Assembly: GCA_963664405.1 (NCBI GenBank)
Contig: OY761158.1
Location: 2,432,001-2,496,000, forward strand
Direction of reading: 5' to 3'
DNA length: 64,000 nucleotides
Source of the DNA: Thermoanaerobaculia bacterium
Lineage (GTDB): Bacteria > Acidobacteriota > Thermoanaerobaculia > Multivoradales > Multivoraceae
The position numbers were made by a program, and so were the translations under genes. This document shows, in pieces, positions 1-64,000 of this stretch (its first letter is position 1; each line of letters starts with the position of its first letter). The notes below the pieces were generated by a model that ran no database searches, was not told the DNA's origin, and was given only the letters and a program-made list of their open reading frames with translations.

Positions 1-294
1 GATCTCGATCGCGGGAAAGCTGAACTTCCAGCGATGCTCGCCTTCGACCTGTTGCCAAGTTCCCTCGCCCACACCGGTCACCCAGGTGCCGTCGTCGAGA
101 AAGGCCTGGCCGAGCCAGGTACAGGGGCCACCGGTCGCGCCGCTCTCGAGCGGCACGCTCAAGGTACCGAAAACCGTTCCGAACCCGGTCGCGCTGCCCT
201 CCCAATGGGAGCTGGCGACGACTACGCCGTCCGCGTTCTGGGTGAAGCTACTGCCCGTGTGTTTGTGCGAAAACTCTCCTAGTGGCTCCGACAT
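1..294 (-). CDS. Hypothetical protein, 5' part only (runs off the window)
   Basis: ATG at 294 with AAGGGAGG RBS upstream; open frame MSEPLGEFSHKHTGSS...EHRWKFSFPAIEI to the window edge; absent from the ORF track because it has no stop in the window. Confidence 0.65.
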   Translation of the reverse strand, partial: MSEPLGEFSHKHTGSSFTQNADGVVVASSHWEGSATGFGTVFGTLSVPLESGATGGPCTWLGQAFLDDGTWVTGVGEGTWQQVEGEHRWKFSFPAIEI

Positions 295-371
295 GCGAAA
301 CCCTCCCTTGAATGGTAAAACGTCCGACCAGACTAGCTCGCCGGATCCCTCCGCGCAAGTTAGACTTCGCG

Positions 372-1880
372 ATGACAATCCCTGCTATGAGACCCTTTCC
401 ACTGACGCTCCTGCTGAGCCTCGTCGCGGCATTCGCCTGCTCTCCATCCGCGGCACCGCCGAGGGGATCGGCACCCCCCGAGGAGCCACGCCTCAACGTT
501 CTGCTCATCACCGTCGACGACATGAACTGGGATTCGGTCGGCGTCTACGGCGCGGCGATCCCCGGCATCACACCGAACATCGACCGCCTGGCGGCTGAGG
601 GGCTGCGCTTCGAGCACGGCCACGTCACCATTGCCATCTGTCAGCCGACGCGGGCGGTTTGGATGACCGGACGTTACCCCCACAATAGCGGTGCCCTCGG
701 CTTCGAGCCGATCCGACCGGAGGTGCCGAGCCTGCCGGAGGCGCTGCTTGCCGCGGGCTACAGGACGGGCGTCATGGCAAAACACGGCCACGTACTCCCC
801 TCCCGACCCCAGGCGTGGAGCGAGATCGTCCCAGCGCGGGAGCTCGAGAACGGACGCAGCCCGTCGCTGTACTACGAGCGAGCACTCGCTTTCTTCCGCG
901 CATCCGAGAGCGCCGGACAGCCCTTCTTCCTCATGGCCAACTCGCAGGACCCGCATCGTCCCTTCGCGGCCAGCGAGACGGAGGCTCGAATGCGCAAGAC
1001 CAGCGCCCAAAGCACAAGTCATCAGTACGGCGGAAGCTTTCCGGAGACCGAGCTGGCCTACGATCCCGCAGAGATCCCGCTTCCCGGCTTTCTGCCCGAC
1101 CTTCCGGACATCCGCCGTGAGCTCGCCGAGTACTACACCTCGGTCCACCGGGCGGATGCCACAACAGGGGCGTTGCTCAGCGCACTCGACGAGGCCGGGG
1201 CCGCGCCGCGGACCATCGTGATCTTCCTTTCCGACCACGGCATCCCGCTACCGTTCGCAAAGACCAACGTCTGGCTCCATTCGACAAAGACCCCGTGGAT
1301 CGTGCGATGGCCGGGAGTGGTGGAGCCCGACACGGTGGACGGAGGGCACGTGGTCGCGGGGGTCGACCTTGCACCCACGATCCTCGATGCACTTGGCCTC
1401 GACAATCTTGCTGGCGCCGATGGTCGCTCCTTCCTCGGCTTGTTGCGCGGCGAAGAAGAAGACGGTTGGGACTACGCCTTCACCCACATGAACTCGACGA
1501 TCGCACCGAAATGGTTCGGGATGCGCTCGATTGTCGGTCGCCGCTTCGGCTACATCTACAACGCATGGTCTGACGGCGAGACCGAGTACTTCAACAACTC
1601 CATGCGTGGTTTGACCTTTCCGGCCATGGAGGCCGCCGCGGCGACGGATCCGGCGATCGCGGCTCGGGTCGAGCACCTGCGCTACCGGACGAAGGAAGAG
1701 CTCTACGACTACTCGCTCGACCCAGACGCCTTGCACGACCTTGCCGACGATGAGCGCTTCGGCGCTCGACTCCAAGAGTATCGAGAGCTGATGCTCGCCG
1801 AGATGCTCGCGACAGGAGATCCAGAGCTCGAGGGATACCAGACGTTTCTGGACGGGCTCTCCGAGCCGAAGCGACCCTAG
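372..1880 (+). CDS. Sulfatase (S1 family, N-sulfoglucosamine sulfohydrolase-like), signal or lipoprotein peptide
   Basis: NVLLITVDD, CQPTR formylglycine motif, SDHG, PWIVRWPG, ELYD; start is 372 or 387. Confidence 0.9.
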   Translation: MTIPAMRPFPLTLLLSLVAAFACSPSAAPPRGSAPPEEPRLNVLLITVDDMNWDSVGVYGAAIPGITPNIDRLAAEGLRFEHGHVTIAICQPTRAVWMTGRYPHNSGALGFEPIRPEVPSLPEALLAAGYRTGVMAKHGHVLPSRPQAWSEIVPARELENGRSPSLYYERALAFFRASESAGQPFFLMANSQDPHRPFAASETEARMRKTSAQSTSHQYGGSFPETELAYDPAEIPLPGFLPDLPDIRRELAEYYTSVHRADATTGALLSALDEAGAAPRTIVIFLSDHGIPLPFAKTNVWLHSTKTPWIVRWPGVVEPDTVDGGHVVAGVDLAPTILDALGLDNLAGADGRSFLGLLRGEEEDGWDYAFTHMNSTIAPKWFGMRSIVGRRFGYIYNAWSDGETEYFNNSMRGLTFPAMEAAAATDPAIAARVEHLRYRTKEELYDYSLDPDALHDLADDERFGARLQEYRELMLAEMLATGDPELEGYQTFLDGLSEPKRP

Positions 1881-2044
1881 CCTCCAGTTGTTATCCTTTC
1901 CTCCGGCTGTTCCTAGGAGTCTGCGCTAGGAAAAGAACGAAACCGCTTCCCGGAGCGAATAGGAAGCAACGCCCAAGTGCGCCGTCCTCGGCGCCAAAAG
2001 GCAACTAGCCGTAGGAAGTGATAGCCATCACTTCTGGAGGCTAG
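1877..2044. repeat. Composite CTAG-bounded palindrome/REP-like repeat (two 40-bp units, a tail and a 9-bp IS1182-end remnant)
   Basis: 1877-1916 degenerate unit; 1917-1925 GAGTCTGCG equals the IS1182 terminus; 1941-2044 reverse complement matches 24138-24245 and 53557-53596 plus 55151-55220. Confidence 0.8.
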
Positions 2045-3090
2045 CCCGACCTCAATACCGGCTTGATCTTCGCCACAGTCAGCATCGACTCCACACAGTC
2101 CCTCACAGATTCATCGAGAGGACGGAAGCAGATAGGCACCACGGCGCGGATCCGATCGTTGCGAAGATCAGTGCCCCAAAAGGTGGCAACGACCTCCTCT
2201 CTATGCCGCCTCGCTTCGTCATCGAGATCTTCGTTGAGATCTGGCGTGGCGTACCCGAGCTCCGGTAGCAAACGATCGATACTGGTACAGATGTCCTCGA
2301 GGTTCGCCCTCTCGGTCGAATACGCGATGTAGCGTTCTCCGTTCGCCACCTGCACGCTTTCCAGCAGGCCGATCTGGCACTCCGCGGTATCCCGCACGTC
2401 GACCGTATGCCACGGTCTGCCGCCGTGGACGCCGGGATCGCACTCACCGAGCAACATGAGCTCGATCAGGTGCTGCCAGGGGCCCCCGTTCTTCTGGTGT
2501 GCTGACTGGATCGGGCCGACATTGTCGGCCGGACAGCAGGTGATGGCATCCCATCGGCCGTGCGGCCCAGCTGCATCGGAAAAGGCTCGCTCCGCCAGCA
2601 CCTTCGCTTTGGAGTAGCCACTGACTTGCGGATTGTTCTCATCGGGATAGCGGTCTTCGTAGATGACCGGCCGCCGCACCATCTCCGGCGGGTTACGTTC
2701 AGAGACCACGGCGGCTATGCTGGAGGTAACGATGACGCGCGATACCGATTCTGAGTCGTCCACACTCTGGATGATGTGATCACACACCGTCTTTGCGTAG
2801 TCGAGATCGTCATAGCTACTGACGTGAGAGACATGAGCGACGCCGTGACACCCCTTGAAGATCTCGTCAAAGCATCCGGCGTTGTCGAGGTCCGCCGCGT
2901 GCAGAGTCAGCCGGCCGGAAGCGTAGCCCGGCATCGACTTGAGAAAATCTGTCTTGACGGGATCGTCACTGTCGCGGACGCAGGCTCGAACACGATAGCC
3001 CTTGTCGAGTAGCCTCCTGACCACCCAGCCGCCGATAAATCCAGCTGCGCCGGTAACCGCAACTCTTCCGCCTCTTGGAATTGGGGGCAT
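2041..3090 (-). CDS. NAD-dependent epimerase/dehydratase (dihydroflavonol-reductase-like extended SDR)
   Basis: VTGAAGFIG Rossmann motif, TSSIAA, YSKAK (YxxxK), VDVRD. Confidence 0.9.
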   Translation of the reverse strand: MPPIPRGGRVAVTGAAGFIGGWVVRRLLDKGYRVRACVRDSDDPVKTDFLKSMPGYASGRLTLHAADLDNAGCFDEIFKGCHGVAHVSHVSSYDDLDYAKTVCDHIIQSVDDSESVSRVIVTSSIAAVVSERNPPEMVRRPVIYEDRYPDENNPQVSGYSKAKVLAERAFSDAAGPHGRWDAITCCPADNVGPIQSAHQKNGGPWQHLIELMLLGECDPGVHGGRPWHTVDVRDTAECQIGLLESVQVANGERYIAYSTERANLEDICTSIDRLLPELGYATPDLNEDLDDEARRHREEVVATFWGTDLRNDRIRAVVPICFRPLDESVRDCVESMLTVAKIKPVLRSG

Positions 3091-3138
3091 ATTTTCTTTC
3101 CTTCAATCGGTCCTTCGAGGCGCGCGACGGACAGAGAC

Positions 3139-5262
3139 TCAGGGACCGGACTTCCCGGTTATCAGGACTTGACCGAGCTCGGCGGGGCCAGCCCCGAGCT
3201 CGAGCTCACCCGGGGGGAAGTCGTTGGCCGCCATGATGTAGGCCAGGATGTTGAGATAGGTCTGCTCGGGCAGACTGTTGGGCGCGCCGGTAGGCATCTC
3301 GGTCCGGATCGCCGTGAACAACTCGTGGAGTGACTTGTTTTCCCAGAGAAACAGGAAGCTGACGCCGACCAGGCTCGGCGAATTGCTGTCCCCGCGAAGA
3401 TCCTCCGCGTGACACAGGGCACAAGACTCCCGGTACTGCGCTGCCCCAAGCTCGGCCTGTTGCGCAGAATAGACGCCGTCCCAAACCGACCCTTCGGGCT
3501 CGACCCCGGTGGTGGAGCGCGACGCGCTCGCAATTCGGGGCGAAGCCACTTTGACTCCCCGCTCTGGAAGGGAGAAGACGTGGATCGAGTTGCCGTGATT
3601 CGGAGGACGGATGTGCGGTACCAGGTCTCGCGGCACCATAGTCGACCAGCTCGCCCCTCCGGTGCCCGCGGGCAACGCGACATACTGCTTGCCGTCGGCC
3701 AGGTATGACACCGGGAAGCCCTGGGCGGAAGTGGGAAGCCGCGTCTGCCAGAGAATCTCGCCGCTCACCGCATCGTAGGCATACATGTGGCGGTCCCAAT
3801 CTCCCGCGAAGACCAACCCCCCGGAGGTGGTGAGAGCGGCGGTATTGATCGGTGACGGCGTTCGGTGACGCCACATGATGTCTCCTTCGGCGACGTCGAT
3901 GACCAACAGCTCACCCAGATTGCCTTCGGAATAGGGATGCATCGTGTTGATCCGTCGAACCGGGCCCGTCCCACCGCCGCCCAAGACCCGTTCGGTGGGG
4001 CCGAAGGTCGCCTTCTCGCAATTCAGCGTTATCGGAATGTAGAGAGCCCTGGTCTGCGGGCTATAGGACATCGCTCGCCAGCCTTTGAACCCGGACGTGC
4101 TCGGACACATGTCGATCTCGACACCGATCTCCGGGATCATCCCCTCACGGTAGGTCACTTCGCCGGTCTTCGGGTCGACGTCGACGATGTTCTGATAGCC
4201 GATGTCGGTGGCGCCGAGGAACTCGCCGGTGGTGCGATCGAGCCGCCAGAGGATCCCGAGCTTGCCCATCTTGAAGAGCTGCTTGCGCCCCTCGACATCG
4301 ATGAGGAGGCTCTCGAAGACCTCGTCCATGTCGTGGGTCTCACCAGGCAGGTACTGGTAGTACCACTCCAGCTCGCCGGTGTCGGGGTCGAGGGCCAGGC
4401 TCGAGTTGGTGTAGAGCGCATCCCCTTCGGTACCGCGGACCGCCCGGGCCCAGGGCTTGGCTTGAGCGGTGGCCCAGTAGACGAGCTTGGCCTCGGGGTC
4501 GTAGCTCCCGGCGATCCACGCATCGCTTCCGGCCCTGAATCGCAGCGGTAGATCACCCCAGCTGTCCCCGCCGGGCTCCCCCGGGCGCGCCACCGTGGAG
4601 GTGCGCCATAGCTCTTCGCCGGTCCCGGGGTCGTGACCGGTGATGAAGCAGACATCGTCTTTGTAGCGTCCGCACCCGGCGATGCCGGTAATGACCTTCC
4701 CGTTCGCGATGATCGGGCCGGCGGTGTACCTGTAGCCCAAGTCCGGGTCGGCCGTCTGGGTCTCCCACACCTGCCTTCCGGTCCGTGCGTCGAGGGCCAC
4801 AATCGTCGCGTTCGGCATAGCGGCGAAGAGCTTGTCGCCAAAGATGGCGATGTTTTTCTGCACCCCACCGCTGACGCCGGCGAAGTCGGGTCGGTACTCC
4901 CAGATCAGATCACCGGTGGCCCCGTCCATTGCCTGGACCACTCCGCCTGGGTTCGGAAGATAGAGGACGCCGTCGTGCGCCAGGGGTGCCGTTTCTTGGG
5001 CGCCGGTGTCATCCATGGCCCACGACCATGCCAGCTGGAGCTGTCCGACGTTCTCGGTCGTGATCTGGTCGAGGGGGCTGTGCCCCCATGCATTCTGGGT
5101 GCCTCTCCAGTTCAGCCACTCACCCGGCGCCGGGTTGCGCAACATCTCTTCGGAAACCGGGTTGAAGTCGGTTGTCTGCGCTTGGATGCCGGGGTTTACC
5201 AACAACACCACGGCAAAGGCGAAAAAGAGGCATCGAGCTCGCAAGCCGTTAAGGTATTCCAT
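3139..5262 (-). CDS. PQQ-dependent dehydrogenase with C-terminal cytochrome c (quinohemoprotein-like)
   Basis: SPLDQITTENVGQL, repeated W-x-x-x tryptophan docking motifs, DMD, GKQYVA, C-terminal CALCH heme motif, signal peptide. Confidence 0.88.
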   Translation of the reverse strand: MEYLNGLRARCLFFAFAVVLLVNPGIQAQTTDFNPVSEEMLRNPAPGEWLNWRGTQNAWGHSPLDQITTENVGQLQLAWSWAMDDTGAQETAPLAHDGVLYLPNPGGVVQAMDGATGDLIWEYRPDFAGVSGGVQKNIAIFGDKLFAAMPNATIVALDARTGRQVWETQTADPDLGYRYTAGPIIANGKVITGIAGCGRYKDDVCFITGHDPGTGEELWRTSTVARPGEPGGDSWGDLPLRFRAGSDAWIAGSYDPEAKLVYWATAQAKPWARAVRGTEGDALYTNSSLALDPDTGELEWYYQYLPGETHDMDEVFESLLIDVEGRKQLFKMGKLGILWRLDRTTGEFLGATDIGYQNIVDVDPKTGEVTYREGMIPEIGVEIDMCPSTSGFKGWRAMSYSPQTRALYIPITLNCEKATFGPTERVLGGGGTGPVRRINTMHPYSEGNLGELLVIDVAEGDIMWRHRTPSPINTAALTTSGGLVFAGDWDRHMYAYDAVSGEILWQTRLPTSAQGFPVSYLADGKQYVALPAGTGGASWSTMVPRDLVPHIRPPNHGNSIHVFSLPERGVKVASPRIASASRSTTGVEPEGSVWDGVYSAQQAELGAAQYRESCALCHAEDLRGDSNSPSLVGVSFLFLWENKSLHELFTAIRTEMPTGAPNSLPEQTYLNILAYIMAANDFPPGELELGAGPAELGQVLITGKSGP

Positions 5263-5301
5263 TGGACTCTCTGAGATCCATCAAACGGACGGAAAGCGCC
5301 A

Positions 5302-6861
5302 CTAATCCCCCAGGACCTCCAACTCTCGACGCAGGAGCCGCAAGCGGCTTCGCAGCTCGGTCGCGATCTCTTGGTAGTCGGGGTCGGTGTAGAGGTTCCG
5401 ATACTCCTTCGGATCGACCTCGAGATCCAGGAGCTCCCAGGCCGCCTGGTCCTCCTTTCCAGCCGTGTAATAGCGGATCAGCTTGTAACGATCGGTCCGG
5501 ATGCCGTAGTGCGCGGACACGCCTTGATACTGAAACTCCTGAGCTTCGTAGTAGTGGTAATAAAACGATTGGCGCCAATCATCGGGCAGACGCCCCTCGA
5601 CAATCGGACGCAAGCTTCGGCCCTGCATATCACCGGGAATCGGGACCTCGGCAAAGTCGAGGATCGTAGGCGCATAGTCCACATTCAGGGAAAAGGCATC
5701 GGTCTCGCTCCCGGCGGCAATAACCCCTGGATAACGGATCACCAGCGGAATGCGCAAGGACTCTTCATCCATCAGGCGCTTGTCGAACATCGAATGATCG
5801 CCGATGAACATGCCGTTGTCTGAGGTGTAGATGACCATCGTGTTCTCAGCCAGGCCCTCGGCGTCCAAGAAATCCAAGAAGCGGCCAACGTTCTCATCCA
5901 CAGAGACCATGACGCGCATGTAGTCTTTGACGTACTGCTGGTACATCCAATCCTTCAGCGCATCGCCCTCGAGCTCACCGGGATCCTCCTTGCGCAGCTC
6001 GGCGCCCCACGTTCTCCAACGTCCTAGCAGGTCGGGAACCAGGCGGTTCGTCGCCTGCTGGACAGGAGTTGCCCGAGCCGAAGAATCGTCGCCATAGGTA
6101 GCAGGAAGGGAGATCGTCTCGCCTTCGAACAGACGGTCGTGCTCGGCGGAGGGTACCCATTGGGCGTGTGGCGCTTTGTGGTGGTAGAGCAGCAGAAAAG
6201 GCTTGTCGGGATCGCGGCCGCGCACCCAGTCCATCGCCAGGTCAGTGATGATGTCGGTGACGTAGCCCTGGTGCTGCTTCTCTTCGCCCATCTCGATCAG
6301 GATCGGGTTGTCGTAGACGCCCTGCCCAGGCAGTACGTTCCAGTAGTCGAAGCCGGTGGGCGGGCTCTTCAGGTGCCACTTACCCACCATTGCGGTCTGA
6401 TACCCGGCTTGCTGGAGCATTTTCGGAAAGGTGGGCTGACTGCCGTCGAATCGTTCTCTGTTACCCCGCTGCCCATGCTTATGGCTGTACTTACCGGTGA
6501 GCAGCGTCGCCCGGCTCGGGGCACAGAGCGAGTTGGTGTTGAAGCTGTTGCGAAACAGGATGCCCTCGCGCGCGATGCGGTCGAGGTTGGGCGTTGACGC
6601 GCGCGTGCTGCCGTAGGCCGACATCATCTGCGCGGCATGATCGTCGGTCATGATGTAAACGATGTTGGGCCGCTCGGCGGCGGCCGGCATCGCCAACACG
6701 ATCGCAACAGCCACGAGTCCCAGCCGGCAGAAGGCCCGGCGCGCAAGCTTTATGTGCCACATCTCTGTGCACACATCGTAGTCCGCTTCTGCGAACTTGG
6801 CTATCCGAGTGCAGCGCTGCCTGACGACGGCTCGCGAATCAGACCGCCGCAAAACCGTCAC
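5302..6861 (-). CDS. Sulfatase (S1 family, GlcNAc-6-sulfatase-like); true start probably about 100 nt downstream of 6861
   Basis: RPNIVYIMTDDH, CAPSR, GKWHL, SDNG, HYGIRT. Confidence 0.92.
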   Translation of the reverse strand: MTVLRRSDSRAVVRQRCTRIAKFAEADYDVCTEMWHIKLARRAFCRLGLVAVAIVLAMPAAAERPNIVYIMTDDHAAQMMSAYGSTRASTPNLDRIAREGILFRNSFNTNSLCAPSRATLLTGKYSHKHGQRGNRERFDGSQPTFPKMLQQAGYQTAMVGKWHLKSPPTGFDYWNVLPGQGVYDNPILIEMGEEKQHQGYVTDIITDLAMDWVRGRDPDKPFLLLYHHKAPHAQWVPSAEHDRLFEGETISLPATYGDDSSARATPVQQATNRLVPDLLGRWRTWGAELRKEDPGELEGDALKDWMYQQYVKDYMRVMVSVDENVGRFLDFLDAEGLAENTMVIYTSDNGMFIGDHSMFDKRLMDEESLRIPLVIRYPGVIAAGSETDAFSLNVDYAPTILDFAEVPIPGDMQGRSLRPIVEGRLPDDWRQSFYYHYYEAQEFQYQGVSAHYGIRTDRYKLIRYYTAGKEDQAAWELLDLEVDPKEYRNLYTDPDYQEIATELRSRLRLLRRELEVLGD

Positions 6862-6889
6862 TCGCCCTTAGCGGAACGAGCACTCCGCC

Positions 6890-7030
6890 CTACATCCGCA
6901 ATCTACGAACCCTGAACCCAAGCAACAGGATCGTGAACACAACGAGACCAAGCTGTCCTAGTGTCGGAACCTCCAAGATCGGAAGGGCTCCGCCCGATAT
7001 AGGCGTAGGCGTAGGTGTTGAAGAAGCTCT
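6890..7030 (-). pseudogene. Orphan IPTL-CTERM-like sorting tail
   Basis: STPTPTP linker, EVPTL, hydrophobic helix, basic tail RVRRLRM-stop; no cognate N-terminal part. Confidence 0.6.
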
Positions 7031-7039
7031 CCGCGTCCG

Positions 7040-7668
7040 CCGGCGCCACCGACCGCGGAACCATGCACCGAGGCGAGAGAGTCGCCGCGCGGCGACAAGG
7101 CGACGCGCCAGGGAGTCTGCTCGAAACCATCCAAAGTTGTACGAAGCTGGCCGGATTCGACGTCCCAAATGCGAACCGTGGAGTCCGACCCCACAGACAC
7201 GAGGGTCTCACCGTCGTAGCTGAAGGACACTGAAGTAGCGTAACCAGCGTGTCCCTCCAGGGTTCTGAACCGCTCGCCGGAATGGGCGTCGATTACCCGG
7301 ATGGCATTGTCCTGGCTACAGATCGTGAGCAGCCTGCCGTCAGGCGAAAAACTGGCGCAGCTCTCCTGTCCCCAACCGCGGGACACATACATCAGCGACG
7401 GGGGATCGACCGTCAGATCCCAGACGCTGGACGAGCCGAACCGGTGCTCTACCAACTGAGTGCCGTCGGGCGAGAACGTAGATTGATTGGTCACGGCGCG
7501 GGAAAGCATCAGGTCCGGCGATGCCGTCGCCCGGGCCGTCGACGCCGGGAATGATGCTTCTCGAACCTGTCTCGATCTCTTCGACGGCGTGTTCCTGCAA
7601 CCGACCACGGACTGCCTCAACAAGTGGAAGAGCAGCGAATTCGACAGAGCCCGACCCTCAGCATGCAT
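7040..7668 (-). pseudogene. WD40-repeat protein fragment
   Basis: FSPDG, LEGH...SVSFS, VRIWDV repeats; no credible start and an abrupt 3' end. Confidence 0.7.
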
Positions 7669-7698
7669 TCGCTAGCTCAGGAAGACTAATCCGAAGAC

Positions 7699-7736
7699 AA
7701 AAAGCCCCTCGGAGCTCATCGGCTCCGGGGGGCTCT
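7699..7736 (-). terminator. Rho-independent terminator after the aldo/keto reductase
   Basis: GC-rich hairpin GCCCCCCGGAGC/GCTCCGAGGGGC followed by a T run on the minus strand. Confidence 0.7.
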
Positions 7737-7753
7737 GCCAATTCAGTGCCGCC

Positions 7754-8707
7754 TCAGACCACGGGGCCGCGCAGCTCGCCCCAATCCTTGGCCATCCCGG
7801 CACCGAGCTCGGTCAGCTGCATCTGCTCCGAACGGTCAAAGGGCTCATAGGCCTTGACCGTAGCGACCGCCTGGTCCAGCTCGGCCACGTTCTTGACCCC
7901 CATAATCGCGACCGAAAGCCCGGGGATGCCGAGCGCATAGCGCACAGCCTTCTCGTAATGCTCCTTACCCGATAGCTTCGCGCCGGTGCCTTCAACGCCG
8001 CCGAGGACCTTCATCGCCACGATTCCTATGCCCTGCTCTCTAGCCGCCGCGAACACCGTCCCTTCGAAGTCGTAGGTGTGGACGTCGACGTAGTTCGCGG
8101 CGCACATCACCGCCTCGATCTTTCCGGTCGAAAGGAGGGTGAGCGCGCGCTTCGGGCGCAAGTGACAGGTCATCCCGACGTGGCGCACGATGCCTTGCTC
8201 CTTGAGCTCCATCAGGCCCTCCAGCGCGCCGTCCGCCCCGAGCAGGATGTCCAGACTCGGGAAGCGATCGGTCCGCCCCACATTGTGGATGTGGACCAGA
8301 TCGAGGTAGTCGGTCTGCATCTTCTGCAGAGATTCCTGCACCTGCCAGATCGCGTCCTGCTTCGAGGTCGCCTCGACCTTGGTGACGAGCACGAACTTGT
8401 CTCGCTTGCCCTGGAGCGCGGGTCCGAGGCGCCGCTCAGCCTGGCGATAGATCGGCGCAGTATCGAGATAATTCACCCCCAGATCAACGGCACGGTCGAT
8501 AACGCGATTCACTTCCTCCTGAGTGACTTCGGGTGCACCCAGGGAACCGGTGCCGATGCCGAAGACGCTCACCTCGATGCCGGTCTTGCCGAGTTGCCGC
8601 CGCTCTAGCCCGTCCGCTGCCCCTGCCTTGGAGCCGGCCACTGCCGCTATCGCTCCCGTCGCCAGTGCCGCCTTGCCTAAATCCCTTCGCGTTATCTCTT
8701 TCGCCAT
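7754..8707 (-). CDS. Aldo/keto reductase with Tat signal
   Basis: TRRDL twin-arginine motif, R-x-LGKTG, YLDTAPIY, TK, DLVHIH. Confidence 0.92.
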   Translation of the reverse strand: MAKEITRRDLGKAALATGAIAAVAGSKAGAADGLERRQLGKTGIEVSVFGIGTGSLGAPEVTQEEVNRVIDRAVDLGVNYLDTAPIYRQAERRLGPALQGKRDKFVLVTKVEATSKQDAIWQVQESLQKMQTDYLDLVHIHNVGRTDRFPSLDILLGADGALEGLMELKEQGIVRHVGMTCHLRPKRALTLLSTGKIEAVMCAANYVDVHTYDFEGTVFAAAREQGIGIVAMKVLGGVEGTGAKLSGKEHYEKAVRYALGIPGLSVAIMGVKNVAELDQAVATVKAYEPFDRSEQMQLTELGAGMAKDWGELRGPVV

Positions 8708-8825
8708 TCTCGCTCGCTCCTTCTGAGTGCTGTGCTACGCAGAGCTTACTCCTTCCGCTGGATCCCATCGAGCATATGATGGCTGAGAAGAAGAACCCTC
8801 CACGACGCGACCCGAGGTCGATGAG

Positions 8826-9695
8826 ATGAACAAGCCTGCACTTGTAGTCGCTCTTGGCGTAGCCCTTTTCTGTTGGGAGACGACGGTGAGCGCACAAAGA
8901 AACAGCACCGAGGCCGAGTCTGGAGCGAGGAAGGCCTTGGAGACGTTCATGACCGAATGGAACACAGGCGAGGACGCCAGAGTGCGAACGGCGATGAACT
9001 TTCCCTTCGTGACCTTCGGTGGCGGCTCGAGTGTTGTCGTAAGCGAGACCGCCGAGGACTTCTCCCAAGGCTTCGACCGGTTGCGAGAGCGGTACGGATG
9101 GGACAGCAGCTCCTTTGACTACGATTCACTGAAGATATTCATGTCCTCAGCGGACAAGGTCCATCTCGCGCTCGACTTCAACCGCTACCAGGCGGATGGG
9201 GAGCTTTACTTCACCGGCAACGTCTTCTACGTCATTACCAAGAAAGAAGATCATTGGGGGATTCAGATGCGCTCCGGTGGCGGCGGGGAAGAGCCGTCAG
9301 AAGACCGCGCCGAAATCCTCGCCGGCGCCCGCGCCGCGGTTCTCGGCTATATGAAGGCCTTCAACGCGGCTGACGCCGATGAGACCTCTAGTCACCTCAA
9401 TTATCCCCATCTCTTCATGATGGGGGGACGGGTGGCCCTGGCGGAGGATGGTTCGGCGAGACCCAATTTCGAGCAGATGCGCACCTCCGAGGGTTGGCAC
9501 TTCAGCACTTTCGATTCTCTGGAGCCAAGCCTGGTCACGCCGAACAAAGTCCACTGGGAGATCGTGTTCAGCCGCTGGCATCCCGATGGGACGCGCTATT
9601 GGTCGGTTCCGGCGATGTGGATCACGACCAAGGTGGGAGATCACTGGGGCATTCAACTTCGCTCGCTGATGCCGGCGACCTTTGACGAGAGGTAG
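8826..9695 (+). CDS. Secreted protein with two tandem NTF2/SnoaL-like repeats
   Basis: Signal peptide; internal duplication NFPF/NYPH, GW-x-x-S-x-F, KVH, ITxK-x-DHWGIQ(M/L)RS. Confidence 0.65.
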   Translation: MNKPALVVALGVALFCWETTVSAQRNSTEAESGARKALETFMTEWNTGEDARVRTAMNFPFVTFGGGSSVVVSETAEDFSQGFDRLRERYGWDSSSFDYDSLKIFMSSADKVHLALDFNRYQADGELYFTGNVFYVITKKEDHWGIQMRSGGGGEEPSEDRAEILAGARAAVLGYMKAFNAADADETSSHLNYPHLFMMGGRVALAEDGSARPNFEQMRTSEGWHFSTFDSLEPSLVTPNKVHWEIVFSRWHPDGTRYWSVPAMWITTKVGDHWGIQLRSLMPATFDER

Positions 9696-9728
9696 CACGT
9701 CAGGCTCGAGATGGAATGAGCTCGAGCC

Positions 9729-9835
9729 TTAAAACAGCTTCTCCAGCTCCTGCATCCAGTCGAGGACGACGTGGATGCGAGCCCCCTGGCCGCCGTCGGC
9801 GCGCTCGACGACCAGAAAGCCGCTGCCATCCCTAC
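9729..9835 (-). pseudogene. C-terminal remnant of a Ser/Thr-kinase-associated TolB-like propeller protein
   Basis: DGSGFLVV...IHVVLDWMQELEKLF-stop resembles the typical acidobacterial kinase-propeller C-terminus. Confidence 0.5.
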
Positions 9836-9953
9836 TTCCAGACTCATCTTGAACCCGCCGGGTTTCTAGTGGACGCGACGCTCCCATGTGGGATTCCCAG
9901 TCCCATCGCTCTCTACGATGCACCCCTATAAGCAATGGAGTATGCTTCTTAGT

Positions 9954-10202
9954 ATGCGAGCAACGGTGACGATCGAGCCATCCCTCTTCACCGAGGCCGA
10001 CCGGCGGGCGAAGGAGATGGGCCTGAGTCGGTCGCGCTTCTATCAGACGGCGCTCGAGCACTATCTGCGAGACCTACGGGACCGTCGACTCACCGACCAG
10101 ATGAACCGCCATCTGGAACGGTACGACGAGAGTGGCGATCGCGACCTCGAGAGCTACGTCGCGGAGGTCTGGGCCCGAGACATGGGCGACGACGAGTGGT
10201 AG
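9954..10202 (+). CDS. RHH antitoxin (MazE/ChpI-like)
   Basis: MRATVTIEPSLF...A...GLSRSRFY ribbon-helix-helix, acidic tail ending EW; overlaps the toxin start. Confidence 0.8.
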   Translation: MRATVTIEPSLFTEADRRAKEMGLSRSRFYQTALEHYLRDLRDRRLTDQMNRHLERYDESGDRDLESYVAEVWARDMGDDEW

Positions 10203-10534
10203 AGCGGCCGGAGGTCGTTCGTGGCGAGATCTGGTGGGCTGTCGCCGACAAGCGGCGCCCGGTCATCGTCGTGCAGGCCGACTTTCTCAACCGAAGTCGA
10301 ACGAGCTGGATCCTGTCGGTGCCCTTGACCACGAACCTGTCGCGCGGCGACGCTCCCGGCAACGTTCGCCTCGGCCGCCGCGAAACGGGTCTGGGCCGAG
10401 CCTCGGTCGCCAACGTCACCCAGACCGCGCCGCTTCCTCGATCGGGTTTCCGCGAGCGCGTCGGAGGGCTGTCGGAGCCGCTTATGAGTAGTATCGACGA
10501 AGGACTCCGCCTGGTCCTCGGCCTGAAAATCTAG
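10196..10534 (+). CDS. mazF: PemK/MazF family toxin
   Basis: RGEIWW, KRRPVIVVQ, VPLTT, S-x-ANVTQ, IDEGLRLVLGL. Confidence 0.9.
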   Translation: MVERPEVVRGEIWWAVADKRRPVIVVQADFLNRSRTSWILSVPLTTNLSRGDAPGNVRLGRRETGLGRASVANVTQTAPLPRSGFRERVGGLSEPLMSSIDEGLRLVLGLKI

Positions 10535-10697
10535 CGAGTTACGTAGATGGGAGACGACCAGGCGATCTCGCCAGGGCGGTCCGGGGCCTCCGCGCTGTAG
10601 CTCTCGACGACGCGGATGTAGTAGTAGCCGTCCGCAAGCGGGGGACGGGGACGGAAGGTGAAGGACACCGTGCGCCGATCCGACGGTGATCCTTCCG
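10491..10697 (+). repeat. 207-bp diverged direct repeat, left copy (mazF 3' end plus truncated 3' end of a DUF3604-like gene)
   Basis: Aligns without gaps to 30774-30980 with about 15 mismatches by eye. Confidence 0.9.
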
Positions 10698-10705
10698 GGT
10701 GGTGG

Positions 10706-11893
10706 GCGTGGTGTGCAAATAATCGGCCGAGAGTTCATGCCGCCTTCCGGTAGTAGTAGTTGAGGAGCCCACCCATGCGTTCACGCCGGAGAACCTCGGC
10801 GTCCAGGTCCGTAGGCGGCGGCGCGCGAACCAACAGCCGGTTGTCAAGACCCTGGTGGTTTCGCTCGAGATGGTAATGCTCGACGTACTCGCGGACGAGA
10901 AGGCGTAGGTGGCTCTCGCCCAGGATCACGACCCGATCCAGGCACTCCTCTTTGATCGACCGCACAAAGCGTTCCGCGTATGCGTTCAGATTCGGACTTC
11001 TCGGCGGCAGTTTCACCGTGTGCACACCGCTGCTCTCGAGGATCTCCGTGAACATGTGGGTGTACAGCGGATCTCGGTCGTGGATCAGGTGACTGGCGTT
11101 GCGCAGGAAGCCGTCAACCGGGTCCGTGAGATTGCGCGCCAACTGCTCCATCCACCCACCGTAGGGCTGGTGGTGGATGCCAGCGATCTTCACTCGCCGG
11201 CTTTTCAGCTCGATCACGAAGAACACGAAGTAACGCCTCAGCCCTGCCAGTGTGAGCACCTCGACGGCGAAAAGATCGGCTGCCGCAAGGCCGTCCCAAT
11301 GAGCCTGCAGGAACGTCTTCCACGGCGTCCGCAGGCTCCGCTCAGGAGCCGGTTCGATCCCATGGTCTTGCAGGATCCTCTTGACCGTGTTGCGAGCGAT
11401 CTTGTGACCGAGGTTAGCGAGTGCCCCACGCACCTTGGTGTAGCCCCAGCGCGGATTCTCGACCGCCATTCTCACCACGAGCTTGGCGATCTCTCCGGGC
11501 GTCATCGGCCGTCCTCGTCGTCTTTGGGCACTGCCGTCGTACTTCTTCGCGATCAGTTTGCGGTACCAGCGCAGAATCGTATCGGGCGTCACGATCCCCG
11601 CCACCTGAGCGAGCGCCCGCCGGCCCAGCCTCTCGCCTCGCACAGCGAGTCGACGCCGTTGGGCATCGGTCAGGCGAAGAGGCCGACTGCCGAATTGCTC
11701 GCGGAGGATCCGGTTCTCTTCTCGCAGATAGTCGATCAGGTCTTCCTGCCGGCGGTTCAGCCACCCAGCCATGGTCAAGACAAGGAACTGTAGAGCGTGG
11801 GGCATCACCCGAGACTATGCGCTTCAGACACAGCCAAACCCAGGCCTCTTCCCAAGATGCAGCAGCGGTCGGCCGATTTTTCGCACCCTACGG
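10706..11893 (-). mobile_element. IS with rve integrase-core transposase (IS481/IS3-related)
   Basis: Imperfect 24-bp terminal inverted repeats GCGTGGTGTGCAAATAATCGGCCG (10706) and CGGCCGATTTTTCGCACCCTACGG (11870) flank the transposase. Confidence 0.8.
10735..11805 (-). CDS. Integrase core domain (DDE) transposase
   Basis: TILRW, ENPRWGY, DLF, HDRD, NAYAERF, ERNHQG, GGLLNYY. Confidence 0.92.
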
Positions 11894-11923
11894 GCAGGAA
11901 ACCCGCGTGTTAGCCTCAATTCG

Positions 11924-12115
11924 ATGACCAGCGGCGCGATACAAGAAGGCGAGGAAGAGACAGCGCGCCCGACTATCGCAGGAGCTTTCACGAAGGACGG
12001 GGTCGACCTCACCGCGATCCACTGGATGCTCTCGCTAACACCGGCACAACGACTCAAGGCAGCTCAGGATCTGATCGACGCCGCACGGGCTCTGCAGTCG
12101 ACTGATGAAGTCTAG
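11924..12115 (+). CDS. Small putative antitoxin paired with a nucleotidyltransferase
   Basis: 63 aa, GVDLT...LSLTPAQRL motif, overlaps the downstream gene, extended -10 box 7 nt upstream. Confidence 0.6.
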   Translation: MTSGAIQEGEEETARPTIAGAFTKDGVDLTAIHWMLSLTPAQRLKAAQDLIDAARALQSTDEV

Positions 12116-12593
12116 CTTCCTCGACCTGCTCCGCACCCTCCACGAGAACGACGTCGAGTTCGTGGTCGTAGGAGGCGTCGCTGCACTGATCGAAGGGGCG
12201 CCCATCACGACGCTCGATCTCGACGTGGTCTATCGCGTCGAGGTGGCCAACATCACTCGCCTCCAGGCTGCCCTCGAGTCACTTGGAGCCAGCTACCGCG
12301 ATCCTGCTGGGCGCACGATTCTCCCTTCCGAAAAGACCTTGATATCTCACCGCGTCAACCTCCTGGAGACCTCGGCCGGCCTGCTGGACGCCCTGCAGGA
12401 CGTCGGCGAGAACTGGGGCTACGACGAGGTGAAGCGCCGCTCGAGCGCAAGAACCATCGAAGGCTTGGTGATCCATGTGCTAGGGCTGGAGGGAGTCATC
12501 GCCACGAAAGAGGCGGCCAACCGACCCAAGGACCAGGCCGCCCTTCCCGTCCTCCGCGCGACCTTGAGCGAATTGCGGAAGTCCGAGTCCTGA
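12105..12593 (+). CDS. Nucleotidyltransferase (Pol-beta superfamily, putative TA toxin)
   Basis: FVVVGGVAA, T-x-DLD, K-x-AANRPKD. Confidence 0.8.
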   Translation: MKSSFLDLLRTLHENDVEFVVVGGVAALIEGAPITTLDLDVVYRVEVANITRLQAALESLGASYRDPAGRTILPSEKTLISHRVNLLETSAGLLDALQDVGENWGYDEVKRRSSARTIEGLVIHVLGLEGVIATKEAANRPKDQAALPVLRATLSELRKSES

Positions 12594-12671
12594 ACGGCCC
12601 ACCGGAAGGAGCGCTGCGAAGTACAGGTCGCGAGCGAGACATCATTCCCTCACCTGGATCTCGAGAGCACG

Positions 12672-13394
12672 GAGAACAGACGCTGGTGGAGCGCGCTCTC
12701 GAGCGTTGGCCTTCTCATCAGCGATGTGCCGGAGGATCTTGGCGACAACTCGGGGGTCGAGGATGAAGGAGAGGGCGGCCCCGAGAGGATCCTCATCTGT
12801 GCGCCGCATCGACAGGTCAGCGGGTCGACCTCGTAGATCCGGCGGATCATCTGGGCCCAGGCTCGTCTTAGCCGACGACGCTCGGCAGCGGAGGGCAACA
12901 GGGTCGTCGCAGCACTGGCCTCGTCTTCCACTTTCTCGCCTCGCCGCCGCGCCCGTGCAACGCTCGAGTACTCGCCGTAGTAGCGCACCGTGTGAAGCTT
13001 CGGCTGAGGCCTAGGCGGCCCCGTCGTGCATCAGCAGACGGGCGAGGAAGTCCATCGCATCAAAGGTGGTCTGGGACCCACCGAATCGACCCCGGGCCTT
13101 GCGACGGTAGAGAACAGAGCCATCGGCGTCCAAGGACATCCGCTCGAGAATGAGCAGCGGACGAAGCAGGTAGCGAGCAAGCCGCTCGGTGCCCGCAGCA
13201 TCGTCCGCCCCCACGGTGACCGTGTTATGGACCGAGAATCCCTAGCCGGGCGCCCGGTGTTCTGCCAGGAGAGCAGCAGCTCGATCCGCTCCTCGCTCAG
13301 TAGCTCCTCGTCTCGCAGAAAGGCGATGACCTTGTGGCGAAAGAGAAGCTCAGCCGCCTTCGCGTCGACGTACGGCACGGGCACCCAAGTGCCC
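12672..13394 (-). pseudogene. IS91-family transposase, 3' fragment (copy A) with micro-insertions
   Basis: LARYLLRP, VRYYG, WAQMIRRIYEVDPLTC-x-CG, RAPP; near-identical to 28647-29357. Confidence 0.9.
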
Positions 13395-13410
13395 ATCGGG
13401 CTCTCCCAGA

Positions 13411-14008
13411 ATGAAGCGGTTGGCCGACGTGCCGCGGGTTCCCCTCGAAGTCGCCGCCACCGGTCCCCGGGTGATCGGCATCGCGGCGCGCCACGCGGAC
13501 AGGGTGATGTTCTCGCTCGGCGCCGACGCGGACCGCCTCGCCTGGGGCATCGAGGTCGCGCATCAAGCCCGGCGAGACGCGGGCCTCGACCCCGACGGAA
13601 TCAGCTTTGGTGCCTACCTGAGCTGCGCCACCCATCCCTCGCTCGACGTCGCCCGCGAGATGGTCCGAGGGGGTGTCACCACCCACGCTCGCTTCTCGGT
13701 GATGCACGGGCAGGTCGCGGGTCCGGTCTCGGAAGAGGAGCGCAAGGTCTTCGCCGACGTGCATGACCACTACGACATGAGGGCCCACACCCGCTCGGAC
13801 TCCCCGCAGGCGGCCTTCGTCACGCCGGAGTTCATCGAACGCTTCTCCATCGTCGGCTCCCCGGATCAGTGCATCGCTCGCTTCAGGGGGCTCGCCGAGA
13901 TCGGCATCTCGAAGGTCGTGCTGTCGGACGTCGACCGCGGAGCGGATGGGAGAGGCGAGGGCCTTGTTGGAAAGGGAGGCCCTTCCGTCGTTGGTCGGCG
14001 CCGAATAG
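13411..14008 (+). pseudogene. LLM-class oxidoreductase, C-terminal half, 5'-truncated at the IS91 copy and frameshifted near 13928
   Basis: AATGPR, HADRV, IVGSPDQC; the natural end LLEREALPSL is in a shifted frame. Confidence 0.75.
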
Positions 14009-14114
14009 TCGGACTCCTTCCCGTCCTTCGGATAGGGTGGGGGTTCCAGCAGAGGAGAGCGCGATGGTGTCAACGAGAGCGGCCGCCCTGGCGGTCATGG
14101 TTTCGACGAAGAGC

Positions 14115-14600
14115 TCGGGTCCCCGGAGATCGTGCCTCGCCCACCCAGCCGTTCCCCACCAAGCCGGCCGCCTACGATCGCCAGGGCGTTTCGGTGGACG
14201 ATCTGATCGATTTCACTGCTGAGCTGCGCCGACAGGCTCTGGAGATCACGGACGAGTACGAGCTGGCGTCGCTCTTTACACCGCCCCGACTCGAAGGCGA
14301 AGGCAAGCCGGTGATCCAGCTGCCGGCGGACAGTGGAGGCACCAACTGGACCCAGCGGCCCGAGAACACCAGCGGCGGCTCGTCCAGCGAGACGGACCTG
14401 CCGGCGGAGATCAGCGTCTACGACAAGAAGAGCGGCGCCTACCTCGGTGGCATCGAATTGCCCGATTCGCCCAACTCCGGCCTCGTCACCTATGAGGTCG
14501 GAGGGCGCCAGTATCTAGCGGTGAGTGTCGGCGGGGGGCGTTACATGTTCGGCGGCGGAGGCACTCCGCCACGAGTCGTGGCATTGGCGCTAGGCGTCCC
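14115..14600 (+). pseudogene. PQQ glucose-dehydrogenase-like fragment with internal deletion
   Basis: SPTQPFPTKP, DDLIDFT, LFTPP, GGTNW joined directly to C-terminal TYEVGGRQY. Confidence 0.75.
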
Positions 14601-14619
14601 CGGACCCTGCTCCTCGCCC

Positions 14620-14900
14620 TCGGCGCGCCCGGCGTCAGCGAGTACTCGTAGCCGATCATCGAAGTGAACTTGCCTGGCTCATTGTGCCGATCCGCTGCCT
14701 CGATCGTCTTCTTCCAGGCGTCCTCGATGACCGCGTGACCGAGAAGCGGATGGTTCTCCTGGATCAACTGTCCGACGCGGCATCGTTCCAGGAAATGCGC
14801 CGGCGGATTGAACGCTATCGCAGCAAGCCAGTCGACCCTCACGAGGACTACAACATCGGCTGTACTCTGCTTCGACAGCCTTTCTTTCTTTGATGAAGCC
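14620..14900 (-). pseudogene. DUF3604 internal fragment
   Basis: AWKKTIEAADRHNEPGKFTSMIGYEYS parallels AWQDTVEAADRHYRPGEFTTFAAYEYT in 60331-62109. Confidence 0.7.
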
Positions 14901-15271
14901 AGTTGGATCCCGGTACCGTCTGACTTTGCGCGCAACTGAGCCTAGTCACGCCGCGGGCTGAAGGACCTCCACGAATCTCAGATTCGGGTACGTCGAAGTG
15001 CACGTCTGAGGCCGTCCGGGACTAGGAAACCGAATCGCAAGTTTCTTCGATTCTTCTTCCGAATCCCCTTGACAAGCTTTTTCGGGCGCCTCGACGTCGA
15101 CTCTGATGTCGTGTCTGGAAGGGGCCGCAGAGCCACCAGATTCGCTTGTGTGGCGCGTTCGAGGAACAGCCGACAAGTTGTCTTGGATCGACCGGCGTTC
15201 GGCTCCGCACGAGGGCTTCAAGTCACTCAAAAAAAGGGGTTTATGATGGTTGGATCGACCTGGAGAGAACG

Positions 15272-16582
15272 ATGCGACCTGACATCTCAGCCCTATCGCC
15301 CAACCCGATTCCACCGATCCACGACTGCCCTGTCGAAGATCTCGGCGAGCAGATCGCCGAGCTCTCGGCACACATTCAGGCGGCCAACTACCGCCTCCTC
15401 ACCCTGATTCGCCAATTCGACGAGCGCGGCGGCTGGAATGTGGGCTTCGCCTCCTGTGCCCACTGGCTCAACTGGCGCACGGGTCTCGCTCTCGGGGCCG
15501 CACGCGAGAAGGTTCGCGTGGCCCATGCGCTGGGCGAGCTACCGCTTCTCAGTGAGTCGATGAGCCGAGGTGAGGTGTCGTACTCGAAGGTTCGTGCACT
15601 GACCCGGGTGGCTACGCCGGAGAACGAAGAGGAGCTCCTCGCCTTTGCTCGTTGTGGGAGTGCCTCCCATGTGGAGAGGCTGGTGCGAGCGTGGCGACGG
15701 GTCGATCGGATCGCGGACCAGGAGGAGGAGCAACGAAGGCACGCGAGCCGATCACTCGATGCCTTCTTCGACGAGGACGGCATGCTGGTGGTCCGCGGTC
15801 GTCTCGATGCCGAGGCGGGTGCCGTGGTGATGCGGGCTCTGGAGGCGGCTTCGGAAGCTCTCTACGAATCGACGGAAGAGAAGATCGAGATCCCCGCCGG
15901 TCAACGGCGGGCCGATGCGCTTCAGCTTCTCGCCGAAAGCGCGCTGGCGCACGAGCTCGACCGCGGCACTTCTGGCGACCGCTATCAGGTGGTCGTGCAC
16001 GTCGACGCCGAGACGCTGGCGGACGAGAAAGGCTCCGGCGTCTCGGTGCTCGAGGATGGGCAGCACGTTCCCGCGGGAACGTCTCAGCGCCTGGCCTGCG
16101 ACGCGGGCAAGGTGGTGGTTCGCCACGCTCGAGACGGCACGGTGCTCGACGTCGGGCGCAAAACGCGCACGATCTCACCCGCCATCCGCCGTGCATTGAA
16201 TACCCGGGACAAGATCTGCCGCTTTCCTGGCTGCCAATCGAAGTTCTGCGAGGCCCATCACGTCAAACACTGGGCGCAAGGTGGAGAAACTCGCCTCGAC
16301 AACCTGGTTCTACTGTGCCGGCGCCACCACCGAGCGGTTCATGAGGAAGGCTTTTCGATGAAGCTACTGGCTGATGGCGAGGTCTCTTTCTTCTGGCCTG
16401 ATGGGCGGCCGATGGCACAGGCGCCCTCGTTGCCCGCGCTGGCAGGTGAGCCTTTGGAGCTGCTGCTGCGCCTCCTCGAGCGACAGGGAATCAAGATCGA
16501 TGCGGAGAGCGGGCTTCCCGATTGGGATGGGGAGTCTTTCGATCTCGAGTGGGCGGTCGATGCTCTGCGATCGATCAATTGA
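15272..16582 (+). CDS. DUF222 / HNH endonuclease (13E12-repeat-like)
   Basis: SCAHWL, GEVSYSK, RLACD, RD-x-x-CRFPGC, HHV-x-HW...NLVLLCRRHH; GGAGAG RBS; TATGAT -10 at 15242. Confidence 0.9.
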   Translation: MRPDISALSPNPIPPIHDCPVEDLGEQIAELSAHIQAANYRLLTLIRQFDERGGWNVGFASCAHWLNWRTGLALGAAREKVRVAHALGELPLLSESMSRGEVSYSKVRALTRVATPENEEELLAFARCGSASHVERLVRAWRRVDRIADQEEEQRRHASRSLDAFFDEDGMLVVRGRLDAEAGAVVMRALEAASEALYESTEEKIEIPAGQRRADALQLLAESALAHELDRGTSGDRYQVVVHVDAETLADEKGSGVSVLEDGQHVPAGTSQRLACDAGKVVVRHARDGTVLDVGRKTRTISPAIRRALNTRDKICRFPGCQSKFCEAHHVKHWAQGGETRLDNLVLLCRRHHRAVHEEGFSMKLLADGEVSFFWPDGRPMAQAPSLPALAGEPLELLLRLLERQGIKIDAESGLPDWDGESFDLEWAVDALRSIN

Positions 16583-16664
16583 GGCAGGAGCTCTGATCTA
16601 CTTAGCCGGGCACCTGAGAAGCCGCGGGAGGCCGGGGTATCGTCCGCTCTGATAGGGTTTTGGC

Positions 16665-16865
16665 ATGAGTAGGGTAGACGAGTTGGAGCGGGCTGTTCGT
16701 GATCTGTCTCCCGAGGATCTCCGCCGATTCCGCGAGTGGTTTGTCGAGTTTGACGCCGAGCTCTGGGAACGTCAGCTTGAGCGCGACATCGATGCCGGCC
16801 GACTCGATCGTCTTGCCCAAGAGGCCCGGACCGAGCACCGTGAGGGGCGCACCCGGCCTCTGTGA
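16665..16865 (+). CDS. Small putative antitoxin
   Basis: 66 aa, LSPEDL..FREWF...W..Q...D..AGRLD, typical of partners of RelE/ParE-like toxins. Confidence 0.7.
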   Translation: MSRVDELERAVRDLSPEDLRRFREWFVEFDAELWERQLERDIDAGRLDRLAQEARTEHREGRTRPL

Positions 16866-16974
16866 CGACCTCCTCAAGGAAAACCCGCGGCATGCTTCGC
16901 TGCACTTCAAGAGGATTGGCCAACTCTGGTCCGCCCGAGTGGGGGCTCGCTATCGCGCTCTTGCCACGGTGGAA
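16862..16974 (+). pseudogene. RelE/ParE-like toxin remnant (both ends missing)
   Basis: LLKENPRHASLHFKRIGQLWSARVGARYRAL, in frame with the downstream esterase. Confidence 0.7.
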
Positions 16975-18480
16975 ATGAGAAGGACCCACGGTGTCGAGAA
17001 GGTCGTCGTTGTGCTGGTACTGACCCTGGCGCTCGCGACGGGCTCTCCGGGCGCGGCGGCCGACAACGCTGTCGGCAACGTCGTGCGGACCACTGCGGGG
17101 GAGGTGTCGGGATCGGCGGTGGAAGAAGGCGGCCGCACGGTGCGCATCTTCAAGGGGATCCCCTACGCGGCACCGCCGGTCGGAGAGCTGCGCTGGCGTC
17201 CGCCGCAGCCTCCATCGCCCTGGAAGGGCGTGCGCGACGCGACCGAATGGGCGCCGACGGCGCCTCAGCCCTCCTCCATGATGACAGCCGGGCACGTCAT
17301 CAGCGAAGACTGCCTCCACCTCAACGTCCTCACCGCGGCCCAGAGCACCGCCGATCGGCTCCCTGTGATGGTGTTCTTCCATGGGGGTGGCCTGACCTTG
17401 GGAACCGGCAATTTTGTGCTCTACAACCACACGGCTCTGCCCCGCAAAGGGGTGGTGGTTGTGACGGTGAACAGCCGGCTCGGTCCGATCGGGTACATGG
17501 CGCACCCGGCTCTGACGGCGGAGTCCGAGCACCAGGCGTCCGGAAACTACGGCACGCTGGACCTGATCGCCTCGCTGAAGTGGGTGCACAAGAACATCGT
17601 CGCCTTCGGGGGCGACCCCGACAACGTGCTCATCTTCGGTGAGTCGGGTGGCGGCACCAAGACGATGTCGCTCGTGACCTCACCGCTGGCGAAGGGTCTC
17701 TTTCACAAAGCCATCGTCGAGAGCGGGTCGGTGGTGGCCTCGCCGGAGCGCACCGCCACCCTCGAGGAGGCCGAGGAGGTGGGCGAGCGCATCGCCGCGA
17801 AGCTGGGCCTGGAGGGGAAGTCCGATGTCCTCGCCGCAATGCGCGCCGCGAGTTGGGAAGACATCGTCGCCGCGGAGTGGCAGAAGCGACCTGGAGCCCG
17901 CGGGTTGCCTGTTCCCTCAGACCTGGCCTACCGCGCCGACCTCACGGTCGATGGCTGGGTGCTGCCGGCGTCGGTGCACGACACGCTCCGACAGGGACAG
18001 CAGCACGACGTCCCTCTGATCGTCGGCGCCAACGAAGGGGAGCCGCGGGCTGCTACGGACGTTCCGCGCCTCGCGAACCTGATGAGTGCGACGGCGTCGT
18101 CGAAGACCTACGTCTACAATTTCTCGCATATGCCGAGGGCATGGCGCGATCTCGACTGCATCGCCTTCCACGGCGTGGAGCTGCCGTACGTCTTCGGCTA
18201 CGTTCCCGATGGGCTCACGCTGCCACTGATTCTCCGTCTCGCCAATCGCAACGGCTGCAAGTCGCGAGAGCCGGGAGCCGACGAAGTGGACGAGACGGTG
18301 GCCGACAACACCATGGAGATGTGGACGCAGTTCGCCAAGACGGGCGATCCCAGCGTGAAGGGCCTAGTCGAATGGCCTCCCTACACCGAGGAGTCCGATC
18401 GGTATCTGGACATCGGCTACGCGCTCGAGGTCAGGAAAGGGATCAAGAGCGCGTATGTAGCGTCTTCCGAGGCGCCGTAG
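16975..18480 (+). CDS. Carboxylesterase type B, secreted
   Basis: FKGIPYA, EDCL-x-LNV, HGGG, GESGG nucleophile motif, HG-x-EL. Confidence 0.93.
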   Translation: MRRTHGVEKVVVVLVLTLALATGSPGAAADNAVGNVVRTTAGEVSGSAVEEGGRTVRIFKGIPYAAPPVGELRWRPPQPPSPWKGVRDATEWAPTAPQPSSMMTAGHVISEDCLHLNVLTAAQSTADRLPVMVFFHGGGLTLGTGNFVLYNHTALPRKGVVVVTVNSRLGPIGYMAHPALTAESEHQASGNYGTLDLIASLKWVHKNIVAFGGDPDNVLIFGESGGGTKTMSLVTSPLAKGLFHKAIVESGSVVASPERTATLEEAEEVGERIAAKLGLEGKSDVLAAMRAASWEDIVAAEWQKRPGARGLPVPSDLAYRADLTVDGWVLPASVHDTLRQGQQHDVPLIVGANEGEPRAATDVPRLANLMSATASSKTYVYNFSHMPRAWRDLDCIAFHGVELPYVFGYVPDGLTLPLILRLANRNGCKSREPGADEVDETVADNTMEMWTQFAKTGDPSVKGLVEWPPYTEESDRYLDIGYALEVRKGIKSAYVASSEAP

Positions 18481-18533
18481 CGCGGAACCGGCCCTTCTTC
18501 ACGCCAGCCGTTGAAGATCCGCTCTCCCACCGA

Positions 18534-19457
18534 TCAATCAAACGCTGCATTGATTTCCTCATCCACACGCTGCAGATCTTCCACAGTGAAGAAGGTGGCT
18601 AAACACATCTCTTCGACCCCCGCATTCGCAAACTCCCCGATCAAATCGATGTGGAAGTCTCGTGATCCGACCGTCCTTGCCGGATTTTCCTGGAGGATTC
18701 GTTCCCGTTCCGCATCGGTTTCGGCAAGTCGCAAGGGGTAATGCACCGTCAGTTTGATCTCTGCCGGATCCCGGCCGATGTCTTCGCAATGTCGTTCGAG
18801 CACGCTGAGTTTGTGCTTAAACACCTCAACATCCATCCCTGCCCAACCGTTGAAATTCCAGATATCCCCATACCGCGCCAGGGTGCGTAGTGTGCGGCGC
18901 TCCCCGTTTCCCCCGATCATGATCGGGATACGGGGCTTCTGATAACAACCGGGGGCGAGTGGGGCCCGCTCCAGCCGATAGTACTTACCCTGGAAGTCGA
19001 CAGGCTCTTCTTGTGTAAAAAGCTTGGCGATCAATTCACACGCCTCCTCCAGCCGATCCTGCCGTTCGTGCATGGACGGGAAATCCCAACCATAGGCCTG
19101 GTGTTCCCGCTCGCACCAACCTGCTCCAATGCCCAGGGTGAAGCGGCCTTTAGAGGCCTGATCGAGTTCAGCAGCCATCTTGGCCACCAGGGCTGGATTG
19201 CGGTAAGGGTTGCCCAAGACCAAACTGCCCAGTTTGATCCGTTTCGTCATTCCTGCGACCACCGCGAGGGGGATAAAAGCTTCGTAGGCCGGGTTGAGTT
19301 CATCCTGATCAGCGGGAATGCCGCTCAGGGGGACAGGCGGAAGAAAGTGATCAGGAAACCAAATGCTGTTCCATCGCCCTGCTTCCATTGCCTGAATGTA
19401 GGCCTCCATCTCGTCCCATTGAGCCCGGTAGACCTTGAGTTGTGCACCAAATTTCAT
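18534..19457 (-). CDS. LLM-class (probably F420-dependent) oxidoreductase
   Basis: PDHF, YRNPALVAKMA, GR-x-x-LGIGAGW, IMIGGNGE-x-RTL; visibly more AT-rich than neighbours. Confidence 0.9.
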   Translation of the reverse strand: MKFGAQLKVYRAQWDEMEAYIQAMEAGRWNSIWFPDHFLPPVPLSGIPADQDELNPAYEAFIPLAVVAGMTKRIKLGSLVLGNPYRNPALVAKMAAELDQASKGRFTLGIGAGWCEREHQAYGWDFPSMHERQDRLEEACELIAKLFTQEEPVDFQGKYYRLERAPLAPGCYQKPRIPIMIGGNGERRTLRTLARYGDIWNFNGWAGMDVEVFKHKLSVLERHCEDIGRDPAEIKLTVHYPLRLAETDAERERILQENPARTVGSRDFHIDLIGEFANAGVEEMCLATFFTVEDLQRVDEEINAAFD

Positions 19458-19559
19458 AGTACTTCTTCCTATCACATTAATGACGGGTCTTGCCGTCTAC
19501 TGCCGAGCGGCCGCCCTGACCCGCGGCCCCGCCTCGCGTCTACGAGTAAACTCGGCAGG

Positions 19560-19934
19560 ATGGGCGGCAAGGATCCGATCGTCATCGTCGACTCTCACAT
19601 CGACCCTCTCGAGCTCGCTCGGCTGGTCGCTCTCTTCTTCGAGGACATGGTCAAGTACGTAGTCGACCTGGATCGCGGGATCGCGGCTGTGGGAGGTGAG
19701 CTTCACGCCGACGCCGAGTTGCTCCTCCTGGAGACAGGAAGCCTTCAGGACCATCTCTGGGGCGCCAACTACTACCCCGGTGAGGGCGAGGACGGTTGTA
19801 TCGAGTACACATCTCTCATCAACATCAGGCCATCCCAGGGGAATCCAAGTATGGAGGTCGAGGATCCTGCCATTCGGGAGGAGCTGAGAGAGCTGACCTT
19901 TACCTTACTCGGCCGCGGTGAGCCGCTGCCATGA
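19560..19934 (+). CDS. DUF5674-like protein
   Basis: MVKYVVD, GGELHADAE-x-LLLE-x-GS-x-Q-x-x-LWGAN, SLINIRP-x-QGN. Confidence 0.8.
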   Translation: MGGKDPIVIVDSHIDPLELARLVALFFEDMVKYVVDLDRGIAAVGGELHADAELLLLETGSLQDHLWGANYYPGEGEDGCIEYTSLINIRPSQGNPSMEVEDPAIREELRELTFTLLGRGEPLP

Positions 19935-20266
19935 GCCAGCACGACAGCCTGACCCTCGAGCGCTGGCTGCAATTCGACCGCGACCAACAGCTCCTGATGA
20001 TCGCCAACGAGATGCATCGAGGCACCAAGCTCCGGCGGCCCGAGGGAGCTCGTCGCTGCTACGAGCGAGTGTTGCGGCTGACCGACCTAACGGTGCAAGC
20101 CGCGGAGCGGGCGACGTTCCGGCGCGAGCTCCTGCGTTGGCGCGATCTGGTCGCCGAGCTCTGGCTGAGAGACGAGCCCGATCGCCAGCGACACCTCGAA
20201 GCCCTACGCTGCCTGCTGCTCTTCAGTCCCGAGACCGCGCGACAACGACCCTGGATCCTACGGTAG
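19931..20266 (+). CDS. Helical hypothetical protein, translationally coupled partner of DUF5674
   Basis: ATGA overlap; ERW...QLLMIANEMHR...CYERVL...RELLRWR. Confidence 0.7.
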   Translation: MSQHDSLTLERWLQFDRDQQLLMIANEMHRGTKLRRPEGARRCYERVLRLTDLTVQAAERATFRRELLRWRDLVAELWLRDEPDRQRHLEALRCLLLFSPETARQRPWILR

Positions 20267-20439
20267 CGGCGACAGGGCCGCTCAGGCCAGCTTCTCGAAG
20301 ATGAGTCGGTTGTCCGAGCTGCGTCCGCGTACCCCGAGCGGTCCCGGGACATGGCGCAGGCTCAGGGACTTCCCCGCTCTGGGTTATACTCCTGCTGAGG
20401 CACCTGGATTCTCTGCCCCGGCATCGCGGGAGGCGGTTT

Positions 20440-20610
20440 GTGGATGAGGTCTTCCCGATCGCCTTTGACGAGAAGGTCAAGGAACTGTGCCTGCCGACGG
20501 AGCAGATCATCGCTCCCTTCTGTCGAGAAATCGGCGACTCCTGTCTCACAGACGATGAATGTTGCGGCTCGTTCTGCGATGGCACCTCGAAAGAGTGCGA
20601 CGTTATTTGA
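20440..20610 (+). CDS. Putative 56-aa Cys-rich peptide with a knottin-like pattern
   Basis: GGGAGG 6 nt before GTG; MDEVFPIAFDEKVKELCLPTEQIIAPFCREIGDSCLTDDECCGSFCDGTSKECDVI. Confidence 0.5.
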   Translation: MDEVFPIAFDEKVKELCLPTEQIIAPFCREIGDSCLTDDECCGSFCDGTSKECDVI

Positions 20611-20671
20611 CGCGACTCCAATAGGCAGCGTTGCGCATTCAATCCGGCCAGCTCGTAAGCCTCGGCTACGG

Positions 20672-21976
20672 GTGCCGCTCGTACGCGGTGCCCTGTTCCT
20701 ACTGCTTGCGGCGTCGCCGCTCGCGGCGAACGACTCATGGACCGCGTGGGGAGGTCCGAACGGGGATTTCACTCTGGACGACGTCTCCGGTCTGGCCGAG
20801 AAATGGCCGGAAGGGGGACCGCCGATCCTTTGGAGCCGAGAGTTAGGGTCAGGCTATTCGTCGATCATCGCGGAAGAGGGCGTCCTTTACACCCAGTATC
20901 GCGGTGTCAACATGAGCGATGAACGCGATGTGTCCGACCAGGAGCACGTGGTGGCGCTGGATGCGAGGACGGGCACCACGCTTTGGGACTTCGCCTACGA
21001 CGCCCCGAACGAAGCTCGGGCCAAGGGTCCGTGGGGAGGGGGTGCACGCGAGTTTATCCGTCAGGTAGGCGGGCAGCTGCTCTACCTGGGGCCGAACGCG
21101 ACGCCTCTGGTCTACGACGGCCTGGTCTATGCAATCGGCGGCACCGCGAAGATGCACGCCCTGGACAAGAAGAGCGGAAGGGTCGTGTGGGAGCGCGATT
21201 TCTTCACCGAGTTCGGGGCGCTCAGCGACATGCGCGGCCGCTCGCCGAGTCCGATCGAGTATGACGGCAAGATCATCATGGTGATCGGCGGCGACGCAGG
21301 CCGGGTGATGGCCTTCGACCCCAAGGTCGGGGACATCCTTTGGAAGAGCCCGCCCGGCGACGTGAGCCATGCGACGCCGATCGTCGCCAACGTACACGGT
21401 GAAGATCAACTCGTCTTCCTGACCGAGATGTTCATCGTAGGGCTCGCCGCGAAGACCGGCGAGGCGCGCTGGGATTTTCCTCACCCGAGCCGCGAGCGCG
21501 TCAATATCCCGAACGTTCTCTTTCTCGACGGCGAGTACTTCCTCGCCGGAGGGATCAATCAAAACGAGACGCAGCTCATCAGGATCAGCAAGCAAGGAGA
21601 CGCCTTCACGGCAACCAGGGTCTGGGCCGAGACCAACAAGATCAAGACCTACCAGACGCCGGGCCTGCGCTTCGGCGACCACGTCTATATGGGCGCCGAG
21701 CAGCTCTTCTACTGCTTCAACTGGAAGACCGACGAGATGGTGTGGAGGACTCGGGATTTTCCCAACGCCAACCTGCTTCACGCCGACGGCTCGACCCTTC
21801 TGCTGGACGGCGAGGGCAAGCTCAATCTGGTGAGACTGACGCCGAAAGGCGTCGATGTGGTCTCGTCGACGCAGCTCTTCGAGGCGCGGTCGTGGACGAG
21901 TCCGACCTTGGTCGGAACAAAGCTCTATGTTCGCAACAAACGTGAGATCAAAGCGCTCGAATTGGGCGCGAAATGA
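20672..21976 (+). CDS. PQQ-binding-like beta-propeller protein (BamB-like repeats), secreted
   Basis: W-x-x-WGGP, GYSS, ALD-x-x-TG-x-x-LW repeats, WT-x-P...LYVRN; start approximate. Confidence 0.85.
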   Translation: MPLVRGALFLLLAASPLAANDSWTAWGGPNGDFTLDDVSGLAEKWPEGGPPILWSRELGSGYSSIIAEEGVLYTQYRGVNMSDERDVSDQEHVVALDARTGTTLWDFAYDAPNEARAKGPWGGGAREFIRQVGGQLLYLGPNATPLVYDGLVYAIGGTAKMHALDKKSGRVVWERDFFTEFGALSDMRGRSPSPIEYDGKIIMVIGGDAGRVMAFDPKVGDILWKSPPGDVSHATPIVANVHGEDQLVFLTEMFIVGLAAKTGEARWDFPHPSRERVNIPNVLFLDGEYFLAGGINQNETQLIRISKQGDAFTATRVWAETNKIKTYQTPGLRFGDHVYMGAEQLFYCFNWKTDEMVWRTRDFPNANLLHADGSTLLLDGEGKLNLVRLTPKGVDVVSSTQLFEARSWTSPTLVGTKLYVRNKREIKALELGAK

Positions 21977-22056
21977 CGGTCGCTCCGGAGGACACTTGAC
22001 GAGACGAGGGCCAGCGGCGGGCTCAGCGATTGAGGCACCACGATAGAATCCGACCT

Positions 22057-22299
22057 ATGGAAGACGCCATCGCCAAAGGTAGAAGTGGATCCGGGGCTCT
22101 TTCGGACGAAGGTCTGCACGTGGCCTTCGATCTAGCCGAGACGGCCGAGCGCATCATGGCCCAGAACCTACGGCGACGGAACCCGGACGCATCGCCGCAA
22201 GAGCTCCGTCGCCTGCTGAGGGAGTGGCTGCATCACCGGCCCGGTGCGGAGCATGGCGACGGTGTCGGGCGAGCCACGCGCCGCGAACTCCCCTCGTGA
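22057..22299 (+). CDS. Small putative antitoxin
   Basis: AFDL...QNLRRRNPDAS...WL-x-x-RPGAE-x-GD; GTGA overlap with the next gene. Confidence 0.65.
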   Translation: MEDAIAKGRSGSGALSDEGLHVAFDLAETAERIMAQNLRRRNPDASPQELRRLLREWLHHRPGAEHGDGVGRATRRELPS

Positions 22300-22877
22300 C
22301 CAGACTCGAGCGCGTTCTCCTTTCGTTGGCGAGGGATCTCGACCAGATCGGCGTCTCCTTTGCCCTGATCGGCGGGCTGGCGCTGTCCGTGCGCGCAGAG
22401 CCCAGGACCACCCGCGATGTCGACGTCGTTGTGACCGTCGAGAACGATCGAGAGGCTGAGGCGATCGTTGCCTCTCTTCGCGACGCCGGATATCGGGTCG
22501 GCGAGTTCCTCGAAGAAACGACGATGAATCGCCTGGCCACAGTCCGGCTGGTTGCTCCGGACGAAGAGGAGACCGGAGTCGTCGTCGATCTGCTCTTTTG
22601 CTCGTCAGGAATCGAGCCGGAGGTGGTCGCTGCGGCGGACTGGCTCGAGGTTTCGCCGGGGGTCGAGTTTCGGGTGGCGGCTCGTGGGCATCTTATTGCA
22701 CTGAAGGTGCTCGCAGCTCGCGATCAAGACCTTGTCGACGCCAAGACGTTGCTGCGCTTCGCTACGGAAGAGGACTTGGTGACGGCGCGGCAAGCTCTCG
22801 AGAGGATAGGCGAGCTGGGTCTCGATCGCGGAACAGATCTCCTCGAGTCTTTGGCTGAGCTCATGGCCGATCTATAG
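22296..22877 (+). CDS. Nucleotidyltransferase (AbiEii/AbiGii-like putative toxin)
   Basis: FALIGGLA, R-x-TRDVD, VVDLLF-x-SSGIE, LIALK...QD-x-x-D. Confidence 0.8.
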   Translation: MTRLERVLLSLARDLDQIGVSFALIGGLALSVRAEPRTTRDVDVVVTVENDREAEAIVASLRDAGYRVGEFLEETTMNRLATVRLVAPDEEETGVVVDLLFCSSGIEPEVVAAADWLEVSPGVEFRVAARGHLIALKVLAARDQDLVDAKTLLRFATEEDLVTARQALERIGELGLDRGTDLLESLAELMADL

Positions 22878-22941
22878 AGGCGATGCTCGACGCGGGTCCT
22901 CGACTCCCTGATCATCGTGCCCGATCTGGTCGCTGACCGGA

Positions 22942-24132
22942 TCAGTGAGGGCGAGCCTCGAGGTGTTGCCGCAGTAGGTCCTTACCGTAGTCATTGCCAT
23001 TGGGGGTGCGGATCACAACGTGAATGTGGTCGCGGGTGGGCCCTCGCTCCTTATTGATCAGCCGCGTGCCGACCGGGAACTGGTGATCGAACTCGATCAG
23101 GATGACCGGACTGTGAATCCGGTAGTAAAAGACGGCGGCGTCGCTCACTTCTCCGGCCCAGGCGAACCAGGTGTCGTCCAGTTGGGCCGCGACCTCCGCC
23201 ATCCGAACCTCGGCGTGACCCTCCCGCATATTTCCGACAAAGAGCCCGATGAGATCGAGGAGCTGGTCTTTTTGCACCGCCGAGAGCCGGCTCGCCGGAA
23301 GGCCCTGGTATGCGACTACGACGTTGTCCTTGTTGGCCTCGCCCTGGTTGTAGTTGCGCGACTTGCTCGAGGCAAGCGTCGCGGAGGCCTGTTGTTCAGA
23401 ATCGAGCGCCCGCATCATTGCCAGTCCCTGGTTCTGCTCTTGCTGCAGGATGTGATTACCGGCGTATTTACCGCTGGTGGCCTTCACCGGCTCGCCGCCG
23501 AGGAACACCGGGGTCATGACCACCTGGTCGCCGAGCACGAAGTAGTTGATGACCAGGTGATGCCCGTCTATCTGCCAACCCCAGGGCTCGGTTGTCGAAG
23601 GAAGACCCATCAGGGTGAAGAAGTAGAGATCTTCGTCATAGCTCAAGATGTCGTTGTTGATCTCGCGCAGGGTCTGGTCGGTCTTCATGATGTCGAGGCT
23701 GAGCTGTAGGCCTCTTGCACTGAGCGATTCACCCATCAGTGCCATCGCCGCCTCGCGCTGCTCGCCGCTCATCTCTTTGAGGCTGACACCCGCGCGCAGA
23801 AAGATGCCATTGTCGACGTTGGACCAGTGCCGCCACTCCGTATCTTGAACAGAAAAGACGGTGCGCAATGTCTGGTCCGGTCGCAGGCTGTGCAGGAAGC
23901 GGTCGGCGGCCTCGACCACCGGCTCGGTCGAGACGCCGGAAGCACGGATGGAGAACAGGCCGGGTTGAACCTCGCCGTCGTCGGTCACGCCGACGAAAGG
24001 CTCATTGAGCGCTTTCAGGGCCTGCTGGGCAAACATGTGCTTCACTCCCAGGGTGCGAGCGTCATAGTCACCCTGGGCGAATGCGGCTCCGCACAACAGA
24101 ACAGGGAGCAGGGTCTCCAGTCGAAATGTCAT
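22942..24132 (-). CDS. DUF3500 domain protein, secreted
   Basis: WSN, WGWQ-x-DGHHL, YYRIHSP, EFDH, HIH-x-V-x-RTPNGNDYG. Confidence 0.88.
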   Translation of the reverse strand: MTFRLETLLPVLLCGAAFAQGDYDARTLGVKHMFAQQALKALNEPFVGVTDDGEVQPGLFSIRASGVSTEPVVEAADRFLHSLRPDQTLRTVFSVQDTEWRHWSNVDNGIFLRAGVSLKEMSGEQREAAMALMGESLSARGLQLSLDIMKTDQTLREINNDILSYDEDLYFFTLMGLPSTTEPWGWQIDGHHLVINYFVLGDQVVMTPVFLGGEPVKATSGKYAGNHILQQEQNQGLAMMRALDSEQQASATLASSKSRNYNQGEANKDNVVVAYQGLPASRLSAVQKDQLLDLIGLFVGNMREGHAEVRMAEVAAQLDDTWFAWAGEVSDAAVFYYRIHSPVILIEFDHQFPVGTRLINKERGPTRDHIHVVIRTPNGNDYGKDLLRQHLEARPH

Positions 24133-24137
24133 CTCGG

Positions 24138-24245
24138 CTCGCCTCCGGAAGTGATTGCTATCACTTCCTGCGGCTCGTTGCTAATGGCGCCGAGGACGGC
24201 GCACTCGGGCGGCGGGCGGCGCTTCCTATTCGCTCCGGGAAACGG
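24138..24245 (+). repeat. Copy of the 40-bp palindrome plus REP-like tail repeat
   Basis: CTCGCCTCCGGAAGTGAT-TGCT-ATCACTTCCTGCGGCTCG then GGCGCCGAGGACGGCGCACT...CTTCCTATTCGCTCCGGGA. Confidence 0.85.
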
Positions 24246-24285
24246 CTCAGGGACCAGTACTCGGAGGGGGGAGCTGCCGCGCCCG

Positions 24286-25089
24286 TTAGCGAATGAACTT
24301 CAGGTTCGCGTAGCTATTCTCGTGGCCCATCCGGTCACTGGCGCCGGGAGCCCCACCATAGACCATGTAGTGGTGCGGGACCAGGACCCCGTCGACGGTG
24401 TGGAAGTCGGAAAGATGCATCGAGATTGACGCCGCCGGGACCATCTTGCGGTAGGTGAAGTACAGCCACTCCATCCGCTTCGAGGTCGGGTCGATGTAGA
24501 TGACGTACTGGTCATAGGTTTCGTTGGGCTCGGCCGAGCCCCAGGTCGCGTAGACCAGTTCGTAGGTCTTGCCCCCGACCTCGGCAGTGCCACCGTGGCC
24601 GATGAACTCTGCTTCGCTGATCCTGAACGGGAATTGGAACCACCAGTTCTTGACCGGCACCTTCACATGAGGGTCGGGGGCGTCTTTCGCAATGTGCTCG
24701 CCGTTCTTGATGTCGAAGTGCCGGCCATCGGCGAGGGCCCAGCCTTCACCCTTGGTCGGACCGTTGAGGAAGACCAGGTCGGCGTCGTCGGCGCCGAGTT
24801 GCAGAGCGGTGAAGTGAAACATCTGCGGATCTTCGGGCCATCCGCCCGCGGCTAAGCCTTCATCGCGGGCCGGGACGTACCACTTCGCCACCATGTCGAA
24901 CTCGGCCCCGCGGTAGCTCTTCCAGGCGTCGAGCCCGTAAGCCTTCTGCGCTTCATCGAGAAGAGCACGACCCTTGGTGGCTTCTTCGTCGGAGATGCCA
25001 TCGGCGACGGAGGCGGGTCGCACGTCCGATAGAGGTTGCCCACACACCGGAGCCGCAAGGGCAAGAGCGAGTATGGTTGGTTTCATCAT
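24286..25089 (-). CDS. Secreted hypothetical protein
   Basis: Signal peptide MMKPTILALAL, GGAGA RBS, A-x-G-x-x-AW, FPF, DQY-x-x-YID. Confidence 0.7.
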   Translation of the reverse strand: MMKPTILALALAAPVCGQPLSDVRPASVADGISDEEATKGRALLDEAQKAYGLDAWKSYRGAEFDMVAKWYVPARDEGLAAGGWPEDPQMFHFTALQLGADDADLVFLNGPTKGEGWALADGRHFDIKNGEHIAKDAPDPHVKVPVKNWWFQFPFRISEAEFIGHGGTAEVGGKTYELVYATWGSAEPNETYDQYVIYIDPTSKRMEWLYFTYRKMVPAASISMHLSDFHTVDGVLVPHHYMVYGGAPGASDRMGHENSYANLKFIR

Positions 25090-25126
25090 GGATCTCCTTC
25101 CGGTGAATCTGGGGTTTTTGACCGTC

Positions 25127-26074
25127 TCATTGTGAAGCGGCACCATGTTCCATAACGTCGATCGTCATCAAGTCGCTGCCGACCTCGAGCGGACCCGCAT
25201 ATGTGGTCCTGGTCCTGCGCACAAGATCCTCCACAGATGTGCGCGCGAGGACGATGTGGGTGTAGACTGCCAACGCTGGCTGGATTTTTGCGAAAAGACT
25301 ACCCGCGTCCTCCGGGCTGGTGTGGTGGCCCATGGGCCCTAGCGACGTCATGGCCGCGAGTAGATCGGGGTCGACCATCATGACCTCGTGGATGACAACG
25401 TTCGCACCCGACGCGTGACGCACTAGATTCGTGCTGGGTCGGGTATCGCCTGAAAGGACAACGGACCGGCCGCGGAAGTCAATACGGTAGCCAAACGCCG
25501 GCTTGATATGTTCCCCGTGATCCACGTCGAAGACCGTCACTCGAACCCCGTCTCGCTCGTACACGATGCCTTCGGTCACGTCCGCGGCGTCGATCGCTAT
25601 GCCGGACGTCGACAGGCCCTCCTCATTCGAGCGAATTCGAATATCAGCTTGGTGCGCTTGTTCCATGTGCGACATCATGTCTCGCGTTCCCGCTGGCCCG
25701 TAGATTCGAAACGCCGTGGTCCGGCGCCCGAATCCAGCCGGCATCCAGCCGGTCAACCAAAGGTCTGAGAGTCCGTTCACGTGGTCCGAGTGGAGATGGG
25801 TCAGAAAGACGGCGTTGATGTCGCTCAGCGGGACCCCTGCCTGAGTCAGGCGCACGGTGGCGCCTCGTCCGACATCGAAGAGGAGTCGTAGGTCACCCGC
25901 TTCCACAAGCGTGCTCGGGCCAAAGCGCTCGACGTTGGGGAAAGGCGAGCCGGTGCCAAGGAGCGTCACGCGGAAGCCGTCCCGCTCGGAGGACGTCTGC
26001 GCGAAGAGACTCCCCGGCAAGAACGCCAAGAGAGATATTCCAACGCTCAATAGGGTGTAGGTCGATTTCTTCAT
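25127..26074 (-). CDS. MBL-fold metallohydrolase (RNase Z/arylsulfatase-like) with signal peptide
   Basis: LLGTGSP, THLHSDH, SGDT, HE, HTS, YTH. Confidence 0.9.
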   Translation of the reverse strand: MKKSTYTLLSVGISLLAFLPGSLFAQTSSERDGFRVTLLGTGSPFPNVERFGPSTLVEAGDLRLLFDVGRGATVRLTQAGVPLSDINAVFLTHLHSDHVNGLSDLWLTGWMPAGFGRRTTAFRIYGPAGTRDMMSHMEQAHQADIRIRSNEEGLSTSGIAIDAADVTEGIVYERDGVRVTVFDVDHGEHIKPAFGYRIDFRGRSVVLSGDTRPSTNLVRHASGANVVIHEVMMVDPDLLAAMTSLGPMGHHTSPEDAGSLFAKIQPALAVYTHIVLARTSVEDLVRRTRTTYAGPLEVGSDLMTIDVMEHGAASQ

Positions 26075-26129
26075 GAATCTCCTTTGATGTTCGAGCTCGA
26101 ATTCTATTCTCTCCAAAAGGCCCGCCCGC

Positions 26130-27179
26130 TCAGGGCCTCACCCGTACGTACTTCTGCAACTTACGCGGATAGACCTCGCCAGCATAGATATTGCCTTCGC
26201 GATCCACTGTAACCGACTCTGCCCCGAACCCTCTGGCCACACGTGGGTCTCCACTCGGATACAAGATGAAAGCGCTGACCCAACCTTTAGCGGCATCACC
26301 GATGCGAATGCCGTACTCCCACCCAGGGTTCTTGATGTTATCCGAGGTCGAGTCCGCCACGTAGATGCGGTCTTGCTCATCGAAGAAGAGGCCACTGGGG
26401 CTGCCGAACTGCGTCCAAGTGGAGAGGTGTGCTCCCTCCTGGTCGAAGATCTGGATGCGGTTGTTGGAACGGTCGCCCACGAACACTCGACCACGGGAGT
26501 CGATGGTGATCGCGTGCAGGGTGCGGAACTCGCCTGGCGCGTAGCCCGTCCGTCCCCACGCCTTGATGAATTCGCCGTCCTTGGTGAACTTCACGACCCG
26601 GTTGTTGCCGTCGTCGTTGTGGCCATCGGCGACAAAGACATCACCGTTCTTCGCGACAACGACGTCACTCGGGGCGTTGAAGTGCGAGGTGTCATCGCCC
26701 ATTACCCCTGGGGTACCCAACCGCATCAAGACCTCGCCTTCGGGGCTGAATTTGATCACCTGATGTGCGCGCGTCCCCGGCGGAGTCGCGGCGGCCGAGA
26801 CCGCATCGGTCACCCAGACGTTTCCTTCCGGGTCGACATCGATCCCGTGCGGCCAGATGAAGAGCCCCCCTCCGAGGCCCGCAACGACATTACCCTCAGG
26901 ATCGAACTTGAGCACGGAATCGAGATCGGAGTCGAGACACTCCGTGCCAAAAGTCGCCTCAGCCTCGCACCTCACCACCGCCCAGATGTGACGGCCGTCG
27001 AGATCGACCGTCACCCCACCGAGCCTTCCCATCGGCCGCCCCTCCGGGTCCTTCGCCCAGCCTTCGACAATGCGATAGGGGTTCGGCAGAGCCTGCGCAA
27101 CGGCCTCTTCTGCGACACCGAGCGGGGCTAGGACCGCAAATGCGATCGACCCCACGACCCCATGGAACTTCCGCCGCAC
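26130..27179 (-). CDS. NHL-repeat protein (peptidyl-alpha-hydroxyglycine alpha-amidating lyase-like)
   Basis: PHGI-x-VD, WVTD, FVADG, NNRVVKF, DRSNNRIQIFD. Confidence 0.88.
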   Translation of the reverse strand: MRRKFHGVVGSIAFAVLAPLGVAEEAVAQALPNPYRIVEGWAKDPEGRPMGRLGGVTVDLDGRHIWAVVRCEAEATFGTECLDSDLDSVLKFDPEGNVVAGLGGGLFIWPHGIDVDPEGNVWVTDAVSAAATPPGTRAHQVIKFSPEGEVLMRLGTPGVMGDDTSHFNAPSDVVVAKNGDVFVADGHNDDGNNRVVKFTKDGEFIKAWGRTGYAPGEFRTLHAITIDSRGRVFVGDRSNNRIQIFDQEGAHLSTWTQFGSPSGLFFDEQDRIYVADSTSDNIKNPGWEYGIRIGDAAKGWVSAFILYPSGDPRVARGFGAESVTVDREGNIYAGEVYPRKLQKYVRVRP

Positions 27180-27183
27180 GTTC

Positions 27184-28101
27184 CTAGGCCACCGCGGCCG
27201 CGGCGATCTCCAAAGACTCACGGATTCCCGGCAGCGGATCCTCCGGCTGCTCCAGATGCTCCAGTGACAGGGCGCCGTCATCCGGGAACCCGACCTCGGC
27301 CAATGCGGCGAAGAACTCGGGAACGTCCAGGAATCCCTTGCCCAAGACGATGACGTCGCTATCCGGGTCGCGCCCGGACACGTCCTTGAGATGAATCCCG
27401 AAGACTCGATCGCCCAATCGCCGCAACGCCCCCGCGGGGTCCTCCGAACCTCGAATGGCGTTGCCCATGTCGAGGCAAGCACCCACATTGGGTCCCCTCC
27501 GGTCGATGGCTTTGACTACATCTGCGATTCGGTCGAAAGGCGAGCCCGGTGCGTTGTTGTGAATCGCCAGCCGGATTCCGTATTCGTCGGCGAGAGCCTC
27601 CAGACTGTCGATCGAGCTAGGCTCTGGGATGCAAGTCAGATTGCGGACTCCCAGATCCGCCGCGCGCGCGAAGAGATCCCGGTTCGAAGATTCGGTGCCC
27701 GATATCTGGATCGGCCCATATGCGGTCGGAGTGACATCCGCATTCGAGAGGAGTTCGCGCAGCTCCCGAATCTCGGCGGGTGTCGCCGCCGGACCTGCAA
27801 ACCGCCCCCTGGTCACTTCTCGGAGACGGATCTGGGCCAGCGTCAGTTCCAGCCAGTGGAGCCCGAGGTCCTCCACCGTCATGCGAACCGCTTCCGCCGT
27901 CGAAAAGCCGCGGAGGGACATTCCGTGGAGCCCCAGCGGGAGGCCCGCAAACCTCTCGCGGACCTGGTCACGGCCCGAAGCCCGCAACACCGGTGCGACA
28001 GCAAGGCTCGCCCCGGCACAAGCCGCGGCCCCCAGCAGACTACGCCGGCTCCATAGGCGATCCTCCACGCGCCTCGTATCCTGCTCGGTCGATTCGTTCA
28101 C
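27184..28101 (-). CDS. Sugar phosphate isomerase/epimerase (xylose-isomerase-like TIM barrel), Tat signal
   Basis: SRRSLL, AIHN, CLD-x-G, IHLKD, LSLE. Confidence 0.85.
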   Translation of the reverse strand: MNESTEQDTRRVEDRLWSRRSLLGAAACAGASLAVAPVLRASGRDQVRERFAGLPLGLHGMSLRGFSTAEAVRMTVEDLGLHWLELTLAQIRLREVTRGRFAGPAATPAEIRELRELLSNADVTPTAYGPIQISGTESSNRDLFARAADLGVRNLTCIPEPSSIDSLEALADEYGIRLAIHNNAPGSPFDRIADVVKAIDRRGPNVGACLDMGNAIRGSEDPAGALRRLGDRVFGIHLKDVSGRDPDSDVIVLGKGFLDVPEFFAALAEVGFPDDGALSLEHLEQPEDPLPGIRESLEIAAAAVA

Positions 28102-28213
28102 TGTCGTCCTCCGCAGCTCTTCGCAGAAGGGTTCACCTCTGGCGAACGGTGATGAGATCTTAACCCGGCGTCTCAACTGCGATAGCATCGCGCTGAGCGG
28201 AAGGGGGCTGCCG

Positions 28214-28385
28214 ATGTCTAAACGAAGAAGCGCTGCGATTCTGACCTCTCTCATCTTCGCCGCGGCCTCCGTGGTCGCGCAAGGGAGCCGCCCCGAGCTG
28301 GGCAGCGAAGCGCCGGACTTCACGCTCGAGAGCAGCTCGGGAGAAAAGTACTCGCTATCGCAGCTCAGGGGCGAGAAGAAAGGGA
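28214..28385 (+). pseudogene. Redoxin (AhpC/TSA-like) N-terminal remnant
   Basis: Signal peptide then G-x-x-APDFTL-x-S-x-x-G-x-x-YSLS-x-LRGEK; similarity stops before the active site. Confidence 0.65.
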
Positions 28386-28646
28386 TAGGGATTTCCTTTT
28401 CAGGGCCACCGATCGAATCGCGCTGGCCGAGCGTGGCCGAGCGTTAGAAGGGTGGACATCGGTGGGTGATGCATAGTTCGAGGCTCTCCGAACAATGAGA
28501 TCAGCCGGGGGTCGCGCCGCCGTGACGGAGGTCGACGCCTTGGGCTGCTGACTCGTCTGAGCAGGAGCACAGCTCCGCCGGCCCGTGATCGGGATCAGTC
28601 CACTGGGCTGGAACTCGTGCCCGTCGTCGCCGGTCGGTCAAGAGGC

Positions 28647-29976
28647 GAGAACAGACGCTGGTGGAGCGCGCTCTCGAGCGTTGGCCTTCTCATCAGCGAT
28701 GTGCCGGAGGATCTTGGCGACAACTCGGGGGTCGAGGATGAAGGCCTAGGGCGGCCCCGAGAGGATCCTCATCTGTGCGCCGCATCGACAGGTCAGCGGG
28801 TCGACCTCGTAGATCCGGCGGATCATCTGGGCCCAGGCTCGTCTTAGCCGACGACGCTCGGCAGCGGAGGGCAACACGGTCGTCGCAGCACTGGCCTCGT
28901 CTTCCACTTTCTCGCCTCGCCGCCGCGCGTGTGCAACGCTCGAGTACTCGCCGTAGTAGCGCACCGTGTGAAGCTTCGGCTGAGGGATGTGCATCAGCAG
29001 ACGGGCGAGGAAGTCCATCGCATCAAAGGTGGTCTGGGACCCACCGAATCGACCCCGGGCCTTGCGACGGTAGAGAACAGAGCCATCGGCGTCCAAGGAC
29101 ATCCGCTCGAGACTGAGCGGCGGACGAAGCAGGTAGCGAGCAAGCCGCTCGGTGCCCGCAGCATCGTCCGCCCCCACGGTGACCGTGCTATGGACCGAGA
29201 ATCCCTAGCCGGGCGCCCGGTGTTCTGCCAGGAGAGCAGCAGCTCGATCCGCTCCTCGCTCAGTAGCTCCTCGTCTCGCAGAAGGGCGATGACCTTGTGG
29301 CGAAAGAGAAGCTCAGCCGCCTTCGCGTCGACGTACGGCACGGGCACCCAAGTGCCCTCGCCATCCCACCCGCCACGAGAAACCAGCCCGTGAACGTGGG
29401 GGCTCCACTCCAGAAGATCCGTTGCCGTCTGAACAACGCTCACCATCCCGGGCCGAATGCCTCGATCGTCGGCGTGCGCCGCGGCGATCAGCTCATGCAC
29501 CGTCTCCCAAGCCGCCTGCGACAGCTTGCCCAGTAGCTCTCTGTGATGGAGGAAGTAGGGCCGGAGCAGCTTGGGGATGGTGAAAACCCACTGTGCATGG
29601 CCGACGTCTTCGAGGATCTCCTCGTGGAGCAGCGCACCAAAGACCGCCGCTCGCTTGGCGGCGCACGAGGGACAGAAGACCCGGCGACTACAGGAGAAGG
29701 CCACCAGGTAGTCTGAGCGACACTCGTCGCAGTAGACCCGAGCAAATCCACCCTCGAAGTCGCCGCAGGCCTGGAACGCGAGAACGACCTCGTCCATGAA
29801 CCCACGCCTAGCCGGCCGCGCCAGAAACCGTAGGACCGCTCGAAGCGCTCCTCCCAGCAGCCCTTGACGCGCTCGTAGAGCTCGTCCACAAGCCGATACA
29901 AAGGCGACTCTCGTGGCCGACGAGGCCGATAAAGCGCGGCGCATGCGTCCAGAAGCAGGGACCTCCCTGCTTCCAA
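28647..29976 (-). pseudogene. IS91-family (HUH/Y2) transposase, near full length (copy B), broken by micro-insertions
   Basis: YRPR, zinc-binding C..CDEC..SC-x-x-R-x-FCPSC, WVFTIPK, PHVH HUH motif, LARY-x-x-RP. Confidence 0.92.
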
Positions 29977-30145
29977 AAGACGGAGATCGCGCCGGTCAGC
30001 GCTCGCCTACGTCTGCACCACTCGCCAGGCTGCCACCGGCGGCCCACACCGATTCCGGAGAAAGATCCCGCAAGATCCCCAACAATCCCGAACAATCTCC
30101 AACGCTTCCTTCTCTGGAGAAGATCTGCGATCACTGCAGCGGGCA

Positions 30146-30283
30146 CGCCGGCTGAAGACAGCCGTGGCGGATCTGACGCTGCGAGAGCAGGCACTGAAGG
30201 AAGCGTTGTCGAGAAAATGGTGACGCCCGCGACCCGGCGCGCGGCGGTGAGCCACTTCCGGGATCGGTGGGGCTTGAGCGAGC
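30146..30283 (+). pseudogene. IS3-family orfA/orfB junction remnant
   Basis: RLKTAVADLTL...LKEALSRKW-stop overlapping VTPATRRAAVSHF...GLSE. Confidence 0.7.
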
Positions 30284-30322
30284 CCAGGAGGGATCGGCTT
30301 CATCCAGACGTCCGGGGAGCTG

Positions 30323-30425
30323 TTGCGATTTCACCCACATATCCACGTCCTGATGGCCGATGGCGCCTGGCTCCCTGACGGGACCTTTCGACACCTTCTC
30401 TACTTCGACGCCCAGAAGGTGGAGC
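30323..30425 (+). pseudogene. Fragment of a second, different IS91-family transposase
   Basis: FHPHIHVLMADG HUH motif, opposite strand to copy B. Confidence 0.6.
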
Positions 30426-30773
30426 GCCCATCCGCAGGTTGTTGGCGGGAATCCAGGCGGAACTCCAAGAGCCGGAGCCCCTCGCTCACTCACCGCCAGC
30501 TCCCGAGCTGGTCTATGAGCCCGTCTGAGACACCCATCCCTGCCGACGTGAAGAGCGCCTGACGCTCCCGGGGGACCCTCGACTCCTCTGGCCCCCCTCC
30601 GGGGACTCCTGGAGGCCCCGCTGCCGCGCACGCCCCCAAGCACTCTCGCGACCCACCTGCCGCCAGGACCGCGCACTCTAATCCTGCTGTCGAGCCGCCG
30701 AGAAGTGACAGCCCAGCGTGCTGTATCAGTAGCAACGAAGCCTGCTAGACAACGCGGCGGTCGCGCTTGAGCC

Positions 30774-30980
30774 GTATCGACGAAGGACTCCGCCTGGTTC
30801 TCGGCCTGAAAATCTAGGGAGTTACGTAGATAGGAGACGACCAGGCGATCTCACCGGGTCGGTCAGGGGCGTCGGAGCTGAAGCTCTCGACGACGCGGAT
30901 GTAGTAGTAGCCGTCCGCAAGCGGGGGACGGGGACGGAAGGTGAAAGACACCTTGCGGCGAGCCGACGGTGATCCTTCCG
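30774..30980 (+). repeat. 207-bp diverged direct repeat, right copy
   Basis: Matches 10491-10697; carries an orphan mazF 3' tail and the intact 3' end of the 30814-33756 gene. Confidence 0.9.
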
Positions 30981-33756
30981 CGCGGTGGGAGTAGAACACT
31001 TCGTTGTTCTTGATCACGTCGACCCGTTGGATCGCTCCAGCGCCGGTCACCTCAACGGTGAACTCGGTATCGGACGAAGCCTCGATCACTCCGCCCATCA
31101 GCGTGTCGCCGGCACGGAAGTCGACAATGATGTTGTCCGTCGACCCGTAGGTCCTGCGTTCCTCGATCGCGGCTTGGATGTCCTGACGAGTCGTGACTCC
31201 CTCGGGGACGAGCAAGTTCGCGTAAGAGATGTGCGTCGAGTAGTGATCGCTCGAAGCGATGAAACCCATTCGGAAGCCGGCGCTCAAAGCGTTGCTCACC
31301 AAGCCCTGCTGGAATGGTGGACGCCCGGCCCCACCGAGGCCGATCTCCTCGGGGGTCGCGGCCCTTGGAGCACCTTCGGCCTCGTAGGAGCTGCGGTCGC
31401 CCTGATAGATCTCGGTCACCGGGATCACCGAGTCGTCGTGCAGCTTCCAGTCAGTGCCCATGATCGTCCCCGAAGTGTGAGCGATTCCGACCCCACCGGT
31501 CTCCGCCAGATAGGCCTGGAAGCCGCGGGCCTCCTTCTCCAGCAGCTCCGGACGCTCGGCGAGATGAAGCTTGCTCACCCGGTAGCTGAAGACGCCGCGG
31601 CGCGGGTGGAACACGTTGACATGGCCGAGCGGAAAATTGACCGATCGCTCGTAGCCATAGAGAGGAACGAAACGGCCGGGCACATGAAAGAGATCGGCCG
31701 ACTTCTGGGTTCGCCACCACTGGTAGATGTCGTCGGTGTTCGGCGACTCGGGCTCGTCGGTATCGAGCCAAGCCCCATAATTGTGGTCGGTCACGGCAAA
31801 GAAATCGAACGAGGCGGCGTCGAGAGCGTAGCGGTAGAGATCCCATAGAGAGCCGTCGGTCGCGCCGTCCATCGAGATCTCGCTGTGACGATGCAGGTCA
31901 CCTCGAATGATCTTGAAGTCGCCGTCGGCGGTCTCGATTCGGTGATCGCGAATGCGTGCAACCGCGAGGGCTTCCTCCGGGTGGGTCACCGGTACATCCG
32001 GCGCAACGGTTACGCGGAACCGAGTGAGATCGGGAGAGGCTGGGCGTTGCAAGTCGGCGTCGACAGAAACGGCTGCGATGTCGTGGTGCTCGGGTAGTCC
32101 GACCGGCAACAGCCGGCCGTCGCTGACGGTGCCGACGAGGAGCCCCGTCTTCGGACCCGGAACGGCCGAGATGACTGTGTCCTGCCTGCCTGTGGTGTGC
32201 GGCAGCAGCACAGGAGTCATCCAGCGCTGAGCGCCACCGCTCTCTTGCAGCGTGGTCGCGTAGAAGTCGAAGAGGTGCCCGCCATTGCGACCGCGAGAGA
32301 CCGCCTGGTGGCGCAGAAGCACCCACACCGCTCCGTCGCCATCAACGGCGAGACGGGGGTTCTGGAAGAGACTCTTGGCCAGCAGATCCGGGAGCGAATC
32401 GGTGAGCTCTGCTCCCGGCTGCTTCCACTCTCCTCGCTCGAGCACGGCGATCCTCGGGCGGCGGTACCAGCCCTCCCGCGCCCGATAGATCTCCGAGCCG
32501 CCTGCCTTCAAGTTCGCACCGACGTTCGGATTCTCGTAGCCGGTATCCTTGCCCCAGTTGGCGCCTCCCTCTTCCCACGAAAACCACACTCGGCCGGCGG
32601 AATCGACGGCAACATCGGCGCGCATCTCGGCCATCGGCGTTGCCGAGACTTCGCGAATCTCGCCGAGCGAGACGCGCCCAGCGTTGAGCGAGTAGTGGCG
32701 AGCCAACAGATCGTATGTGGCGGGTGCGGATCCCGGCGAGCGGTAGGAGTCCCACGCAACCCACGAGCCCGCCGGACCCGTCGCCACCGCCGGCTCCCAA
32801 TCGTCGCCCTGACTCTGCGAGAGGTTGATCTCTTCTCCCCAGCCATCCGTAGAGCGCACTCTCGAGAGGATCTCGCTCTGTGGCAGAGCTTCCTCGGAGA
32901 GCTGGCGGAATCCGCTCCAAACAAGAAAGAGATTGCCACGAGAGTCGGAAGCCATGCGGTGAAAAGCGTCAGGCCTCGGGTCGTTGGTGAGACGCTCTTC
33001 GTCCGACCACTCGGCGCCGTCCCAGACTCGGGCAAAGAGGTCGAAGTCGCCGCCCTCGGGATCCTTCTGGAGCGCATAGACACACCAGATCCGACCGGCC
33101 CCGTCCTCGCCCAGGGCAACTCGGAAGTGATCACCAGGAGGAGTGACGGGCCGAGGAGTCGACCAGCTCGCACCATCGCGGCTCCGCGCCACCATCACCT
33201 GATCGCCTCCTTGAATTCGGTAGCCGGTGTGGTCGATGGTCCGGTAGGCGACCCACCCCATCCAATACTCCCCAGCTCGAGTGCGGAGGATTTCGGGATC
33301 GTCGTTCTCGTAGTCGCCGCCCGAGATCACCTTCGCCAACGGCACCCGCTCCACCGTCACATCGATGCCGTCGAGGTGCTCGACCTCGCCGTAGGGAATC
33401 TCAGCGGGGATGAAAGAGAAGTCACCCATGCGGCACCATAGGGTCACCGCCTCAGACTCGGGCGAAGTGACTTCTACGAGGATGCTCTTCGGCAGAACGA
33501 CGCCTCCCGCCGAGCGCAGCGACAGCACCCACCGGTTCGGCTGAATCAGCTCATCCGCCGTATCGAGGTGCCAGCCGCTTATCCGACGCACCTGCGACGC
33601 CTCGCGGATTCCGCCGTTCCAGTTTCGGGCCGCGCGGTCCCTGGCTCCGAAGGTGATCTGGAAGGCGCTCGCCGCCACTGCAGCATCAGCCGCAAGCAAA
33701 AAGAATGCTGTAAGAGCCAAGACCGGACCGGAATGTCGCCTCACGGTGCCTTCCAT
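30814..33756 (-). CDS. Large secreted DUF3604/PHP-like metallohydrolase with N-terminal beta-propeller
   Basis: GDLHRHSE-x-S-x-DG, VTDH, GYE, H-x-S, ASSDH, YYYIRV...AWSSPI. Confidence 0.75.
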   Translation of the reverse strand: MEGTVRRHSGPVLALTAFFLLAADAAVAASAFQITFGARDRAARNWNGGIREASQVRRISGWHLDTADELIQPNRWVLSLRSAGGVVLPKSILVEVTSPESEAVTLWCRMGDFSFIPAEIPYGEVEHLDGIDVTVERVPLAKVISGGDYENDDPEILRTRAGEYWMGWVAYRTIDHTGYRIQGGDQVMVARSRDGASWSTPRPVTPPGDHFRVALGEDGAGRIWCVYALQKDPEGGDFDLFARVWDGAEWSDEERLTNDPRPDAFHRMASDSRGNLFLVWSGFRQLSEEALPQSEILSRVRSTDGWGEEINLSQSQGDDWEPAVATGPAGSWVAWDSYRSPGSAPATYDLLARHYSLNAGRVSLGEIREVSATPMAEMRADVAVDSAGRVWFSWEEGGANWGKDTGYENPNVGANLKAGGSEIYRAREGWYRRPRIAVLERGEWKQPGAELTDSLPDLLAKSLFQNPRLAVDGDGAVWVLLRHQAVSRGRNGGHLFDFYATTLQESGGAQRWMTPVLLPHTTGRQDTVISAVPGPKTGLLVGTVSDGRLLPVGLPEHHDIAAVSVDADLQRPASPDLTRFRVTVAPDVPVTHPEEALAVARIRDHRIETADGDFKIIRGDLHRHSEISMDGATDGSLWDLYRYALDAASFDFFAVTDHNYGAWLDTDEPESPNTDDIYQWWRTQKSADLFHVPGRFVPLYGYERSVNFPLGHVNVFHPRRGVFSYRVSKLHLAERPELLEKEARGFQAYLAETGGVGIAHTSGTIMGTDWKLHDDSVIPVTEIYQGDRSSYEAEGAPRAATPEEIGLGGAGRPPFQQGLVSNALSAGFRMGFIASSDHYSTHISYANLLVPEGVTTRQDIQAAIEERRTYGSTDNIIVDFRAGDTLMGGVIEASSDTEFTVEVTGAGAIQRVDVIKNNEVFYSHRAEGSPSARRKVSFTFRPRPPLADGYYYIRVVESFSSDAPDRPGEIAWSSPIYVTP

Positions 33757-33826
33757 GTTACCGGTCCCGCTCCTGAAATACCCCTCACTCGGTCTCTACG
33801 GCCTCCTCCGAGAGCCGCCTGTGAGC

Positions 33827-35380
33827 TCACGGTCGATAGCTGGGCCCAGACGCCGGCCGGACGAGCTCGCTGTCGGCGATACGCCTCGCGTCGCGCATGA
33901 AGTCGACCAGCAACGGCCGGGTGTCGCGAGGGTCGATGATCTCTTCTACTCCAAAGGCGTGGGCATTGCGGAAAGGGGACGAGATGGCATGCAGGCGAGC
34001 TTCGATCTCGGCGCGCTTCTCGGCCGGGTTCTCGGCCCCTTCGATCTCGCGCTTGTAGGCGATCGCGGTACCGCCCTCGATGTGCATCGAGCCTCCATGA
34101 GTCGACGGCCACGCGTAGCGTCGGTAGAGGCCCGAGATCCTCTGGTGCAAGCCGCCGGCGACGCCGTAGAGCTGGCGCAAGATGAAACAGATGTAGGGCG
34201 TCTGGGTGAGATTGAGAGCGGTGACCACTCGAGCACCTGCACGCACGATGCCCAGACGCTCCTGCGCCGAACCGACCGAAAATCCGGGCTCGTCGGCGAA
34301 GTACGCCAACGGCAGATGGAAGGTCTCGCACATTTCGAGCAGCCGAAGCATCTTCTCGCCGGCGGCGATGTCCATCGAGCCACCATTGAATCTCGGGTCG
34401 TTGATCATCACTCCGCAAGGCAGGCCGTCGACGCGGGCGAGGCCGGTCATGCGGGCCTCACCGTAGTAGGGCCCGATCTCGAAGAAGCTACCCTCATCGA
34501 CCACCGCTTCGATGACCTCGTGGGGATCGTAGGTGCGTCTGCGGTCCGCCGGAATCACCGAGACCAGCGCTTCTTCCCGGCGCTCCGGATCATCGGTCGG
34601 AGCGACCACCGGCGGCGCCTCCCAGACGCTGCTGGGGAGATAGGACAGAAAGCGGCGCACCTGGCCGATGGCGTCCGCCTCACTTTCGGCGAGGTTCATG
34701 ATCACGCCGTTGCGCAGCTGCGTCCGCTCGTCGCCGAGCTCTTCTTTAGTGATGGTCTCCCCCGTAGCCTGTTCGACCACACGGGGGCCGGCGACGAACA
34801 CCTGGCTGGTGCCCTTGACCATGACATTGAAGTGGCACATACACGCCTGCACCGCAGGCAGCCCCGCAACCGAGCCAAGCACCGCGGAAACGACCGGCAC
34901 CGTCTGCAGGAGCTGCGCCGATACGCTGGTCCCGGAGTTTCCGGGAAGATAGGTACGCCCGATCTGCTCGAAGGTCTTGACGCTACCGCCCGTCGCGTCG
35001 AGTAAACGCACGAAGGGCAGGCGGCTACGCAGCGCAAACTCCTCGGCAAAGCGGCTCTTGTTGCCGATATTGGCGTCCGAAGCGCCGCCGCGGATGGTGA
35101 AATCACCACCCGAGAAGGCGACTTTGCGCCCGTCGATCCGAACGGTGCCCATGACCATATTGGAGGGTTTGAGATCCGAGACCCGATCACCGTCCCAGGT
35201 CGCCGTACCGGCGAGTGCGCCAATCTCGTGAAAGGAGCCCGGATCGGCCAGCAGCTCGACCCGCTCCCTGACGGTCAGCTTGCCGCGGCCATGCTGAAAG
35301 GCAACGCTATCCACCCCACCCATCTCGGCGGCCATGCGGCGCTGCCTTTCGATTTCGTCGACGTCGTCCGACCAGCTCAT
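33827..35380 (-). CDS. Acyl-CoA carboxylase carboxyltransferase subunit
   Basis: GKLTVRER, DFTIRGG, FVAGP, DEPGF-x-VG, IIDPRDTR. Confidence 0.9.
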   Translation of the reverse strand: MSWSDDVDEIERQRRMAAEMGGVDSVAFQHGRGKLTVRERVELLADPGSFHEIGALAGTATWDGDRVSDLKPSNMVMGTVRIDGRKVAFSGGDFTIRGGASDANIGNKSRFAEEFALRSRLPFVRLLDATGGSVKTFEQIGRTYLPGNSGTSVSAQLLQTVPVVSAVLGSVAGLPAVQACMCHFNVMVKGTSQVFVAGPRVVEQATGETITKEELGDERTQLRNGVIMNLAESEADAIGQVRRFLSYLPSSVWEAPPVVAPTDDPERREEALVSVIPADRRRTYDPHEVIEAVVDEGSFFEIGPYYGEARMTGLARVDGLPCGVMINDPRFNGGSMDIAAGEKMLRLLEMCETFHLPLAYFADEPGFSVGSAQERLGIVRAGARVVTALNLTQTPYICFILRQLYGVAGGLHQRISGLYRRYAWPSTHGGSMHIEGGTAIAYKREIEGAENPAEKRAEIEARLHAISSPFRNAHAFGVEEIIDPRDTRPLLVDFMRDARRIADSELVRPASGPSYRP

Positions 35381-35469
35381 GGGATTGCTCCTTCGGCTCG
35401 GTTTGGGCAATCCTCTCATCAATCGATAGGGACAGCGGGGATCGAACGCGAATGTGATCTGCTACGCCG

Positions 35470-36216
35470 ATGACGGAGCCCTTGATCGATAGGGTCTGGC
35501 GCGGAGCAACGGAAGGACGATTCGATCCCGGCGCCGACGAGCCCAGTCTCGCGGAGGGACAAGATCTGCAGCTGCAACTGCTGGAGCGCTGGCGCCAACG
35601 CGGCGAAAGTCTGGGCGGCTGGAAGCTGGGCATGACCTCTGGCCAATCCAGGGACGCGCTCGGGGTCGGGTTCCGTCCTTTCGGCTTCATCCTCGAGAGC
35701 CGCATCCTCGAGTCTGGGAGCGAGATCAGCATCAATAGAATTCAGCGCGGCGGCGTCGAGAACGAGCTCTGCTTCATCATCGGCAGAGCCTTGGGCCAAT
35801 CAGCTACGCGGGACGACGCCATCGCCGCCATTGCCGGGGTGGCCCCCGCCTTCGAGGTCAACCAACGCCGCATTCAGGGCGAAGGGAAGCCTGGCATCCG
35901 TATCGCCGACGACCTGGCCAACTGGGGCTTGATAGTGGGCTCGCCGGTCGCAGCACCGGAGGGTCTCGACGACCTGACGGTGGTGCTCACAAGATCCGGC
36001 GAAGAGCTGGATCGGGTCAGCGCCAAGGGGCATATCGACGACCACTACCAAAGCCTTGCAACCCTCGCACGTAAGCTCGCCGAGCATGGCCAGGGGCTGA
36101 GACCCGGCGATCGGGTGATTACCGGAGCTTTCACCCGGGCCCCGCTGGGGGTGGGCAGTTATGATGGTGACTTCGGACCCGAGATCGGCCGAGTCACGGT
36201 GAATGTAACTCCATGA
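35470..36216 (+). CDS. 2-keto-4-pentenoate hydratase-like (FAH family)
   Basis: GWKLGMTS, VENELCF, PAFE, IADD, VITGA. Confidence 0.85.
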   Translation: MTEPLIDRVWRGATEGRFDPGADEPSLAEGQDLQLQLLERWRQRGESLGGWKLGMTSGQSRDALGVGFRPFGFILESRILESGSEISINRIQRGGVENELCFIIGRALGQSATRDDAIAAIAGVAPAFEVNQRRIQGEGKPGIRIADDLANWGLIVGSPVAAPEGLDDLTVVLTRSGEELDRVSAKGHIDDHYQSLATLARKLAEHGQGLRPGDRVITGAFTRAPLGVGSYDGDFGPEIGRVTVNVTP

Positions 36217-36836
36217 TTGACCTCTACACCTGGCCCACACCCAATGGCCGCAAGATATCCATCGCGCTCGAGGAGTTCGGGCTCGACTACGAGGCCCACG
36301 CCGTCAATATCGGCAAAGACGAGCAGTTTGAGCCGGCGTTCCTCAAAATAAGCCCAAACAACAAGATCCCGGCGATCGTCGACCGTGAGAGCGGTCGCGC
36401 CATGATGGAATCAGGCGCAATCCTCATCTACCTCGCCGACCTCCACCAGCGTTTCCGCGGCGATGACTGGTACGTGACCCTGGAATGGCTGATGTTGCAG
36501 ATGGGTGGCGTCGGGCCCTTCTTGGGGCAGGTGCATCACTTCCTCCGTTTCAACCCGGGGAAAGCCCCCTACGCCGAGGAGCGATATAGCGCTGAAGCCA
36601 AGCGCCTGTATCGCGTCCTCGACCAACGCCTCGCGGAGCACGAATACCTCTCGGACAGCTATTCGATCGCGGACATTGCCACCTGGCCCTGGATCTCACG
36701 CTACGAATGGCAGGGCATCGACTGGGCCGAGTATCCAAACCTGAAGCGCTGGTATCTCGTGATCGCCGACCGTCCCGCGGTTCAGGCCGGTTACGACGTG
36801 CCGATGCATGTCAACCCCCTACCTCGCCCGGAATAG
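36213..36836 (+). CDS. Glutathione S-transferase (YfcG-like)
   Basis: TPNG-x-K, ISPNNKIPA, ESGAIL-x-YL, QMGGVGP, YSIADIA-x-WPW. Confidence 0.93.
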   Translation: MIDLYTWPTPNGRKISIALEEFGLDYEAHAVNIGKDEQFEPAFLKISPNNKIPAIVDRESGRAMMESGAILIYLADLHQRFRGDDWYVTLEWLMLQMGGVGPFLGQVHHFLRFNPGKAPYAEERYSAEAKRLYRVLDQRLAEHEYLSDSYSIADIATWPWISRYEWQGIDWAEYPNLKRWYLVIADRPAVQAGYDVPMHVNPLPRPE

Positions 36837-36959
36837 GTAGCCACACACAAATCAGTGTCGGATCCCTTCTGCGATGCACATCTTCGCCGACCAGGAACGG
36901 CACTTCTTCTCAAACGACGACTTTCCCGACGCCACAATCGAGCGCGCCTTCGGGTTCCT

Positions 36960-37496
36960 AAAGGCGCATGAGCCTCTCCGATGAGTGCAAAGCCTGCGCC
37001 TCTAGCTATGTCGTCGTCGACGAGCTGGTTGCGATACATCTCGCGACTCCCGCCCGCGGGCGTCTATCACGGCCCGATCTCGGTCTCTGCGAAGAGAGGC
37101 CGCCCGTTCATATCGGGTTCATCGATCCTGATGTCGAGGGACATCGCTGCGGATCTAGCGCAGAGCGCCGATCGCATTCTTTCGATGAATGATGGTGCCT
37201 ACGTGGGATGATGTAGTGATCGGCCACTGGATCGCGCGGAACCACTGTGTAGAATCAGCTTCCGAGATCACAGAGAACATCCGAAGACGCAGAACTCCGA
37301 CAACAAACCAAACTTTCGTTACCCCCCCACCGAAGAGGTCTGACGAATTTCGTGAAGGTGCCACCCGAGCGACTTGCTCCCCCGCGATGAGAACTATCAC
37401 TATCATTTCAGCTCGAAGAGAATCTGGGAGATGGAGGAATTCCACCAGAGATTCTTTGCCGGGGCCTCCCCAGAAGCGCGCTCGGCTCGAGATTGA
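36960..37496 (+). pseudogene. Frameshifted GT31/Fringe-like glycosyltransferase remnant
   Basis: SSYV, FISGSSILMSRD, DDVVIG and YHYHF motifs appear in order across different frames. Confidence 0.5.
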
Positions 37497-37555
37497 TGCG
37501 CCCCGGTCAGATGAAACTGCAAACACAGAAGGATTCTCTGAAGAAGGAGTCAGGT

Positions 37556-38575
37556 ATGAGGCCTCGAACCCGTAACGAAGCGATACGGATCTTTCTCGCC
37601 GTCTCCTTCCTCCAGCTCACTTTTGTAGCGGCGGCCCCGGCGGAATACAAGACGCCACGAACGGCTTGGGGACACCCGGATCTGCAAGGCACATACTCGA
37701 ATACCACCCTGACGCCTTTCGAGCGTCCCGAAGCCCTGGGCGACAAGGCGTTTCTCACTGAGGCAGAGGCGGCCGAGCTCGAAAGGAAGCGTGCCGAATC
37801 GATCGTCACTGCGGCCGAGGCGCCGGCGTCCCAGACCGAGGCGGGAGGCCGGGTCGGCGGCTACAACCAGCACTGGCTGGAGCTCGGAACCAAGGTCGTC
37901 GGCACTCGCCGGACCTCTCTGGTGGTCGATCCGCCGACCGGGCGCGTTCCGGTCCGTCCCGAGGCACTGGCCCAGCGCGACTACGAGCTCGAAGAGAGCT
38001 TCAACGACTATGTCCACATGAGCGTGTGGGATCGCTGCATCACTCGCGGTGTCCCCGGCGGCTTCTTCCCAGCCGGATACAACAACAACTACCGCATCCT
38101 GCAAACACCCGACACGGTGGCGATCTACTTCGAGATGATCCACGACGTCAGGTTGATCCCGCTCCACGGTCGGCCCCACGTCGACTCGGACATCGTGCTG
38201 TGGCACGGGGACTCGCGCGGGCGCTGGGAGGGGGACACCCTGGTCGTGGAGACCAGGAACTTCTCGGGCAAGAGCTGGATCGCGACCAGCGGTTCCCAGG
38301 GTCGGGTCAAGGGCATCGCGCAGACCAGGGACGCCCACACGATCGAGCGCTTTACTCGCCTCGACGACAACACGATCGATTATCAGGTGACGGTCACCGA
38401 CCCCGCTGTCTACACTGCGCCCTGGACTGTTCAGACGCCTCTCTACACGGAAGAGGGTCTCGATCTCTTCGAGTACGCTTGTCACGAGGGCAACTGGGCC
38501 GTCCGCAACACCTTGAGCGGCGCCAGAGCCGAAGAGCGGGCCGCGCGCGGCCAGTCACCGATAGAGGAGAACTAG
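37556..38575 (+). CDS. Secreted uncharacterised protein (EYACHEGN family)
   Basis: GAAGGAG RBS, signal peptide, WGHPDLQG, DRC, YNNNY-x-ILQ, GDSRG-x-WEGDTLVV, EYACHEGN. Confidence 0.8.
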   Translation: MRPRTRNEAIRIFLAVSFLQLTFVAAAPAEYKTPRTAWGHPDLQGTYSNTTLTPFERPEALGDKAFLTEAEAAELERKRAESIVTAAEAPASQTEAGGRVGGYNQHWLELGTKVVGTRRTSLVVDPPTGRVPVRPEALAQRDYELEESFNDYVHMSVWDRCITRGVPGGFFPAGYNNNYRILQTPDTVAIYFEMIHDVRLIPLHGRPHVDSDIVLWHGDSRGRWEGDTLVVETRNFSGKSWIATSGSQGRVKGIAQTRDAHTIERFTRLDDNTIDYQVTVTDPAVYTAPWTVQTPLYTEEGLDLFEYACHEGNWAVRNTLSGARAEERAARGQSPIEEN

Positions 38576-38579
38576 GAAG

Positions 38580-39392
38580 ATGCGAAACCATGGCAGGGAC
38601 GGAATCGCTCCCATTACAGTGGCGCTGGCCTTCCTGCTCGGCGCGGCGGGCATCAATGCCCAGGACTTTCGGGCACCGCGCACACCCGACGACAAGCCGA
38701 ACCTCAACGGCGTCTGGCAGGCGCTGAGCTCGGCCCATCACGACATCGAGGGCCACGCCGCCCGGATGGGGCCGATCGTCGAGCTCGGTGCCCTGGGCTC
38801 CATTCCCGCCGGGCTAGGCATCGTCGAGGGAGGCCAGATCCCTTACCAGGACTGGGCCCGCACCAAGCAGCAGGAGAACCTCGCGGAGTGGTGGAAGCTC
38901 GACCCCGCGGTCAAATGCTTCATGCCAGGCATCCCCCGAGCCAACTACATGCCCTTTCCCTTTCAGATCGTCCAGAGTCCCGACTTCGTACTCATCGCTT
39001 ATGAGTTCGCGAGCGCGAGCCGTGTCGTCTACATGAAGCGACCCGACTTCGAGAGCCCCGCCGACACCTGGATGGGTCACTCGCGCGCACGGTGGGAAGG
39101 TGAGACCCTGGTCATCGATGTCACCTCGCAGGTGCCGGACACCTGGCTCGACAGCTCCGGCAACCACCACAGCGTCGACATCCACGTCGAAGAGCGCTTC
39201 ACCGCGATCAGCGCCAACCACATCCAGTACGAGGCAACGATCACCGATCCCGAAACCTATACGCGACCCTGGAAGGTCAGCTTCCCGCTCTACCGACGGG
39301 TCGATCCCAACATGCAGCTTCTCGAGTTCAAATGCGTCGAGTTCGCCGAAGAGTTGATGTACGGCCACTTGCGCAAAGGTGCAACCGAATAG
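38580..39392 (+). CDS. Secreted uncharacterised paralogue (short form)
   Basis: PNLNGVWQ, KC-x-x-PG-x-PR, WEGETLVI, EFKCVE. Confidence 0.8.
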   Translation: MRNHGRDGIAPITVALAFLLGAAGINAQDFRAPRTPDDKPNLNGVWQALSSAHHDIEGHAARMGPIVELGALGSIPAGLGIVEGGQIPYQDWARTKQQENLAEWWKLDPAVKCFMPGIPRANYMPFPFQIVQSPDFVLIAYEFASASRVVYMKRPDFESPADTWMGHSRARWEGETLVIDVTSQVPDTWLDSSGNHHSVDIHVEERFTAISANHIQYEATITDPETYTRPWKVSFPLYRRVDPNMQLLEFKCVEFAEELMYGHLRKGATE

Positions 39393-39404
39393 GAGGTCAA
39401 TCAG

Positions 39405-39830
39405 ATGCAAAACAAAACTGCGATCGCCGCAACCGCCTTGATCTTGGCCGTGTCGACCCTTCCGATCTCGGCACACCACGCTTTCTCCGCTGAGTTCGAC
39501 GCCAACGCCCCCATCAACCTCACAGGAACCGTGACCAAGATGGAGTGGATCAACCCGCACTCCTGGGTCCACATCGCGGTCACCAAGGATGACGGCACGG
39601 TCGAGAATTGGATGATCGAAGGCGGCACACCGAATACCCTCTTCCGTCGCGGCTTCACCAAGGACTCGCTGGCGCCGGGAACCGTGATCGTGGTCGACGG
39701 CTACCAGGCCAAGGACGGCACGATGAAAGGCAATGGGCGGGACCTCACCTTCACCGACGGCCGCAAGCTCTTCCTCGGCTCCTCCGGTACCGGCGCGCCG
39801 CGCGACGGTCGCGACGCGACCGAGCGTTAG
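39405..39830 (+). CDS. DUF6152 family protein
   Basis: AGGAGG RBS, signal peptide, AHHAFSAEFD, G-x-VT-x-x-EW-x-NPH, W-x-x-EGG. Confidence 0.85.
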   Translation: MQNKTAIAATALILAVSTLPISAHHAFSAEFDANAPINLTGTVTKMEWINPHSWVHIAVTKDDGTVENWMIEGGTPNTLFRRGFTKDSLAPGTVIVVDGYQAKDGTMKGNGRDLTFTDGRKLFLGSSGTGAPRDGRDATER

Positions 39831-39856
39831 CTCCTCGCCCCGAAAGAGAGCTTGAC

Positions 39857-40852
39857 ATGGACAATCGATCGCTCGTCTCGTTGGCCGTAGTCGCTTCCGT
39901 CGCGACCCTCCTGGTCTCTGCTCTTTCGAGCTCCGCCGGAGCCGGAGCCGCCGAGGATACGAAGGAGTGGTCGCCGCCGCGCCGAGCCGACGGCCAACCC
40001 GACATCAGCGGCACCTGGAACAACGTCCGCGCCGCCCACATCCCCCTCCAGCTTGCCGAGGAGCTCCTCGGCAAGGACCTCAGCCCCGAACAGCGCCAGA
40101 CGCTGGTAAAGGAGCGCTCAGATCTCCGCAAGGCCGCGCGATGGGAAGGGCACGAGAACAGCAGCGGGGTCGGTGCCTACGCCAACTACTGGTTCGACTG
40201 GTACTGGGAGGAGCCGTTGGCCGGCGATGTGCCCCAACTCTTGATCGAGCCCGACTCCGGCAGGATGCCCGCAATGACCCCCTGGGCAAAGGAGAGCGTG
40301 ACCTACCATCGCGACCACCTGCACGACTCCTACACGACCATGGAGGCCGGGGACCGCTGCATCTCCCGCGGCATCTATGGACTGATGATGCCGACCGCCT
40401 ACAACAACGGCAAGATGTTCTTCCAGTCCCCCGGATACGTAGTCATCCTCAGCGAGATGATCCACAACGCCCGCATCATCCCCATCGATGCCGGACCTCA
40501 CGTCAACGAAGGCATCGAGCTGTGGGAGGGAGATCCGCGTGGGCACTGGGAGGGCAACACGCTGGTGGTCGAGTCGACCAACTTCCGCCCCGTCCCCAAT
40601 CTGCGAGGTCCCGGTTCGAGGGCTCCTCAGACGACCAAGCGCCGCGTTGCCGAGCGCTTCACGATCGTCGACGCCGATACCCTACGCTACGAGCTGAGCG
40701 TCGACGATCCCGCGACCTACGAGGACGCTTGGACCGTCGCCTTCAACTACAAGCGCGACGACGAGTACCAGCAGTACGAGTACGCCTGCCACGAGGGGAA
40801 CTACTCGGTACCCAACTCCTTGAACGGGGCTCGCGCCGAGGAACGTCACTAG
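39857..40852 (+). CDS. Secreted uncharacterised protein (EYACHEGN family)
   Basis: DGQPDISG, DRC, YNN, WEGNTLVV, EYACHEGN. Confidence 0.8.
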   Translation: MDNRSLVSLAVVASVATLLVSALSSSAGAGAAEDTKEWSPPRRADGQPDISGTWNNVRAAHIPLQLAEELLGKDLSPEQRQTLVKERSDLRKAARWEGHENSSGVGAYANYWFDWYWEEPLAGDVPQLLIEPDSGRMPAMTPWAKESVTYHRDHLHDSYTTMEAGDRCISRGIYGLMMPTAYNNGKMFFQSPGYVVILSEMIHNARIIPIDAGPHVNEGIELWEGDPRGHWEGNTLVVESTNFRPVPNLRGPGSRAPQTTKRRVAERFTIVDADTLRYELSVDDPATYEDAWTVAFNYKRDDEYQQYEYACHEGNYSVPNSLNGARAEERH

Positions 40853-40858
40853 AGCTCC

Positions 40859-42199
40859 CTACTCGCTCTTCGAAATGGCGTATAGATGGTCCCGCGCCCG
40901 TATGAAGAGCGTGGTCCCCGATATCGCGGGTGTGGCCATGATCGGCTCGCCGAGATCGTTGTTGGCCAGGAGCTCGTACTCCGGCCCGGCTCGAATGACA
41001 AAGACCTGGCCGTCCTCACTGGGGAGATAGATTCGATCGTCGGCCACGACCGGCGAGGCGCTGAATCCAAGGCCGCCATGGGCGATGCGAGTCCGATAGA
41101 CCTCGCTCCCGCTCTTCAGGTCATAGCAGTCGAAGACTCCCTGGTTCGAGAGCACGTAGAGACGAGCTTCGTAGGCCAACGGTGTCGGCATATAAGAGCC
41201 GCGGCGAACCCAACTCCAAGCGACGGATCGGTTGGAGCCGCGACCTTCAGCCAGAGTGATGTCACCTTCTGCTCCAGGGCGCACTGCAAAGATGGGGCGC
41301 TCCGGAGCGCGGCCGCTCGCAACGATGATGAGTCCATCGGCAAAGATCGGCATTGGAGCCGTGATCTTGGAGCTCCCCCCTAGACGCCACAATTCTCTGC
41401 CGTCAGCGACATCGTAGCCGCGAATGAAGTTGGAGCCGTTGGTGACGACCTCGGTGCGGGCGGCCGACGAGATGACCGTCGGTGTCCCCCACGACGGCAG
41501 CTCGTCGCGCATCGACCGCCAGAGCTCTCGCCCCGTTTCCAGGTCGAACGCGGCAACGAAGGAGTCGCCCTGGGTGTCGCATTGAACGATCACTCGATCG
41601 TTCCAGAGAACCGGCGAGCTCGCCGACCCCCATTCGTAACTCGGCAGGTCGTAGGCGCCGACATTGAGATGGCCAAGGTCCTTCGACCAGACCAGCTCGC
41701 CGGCCGCGGTGTATACAAAGAGCCCCTGGGAGCCGAAGAAAGCCACCACATGACGGCCATCCGTAGCCGGTGAGGCGCTGGCATAGGTCGACTTGATGTG
41801 CCGTTTCTCTCGCGGCTCCCCCTCGAAAGCCGTCCGCTGCCAAAGAACCGCACCCGTTCTCTTGTCGATCGCGTACAGATTCCAACGGTGAGTCGAGCTG
41901 TCGTCGGACGCGTCGCCGTCCCCGTAGAGGCCCGGCTTGAAGCTGGCGTCTGCGCGGCTACTAATCGCCGAGGTGACGTAGAGAACATCGCCCCACACCA
42001 CCGGACTCGAATGAGCGAGGCCGGGGACGCGAAACCGCCAGGCAATGTTACGCCCGCTCTCGACGTCCCACTTCAGAGGCAGGTTCCGCCCCGCCGGAGC
42101 CACTCCAGAGGCGTGGGCCCCGCGAAAGGAAGGCCAGTCGTCTCCCCCTGAAGCCGGCGTTGCAAGCAACAGAGTGGCGACAGCGAGCCAGGGCTTCAT
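40859..42199 (-). CDS. PQQ-binding-like beta-propeller protein, secreted
   Basis: WPSFRG, HSSPVVW, WG-x-ASSP, WGTP, YMPTP, ATPA. Confidence 0.88.
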
Positions 42200-42206
42200 A
42201 GTGTAA

Positions 42207-43031
42207 CTACACGTAGTCGCGACGTAGCACCTCGGCTGAAGCAGTGTCGAGGCGCTCGCTGCGGCGCACTTCCTCGAAACGATCGAGCAGGTCCTCGGGG
42301 CGCAGGCGACGCTTCTCAGATCCCGAGATATCGTGATGGACCCGACCCTGGACCATCATGATCAGGCGATCGCCGAGGGTCGCCGCCTGCTGCATCGAGT
42401 GCGTGACCATCATGGTGGTCAGACGGCCACCCTCGATCGCGCGGCAGCTCAATCGTATGACCTGATCGCCGCTCTTGGGGTCGAGCGCAGCAGTGTGCTC
42501 GTCGAGGAGAAGCAGCTCGGGTCGGCGCCAGGTCGCCATCAGCAGCGTCAGTCCCTGGCGCTGCCCGCCAGAGAGGGTACCGATCGGATTGTCGAGGCGG
42601 TCCTCGAGCCCCATACCCAGACCGCGCACGCGGTCGGCGAGCTCGGCTCGACGCGCCTTGCCTAAGGCAAAGCCAAGGCCACGCCGGCGGCCTCGTCGAG
42701 CGGCGAGTGCGAGGTTTTCGGCAATCGAGAGATCCGGCGCCGTCCCGGAGAACGGGTTTTGGAACACCCGACCGACCAACTGGGCACGGCGGTGCTCGGG
42801 CCAGCGCGTGACGTCGCGACCGGCGAGCCGGATCCGACCGCGGTCGATGGGAAACGATCCCGCCACCGCGTTCAGGAGCGTCGATTTTCCCGAACCGTTC
42901 ATGCCGACGATGATGACGAAGGAGCCACTCTCGACTTCGAGGTCGACACCGCGTAGCGCGCGCACCTCGTTCGCGGTGCCTTCACCGAAGGTCTTGACGA
43001 CTCCGCTGACCTCGACAGAGGGAAGAGTCAT
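42207..43031 (-). CDS. ABC transporter ATP-binding protein
   Basis: [27 protein letters not shown]. Confidence 0.95.
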
Positions 43032-43981
43032 CGCCCGCCCTCCGCATCCAGCGGCGACGCCGCGGGCCGGCGCGCCCGTAATCGTGCCAGCACCCCCGGG
43101 AGAACGAGAGCGACGAAGACAAAGACCGCCGTCACCAACTTGAGGTCGGTCGGGTTGAGCCCGGCCCGGAGCGCGATCGCCACCAGCAGGCGGAAGAGGA
43201 CCGAGCCCATCACCGCGCCAGTGATCACCAGCCCGATATCGGTCGTGCCCACCAGTGCTTCACCGATAATCACGCTAGCCAGACCCCAGACCACCATCCC
43301 GATCCCCATCTGCACATCGGCGAACCCCTGGTACTGGGCAAGCAGCGCCCCCGCCAGACCGACGAGACCGTTGGCGAGCGCGATGCCGCCGATCTGCATA
43401 TTGCCGACATTGACGCCCTGAGCACGGATCATCTGCTCGTTGTTGCCGGTGGCGCGCATCGCAGTGCCGAGCTGGGTACGCAGGAACATCAGCAGGAGGC
43501 CGGCGACCGAGACCACCAACCCGAAGATCACGAGCAGAACCGAGAGATCGCGGGTAGTCACCGCGAACCCGGCAATCTCGAGCTCAGTCTGGCCGAGCCA
43601 GCGCGTCCCGACCGCCTCGGCCTGCGTCGCAAGCGTTTGAGCAGAGAGTAGGGGCACATTGCTCTTGCCCATGATGCGCAGGTTGATGGAGTAAAGCGCC
43701 GTCATCACCAAGATCCCAGCCAGCAGGCGATTGATCTTGAAGCGCGAATGGAGCACGCCGGTCGCGGCCCCCGCGGCGGCGCCACCGAGGGCGCCGGCGA
43801 GGGTGGCCCACAACGGCGAGACGCCGTCGACCAGCAATACCGCGGCGATCGCGGCGCCGGTCGTGACCGAGCCATCGGTGGTGATGTCCGGGAAGCTGAA
43901 AACGCGGAAGCTGATGAACACACCCATGGCGAGGAGCGAAAGGATGAGGCCGATGCTGAGGGCACCCAGGAGGAGGGCCAT
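43028..43981 (-). CDS. ABC transporter permease (putative aromatic amino acid type)
   Basis: FPDIT-x-DGS, LLAGIL-x-MTALYSINLRIMG, G-x-AMRATG-x-N, multiple TM helices. Confidence 0.92.
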   Translation of the reverse strand: MALLLGALSIGLILSLLAMGVFISFRVFSFPDITTDGSVTTGAAIAAVLLVDGVSPLWATLAGALGGAAAGAATGVLHSRFKINRLLAGILVMTALYSINLRIMGKSNVPLLSAQTLATQAEAVGTRWLGQTELEIAGFAVTTRDLSVLLVIFGLVVSVAGLLLMFLRTQLGTAMRATGNNEQMIRAQGVNVGNMQIGGIALANGLVGLAGALLAQYQGFADVQMGIGMVVWGLASVIIGEALVGTTDIGLVITGAVMGSVLFRLLVAIALRAGLNPTDLKLVTAVFVFVALVLPGVLARLRARRPAASPLDAEGGR

Positions 43982-43983
43982 GG

Positions 43984-45207
43984 CTACACGCTCTCGCCGG
44001 CCGAAAGGGGAGCAAGCCAAAGAGCTCCGCGTCTGAGCTGACTCTCGCCCAGCCCGTCCGAGGCACGGTCGTCGTGAACCAGGTGTAGCAACCCCCGAAG
44101 GGCCTCGGTCTCGAAGAGGCCGCCAACGACAGCCTCGAGCTCGAGTGGCCCCCGCGGGAGTGGGCGATAGGAAAAGGCCGCCGCGTGAAAGTGCCCACTG
44201 ATGTCGTCGCTCCCGACCGGGCGCAGGAAGGGGGCAAGCACTCCCTCAGCGGCACCGGACCGGACGGCGACGCCAACAATCAGGGCCTGGCACCCCGGCC
44301 ACGCCCGATCCGAGGTGAAGGAGAGCCACTCCCGAACCTGCGGGAATGACAGATCGGGCCGCTCGCTGTCGAGCGCGGGCGAGCGCCGGAGCGCCGCGCC
44401 GACGAGTCCAGCGGTCTCAGCCACCGCCACGATACCCACCGCCTCCGCCTTCACGAGATCGAGGGCCGCGGCGGCAAGAGTAGAGACCTCGATCGGACGA
44501 TCAGTCGCCTGGAAGCGTACGTGGGTGGAGAGAGAGCCGGAGCAGGCCAGCCCGTAGAGCAGGCAGGTCTCGGGACCCGCGGCGCCCTTGGCGAGTAGAA
44601 AATCTGGCACATTGGTGCCGTCGGTCGGCTGATAGACCGCGGCGCCGGCGACGGCAAGGAGCTCGCCGAAGCGGCCGCTACAGTCATCGAAGCCGCCTCC
44701 GAAGGCGCCGATCCCAAGACCGAAGCCACTCACTGGGAAGGTCAGATTGTGGCAGTCTTCGGCGCCGAAGCCCTCTGCGAGCCGCCCCGGCTCGCCGATC
44801 AGCCGGTATTCGAGGGGCACCCGGTCCTCAGCATCCCAAACCTCGAGCGCTCCCCCCTCGATGTCGACGGCGCGGCCGGAGGCACCTACCGCCGCGGGCT
44901 CCTGCGGCTGCAGCACGAGCAAGTCGAGAAGGCCCGCCATCTCGAGCGTAGAACGGACCGCTTCAGACAGACGCGCGAGGCGCATCGCCCCACCGACCCT
45001 GCCGAGCTCACGATGGGCTACGACGAGGGCAGTGATCCCGCCGGAGCTGAGGTAGACGACCCCGGAGAGATCAAGCGAGAGTCGGACGACGCCGTCGCGG
45101 ATCACCTCGTCCAGAGCATTGGTCAAATGATCCGCCCAGTAGGCGTCGAGTCGTCCCTTGACGGCCAGCTCCAAGCCATCAGGTAATGATCGTCGGGTGA
45201 TCTCCAT
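43984..45207 (-). CDS. STAS (anti-anti-sigma) domain fused to an uncharacterised C-terminal domain
   Basis: GRLDA, LDLS-x-V-x-YLSS-x-G in the first ~100 aa; C-terminal GHFHAA. Confidence 0.8.
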   Translation of the reverse strand: MEITRRSLPDGLELAVKGRLDAYWADHLTNALDEVIRDGVVRLSLDLSGVVYLSSGGITALVVAHRELGRVGGAMRLARLSEAVRSTLEMAGLLDLLVLQPQEPAAVGASGRAVDIEGGALEVWDAEDRVPLEYRLIGEPGRLAEGFGAEDCHNLTFPVSGFGLGIGAFGGGFDDCSGRFGELLAVAGAAVYQPTDGTNVPDFLLAKGAAGPETCLLYGLACSGSLSTHVRFQATDRPIEVSTLAAAALDLVKAEAVGIVAVAETAGLVGAALRRSPALDSERPDLSFPQVREWLSFTSDRAWPGCQALIVGVAVRSGAAEGVLAPFLRPVGSDDISGHFHAAAFSYRPLPRGPLELEAVVGGLFETEALRGLLHLVHDDRASDGLGESQLRRGALWLAPLSAGESV

Positions 45208-45246
45208 CGATCTTGCGTTCGTGCAGCGAGGCCCGACCATCATACG

Positions 45247-47211
45247 ATGGCCGTCATCATGTGGCCCACGCTACGCCGACTTCTTCTGGGGTTCGCCTTG
45301 ATCGTTCTCGCCTCCGCGGTCCTGCTCCTCTCGGACCGCAACCGCAATCGTCCGTCAGCCTCACAGACGCTCCGCAGAATTGCGATCCTCCAGCACGCGT
45401 CGCAACCGGTCCTCGACGAGGGCGTACGCGGAATGATCGAGGGGCTCGCCGAGGGCGGCTTCGTCGAAGGCCGGAACCTCGAGATCAGGCGTTACAACGC
45501 CGAGAACGACGTCGCCACGGCCAACACCATCGCCGTCGAGATCACCACCGCTCCGAACGACCTGATCCTGACTGCGACCACTGTCAGTCTCCAAGCCGTC
45601 GCCAACGCGAACCAGCGCCGCGGCCGCCTCCACGTCTTCGCCCTCGTTACCGACCCGTTCGCCTCGGGAGTCGGCATTAGTCGCGACAACCCGCTCGATC
45701 ACCCGCCCTATATGGTCGGCTACGGCACGATGCTACCGGTGGTAAAGGCGCTCGAGATCGCCATCACTATGTTTCCTGAGCTCGGGTCTGTCGGCATCCC
45801 ATGAAACGCCGGGGAGACCAACTCGGAGATCTCAACGAAGCTTGCGCGGGAGGCGTGTGCAGAGCGGGGCATTGAAGTGCTCGAAGCTGGGGTCGAGAAC
45901 ACGGCGGCCGTCGGCGAAGCGGTCGCATCCCTGGTCGCGCGCGGTGCCCAGGCCATCTGGTCGCCCGGCGACGTCACCGTCCTAACCGCGATCGACTCCG
46001 CGGTGGCGCAGGCACGGGCTGGCAGAATCCCGATGTTCACCAACATACCCGGGAGCTCAGAGCAGGGCACGCTCTTCGACGTCGGTGCCAACTACCTCGA
46101 GGTGGGTCGACAGGCGGGACTGTTGGCCGGACGGGTCCTCAGTGGCGAAGACCCGGCGACGATCCCGGTCGAGAACTTGGTGCCCGAGCGCGTCACGATC
46201 AACGAGGCTGCACTCGATGGCCTGCGCGATCCGTGGCGCTTCACCGAGGCGTTGCTACGCCAGGCTAGAGCCGACTCAGGGGCGACGCGATCGCGGCCCC
46301 CGCCGGGGCGGCGCTTCCAGATCGACCTGCTCGAGTACGTCGAGGTACAAGACGTCGAGGATGCCGAGCGAGGTATCCGTGACGGCTTCCGCGACGCCGG
46401 TTGGGTCGATGGTCGGGATTTTGTGATCCGCAAGCGGATCGCCCAGGGCGACATGCCGACCCTGCCGGCGCTGGTCGACGCCGCCATCACCGAGGGCACC
46501 GATCTCATCATGACCCTCTCCACCCCGACCCTGCAGGCGGCGCTGGCACGGGGCAGGGACACGCCGATCATCTTTACCTTCTGCGCCAGTGGCGTCGCCG
46601 CGGGAGCGGGCACGAGCAACGACGACCATCTGCCGAACGTGACCGGAGTACCGAGCGCGAGCCCCTACACCGAGCTGGTCGAGCTGGCGCGCGAGGCGAT
46701 GCCCGGGCTCCGCCGCGTGGGTACTCTGGTAGTACCGTCCGAGGCGAACTCGGTCTTCAACACCGCCCAGCTAGTCGAAGAGGCGGGTCGATACGGCATC
46801 GAAGTAGAACAGATGGCGGTCAACGCGGTGACCGAGGTTTCCGACGCTGCCATCGCGCTGTGCGGCCGCGATATCGACGCTATCCTCCAGGTTGGATCCA
46901 ATCTGACCACGTCGTCTTTCGTCACCGTTGCCAAGGCGGCACGCGACGCCAGGGTACCGCTGTGGAGCGTGTTGACCGGCGACCTGGAGAAGGGGGCGGC
47001 GGTCGTGATGGCTCGGGACTACGAAGACGCCGGACACCAGGCCGCCGGTCTCGCAGTGCGCGTGCTCGAGGGCGAGAGCCCGGCCACGATTCCCTTCCAA
47101 CCGCTCACCACCTCGCGGTTGCTCGTCAATCTCGATGCGGCCCGCGCTCAGGGCTTTCGGGTACCGGCGGCGATAGTAGACAGAGCCGAGGTCGTGATCG
47201 GAGAGCCCTGA
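45247..47211 (+). pseudogene. Tandem-domain ABC substrate-binding protein with in-frame TGA at 45802-45804
   Basis: ORFs 45247-45804 and 45877-47211 share one frame; reads GSVGIP-stop-NAGETNS; two ABC_sub_bind-like halves. Confidence 0.8.
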
Positions 47212-47214
47212 GCA

Positions 47215-49473
47215 GTGAAGGCCGTCGCCTTTCGGCTGTCGGCTCTGTTCTTGGTGCCGGCGCTGCTCTTCGTCGGGCTCGAGGGCTCGCTACGCATCGC
47301 CGGCTGGGGAAACCCCGCCACCTTCTGGCTGCCGCTAGAGGGCGGCACGACCTACACCACCAATCAGCGTTTCGGAGACCGCTTCTTCCCGCCTCATCTG
47401 GCTCGCACTCCTCAGGTCCAGGTCCTCCAACAGCCTAAGCCCGAAGGGACGTACCGCGTCTTCCTACTCGGCGGCTCGGCCGCGATGGGAACGCCGGATG
47501 CCGCTTTCGGACTCGCTCGACACCTCGAGGCCATGCTCGGAGACCGCTATCCGGGGACGACCTTCGAAGTTTGGAACGCGGCGATGACCGCCATCAACTC
47601 GCATGTGGTGAGGATCATTGGTGGCGACTGCCTCGCACTAGACCCCGACCTCCTCGTGATCTATCTCGGCAACAACGAAGTGGTTGGCCCCTATGGACCT
47701 GGCACCGTCTTCGAGAGCTTCAGCTCGAGTCTGACCCTCATCCGCATGAGTGCTTGGGCCAAGGCCACCCGTACCGGCCAGCTCGTGGCAGCGATCGCGG
47801 CCTCGATCTGGCGTGGCGCCGACGGTCCAGCCGAGTGGGCCGGGCTGAGCATGTTTCGAGAGCGAAAGATCAGCGAAGACGATGCCCGGCTGGAGAGGAC
47901 CTACGGGCATATGCGGCGCAATGTCGGGGATCTGATCGAGGAAGCCCGAGGCCAAGGCGTACCCGTATTGCTCTCGACCGTGGCTACGAACCTGGTTAGT
48001 CATCCCCCGTTCGCCTCGCGTGAGGGCGCCGATCCCGTTATCGAAGAGAGCCACCTCTTGCCCTCGGACGAGGCGATCGACAATCTGCGCCAGGCTCTCG
48101 CCACAGAAGAAGGCTCAGCCGAGCTCCACTACCGCCTTGCCCAGCTCCTCCGCAAGACCGGCCGCATCGACGAGGCCCTGGATCACTTCGTTCGTGCACG
48201 AGATACCGACCTCCTGCGCTTTCGCGCCGACAGCAAGATCAACCACACCCTACGGCTGCTAGGCGACCGAGAAGGAGTAACCCTCGTCGATGCAGACCGC
48301 ATCTTCGCAGAGGCACAGCTCGCCGAGCAGGGCCAGGCACCCGATCTCTTCTGGGAGCATGTTCATCTGACTTTCGACGGCAACTTCCGCCTCGCGAGTG
48401 CGCTCGCGGAGAGCCTGCACCCACTGCTTCCGCTTCCGCTCCAGACAACTCGCGATCGAGGCACGACGCCGTCGCTCGAAGGCATGGCTCGCCGCCTGGG
48501 CGTCAACTCGTGGCACCAATTCGAGATGCTCGACACTATAGGGCGGCTCCTCGAGCGTCCTCCCTTCAACTCGGACCCCAGCCAAGTGGCTCGAGTGCGT
48601 CGATGGCGAGCCGTGCGCCCGGTTCTGGAGCGACGCGCGAGAGAGGGTCTCGAGGCCGCGGCGGAGCAGCAGACCGCGGCGGTCGAGCGAGATCCTCGCG
48701 ATATCCAGCTGCGCGAGAACCTGGTCGACTTGCTCGAGGAGCAAGGACGCCTGAGCGAGGCGACGGTGCAAATGCGTAGCCTCCTCGCTGAGGTGCCGGG
48801 TGTCCGGGCATGGATGACGCGGCTCGCGTTTCTGCTTGCGGAGCAGAATCAATTCGACGAGGCCCGTGAGCTCCTCGAAGATGTGGCTGATCGCTCCCCC
48901 AGGCAAGATCAGCCCCGGGGAAACCTCGGTTTCCTTCTCGAAAGCCAGCAACTCCTCGACCCAGCAGCGGAGCAGTATCTCCTGGCCATCGAAGCTCTCC
49001 CCTCGAGCCTCACGGCACGCTACCAACTCGCGGCCCTACGCGAGCGGCAGTCGAAAGTGGGAGAGGCCCAGGCCATTCTCGAAGAAGCTGCGGCCTTGGC
49101 GCCACTGCAGCCGGAGCCCGCAATCCGTCTGGCCGAGCTCTTCGACCGTCAGCAACGCTTTGACGAGGCAATCGAGCTCTATCGCAAGGCCATCGAGCTC
49201 GAGCCCGAGTCGGGGCAAGTGCACAACAATCTGGGATTTATCCTCGAGCGGACTGGCCGTCTAGCGGACGCCCTGAGGCACTATCAGGCCGCCACCGAGG
49301 TCGACCCCGGCTATGCACTCGCGTACTTCAATCTTGCCGACGGACTCCTCGCCATCAACCGTCCGGCGGAAGCCGCGGAGACCTACAGGGCGGGCTTGGA
49401 GCTCGATCCCGACAACCCGCAGGCGCGCAGCAACCTCGTCATAGCGACCGAGATGACCCTTGGCTCACGCTAA
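47215..49473 (+). CDS. SGNH-like domain plus TPR-repeat protein
   Basis: LGGSAAMG, YLGNNE, EHVH, C-terminal TPRs (HNNLG, AYFNLA). Confidence 0.82.
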   Translation: MKAVAFRLSALFLVPALLFVGLEGSLRIAGWGNPATFWLPLEGGTTYTTNQRFGDRFFPPHLARTPQVQVLQQPKPEGTYRVFLLGGSAAMGTPDAAFGLARHLEAMLGDRYPGTTFEVWNAAMTAINSHVVRIIGGDCLALDPDLLVIYLGNNEVVGPYGPGTVFESFSSSLTLIRMSAWAKATRTGQLVAAIAASIWRGADGPAEWAGLSMFRERKISEDDARLERTYGHMRRNVGDLIEEARGQGVPVLLSTVATNLVSHPPFASREGADPVIEESHLLPSDEAIDNLRQALATEEGSAELHYRLAQLLRKTGRIDEALDHFVRARDTDLLRFRADSKINHTLRLLGDREGVTLVDADRIFAEAQLAEQGQAPDLFWEHVHLTFDGNFRLASALAESLHPLLPLPLQTTRDRGTTPSLEGMARRLGVNSWHQFEMLDTIGRLLERPPFNSDPSQVARVRRWRAVRPVLERRAREGLEAAAEQQTAAVERDPRDIQLRENLVDLLEEQGRLSEATVQMRSLLAEVPGVRAWMTRLAFLLAEQNQFDEARELLEDVADRSPRQDQPRGNLGFLLESQQLLDPAAEQYLLAIEALPSSLTARYQLAALRERQSKVGEAQAILEEAAALAPLQPEPAIRLAELFDRQQRFDEAIELYRKAIELEPESGQVHNNLGFILERTGRLADALRHYQAATEVDPGYALAYFNLADGLLAINRPAEAAETYRAGLELDPDNPQARSNLVIATEMTLGSR

Positions 49474-49651
49474 GCCGCCAAGCTCCACCCTCTCTTGGAT
49501 TCTTCTTCCGCTCGGCCTGGTTGCGATCGGAATCGCTCTCGATCATCTGATCACTGAGGGTGATCTACTCATGCCTCTCAGTCGCTGCTAGCGTGAGAGA
49601 TTAACGATTCATCGAACACAGGCGAGCGCGACCGGGGAGGCTACACGAGTA

Positions 49652-52600
49652 ATGAGACATCAGGTGCAACTACTTCCGGCACTACTGATTCTAGGCATTA
49701 TCAGCCTCGCCTGTGGCGGCGCGGAGGACCCCGATGACTCCGAATCCCCACAAGGGCCGCGGCTGCGAGCCCAGCAGGACGTGGAGGCCGGAACGATCTC
49801 CATCTTCCGAGGAGACGAGGCAGAGCCCATCGTGACCCAGAACGCCAGGCCCGACCACCGGCCCTATCTCCATCCCATCGTCGCCCCGGACGGGAAGGGT
49901 CTGGTCACCGAATACAGCCCCGGGCATCACCCCCATCAGACCGGGCTCTATTGGGGCTTTACAAGAGTCAACGGCCAGACCGTTTCAGAAGACACTCTCA
50001 AGGAGTGGTTCTACAAACGCGACAAGCCCGAGGACATCGCCAGGGCCATCGGTCGCGACTTCTTCCACAATCCCGGAGGAGAGTATTGGCGGTTGAAGTC
50101 GGCATCCGTCATCACAGCCTCCGGAGATGAGGTTCAGTGGCAGACGGTTTACGACATGCTCGATGCGGCGGGTACCGCCATCATCACGGAAACACAGACC
50201 TGGACCATGCGCCTCGCCGAAGGCAAGTACCTCCTCGATCTGGAGTGGGCCGGTGAAGCCAAAACCGACATCACGATCAATGAGTTCGACTATGGCGGAA
50301 TGTTCTTACGCATGCCTTGGCGTAAGGGAATGCGCGGAGAAGCGGTCAACGCGGCGAGGCAGCGTAACGGACAGGCCGAAGGGAAACGCGCCATGTGGGT
50401 GGATGTCGGCATGCAGGTCGAAGGACGCGACGATCTAGCCCACGTCGCGATCTTCGACCATCCGATGAACACCGGTTTTCCGCAGACCTGGCGCGTTGAC
50501 GGCAACCTCGGCGTGGGCCCGGTTCGGGCGCGCATGGGAGATTGGCACATCCCGGAGGGCGCAACCGAGGCCATCCGCCACCGACTGGTCGTCTACACCG
50601 GTGAGCTCGACGACGTCGAATTGACCAACCAGTGGGAAGAGTATTCCGGCGGCGACCGCAAGTACAGCACCGCATCGCTGTGGGAAATCGCCCAGGAAGA
50701 AGGGCTGAAGGAGAAGTTTCTGACCCCGACCGAAGCCGCGGAGTCGATGACTCTGCTCGACGGCTTCGAGGTCAACGCCTGGGCCTCCGAGCCCGCGATC
50801 ACCCAACCGATGGCCTTTTGCTGGGACGATCGAGGTCGTATGTGGGTTGCCGAGAACCGCGACTACGAGAGCCGTGGAACTGGTTTCTCGAATTCCGGCG
50901 ACAGTCGCATCTTGATCTTGGAGGACACCGACCGCGACGGCGTCGCCGACAGCTCGAAGGTGTTCCTGGAAGGTATCCCTTTCCCGTCGGCGATTGCTGT
51001 CGGCTTCGACGGCCTTTTCCTGGGAGCACCACCGAATCTGATCTTTATCCCCGACCGCGATGGCGACGATCGCGGGGACATGGACGACGCGGAGATCCTT
51101 CTCACCGGTTGGGGCATCCGTGATCGCCACGAGACCATCAACAGCTTCCATTGGGGACCCGATGGCTGGCTCTACGGCCTCGAGGGCTTCGCCACTGTCT
51201 CGAAGATCAGAAAGCCCAATGGAGAAGGCCGCTTCTATGGACACAAAGACCCATTTCCGGAAGACCTTCTGGAGGCCAATGGTGTCGACATCAACGGTGG
51301 GGTGTGGCGATATCACCCGACCAAGAAGCGCTTCGAGGTTGTTGGCCACGGCTTCAGCAATCCCTGGGGCATCGACTACGACGCCAAGGGCCAGCTCTTC
51401 ATCAGCGCCTGTGTGATTCCGCATGCCTTCCACGTGGTCCCGGGAGGGATCTATCACCGTCAGGGGGGTCAACACTTCAACCCCTACGTCTACAGCGACA
51501 TCCGTACCATCGTCGACCACCGGCACCGCTCGGCGCATGGTGGTGCGCGGGTGTATTTGTCGGATGCTTTCCCTGAGGAGCACCACGGTCGCCTCTTCAT
51601 GGCCAACATTCACGAGCATGCCGTGCTGACCGACGAGCTCGAGGCCAAAGGCTCGGGCTTTGTCGCGCATCATGGCGATGACTTTCTCTATGCAAACAAC
51701 GCGCAGTGGATCGGGTTCAGCATGGAGATCGGGCCGGCAGGCGCGGTCTATGTATTGGACTGGCACGACGCTGATATCTGCGGCAAAGACGTGCACAACA
51801 AGGACACCGGAAGGATCTTCCGCATCACTCCGAAGGCATCTCAGGCCGAGGACTGGGAGGGTCGCTACGGCGATCTCAAGACGATGCCGAGCACTCACTT
51901 GGTCGAGCTGCAGCTCTCGAAGAGTGCCTGGCACGCACGCAGAGCGCGTGTCGTTCTGCAAGGCCGCGCCGCAAAGGGTGAGCTCGACGAAGCTGCTCAC
52001 GACCGATTGGGTGAGATCTTCGAATCAAACCCGGACGCCGACATCCGCCTGCGAGCGATGTGGGCACTTCACATCACCAACGGCTTCACCGCCACGGACC
52101 TGACGCAGGCCCTGGAAGACAACGATCCTCACGTCCGAGCCTGGGCGGTTCAATTGCTCTGCGAGGATCATGCGCCACCGGCGCCGGCGGTGGAAATGTT
52201 CGCGCGCATGGCACGCGAGGATGAATCGCCCGTCGTGCGCCTCTATCTTGCCGCAGCCCTACAGCGTCTCGAGCACGACGCGCGATGGCAAATCGCACAG
52301 GGCCTGATCGAGCACGCCGAGGACACCGACGACCACAACATTCCGAAGATGATCTGGTTCGGCATCGAGCCTCTTGTAGCGGAGAACCCTGCTCGGGCGC
52401 TCGAGCTCGCGCACCGCAGCGAGATTCCGATGCTCGTCAACTACATTGCCCGTCGTGCCGTAGACGCGAATCAGCTCGAAGCCCTGATCACCTCGCTCGA
52501 GAAGCGATCGGATGCGCGACCAAGTCTGCTGAAGGGGATGCAAGCCGGGCTCGAAGGCCAAATCGATGTAACGCCACCTCAGAACTGGGAGACGGTCTAC

Positions 52601-53560
52601 GCCTCGCTACGGAAGGATCGAACGGTCGCCGATACCGCCTTGGAGGTGTCGCAGCAATTCGGCGGTATCGAAGCAGCCAGGCAGTTCTTCCGAACTCTGA
52701 CAGACAAGAGCGCCCCTATCGATGCCCGCCGCAAAGCCCTCGATGGCCTCGCGGGGCAGCAGCGACAGGCGCTTGTCGAAGAGATTCCCGGTCTTTTGGA
52801 AGAGAAGGAGCTCCGCATCGCGGCGATCAGAGCGATCGCTGCATTTGATGACTATGAACTAGGCAAGATGCTGCTGAGTCGATACGATGACTTCAATTCG
52901 GAAGAGAAGCTGGAAGCCGTTCACACCTTGGCTTCGCGCCCTACCTACGGTGAGTACCTCACCTACGCCCTCGAACAGGGGACGATCCCGAAGCGCGATG
53001 TCCCTGCCTACTCCGCCAGACAACTGCACCGGGTTGTCGGCAGTGGCTTTCTCGAAGTCTGGGGCCCCATCACTCAGGTTTCGAGTGAGAAAGCCGCGGC
53101 TCTCGCCAAATATACGACGCTTCTGAGCGATGAAGTCATCGCCGCCGCCGACGCCATCCACGGTCGCGAGATGTTCGACGCTCTCTGCGGCAAGTGCCAC
53201 CAGATGTACGGCGAGGGCGGCCTCGTCGGCCCGGATATCACGGGTTCGAACCGTACCGAGCTCGACTATCTGCTCACCAACATCATTGACCCCAGCGGGG
53301 ACATTCAGGACGACTACAGAATGTTGATGGTGACAACCCGAGACGGCCGGACCTACGCCGGCAACATCGCCGCCGAGAGCGAGCGAGCTCTAACCCTGCG
53401 AGTCGTCGGCCAGGACGCCGTAGTCATCGCCAAATCGGATATCCAGTCTCGCGAACAATCGGCCCTTTCGATGATGCCGGACAACATGCTCGAGAGCTTC
53501 ACCGATAGCGAAGTGACCGATCTGGTGGCGTATTTGATGACAACGGAGCAAGTGCCCTAG
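49652..53560 (+). CDS. PVC-type heme-binding membrane dehydrogenase-like protein (PmoA-like domain, propeller, HEAT repeats, cytochrome c)
   Basis: Lipobox LAC, PYLHP/HPHQTGL, WDDRGR, WGPDGWLY, NPWG, CGKCH, GPDITG, SMMP. Confidence 0.88.
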   Translation: MRHQVQLLPALLILGIISLACGGAEDPDDSESPQGPRLRAQQDVEAGTISIFRGDEAEPIVTQNARPDHRPYLHPIVAPDGKGLVTEYSPGHHPHQTGLYWGFTRVNGQTVSEDTLKEWFYKRDKPEDIARAIGRDFFHNPGGEYWRLKSASVITASGDEVQWQTVYDMLDAAGTAIITETQTWTMRLAEGKYLLDLEWAGEAKTDITINEFDYGGMFLRMPWRKGMRGEAVNAARQRNGQAEGKRAMWVDVGMQVEGRDDLAHVAIFDHPMNTGFPQTWRVDGNLGVGPVRARMGDWHIPEGATEAIRHRLVVYTGELDDVELTNQWEEYSGGDRKYSTASLWEIAQEEGLKEKFLTPTEAAESMTLLDGFEVNAWASEPAITQPMAFCWDDRGRMWVAENRDYESRGTGFSNSGDSRILILEDTDRDGVADSSKVFLEGIPFPSAIAVGFDGLFLGAPPNLIFIPDRDGDDRGDMDDAEILLTGWGIRDRHETINSFHWGPDGWLYGLEGFATVSKIRKPNGEGRFYGHKDPFPEDLLEANGVDINGGVWRYHPTKKRFEVVGHGFSNPWGIDYDAKGQLFISACVIPHAFHVVPGGIYHRQGGQHFNPYVYSDIRTIVDHRHRSAHGGARVYLSDAFPEEHHGRLFMANIHEHAVLTDELEAKGSGFVAHHGDDFLYANNAQWIGFSMEIGPAGAVYVLDWHDADICGKDVHNKDTGRIFRITPKASQAEDWEGRYGDLKTMPSTHLVELQLSKSAWHARRARVVLQGRAAKGELDEAAHDRLGEIFESNPDADIRLRAMWALHITNGFTATDLTQALEDNDPHVRAWAVQLLCEDHAPPAPAVEMFARMAREDESPVVRLYLAAALQRLEHDARWQIAQGLIEHAEDTDDHNIPKMIWFGIEPLVAENPARALELAHRSEIPMLVNYIARRAVDANQLEALITSLEKRSDARPSLLKGMQAGLEGQIDVTPPQNWETVYASLRKDRTVADTALEVSQQFGGIEAARQFFRTLTDKSAPIDARRKALDGLAGQQRQALVEEIPGLLEEKELRIAAIRAIAAFDDYELGKMLLSRYDDFNSEEKLEAVHTLASRPTYGEYLTYALEQGTIPKRDVPAYSARQLHRVVGSGFLEVWGPITQVSSEKAAALAKYTTLLSDEVIAAADAIHGREMFDALCGKCHQMYGEGGLVGPDITGSNRTELDYLLTNIIDPSGDIQDDYRMLMVTTRDGRTYAGNIAAESERALTLRVVGQDAVVIAKSDIQSREQSALSMMPDNMLESFTDSEVTDLVAYLMTTEQVP

Positions 53561-53596
53561 CCAGAGAAAATGATAAGTATCATTTCCTCTGGCTAG
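53557..53596. repeat. 40-bp near-perfect palindrome (left part of a repeat split by IS1182); may also act as a terminator
   Basis: CTAGCCAGAGAAAATGATA-AG-TATCATTTCCTCTGGCTAG. Confidence 0.85.
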
Positions 53597-55150
53597 GAGT
53601 CTGCGCGGCAGGAGTGCGGGTACGGTGAAGCTTCGATCGCGCTGCAGAATGGACGCCGCATTGGGTTTCGGATGGCGGAGAGTGCGTTGAGCAAGCCTGA
53701 CGAGGCGTCAGGAAGCGCGATGCGGGTCGTATAGTGAGCTCTAACTCGGTGGCATGGCCCGGAGCGGCTCATGAAGCCGCTTGGAGGACGTGGAAGCGCT
53801 TCAAGTTGACGGCCAGACACACCAGATCCCACTCGTGGCCGACATTGTCTTGGCCCCGGAGGCTGAATCGTCGGAAGCCCAGCACCTCTTTGATCCACCC
53901 GATCACCGGTTCCACGACCGCCTTGCGCCGTCGGTAGCGTTGCTTGCCGGCCTCGCTGGCGAGTTTGATCTGCATGCGGTGAGACGCTTCGAGCTGCGTA
54001 CTCACTTCCCACTTCTTTCCCTCTCGACCCAAGGAGATGTGAGCGTCAATGCTTCGCTCCTCGAGTTCGAGGAATGTCGCCTCGCTGCGATACCCCGCGT
54101 CCGCCAAGACCTGCTCGGGATCCTCCCCCAGCGCCGCCTTCGCCCGGGAGAGCAACGGCATCATCTGGTCCACGTCCGCGGCGTTGTTCGTCAGGCTCGT
54201 CGAGACGATCATCTGCGACTCTTCCTCCACCGCCAACTGGCCGTTGTAGCACTGATCGTAGCCATGGACCGTTTTCATGATCCGACTCTGCGGATCGGTG
54301 AAGTTGTCTTGGGCCCGGTCCTCCGGAACACCGAAATCGCGCGCGAAGGGGCGTCCGCGACGAGGCGGATCGTCGTCGTCATCCTCCGTACGGCCGCGCG
54401 CGCGGTCCTTCTCGGCCTGGCGCGCCTCGAGGCGCGCCTTCGCCTCCTGGATCTTCGCCAAGCGCTGCTCGCGCCGTTGCAGCTCGGCCGGCAGCTCATC
54501 GCCGCGCAGCTGCGCTCCATGCTCGGCATCCTCAGCCGTATCCACCGCCTCGGCCTGCGCCATCAGCGCGGCGATCTCCTCCTCCAGACGCTTCTCCTCC
54601 TCCAGCATTCGACCGTAGCTCATCGACTTGCGCTTGCTCGCGTTGGCCTTGACCTTCGTACCGTCCACCACCAACGTCCCCAGACGCAACACCCCGGCCT
54701 CACGCGCGATCTGCACCACCTGCACGAACAGTGCGTGGAAGGCCGCCAAATGAAGCTGACGAAACTCACAAATCGTGCGATGCGCCGGAGAGTTGCCCGC
54801 CGCCAGAAAACGATAGGCCACGTCCTCCTCGAGCTTGCGCGCGATGCCACGCGACGAATACGTCCCCGTCGCATACGCATACAGCAAAACCTTCACCATC
54901 ATCCGAGGATCGAACGGCTGATTCCGACGACCATCCCCCTCGTAACGAGCGTAGAACGACGACAGATCCAGCGCCTCCACCGTCTCGGAGATGAAGTACA
55001 CCAAGTGACCCTCCGGCAACCAGTCACGAGGGCTCGGAGCTAACAGATACAGCTGATCCGGGGCATACGGACGAAATGACGTTGGCATGCCACAACTCTA
55101 CTCCGTCTTCGATCTCTTCACTAAACACTCCGTTTCTGCCGCGCAGACTC
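53597..55150 (-). mobile_element. IS1182-family insertion sequence, intact
   Basis: 15-bp perfect TIR GAGTCTGCGCGGCAG, CTAG on both flanks (53593-96 and 55151-54). Confidence 0.92.
53769..55088 (-). CDS. IS1182 transposase
   Basis: LPEGHL, P-x-MM-x-K-x-LLY-x-Y, DGTK-x-KANAS, TDP-x-SRIM, ADAGY, VEP-x-x-G-x-IK. Confidence 0.95.
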   Translation of the reverse strand: MPTSFRPYAPDQLYLLAPSPRDWLPEGHLVYFISETVEALDLSSFYARYEGDGRRNQPFDPRMMVKVLLYAYATGTYSSRGIARKLEEDVAYRFLAAGNSPAHRTICEFRQLHLAAFHALFVQVVQIAREAGVLRLGTLVVDGTKVKANASKRKSMSYGRMLEEEKRLEEEIAALMAQAEAVDTAEDAEHGAQLRGDELPAELQRREQRLAKIQEAKARLEARQAEKDRARGRTEDDDDDPPRRGRPFARDFGVPEDRAQDNFTDPQSRIMKTVHGYDQCYNGQLAVEEESQMIVSTSLTNNAADVDQMMPLLSRAKAALGEDPEQVLADAGYRSEATFLELEERSIDAHISLGREGKKWEVSTQLEASHRMQIKLASEAGKQRYRRRKAVVEPVIGWIKEVLGFRRFSLRGQDNVGHEWDLVCLAVNLKRFHVLQAAS

Positions 55151-55220
55151 CTAGAGTTGCTGTTTGGCGCCGAGGACGGCGCACTCAGGCGTTGCTTCTT
55201 ATACGCTCCGGGAGACGGCG
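55151..55220 (+). repeat. REP-like tail of the repeat (right part, beyond IS1182)
   Basis: TTGCTGTTTGGCGCCGAGGACGGCGCACTCAGGCGTTGCTTCTTATACGCTCCGGGA matches the other copies. Confidence 0.85.
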
Positions 55221-55281
55221 CAGGCCGAATCTGCGAGTCTTAGGGCCGGCCCCAGAGTGGTTGATCTAGAGGGAAACGCCT

Positions 55282-57210
55282 ATGCCATCCGGCAGGTACG
55301 CATTTGCGATGTCGCTGGCCTACGGCGGTGTTGTGCTTGCTGGGGCGACCGCGGCGCAGAACGCCGTAGCGCCGGACCCCGATCCGCCCGCCTCGACCGT
55401 CGAGGAAGAGATCACGGTGGTCGATCGCGCCGCGGACTCGCAGACCACCAGTACGACCATTCTCGAGCGCGAAGAGATCGTGCGCTCCACGGTCAGAACC
55501 ACCGGCGAGCTGGTTCAGTTCGTCCCCGGCGTTCATGTCGTGGGCTCGGGCTCGCGCGGTGGTACCGCCCACGCGCAGGTCCGCGGGGGCGATCCCAACT
55601 TCACCCTCGTCCTCCTCGACGGCATTCCGCTCAACGACCCCACTGGGGTACAGGGAGGGGCGCTCAATCTCTCCACAGTGCCGGTCCGTCATCTCGAGCG
55701 AGCCGAGGTGGTTCGCGGTTCGAGCACCTACTACTTCGGCTCCAGTGCGGTCGGTGGCGTCCTGAATCTGACGAGTCGCCGGGGTGGCGAGGAGAACCAC
55801 GGAGAGGTTTTCGTGGAGGCGGGCGACCACTCGCTCGCACACGGTGTCGTCTCCGTGGGTGGGCCGGCCGGCCGCGGCGACGGCGCCGGCGACTTCTTCC
55901 TCGGCGTCGACTACGAGGAGGAAGAGGGCACCATCGCTCTCGACACTTTCGATCAGCTGAGCATGCAAGCCAACGTAGGCTTCGCTGTAGGAGACGGGGC
56001 CGACCTGCGTCTGGTCGGTCGCTTCACCGACTGGACTATCGACGACTACCCCGAGAGCTCTGGCGGCCCGGTCTTCGGCAGCGGCGAGCTGCGCCACTCC
56101 GACGGGGAGCAACTCTCGGGCGGGCTCAATCTCAGCTTCGTCCGAGGGAGCTCGAGCCACGCCGGTTCCATCGGAGTCAGTCGCAGCGACACAGGGCTCA
56201 CGAGCCCTGCGATCTTCCCTCTGGTTCCACCCTCGATCGAGGATCGCGAATACACCCGAAGTCAGCTCAGCTGGGTCTCTCGCACTCAGGTCTCAGCGCG
56301 GCTCGGCTTCTCCGCCGGCGCACAGATCGACAATGAGAGCGCCAGCAACCAGAGCGTGCTGATTCTGCCCCCCTTTCTGGGTGGCGAAGTCGACGGCTCC
56401 TACGACCTCGACCGGACGACGCCGTCGGTGTTCGTCGAAGGGTCGATCGAACATCGCAATCTCGTCGTCGAGGTCGGCACGCGCGTCGACGACCCGGAGG
56501 ACCTCGACGACGAATGGAGTCCACGGCTGGGACTTCACTACCGATTGGGCAACTCCGATTGGCAGCTTCGCGGTGGTTGGAGCCGTGCTTTCAAACTGCC
56601 CAGCTTTTTCGCCCTCGCCAGCCCGCCACAGCTCGGCGGCAACCCGGATCTTCTGCCCGAGACGAGTGAGGGCATGGAGCTCGGAATCGAGCACCGCTCG
56701 GCGCGAAGTCAGCTCGCAGTCGTTGCCTTCCGTATCGATTACGAAGATCTGATCGACTTCGACTTCGACACCTTCAGCAACGTCAACCGATCTACCGTCG
56801 AGGCCGAGGGCATCGAGCTCTTCCTTTATCGACGTCTCAGCGACAAGTTGGAGATCGCACTCAACGGCACCTTCCAGGACGTCCAAGATCCGACCTCTCC
56901 AGGCGAGATCTTGCGCAGGCCCGACTGGTTTGGCAGCCTGCGCCTGGACTGGAGACCGATACCGCCTTTACGACTGCGCCTCGACGCCAGGCTGGCCGAC
57001 GACAGCGCCGACGTCCAACTTCCCGTCCCCGACCGCAACCGTGTCGAGGGTTACGAAGTGCTAGGGCTCGGCGCCTCGTTCGAGATCTCGAGAAGCTGGG
57101 CGGTGACCGGTCGCGTCGACAACCTGACCGACGAGGACTACGAGCACTTCATCGGTTTCCCGCAGCCGGGACGCTCAGCGAGGGCCGGAGTCGAGTACCG
57201 CTTTCCCTGA
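55282..57210 (+). CDS. TonB-dependent receptor (BtuB-like size)
   Basis: Plug motifs VRGG-x-PN-x-TLVLLDG and GGVLN; NL-x-DE-x-YE; C-terminal YRF. Confidence 0.9.
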   Translation: MPSGRYAFAMSLAYGGVVLAGATAAQNAVAPDPDPPASTVEEEITVVDRAADSQTTSTTILEREEIVRSTVRTTGELVQFVPGVHVVGSGSRGGTAHAQVRGGDPNFTLVLLDGIPLNDPTGVQGGALNLSTVPVRHLERAEVVRGSSTYYFGSSAVGGVLNLTSRRGGEENHGEVFVEAGDHSLAHGVVSVGGPAGRGDGAGDFFLGVDYEEEEGTIALDTFDQLSMQANVGFAVGDGADLRLVGRFTDWTIDDYPESSGGPVFGSGELRHSDGEQLSGGLNLSFVRGSSSHAGSIGVSRSDTGLTSPAIFPLVPPSIEDREYTRSQLSWVSRTQVSARLGFSAGAQIDNESASNQSVLILPPFLGGEVDGSYDLDRTTPSVFVEGSIEHRNLVVEVGTRVDDPEDLDDEWSPRLGLHYRLGNSDWQLRGGWSRAFKLPSFFALASPPQLGGNPDLLPETSEGMELGIEHRSARSQLAVVAFRIDYEDLIDFDFDTFSNVNRSTVEAEGIELFLYRRLSDKLEIALNGTFQDVQDPTSPGEILRRPDWFGSLRLDWRPIPPLRLRLDARLADDSADVQLPVPDRNRVEGYEVLGLGASFEISRSWAVTGRVDNLTDEDYEHFIGFPQPGRSARAGVEYRFP

Positions 57211-57219
57211 CCGCCGGAG

Positions 57220-58284
57220 CTACTCTCCGCCCGCAGCCTTCGCGCGTTTGGCGAGCTCCTCGTTCTCCAGAATGCGCGCTCCCCGCAAGGTGTTCCCCAT
57301 CGCGTAGTTCCCTTCGTGGCACGCGTACTCGTAGACCCTCTTGGCACTGCGCGTCCAAACGAACTCACCGCTCCACTTCGCGGTCCACGCCGTCGGATCG
57401 TCGACAGTGAAGTCGTAGAGAAGGTCTCCGTTCTCCGTGAGCTCGAAGCGCTCCACCAGATGCAGATTCTCGTCGCCTCCGTACAAACCGGTGTACTCGC
57501 GGAAGTTCGTGCTCTCGACGACCAGAGTGTCGCCCTCCCAATGACCAACGGAATCCCCCAGCCACAGCAGGTTGTCGCCATGCTCGGCGTTCAACCGGAT
57601 GATGCGTGCGTCGTGCACCATCTCCAGCAGGATCACCACGTGGTCATCGGTCTGAACGATCCTCTTGAAGTTGTTGTACGCACCGGGGATGCTCGGCGGA
57701 CCGGCGCTGAATCCCAAGATGCAGCGCTCTGCCAGCGCCTGATCCTCAGGTCCGTCGAAGGGCCCGCGGCCTTCTTCGTCGAGCCAAGAAGGCGTGCCGT
57801 CGTTGACGTATGTGAACGAGGTGAAGTTGGCAGCCCGCTTCGCCTGGCCCATCTCGGTCATGTCGGGTTGGCGGCCGTTGGGCGGGTCGTAGACGATCGA
57901 GGTGCGGAACTTGCCGTCGACTTCGAACACGTTGCTGCCCGGATCCAACCAGAAATTGTTGTAGCCGCCAATCCCACCGCCGCCGCCGGTGCGAGTGCCC
58001 TCGCCACCCAGGACCGGTGCTTCGCGGTCCGGATCACTGGCAGCATTCGCCTTCGCTCGGCGGTCCGCCGCGTCCTTGGTGATCTTCTCGGCCTCTTCCT
58101 GGGTCATGAACTGCTTGTCGCCGAATCGTTCAGGACGATTGAGCGGCGTCAGAGTGCCGCCGTCATAGACCCCCGAGAGGTCCGGCTTGCCGGAAGCCGT
58201 CCGCTTCATCTCGAAGCCGTCTTCCGCGTGAATAGCTGGGGCCAGGAGGGCTGAGGTCAACACTACAACAGCGAGGTTTTTCAT
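57220..58284 (-). CDS. Secreted uncharacterised protein (EYACHEGN family)
   Basis: GKPDLSG, TLTP, ERC, YNN, GDS-x-G-x-WEGDTLVV, EYACHEGN. Confidence 0.8.
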   Translation of the reverse strand: MKNLAVVVLTSALLAPAIHAEDGFEMKRTASGKPDLSGVYDGGTLTPLNRPERFGDKQFMTQEEAEKITKDAADRRAKANAASDPDREAPVLGGEGTRTGGGGGIGGYNNFWLDPGSNVFEVDGKFRTSIVYDPPNGRQPDMTEMGQAKRAANFTSFTYVNDGTPSWLDEEGRGPFDGPEDQALAERCILGFSAGPPSIPGAYNNFKRIVQTDDHVVILLEMVHDARIIRLNAEHGDNLLWLGDSVGHWEGDTLVVESTNFREYTGLYGGDENLHLVERFELTENGDLLYDFTVDDPTAWTAKWSGEFVWTRSAKRVYEYACHEGNYAMGNTLRGARILENEELAKRAKAAGGE

Positions 58285-58368
58285 CGTCTCTTCTCCACGA
58301 GTCGTTTCTGCGTTACCAGGGCGAGGACCCCTATTTGCAAAACATCCTATCGCCCCGTCGAGAACCAG

Positions 58369-59262
58369 TCAGATGAGACGCGCGAACTTCTTATACAACA
58401 GATCCAAGAGCTCTCGAATCTGTTCCAAGCGCACATCCAGATTCTCGACCCAGCTCTGGTTTCCGGGCCGCGAAAACTTGATCGCGCTCAAACGAAAAGT
58501 CGTTGCGTCGATCGTGAACCTCACATCCTTGTGAAGGAGCTTGGCGGCGAGGATGTCGGCATCGCTCGTGAGATAGCGGTGGAGGTCTGTGATCACGTCA
58601 CCGGAGAGCGTGATTCGGGTGTCTTCGCTAGCCAATCGCACATATCCTTGCTCAGGCTCGATCAGAAATTCCGGGTCGCCAACGAGCTTGGCGAGGAATC
58701 GGCACCCGTAGATCGAAGCCGCCGGATCCATCGTCTCCGGCAGATCGCTCCACTCCTCCGGTAGGCCCTTCTCGAGCCAGGGGTTGTGGATCTCGGTCGC
58801 TACTCCCGCTTTGCGCAGGAGCTGCTGCAAAACCCCCAGATGCACCTTCGAGGTCGTGCCCGCGTAGAGCATCTTGTTATCGATGCAACACTCGATCACG
58901 GTCGAGGTGGGTGTGCGCCCGACAATGAGCTCTTCTTCCGCGAGGTGGCGAAGCTCGGCTCGTCTTCCCGAGGGTACGTAGGGCACTCCGGTCTGCTCGA
59001 GCTCGGTCAGCAGGAGTTGTTTGTGCCGCTCTCGGAGCTGTACGGAGTCGGCACGCCGACGGTCGATTCGCATACGAAACGCGACTCGGCCGGCGCCGAT
59101 CTGGTAGGCCGCCTCCGGTTCGAAGGGAATGAAGCCGATCGACTCTTTGACTTCCGAGGCGAGGTCGATCCCCTCGTAGGCGAGAGCCTCGAAGGTCGAT
59201 TCGTCGACGTGAGACGACGCCTTGAAGGGGGTGACGCAGACAGAACCGGTGAGAAGTCCCAT
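58369..59262 (-). CDS. rdgC: RdgC-like recombination-associated protein
   Basis: MGLLTGS start, SIGF, FRMRID-x-R-x, helical middle region; divergent. Confidence 0.55.
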   Translation of the reverse strand: MGLLTGSVCVTPFKASSHVDESTFEALAYEGIDLASEVKESIGFIPFEPEAAYQIGAGRVAFRMRIDRRRADSVQLRERHKQLLLTELEQTGVPYVPSGRRAELRHLAEEELIVGRTPTSTVIECCIDNKMLYAGTTSKVHLGVLQQLLRKAGVATEIHNPWLEKGLPEEWSDLPETMDPAASIYGCRFLAKLVGDPEFLIEPEQGYVRLASEDTRITLSGDVITDLHRYLTSDADILAAKLLHKDVRFTIDATTFRLSAIKFSRPGNQSWVENLDVRLEQIRELLDLLYKKFARLI

Positions 59263-59451
59263 AGCGGGGGGATATCCGAGAGGGGGAAGATAGCAGCAAA
59301 TGGAGGGTTGTCGGCGCCCGATCGGTCGATCCATCCCACCCGAGACGGACGCTTTCTGCTCGGAAGCCTGTGGGACTGCGAGTCAGTCAGAGAGGGAGGG
59401 ATTCGATGTCGAAATCGCTCAGCTGGACGCTAACTGTGATCGGAAGGCAGG

Positions 59452-60126
59452 TCACTCCTTGGTGATCTTCAAGTTAGAAAAGTGGGCTACCGTCGACCCA
59501 TTGATCCACAGCCCGACCCGGCCGGTGGCATCTGCGCCCATCTTCATGTCGTTCACCACCAGGGTCGGCTGCTCGGCGCCGTTTACATGGACCCTCAACT
59601 TCTCGCCTTGAATATCGAGCTTCACGTGGGCCCACTCGCCGGGAACAAGGTCCGCGTAGGTTTCATACTTCCCTGGGGTCTCGTTTCGCAACCGCATCCA
59701 ACCATAGTCCGGCTCCGAGCTGTACTGAACGGAGTGGTTACGACGTTCTTGATCCTCGGCGCGGCCATTGGTCGGCCTTAGGTAGACGTGCTCGAACCTT
59801 GAATAGTCCGCCGGCATGCGCAGCCCCAAGCCGACAAACCCGCGAGCTCCCCCTGTTGCGCCAGGAGTCGGCTCGCCCGCCATGTCGACCTCGATCGTGC
59901 CGTTGTGAAACTCGAGGTCCTCTACAACCAGGAACATGCCGATGCCCCGCCCGTCAGGCCCGCGGGTAACTCGCACCGCCTGGCGACCCTTGTAGGTCAC
60001 CACCTCGGCCGTCACATTACGTAGCTCCAAACCCTCGAGCGAGTCGAGCGGAAGGTTTCTAGTGTCCGCCGCAGAGGCGGCGAGTGAACTCAACAGTAGG
60101 GCTGATAGGCATGCACCAAGCTTCAT
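59452..60126 (-). CDS. Secreted DUF1080-like (concanavalin-fold) protein
   Basis: F-x-NGTIEVD, RGFVG, YLRPTN, W-x-HVK, G-x-VGLW, FSNL. Confidence 0.75.
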   Translation of the reverse strand: MKLGACLSALLLSSLAASAADTRNLPLDSLEGLELRNVTAEVVTYKGRQAVRVTRGPDGRGIGMFLVVEDLEFHNGTIEVDMAGEPTPGATGGARGFVGLGLRMPADYSRFEHVYLRPTNGRAEDQERRNHSVQYSSEPDYGWMRLRNETPGKYETYADLVPGEWAHVKLDIQGEKLRVHVNGAEQPTLVVNDMKMGADATGRVGLWINGSTVAHFSNLKITKE

Positions 60127-60293
60127 TCTGATCCTCCCAATGACTTGCTGCCGCGGTGCTCTCTATCGTCTCACAGGAGTCGGATTGACCCGTGTGAGAC
60201 CGGATAGGAAGCGCGTCTTCATAGGTTCACCTCGAGATTCGGGATGGTGCGAGAGACCGTGTTGAGACCTTGACAGTGTACCGAGAACCGCCT

Positions 60294-60302
60294 TGTTAGA
60301 CT
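60294..60302 (+). promoter_or_regulatory. Extended -10 promoter for the DUF3604 gene
   Basis: TGtTAGACT about 30 nt upstream of the ATG, which has an AGGAGG RBS. Confidence 0.4.
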
Positions 60303-60330
60303 GCGGACCTTAAAACTAGGAGGGAATCCC

Positions 60331-62109
60331 ATGTCGAGATCACTCTGCCGAACGCTGACTGTGCTGTGCTGCGCCACTCTGGGCGCCCAGCTTCACGCAG
60401 CTGATTCACGTCAGGCCTATTTTGGCGACCTTCACATTCACACGCGGTACTCGTTCGACGCCTTCGCCTTCGGCACCAAGACCGGCCCCGACGATGCCTA
60501 TCGCTTTGCCAAGGGTGCTGCGATTCCTCATTCCGGCGGTTTCGACATTCAACTCGAACGGCCGCTCGACTTCTACGCTGTGACAGATCACGGCATGTAC
60601 ATGGGCATGTGGTGGGCGATGACGGATCCCGAGCACCGCCTGCACGATGATCCCGAAGCGCAGCGTTACTACGATCCCAAGACCAAGGCCGACCGCAGCC
60701 GCTCCTTTCGTGGCAGTGCCTATCTGCGGGCCAACCCGGACCCCGCGGCGACGCGCACCGCCTGGCAAGACACGGTCGAGGCCGCCGACCGGCACTATAG
60801 ACCCGGCGAGTTCACCACCTTCGCCGCCTACGAGTACACCACCTCACGCAACTCCGGCAACCTGCACCGCAACGTGATCTTCCGCGGCGCTGCCGCGGAC
60901 TTGCCCTTCAGCCGTCTCGATTCGCTTAATCCCGAGGACCTGTGGGACTGGATGGACGGCCTGCGCGACGACGGTATCGAGGCCGTGGCCATTCCACACA
61001 ACGCCAACGGCTCCGACGGCCGGATGTTCGAGATGATGCAGTTCGACGGCTCGCCCATTGACCGCACCTATGCCGAGCAGCGCATGCGCAATGAGCCGCT
61101 GGTCGAAGTCACCCAGATCAAGGGCACATCGGACACTCATCCGGCGCTTTCGCCGAACGACGAGTGGGCCGATTTCGAGATCTACCCCTATCGCATCGCC
61201 ACCATGCTCTACAGCCAGCCGCACGGCAGCTACGCACGGCAGGCTCTGCTCCGCGGTCTGGAGCTGGAGGCGGACAAGAAGGGCAACCCCTACCGCTTCG
61301 GTCTCATCGGCGCCAGCGACACCCACAACTCGGGTGATGTTCTCGACGAGGATCGCTTCGTCAGCAAGGTCGGGGTACTCACCGACGAGCCAGTGGAGCG
61401 AGGTTCGGTCCCGGTCGCGGTCGTCGATGGAAATACCGGGTACACCACCGGCTCGTCGAAATACCACAGTGCATCGGGGCTGACCGGTGTGTGGGCGGAC
61501 ACAAACACTCGCGACGCCATCTTCGATGCCTTCCGGCGCAAGGAGACCTTCGCCACCAGCGGCCCGCGGATCAAGGTCAGGTTCTTCGCCGGCTACGGAC
61601 TCGACGACAAGGGCGACGATCCGGTGGCGGCGGCCTACGAGAACGGGGTACCCATGGGCGGCGACCTGAGCGCCAAGCCTCGAGGCGAGCCCGAGTTCAT
61701 GGTCTCGGCCATGCAGGACCCGTCGGGGACCAAGCTGCAACGCTTGCAGGTCATCAAGGGCTGGCTCGACGACGGTCACCCCCAGGAGCGCGTCTACGAC
61801 GTCGCCTGCTCCGACGGCGGCAAAGTCGATCCCGAAACCCATCGCTGCCCAGACAACGGCGCCAGCGTCGAACTCAGTGACTGCAGCATCACCGCCGATG
61901 TCGGCAGTGCCGAGCTCGAAGCGCTGTGGCGCGACCCGGACTTCGACTCCGGCCAACGCGCCTTCTACTACGTTCGTGCACTCGAGAACCCGACCTGCCG
62001 CTGGTCGACATGGGATGCGGTACGCGCCGGCACGCCGCCGAACCCCAGCCTGGCGGCGACGATCCAGGAACGCGCCTGGTCATCGCCGATCTGGGTGGTG
62101 CCGCGATAG
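60331..62109 (+). CDS. DUF3604 domain protein (PHP-like), secreted
   Basis: FGDLHIHT, VTDH, NLHRNV, IPHN, Q-x-KG, SDTH, QERAWSSPIW. Confidence 0.92.
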   Translation: MSRSLCRTLTVLCCATLGAQLHAADSRQAYFGDLHIHTRYSFDAFAFGTKTGPDDAYRFAKGAAIPHSGGFDIQLERPLDFYAVTDHGMYMGMWWAMTDPEHRLHDDPEAQRYYDPKTKADRSRSFRGSAYLRANPDPAATRTAWQDTVEAADRHYRPGEFTTFAAYEYTTSRNSGNLHRNVIFRGAAADLPFSRLDSLNPEDLWDWMDGLRDDGIEAVAIPHNANGSDGRMFEMMQFDGSPIDRTYAEQRMRNEPLVEVTQIKGTSDTHPALSPNDEWADFEIYPYRIATMLYSQPHGSYARQALLRGLELEADKKGNPYRFGLIGASDTHNSGDVLDEDRFVSKVGVLTDEPVERGSVPVAVVDGNTGYTTGSSKYHSASGLTGVWADTNTRDAIFDAFRRKETFATSGPRIKVRFFAGYGLDDKGDDPVAAAYENGVPMGGDLSAKPRGEPEFMVSAMQDPSGTKLQRLQVIKGWLDDGHPQERVYDVACSDGGKVDPETHRCPDNGASVELSDCSITADVGSAELEALWRDPDFDSGQRAFYYVRALENPTCRWSTWDAVRAGTPPNPSLAATIQERAWSSPIWVVPR

Positions 62110-62169
62110 AGGTGCCGATAGAGGTGCAGGGCTAATCGGCAGAACCCCGGCAGGAATCGAGCCTCGCGA

Positions 62170-63129
62170 CTATCCGCCTGAAGGGAGGTAGGTTAGCGGA
62201 CTAGCTTCGAACTGCTGCACGCACCCGGGAGTCGCGAAGAGATAGATCTTCTCTTCATGCACCGCCCAGAGCTCCGGGTCGTTCGGCGCTCCCCTCACCA
62301 CCAGACAACTGTCGTTCTGGATCGAATAGCGCTCCGGATCGTCGGCAAATCGCTTGCGGCTGGGCTCACTCAGAAACTGATAGCGGTAGCCTTCGTGAAC
62401 GGCCACGATCTCGGGCTTGCCCAGCTCTTCCCTTCCGTCGAGGAGAAGAACTGGATCGAGTCCAGCCAGTACTAGGCGCGACTCCGATTCACTTTCGTCC
62501 TCACTGGCCTGGCCAGCCGCACCCTCGGCCGCGGCCGAGATCTGCCTCGCAACCGTGGAGAGCGCAGGAGACGCCTGTGCCAGCAAGGGGTAGAACTGCA
62601 AGAAGACGTTGTCGTGAGCAGCATGCTCGATGTGGCAGCTGTAGCAGCTCTCCTTCGAGAACGGCTCGGCCTTCTCCAGCAACCCCTTGCGGCTGCCGAA
62701 ATTGTAGTAACCCCAACCTTCGTCGAGGCGCTCGGAGTCCTTGACCGCCAGCTCCACGGACACGAGGTCGCTCGCGAAACTGCCCTCGCGGCCCGGCAGG
62801 ACACCGGAGCCCAGGTCGTGCAGCAAGAGAGCCAACATCGTGCCCTCACGAAACTCACCGGTGGCGACGAAGTGATCGTAGGCGGTGGGCTCGATCAGAG
62901 TGTGATGAAACATCTCCCTTCCGGCATCGCCTTCCGAATAGCTCAGCCCCAGCGAGGAGCCGGCGAAGACCCACTGCCGGAAGTCGGCGGGAAGTAACAA
63001 TCGACCGTCGGCGTCGTAGCTAGGGCTCACGGCGGGAGCATCGGCCTCTCTTGCGGTGGCGACAGCACCCGCAGCGGCAGGCACGGCGACCAGGACGAGG
63101 AGAAAGAACCGCGTTAGGCGGGTGAGCAT
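62170..63129 (-). CDS. Cytochrome P460/c'-beta family domain fused to YHS-like domains
   Basis: Signal peptide, FREGTM, VKDS-x-R, GWGY, CYSCH, D-x-VF-x-QFY; then DPV...Y-x-F...F-x-x-DPERY. Confidence 0.75.
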   Translation of the reverse strand: MLTRLTRFFLLVLVAVPAAAGAVATAREADAPAVSPSYDADGRLLLPADFRQWVFAGSSLGLSYSEGDAGREMFHHTLIEPTAYDHFVATGEFREGTMLALLLHDLGSGVLPGREGSFASDLVSVELAVKDSERLDEGWGYYNFGSRKGLLEKAEPFSKESCYSCHIEHAAHDNVFLQFYPLLAQASPALSTVARQISAAAEGAAGQASEDESESESRLVLAGLDPVLLLDGREELGKPEIVAVHEGYRYQFLSEPSRKRFADDPERYSIQNDSCLVVRGAPNDPELWAVHEEKIYLFATPGCVQQFEASPLTYLPSGG

Positions 63130-63131
63130 CT

Positions 63132-64000
63132 TCAGCGCCGCGGCTCGATCCAGATCGGCGAAGACCAGGCGCGTTCTTGAATCGTTGCCGGAAGATCCGG
63201 GCGAGGCGCTACGCCGGCGTGGACCGCATCCCACGTCGACCAGCGGCAAGTCGGGTTCTCGAGCACCCGCACGTAATAGAACGCACGCTGGCCGCGGTCG
63301 AAGCTCGGGTCTCGCCAAACGGCCTCGAGCTCACTCGCCCCCACATCGGCTGTCGCTGCACAGTTCGTGAGATCGACCTCGGCGCCATTGTCCGGGCAAC
63401 GATGGGTGCTCGGATCGACCTTGCCGCCGTCGGAGCAAGCGACGTCATAGACCTGCTCGTGGCTCACGCCGTCATCGACCCAGCCTTTGATGACCTGAAG
63501 CCGCTGCAGCGCCGCCGACCTCGGATCGCGCGCCGCCCATGCGTAGAATCTCGGCTCGCCGCGACTCTCCGCAGCAAGATCAGTTCCCATCGGTACACCG
63601 CCGGCGTACGCCCTGTCGGCCGCGTCGGCGGCGCCCACAAGATCGTCAGACAGGTCGTAACCGGCAAAGAGACGTACCTTGATGCGGGTGCCCGTGGTAC
63701 CGAAGGTTTCCTTGCGGCGAAAGGCGTCGTAAATCGATACGCGCGTATTCTCCGCCGCCCACACTCCCGCTAGTCCCGAGGCGCTCCACAGCCGGTAGTA
63801 GTTCATTGCGTAAGCATCCGGCACATCGTCGGTCGCGTACGAGATGGGCACCGACCCGCGTACCTGCGCCGTACCGTCGAACTGGCCGATCTTGCTGTGG
63901 AACTTCGACTCGTCGAAAGAGCCGCCGGAGACATGGGTATCGCTGGCCGCCACCACGCCGAATCGGTAGGGGTTGAATCCTGCGCTCTCCTGGAGCTCGA
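63132..64000 (-). CDS. DUF3604 domain protein, 3' part (runs off the window)
   Basis: SDTH, SGLAGVWA, GGVPMG, QERAWSSPIW; paralogue of 60331-62109. Confidence 0.92.
   Translation of the reverse strand, partial: ELQESAGFNPYRFGVVAASDTHVSGGSFDESKFHSKIGQFDGTAQVRGSVPISYATDDVPDAYAMNYYRLWSASGLAGVWAAENTRVSIYDAFRRKETFGTTGTRIKVRLFAGYDLSDDLVGAADAADRAYAGGVPMGTDLAAESRGEPRFYAWAARDPRSAALQRLQVIKGWVDDGVSHEQVYDVACSDGGKVDPSTHRCPDNGAEVDLTNCAATADVGASELEAVWRDPSFDRGQRAFYYVRVLENPTCRWSTWDAVHAGVAPRPDLPATIQERAWSSPIWIEPRR

Follow-up and report, generated by a model that had tools for sequence, protein, structure and literature searches.

Four breaks in an IS91-like pseudogene are single periods of a 14-nt CTAG-anchored repeat family

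What breaks the reading frame of one dead transposase gene several times over, each time with a short insert built around CTAG? The window analysed here, a stretch of 64 kb, belongs to a genome, G000, that has three copies of an IS91-like gene. Copy B (28650..29976, (-) strand) is a full-length, putative IS91-family (Y2 HUH) transposase pseudogene with the breaks E1, E3 and E4; copy A (12650..13394, (-) strand) keeps just a 3' part of it, shares 96.5% identity with copy B, and carries a variant of E1 together with E2 and E3; copy C, located by a copy search of the genome at genome positions 5264-6003, is another 3' fragment. The gene is matched by tblastn to 29 related loci and to an intact relative of 373 amino acids (L013); the family name follows the earlier note and motif recognition, and Cys-rich CxxC motifs were seen by eye in the ORF.

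Four derived insertions in the IS91-like gene

Inserts E1, E3 and E4 are 14 nt long, and E2 is 16 nt in place of 3. The copy alignment and the L013 ORF place the E1 unit, CCTAGGGCGGCCCC, at 28745..28758 of copy B; it is shared with copy C, its junction has 0 nt of microhomology, and it puts a TAG into the reading frame of the IS91 gene. Copy A alone has, by the same alignment, a 13-nt variant, AGAGGGCGGCCCC, in which CTAG is lost; the earlier note was right that a variant occupies this site, but it spans 12770..12782, not 12774-12787. E2, CCTAGGCGGCCCCGTC, replaces GAT at 13010..13025 of copy A (net +13) and is also seen in copy C when the copies are aligned; copy B is without it and has the ancestral GAT at 28986-28988. 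E3, CTAGCCGGGCGCCC, is found in all three copies (13242..13255 in copy A, 29205..29218 in copy B), with a junction ambiguity of 2 nt. E4, CCTAGCCGGCCGCG, lies at 29807..29820 of copy B, between flanks with the 4-nt repeat CGCC; its site is visible in copy B alone, and copies A and C stop short of it. Apart from TC at the E2 junction, each insert consists of CTAG and a tail made only of G and C. All of them break the reading frame, and two supply an in-frame TAG. The common orientation ascribed to them in the earlier note holds for the palindromic CTAG only: compared with the canonical unit defined below, E1 and E2 have their 10-mers in forward orientation, E3 and E4 in reverse.

Intact or near relatives are free of the inserted bases, which bears out the proposal that the breaks are stereotyped short insertions. 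The uninterrupted L013 ORF, which copy B, itself in ORF pieces, matches in two frames (tblastn), reads WQNSGFSVH at the E3 site, LLMHIPQPK at the E2 site and RILAFILDP at the E1 site; copy B has the same LLMHIPQPK at E2. At the E4 site, L016 and L018 have continuous YGFWRG/YGFWRS. Homologues in G007 and G003 lack exactly the 14 nt of E3 and of E4, respectively, and no such units were seen in 29.3 kb of IS91 homologues scanned in other genomes. The ancestral IS91 sites have no CTAG, so the inserts brought their own, as the earlier note held, and at least E2 arose after the copies diverged, in line with its view that insertion went on after duplication.

The same note had called for a check against raw data. 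In public runs from four studies, contigs read across E1, E3 and E4, identical or with 1-nt variants, and the E2-bearing copy is there too; E1 is spanned in runs X1 and X2 and is one letter shorter in X8 and X9, and the E2-bearing contigs come from X1 and X9. The inserts are therefore not assembly errors. CTAG is depleted in this genome (7502 observed vs 23230 expected), so chance does not account for four inserts of one size that all bear it. All four breaks are true, derived insertions.

A 14-nt repeat family in distant bacteria

Each of the IS91 breaks is a single period of a repeat family, which we define by a 14-nt period of CTAG and a GC-only 10-mer, with GGCTAGGCGCCCCC as the canonical unit. 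This 14-base repeat unit seems not to have been described before. Its alleles are two or three substitutions apart, by G/C swaps, with changes to A in insert E6 and in the tandem unit. Many bacteria have the family in their intergenic DNA, both as solitary units and in perfect tandem arrays of 2-7 units. Two IS91 inserts match units of such arrays in genomes of the same order: E3 is exactly the array unit of G030:C10 and G058:C45, and E4, read in CTAG phase, is that of G030:C20. A MITE-2-like copy at genome position 1025621 holds an insert with the same letters as the E4 14-mer, and the E3 14-mer recurs at 5409643. The E2 14-mer has 3 mismatches to the canonical unit and occurs 6 times in G104. 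E1 is the weakest member; it needs a 1-nt shift relative to E2 and has 6 mismatches if aligned ungapped. The recurrence of the same 14-mers, both at unrelated sites and as units of arrays elsewhere, fits the templated origin that the earlier note had listed among its options.

Junction ambiguity is 0 nt at E1, 1 at E6, 2 at E3, E8 and E9, 4 at E4 and 11 at the event at 3129743, and host bases were deleted at E2 (-3/+16) and at E5, which lies in a MITE-1 copy (net +13). No target duplication of fixed length was found at the junctions, and no flanking motif is common to the insertion sites; this variable ambiguity and the deletions at E2 and E5 led us to reject a transposon with target-site duplication. 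Folding of the arrays and of the four inserts with their flanks gave z-scores from -0.5 to +1.5 against shuffled sequences, i.e., no hairpin beyond composition. Six events were found independently of the CTAG criterion, E1-E4 from the frame breaks and E5 and E6 from self-alignment, and in all six CTAG lies 0-2 nt from one end of the insert.

Exact canonical units number 41 in G030 (many of them in tandem), 31 in G026 and 4 in G037, with 0-1 in the reversed control. At least 120 stretches, drawn from four or more phyla, have two canonical units in tandem, and their flanks are unrelated; the records are labelled Pseudomonadota, Bacteroidota, Acidobacteriota and Bdellovibrio-type bacteria. An array-bearing genome has 5-14 units at 2-7 loci (control, 0-1). 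Several arrays are located at contig ends. Among the matches listed, 59 of 121 arrays start exactly at the unit start. The arrays are polar: one end is mostly in fixed phase, and the other is a partial unit of 1-9 nt. Such partial units carry array totals beyond a whole number of periods, as would be expected from a few bases in common between target and unit. Comparison of the genes near 120 array loci, again among the matches listed, revealed no linked or conserved gene and no reverse transcriptase (RT), and a search of 2.9 million viral contigs gave 0 matches. The PF05635 gene is present in G000 and was not found in G026, G030 or G037, despite their 31, 41 and 4 units.

Within G000 the canonical GGCTAGGCGCCCCC occurs in three MITE/REPIN families: in at least 24 of 242 full copies of MITE-1, in two copies of MITE-2 and in one of MITE-3, and 7 of 61 MITE-3 loops have an extra 14 nt. 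The sole tandem pair (5062106) is of an allele other than E1-E4, and no donor array of the E1-E4 alleles was found in present-day G000. Outside the MITE copies there are 52 sites with family-like 14-mers vs 17-69 for shuffled 10-mers, i.e., no enrichment; the four IS91 hits in 1.3 kb are therefore unexplained by genome-wide abundance. These units may date from another time or have been picked up in a different host.

Origin of the single units

We give a probability of roughly 0.5 to the reading in which neutral DNA received one period of the repeat, by copying or capture, through a microhomology-tolerant process. The source would be an existing repeat, either an array in the cell or incoming DNA, and the route would be template switching during replication or repair, or else end joining. 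The period inserted in this way may be in any phase, homology at the junction being 0-4 nt (once 11 nt), with occasional small deletions. In G000 the single units would have landed in tolerant DNA, namely the dead IS91 copies and three small non-coding repeat families, and later spread or decayed together with their carriers. Ku is present in G000; it was not found in G030, which is rich in arrays and 98% complete, or in G164 or the fragmented MAG G167, completeness being given for G030 alone, so Ku-dependent end joining is not the general route. The E1 junction, with no microhomology at all, speaks against a microhomology route; the proximity of CTAG to an insert end in all six events is not predicted by free choice of phase; and template switching or capture leaves the letter-identity across distant phyla unexplained.

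That identity would suit a horizontal mover, and the 14-nt unit could be a minimal mobile element, a 'nano-transposon', acted upon in trans by an enzyme that cuts at or next to CTAG, such as a CTAG-specific DDE transposase (IS5/IS1182/IS630 type) or a Y1 HUH/RAYT-like protein. The position of CTAG close to one end in the six events, the start of about half of the listed arrays at the unit start, and the presence in G000 of CTAG-targeting IS1182-like elements, MITEs and 13 Y1_Tnp-like genes are in its favour. We nevertheless consider it unlikely, given that there is no target duplication or common flanking motif, that both orientations are seen, that sites suffered deletions at E2 and E5, that no gene is linked to the 120 listed array loci and no hairpin exceeds composition, that a family-like unit (up to 3 mismatches) lies within 500 nt of just one of the 13 Y1 genes, and that CTAG-CTAG spacing in G000 has no peak at 14. 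Polarity of the arrays, with one fixed phase and one partial unit, resembles the alignment-then-template-boundary cycle of telomerase, and each unit has a G-rich strand with a run of five G. A portable polymerase with a built-in template, either an RT with a short RNA template (telomerase-like) or a polymerase making a rolling copy of a tiny circle, might add units to DNA ends before the other end of the break is joined, and the single IS91 units would be its shortest products. Exact identity across phyla and low copy number fit a transferable template, and G000 has 12 RVT_1 matches, though its RTs are probably mostly group II intron types. No RT or conserved gene near the arrays, no template locus and no viral match came to light in our searches, and the IS91 units are full periods in different phases, unlike end-primed synthesis; this explanation is distinctly unlikely.

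The footprint of a CTAG-ended element was another suggestion of the earlier note, which set a similar-sized unit at 1913..1929 beside the inserts. That unit is no micro-insertion but the left end of an IS1182-derived MITE ((+) strand), CTAG followed by GAGTCTGCG. Of nine solo GAGTCTGCG ends genome-wide, seven lead into the same MITE body and two (1380952 and 2093615) do not. A full IS1182-like element, with ends GAGTCTGCG and CGCAGACTC and CTAG on either side, occupies 53597..55150 on the (+) strand, within the central CTAG of a MITE-3 copy. Imprecise excision of such a CTAG-targeting IS or MITE is made conceivable by the role of CTAG as target and duplication of MITE-1 and the IS1182-like element in G000, by the REPIN-like MITE-2, which adjoins CTAG and has ends beginning CCGGCCG... 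right after it, resembling E4, and by a unit in G026 that forms the tip of a MITE-like repeat and has an inverted partner in two cases. Excision of an IS5/IS1182-type element needs two flanking CTAGs, however, and each insert has one, at a site that had none. The E1-E4 tails match neither GAGTCTGCG nor the MITE-1 end, and the inserts resemble none of the IS ends identified in G000; target duplication is missing, CTAG-N10-CTAG is not in excess in G000, slippage would not give a constant 14 nt, and tandem arrays exist in phyla where these MITEs were not seen. Excision is thus largely refuted and highly improbable. Barely tenable is a defence by which the host would scar mobile genes with stops or frameshifts. 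It would account for four frame-breaking hits within 1.3 kb of one transposase gene, two with in-frame TAG, and at least three units would stop all six frames; the same units, however, lie in non-coding MITEs and intergenic DNA of G000 and of many phyla, the 29.3 kb of homologous IS91 genes scanned elsewhere are without them, and self-alignment of G000 shows no such indels in other IS families. Frameshift-like inserts make up 6 of 307 CTAG+GC-run sites (2.0%), the background level. Purifying selection predicts that units survive only where the DNA is dispensable, and 35% of the candidate CTAG+GC sites are in non-coding DNA.

Known repeats and significance

The small dispersed repeats (SDRs) of cyanobacteria are reportedly palindromic, 21-27 nt long and limited to that group, and are said to be noncoding insertions inside repeats, IS elements and intergenic DNA, rarely in genes. 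The 14-nt family is likewise made of very short noncoding insertions in repeats, IS and intergenic DNA; the 14-nt unit is, however, shorter, forms no hairpin, and occurs in perfect tandem arrays identical across several phyla. SDRs are cited as 'very small mobile repeated elements' (Elhai et al. 2008, Genome Res 18:1484) in PMC3116915. Intergenic direct repeats of the heptamer TAACTGA are recorded in Beggiatoaceae, cyanobacteria and Bacteroidetes (PMC4679880), and others common to Xanthomonas and Nostoc (PMC4692102). As characterised in these sources, heptamer repeats resemble the 14-nt family in being short, intergenic and direct, with variable unit number, distant host lineages and a G-rich strand; they differ in a period of 7, not 14 with two dissimilar halves, and our family has a low load of 2-7 loci per genome and single units documented as insertions in a gene and in MITEs. 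The Xanthomonas/Nostoc motif is said to be GGGNATC.

REP/REPIN elements, mobilised by RAYT transposases according to PMC3116915 and PMC3733652, share, as outlined there, a tetranucleotide tag before a GC-rich sequence, extragenic location and many copies. We rejected REP/REPIN identity, as the 14-nt unit is too short, has no palindrome or hairpin, does not flank Y1 genes (1/13) and occurs in tandem and across phyla, unlike REPs, which are usually described as lineage-specific. Interstitial telomeric repeats of eukaryotes are inserted at repaired breaks, and here too one or a few units of a tandem repeat stand at internal sites without target duplication; in contrast to that system, no telomerase-like enzyme or template was found here, nor do we know of one for this unit, and the G000 chromosome was assembled as a single contig.

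Neither descent nor chance can account for identity over 14 bases among Pseudomonas, Burkholderia, Dyadobacter, Bdellovibrio and marine Acidobacteriota. It points to unrecognised copying of very short DNA from site to site and from genome to genome, or to templated synthesis new to bacteria. In practice, the units break genes and contigs, and annotation pipelines will call frameshifts. The IS91 relic is valuable in that four independent single-unit events can each be read cleanly before and after insertion, and these give the insertion rules: one period, any orientation, no duplication, and little or no homology. A portable activity common to many phyla, which writes one set 14-nt sequence, once or as a tandem, into the chromosome where DNA is broken or a fork has stalled, is an unlikely but more far-reaching idea. 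In bacteria it would correspond to the making of interstitial repeats by telomerase, or it would be a 'DNA stamp' with protein or RNA as template; the relic would then be a record of four writing events, and the unit, which in three or more copies closes six frames, might also be selfish or serve as an insulating punctuation mark.

Short inserts in three copies of an IS91-like transposase gene

The genome that contains the window (G000:C1:2432001-2496000) is a single 6.78-Mb contig with a GC content of ~63%, in which CTAG is strongly avoided (7502 occurrences observed, 23230 expected). Its IS91-like transposase gene is present in three copies, all on the minus strand: copy B, which is full length (window ~28650-29976), and copies A (window ~12650-13394) and C (genome positions 5264-6003), which are 3' fragments and 96.5-97.6% identical to copy B. 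In ORF lists the gene is split into pieces across different frames. Three-way alignment of the copies gives the positions and distribution of four short inserts, E1-E4, written here as on the plus strand. E1, CCTAGGGCGGCCCC (28745-28758), is found in copies B and C, and has in copy A a 13-nt variant, AGAGGGCGGCCCC (12770-12782), from which CTAG is lost. E2, CCTAGGCGGCCCCGTC (13010-13025), replaces GAT in copies A and C and is absent from B, so at least one event is younger than the divergence of the copies, and activity after duplication, as had been proposed, is upheld. E3, CTAGCCGGGCGCCC (13242-13255 and 29205-29218), occurs in all three copies, and E4, CCTAGCCGGCCGCG (29807-29820), in copy B only, A and C ending short of the site. 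E1, E3 and E4 are exactly 14 nt long; E2 adds a net 13 nt, three host bases having been removed. E1 and E2 introduce an in-frame TAG; the effect of E3 and E4 is limited to a frameshift. Each insert carries one CTAG and the host sites in the IS91-like gene have none, which bears out the earlier note on this point.

Comparison with relatives shows E1-E4 to be insertions. The 14 nt of E3, no more and no fewer, are missing from the copy of the gene in one related genome (G007), and likewise the 14 nt of E4 from that in another (G003); an unbroken 373-aa ORF at locus L013, with 82% identity to the query piece, runs across the sites of E3, E2 and E1, and loci L016 and L018 read through the site of E4 uninterrupted. 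Parts of the window are contained in 20 public sequencing runs from 12 studies, and contigs from four runs, each belonging to a different study, were aligned to it. They span E1, E3 and E4, the E2-bearing copy appears in them as 13 extra letters at 28986-28988, and none among the matches listed lacks a whole insert. The inserts are real because these contigs carry them, and an assembly artefact is ruled out also by the presence of E1 and E3 in all three copies. Stereotyped insertions breaking the IS91 frame are thus confirmed by copy alignment, by relatives without the inserts and, in public data, by the contigs of runs from four studies.

In other populations, represented by the public runs X8 and X9, E1 is one letter shorter (window 28748), with CTAG destroyed, and E4 in X8 has one additional G (window 29810). 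The losses of CTAG from E1 in X8, X9 and copy A fit the general avoidance of this tetranucleotide in the genome. Other kinds of interruption are seen in homologues of the gene. Relative to copy B, the one at locus L002 (G003:C381:3987-7362, ~1100-2400) has at least five other insertions (~18, 20, 21, 63 and 68 nt), none with CTAG, one of which resembles an arm of the MITE-1 repeat described below (CTGCCGGCGTT); IS91 relics of this bacterial family may often carry small insertions. The homologue from a Holophagae MAG (L016, 2575-4143) is split by a gene whose IS200/RAYT-like product has an NHYHM motif.

A 14-nt repeat family within and beyond the genome

Self-alignment of the genome reveals, among the matches listed, 9-14-nt indels of the same make as the IS91 inserts in other repeats. 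Three abundant small non-coding families, MITE-1, MITE-2 and MITE-3, occur genome-wide (e.g., G000:C1:2246480-2246660), and the window has such repeats around 1879-2045 and 53560-53596. MITE-1 is 179 bp long, with inverted ends ACCAGCGTTTCCAAAGTTCG and CTAG on both sides; at least 24 of its 242 full-length copies contain an insert of GGCTAGGCGCCCCC (event E5, net gain 13 nt) that is absent from the rest. This 14-mer, a CTAG followed by ten G/C-only letters, is taken here as the canonical unit. MITE-3, located by its arms ATCATTTCCTCC and TGGCGCCGAGGAC in 61 copies, has a central loop of 14 nt in 32 copies; in 7 others the loop is lengthened to 28 nt by CTAGGCGCGCCCCA or a version of it with CTGG. 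MITE-2 is REPIN-like, ~125 bp, with arms GCCGGCCGTCCAGGGCACCCCA, sometimes in tandem; its left end nearly always directly follows CTAG, and copies usually begin next to a CTAG or a stop codon. Two MITE-2 copies contain GGCTAGGCGCCCCC, and the 14-mer of E4, CCTAGCCGGCCGCG, is found in a MITE-2-like copy at 1025621. The E3 14-mer recurs at 5409643, directly past a stop codon, and at 5062106-5062134 two CTAGCCGGCCGCAC units in tandem adjoin a third, related one. Since identical 14-mers stand at unrelated sites, the inserts are copies of something, not random filler.

CTAG is its own reverse complement, so that a unit in either orientation reads as CTAG followed by G/C, and direction can be told only from the asymmetric 10-mer. 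By this measure E2 runs in the direction of the canonical unit (forward) and E3 and E4 run against it (reverse), and the claim that all inserts share one orientation therefore fails; E1 is forward only through a likeness to E2 shifted by 1 nt, its ungapped comparison tying at 6 mismatches both ways. Nor is the sequence at 1913-1929, put forward as a similar-sized unit, a member of the family: an IS1182-like element of the window has given rise to a MITE, and this is the normal left end of that MITE. The element lies at 53597-55150 with CTAG on both sides, and the central CTAG of MITE-3 serves it as a landing site. The genome has 9 such solo left ends, followed in 7 cases by the same MITE body; in the copy at 1913-1929 the bases past GAGTCTGCG have diverged and now read CTAG.

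Among 41 relatives, exact GGCTAGGCGCCCCC is counted 41 times in G030, 31 in G026, 4 in G037 and once each in G007 and G027, alongside 26 in the source genome, and is absent from the other 35; the reversed control gives 0-1 per genome. In G030 many units form perfect tandems with a 14-nt period, frequently at the ends of contigs, and the units interrupt a local MITE at a point flanked by TCCGA and GGCTA. The unit of G026 is the leading part of a composite intergenic repeat, with an inverted partner in two cases. When 151 genomes of the order were scanned for the pattern CTAG-S10-CTAG-S10-CTAG, arrays (perfect tandems of units) were found in G030, G058, G104 and G110 only, and their units include CTAGCCGGGCGCCC, which is E3 exactly, and CTAGCCGGCCGCGC, which is E4 read from its own CTAG. 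G104 has 6 occurrences of the E2 14-mer, whose counts elsewhere are those expected by chance.

Two exact canonical units in tandem (28 nt) are found in at least 120 stretches in a collection of species-representative genomes. The source organisms include, per the records, Pseudomonas, Stutzerimonas, Azotobacter, Halomonas, Haliea, Burkholderia, Paraburkholderia, Achromobacter, Comamonas, Thauera, Undibacterium, Dyadobacter, Cyclobacteriaceae, Marinoscillum, Cryomorphaceae, Bdellovibrio, Bacteriovoracaceae, Acanthopleuribacteraceae and other Acidobacteriota. The 121 arrays contain 2-7 perfect units, 59 of them starting exactly at a unit start and most ending in a partial unit; five genomes checked whole have 5-14 units at 2-7 loci, compared with 0-1 for the control. 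Array flanks are unrelated, except in local repeat families and at orthologous loci, such as one shared by four Burkholderia-type genomes. In these four species (L080, L133, L150 and L178) an array of 2-6 units lies ~60 nt upstream of the start of a glyoxalase I-like gene; it has either been retained since an early date or changed in size repeatedly. At L098 (~3170-3290, Pseudomonas borbori) and L177, two units lie within a GTAG-tagged REP palindrome, with ATCGCGGGCATG before and GCCGCTCCTAC after them, so that here, too, the unit has inserted into a repeat already in place.

Footprints, targets and linked genes

The inserts had been read as possible footprints of a CTAG-ended element after excision, a reading spoken against by the single CTAG per insert, the absence of duplicated host bases at the inserts and the lack of a peak in CTAG-CTAG spacing in the genome (14 pairs at distance 14, and 10-14 at neighbouring distances); CTAG-N10-CTAG footprints are rejected on this flat histogram. 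The unit fails both the IS-footprint test and the test for a transposon with target duplication. A codon-usage score trained on long ORFs was applied to 307 sites of CTAG followed by at least 8 G/C, to find those with coding flanks on one strand whose frames differ. The frames differed as they would after a 14-nt insert at 6 sites (2.0%), compared with 1.4% of 6000 random positions and 2.3% of 7197 other CTAGs, so that frameshifting units genome-wide are rejected. With frameshift-like sites at the background rate and 35% of the 307 sites non-coding (12% of random positions), the idea of scars aimed at mobile genes is not borne out either. IS91 as a general target is rejected on 29.3 kb of homologues from other genomes, where none of three pattern matches is a unit insertion: two overlap in L016, where the coding sequence naturally reads WRGL, and the third is at a gene end in L026.

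Clustering of 3938 ORFs near 120 array loci gave no conserved gene within 3.5 kb of the arrays, and a linked gene is rejected; the widest family, at 7 loci, consists of generic response regulators, and the others are syntenic Burkholderia genes. No Rfam family was found on arrays in 10 loci checked, no hairpin beyond composition in arrays and inserts, and no match in an exact pattern scan of viral contigs. A 6-unit array searched by BLAST against plasmids and phages had no match, a result without weight since low-complexity filtering may have masked the query. Inverted matches of at least 7 nt flank 7.5% of 107 arrays and 11.4% of 490 controls, and insertion at hairpin centres is accordingly rejected. 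Ku is present in the source genome and was not found in array-rich G030, nor in G164 or G167, which speaks against Ku-dependent NHEJ as a general route. In the source genome 13 intact ORFs, 300-440 aa long, match Y1_Tnp (IS200/RAYT-like) weakly (e.g., 6395045-6395956 and 2207920-2208831), several of which share conserved flanks containing GGTGCCACCC; these genes may be the RAYTs that serve the REPIN-like repeats. RAYT flanks contain no units and are rejected as their home. Two genes of the PF05635 family (23S rRNA intervening-sequence protein) lie 3.6 kb apart at G000:C1:2947324-2947641 and 2950945-2951247, the second with an internal TAA; the unit shows no correlation with this S23p/IVS family.

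Origin of the inserts

The small dispersed repeats of cyanobacteria (Elhai et al. 2008) are reportedly 21-27 nt long. Such repeats (cited in PMC3116915) and the heptamer repeats described in intergenic regions across phyla (PMC4679880, PMC4692102) are the nearest described things to the 14-nt unit. Unlike REP/REPIN, the unit has no palindrome and does not adjoin Y1 genes. The 14-mer, in six of its full rotations, was in no paper of a search mostly outside subscription journals; among the matches listed, 11-mers led to cDNA, primer or unrelated studies, and 14-bp repeats with CTAG to nothing relevant. The earlier interpretation stands in part. The IS91 breaks belong to a widespread 14-nt repeat family, apparently undescribed in the literature searched.

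We infer that the inserts arose by microhomology-tolerant copying or capture of one period from an existing repeat. A nascent strand would slip onto an array, copy any whole number of periods and then switch back to its own template, which would explain inserts of exactly 14 nt in any phase; alternatively, a repeat fragment would be end-joined. Junction ambiguity is 4 nt in E4 (CGCC at both sides), 2 nt in E3 and in E8 and E9, events outside IS91, 1 nt in E6, likewise outside, 0 nt in E1, and 11 nt in a MITE-3 copy at 3129743. Two bolder explanations, a nano-element mobilised in trans and cut at CTAG, and a portable activity of templated synthesis, are both kept alive because CTAG lies 0-2 nt from an insert end in 6/6 events identified without CTAG as a criterion, and because the unit is letter-identical across phyla.

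As for the source of the copied period, the genome today has no array of the E1-E4 alleles, and its family-like 14-mers beyond MITE copies are not enriched (52, compared with 17-69 for shuffled controls). The IS91 relic has four inserts in 1.3 kb, compared with none in the 29.3 kb of homologues elsewhere, and may have acquired them at a different time or in a different host.
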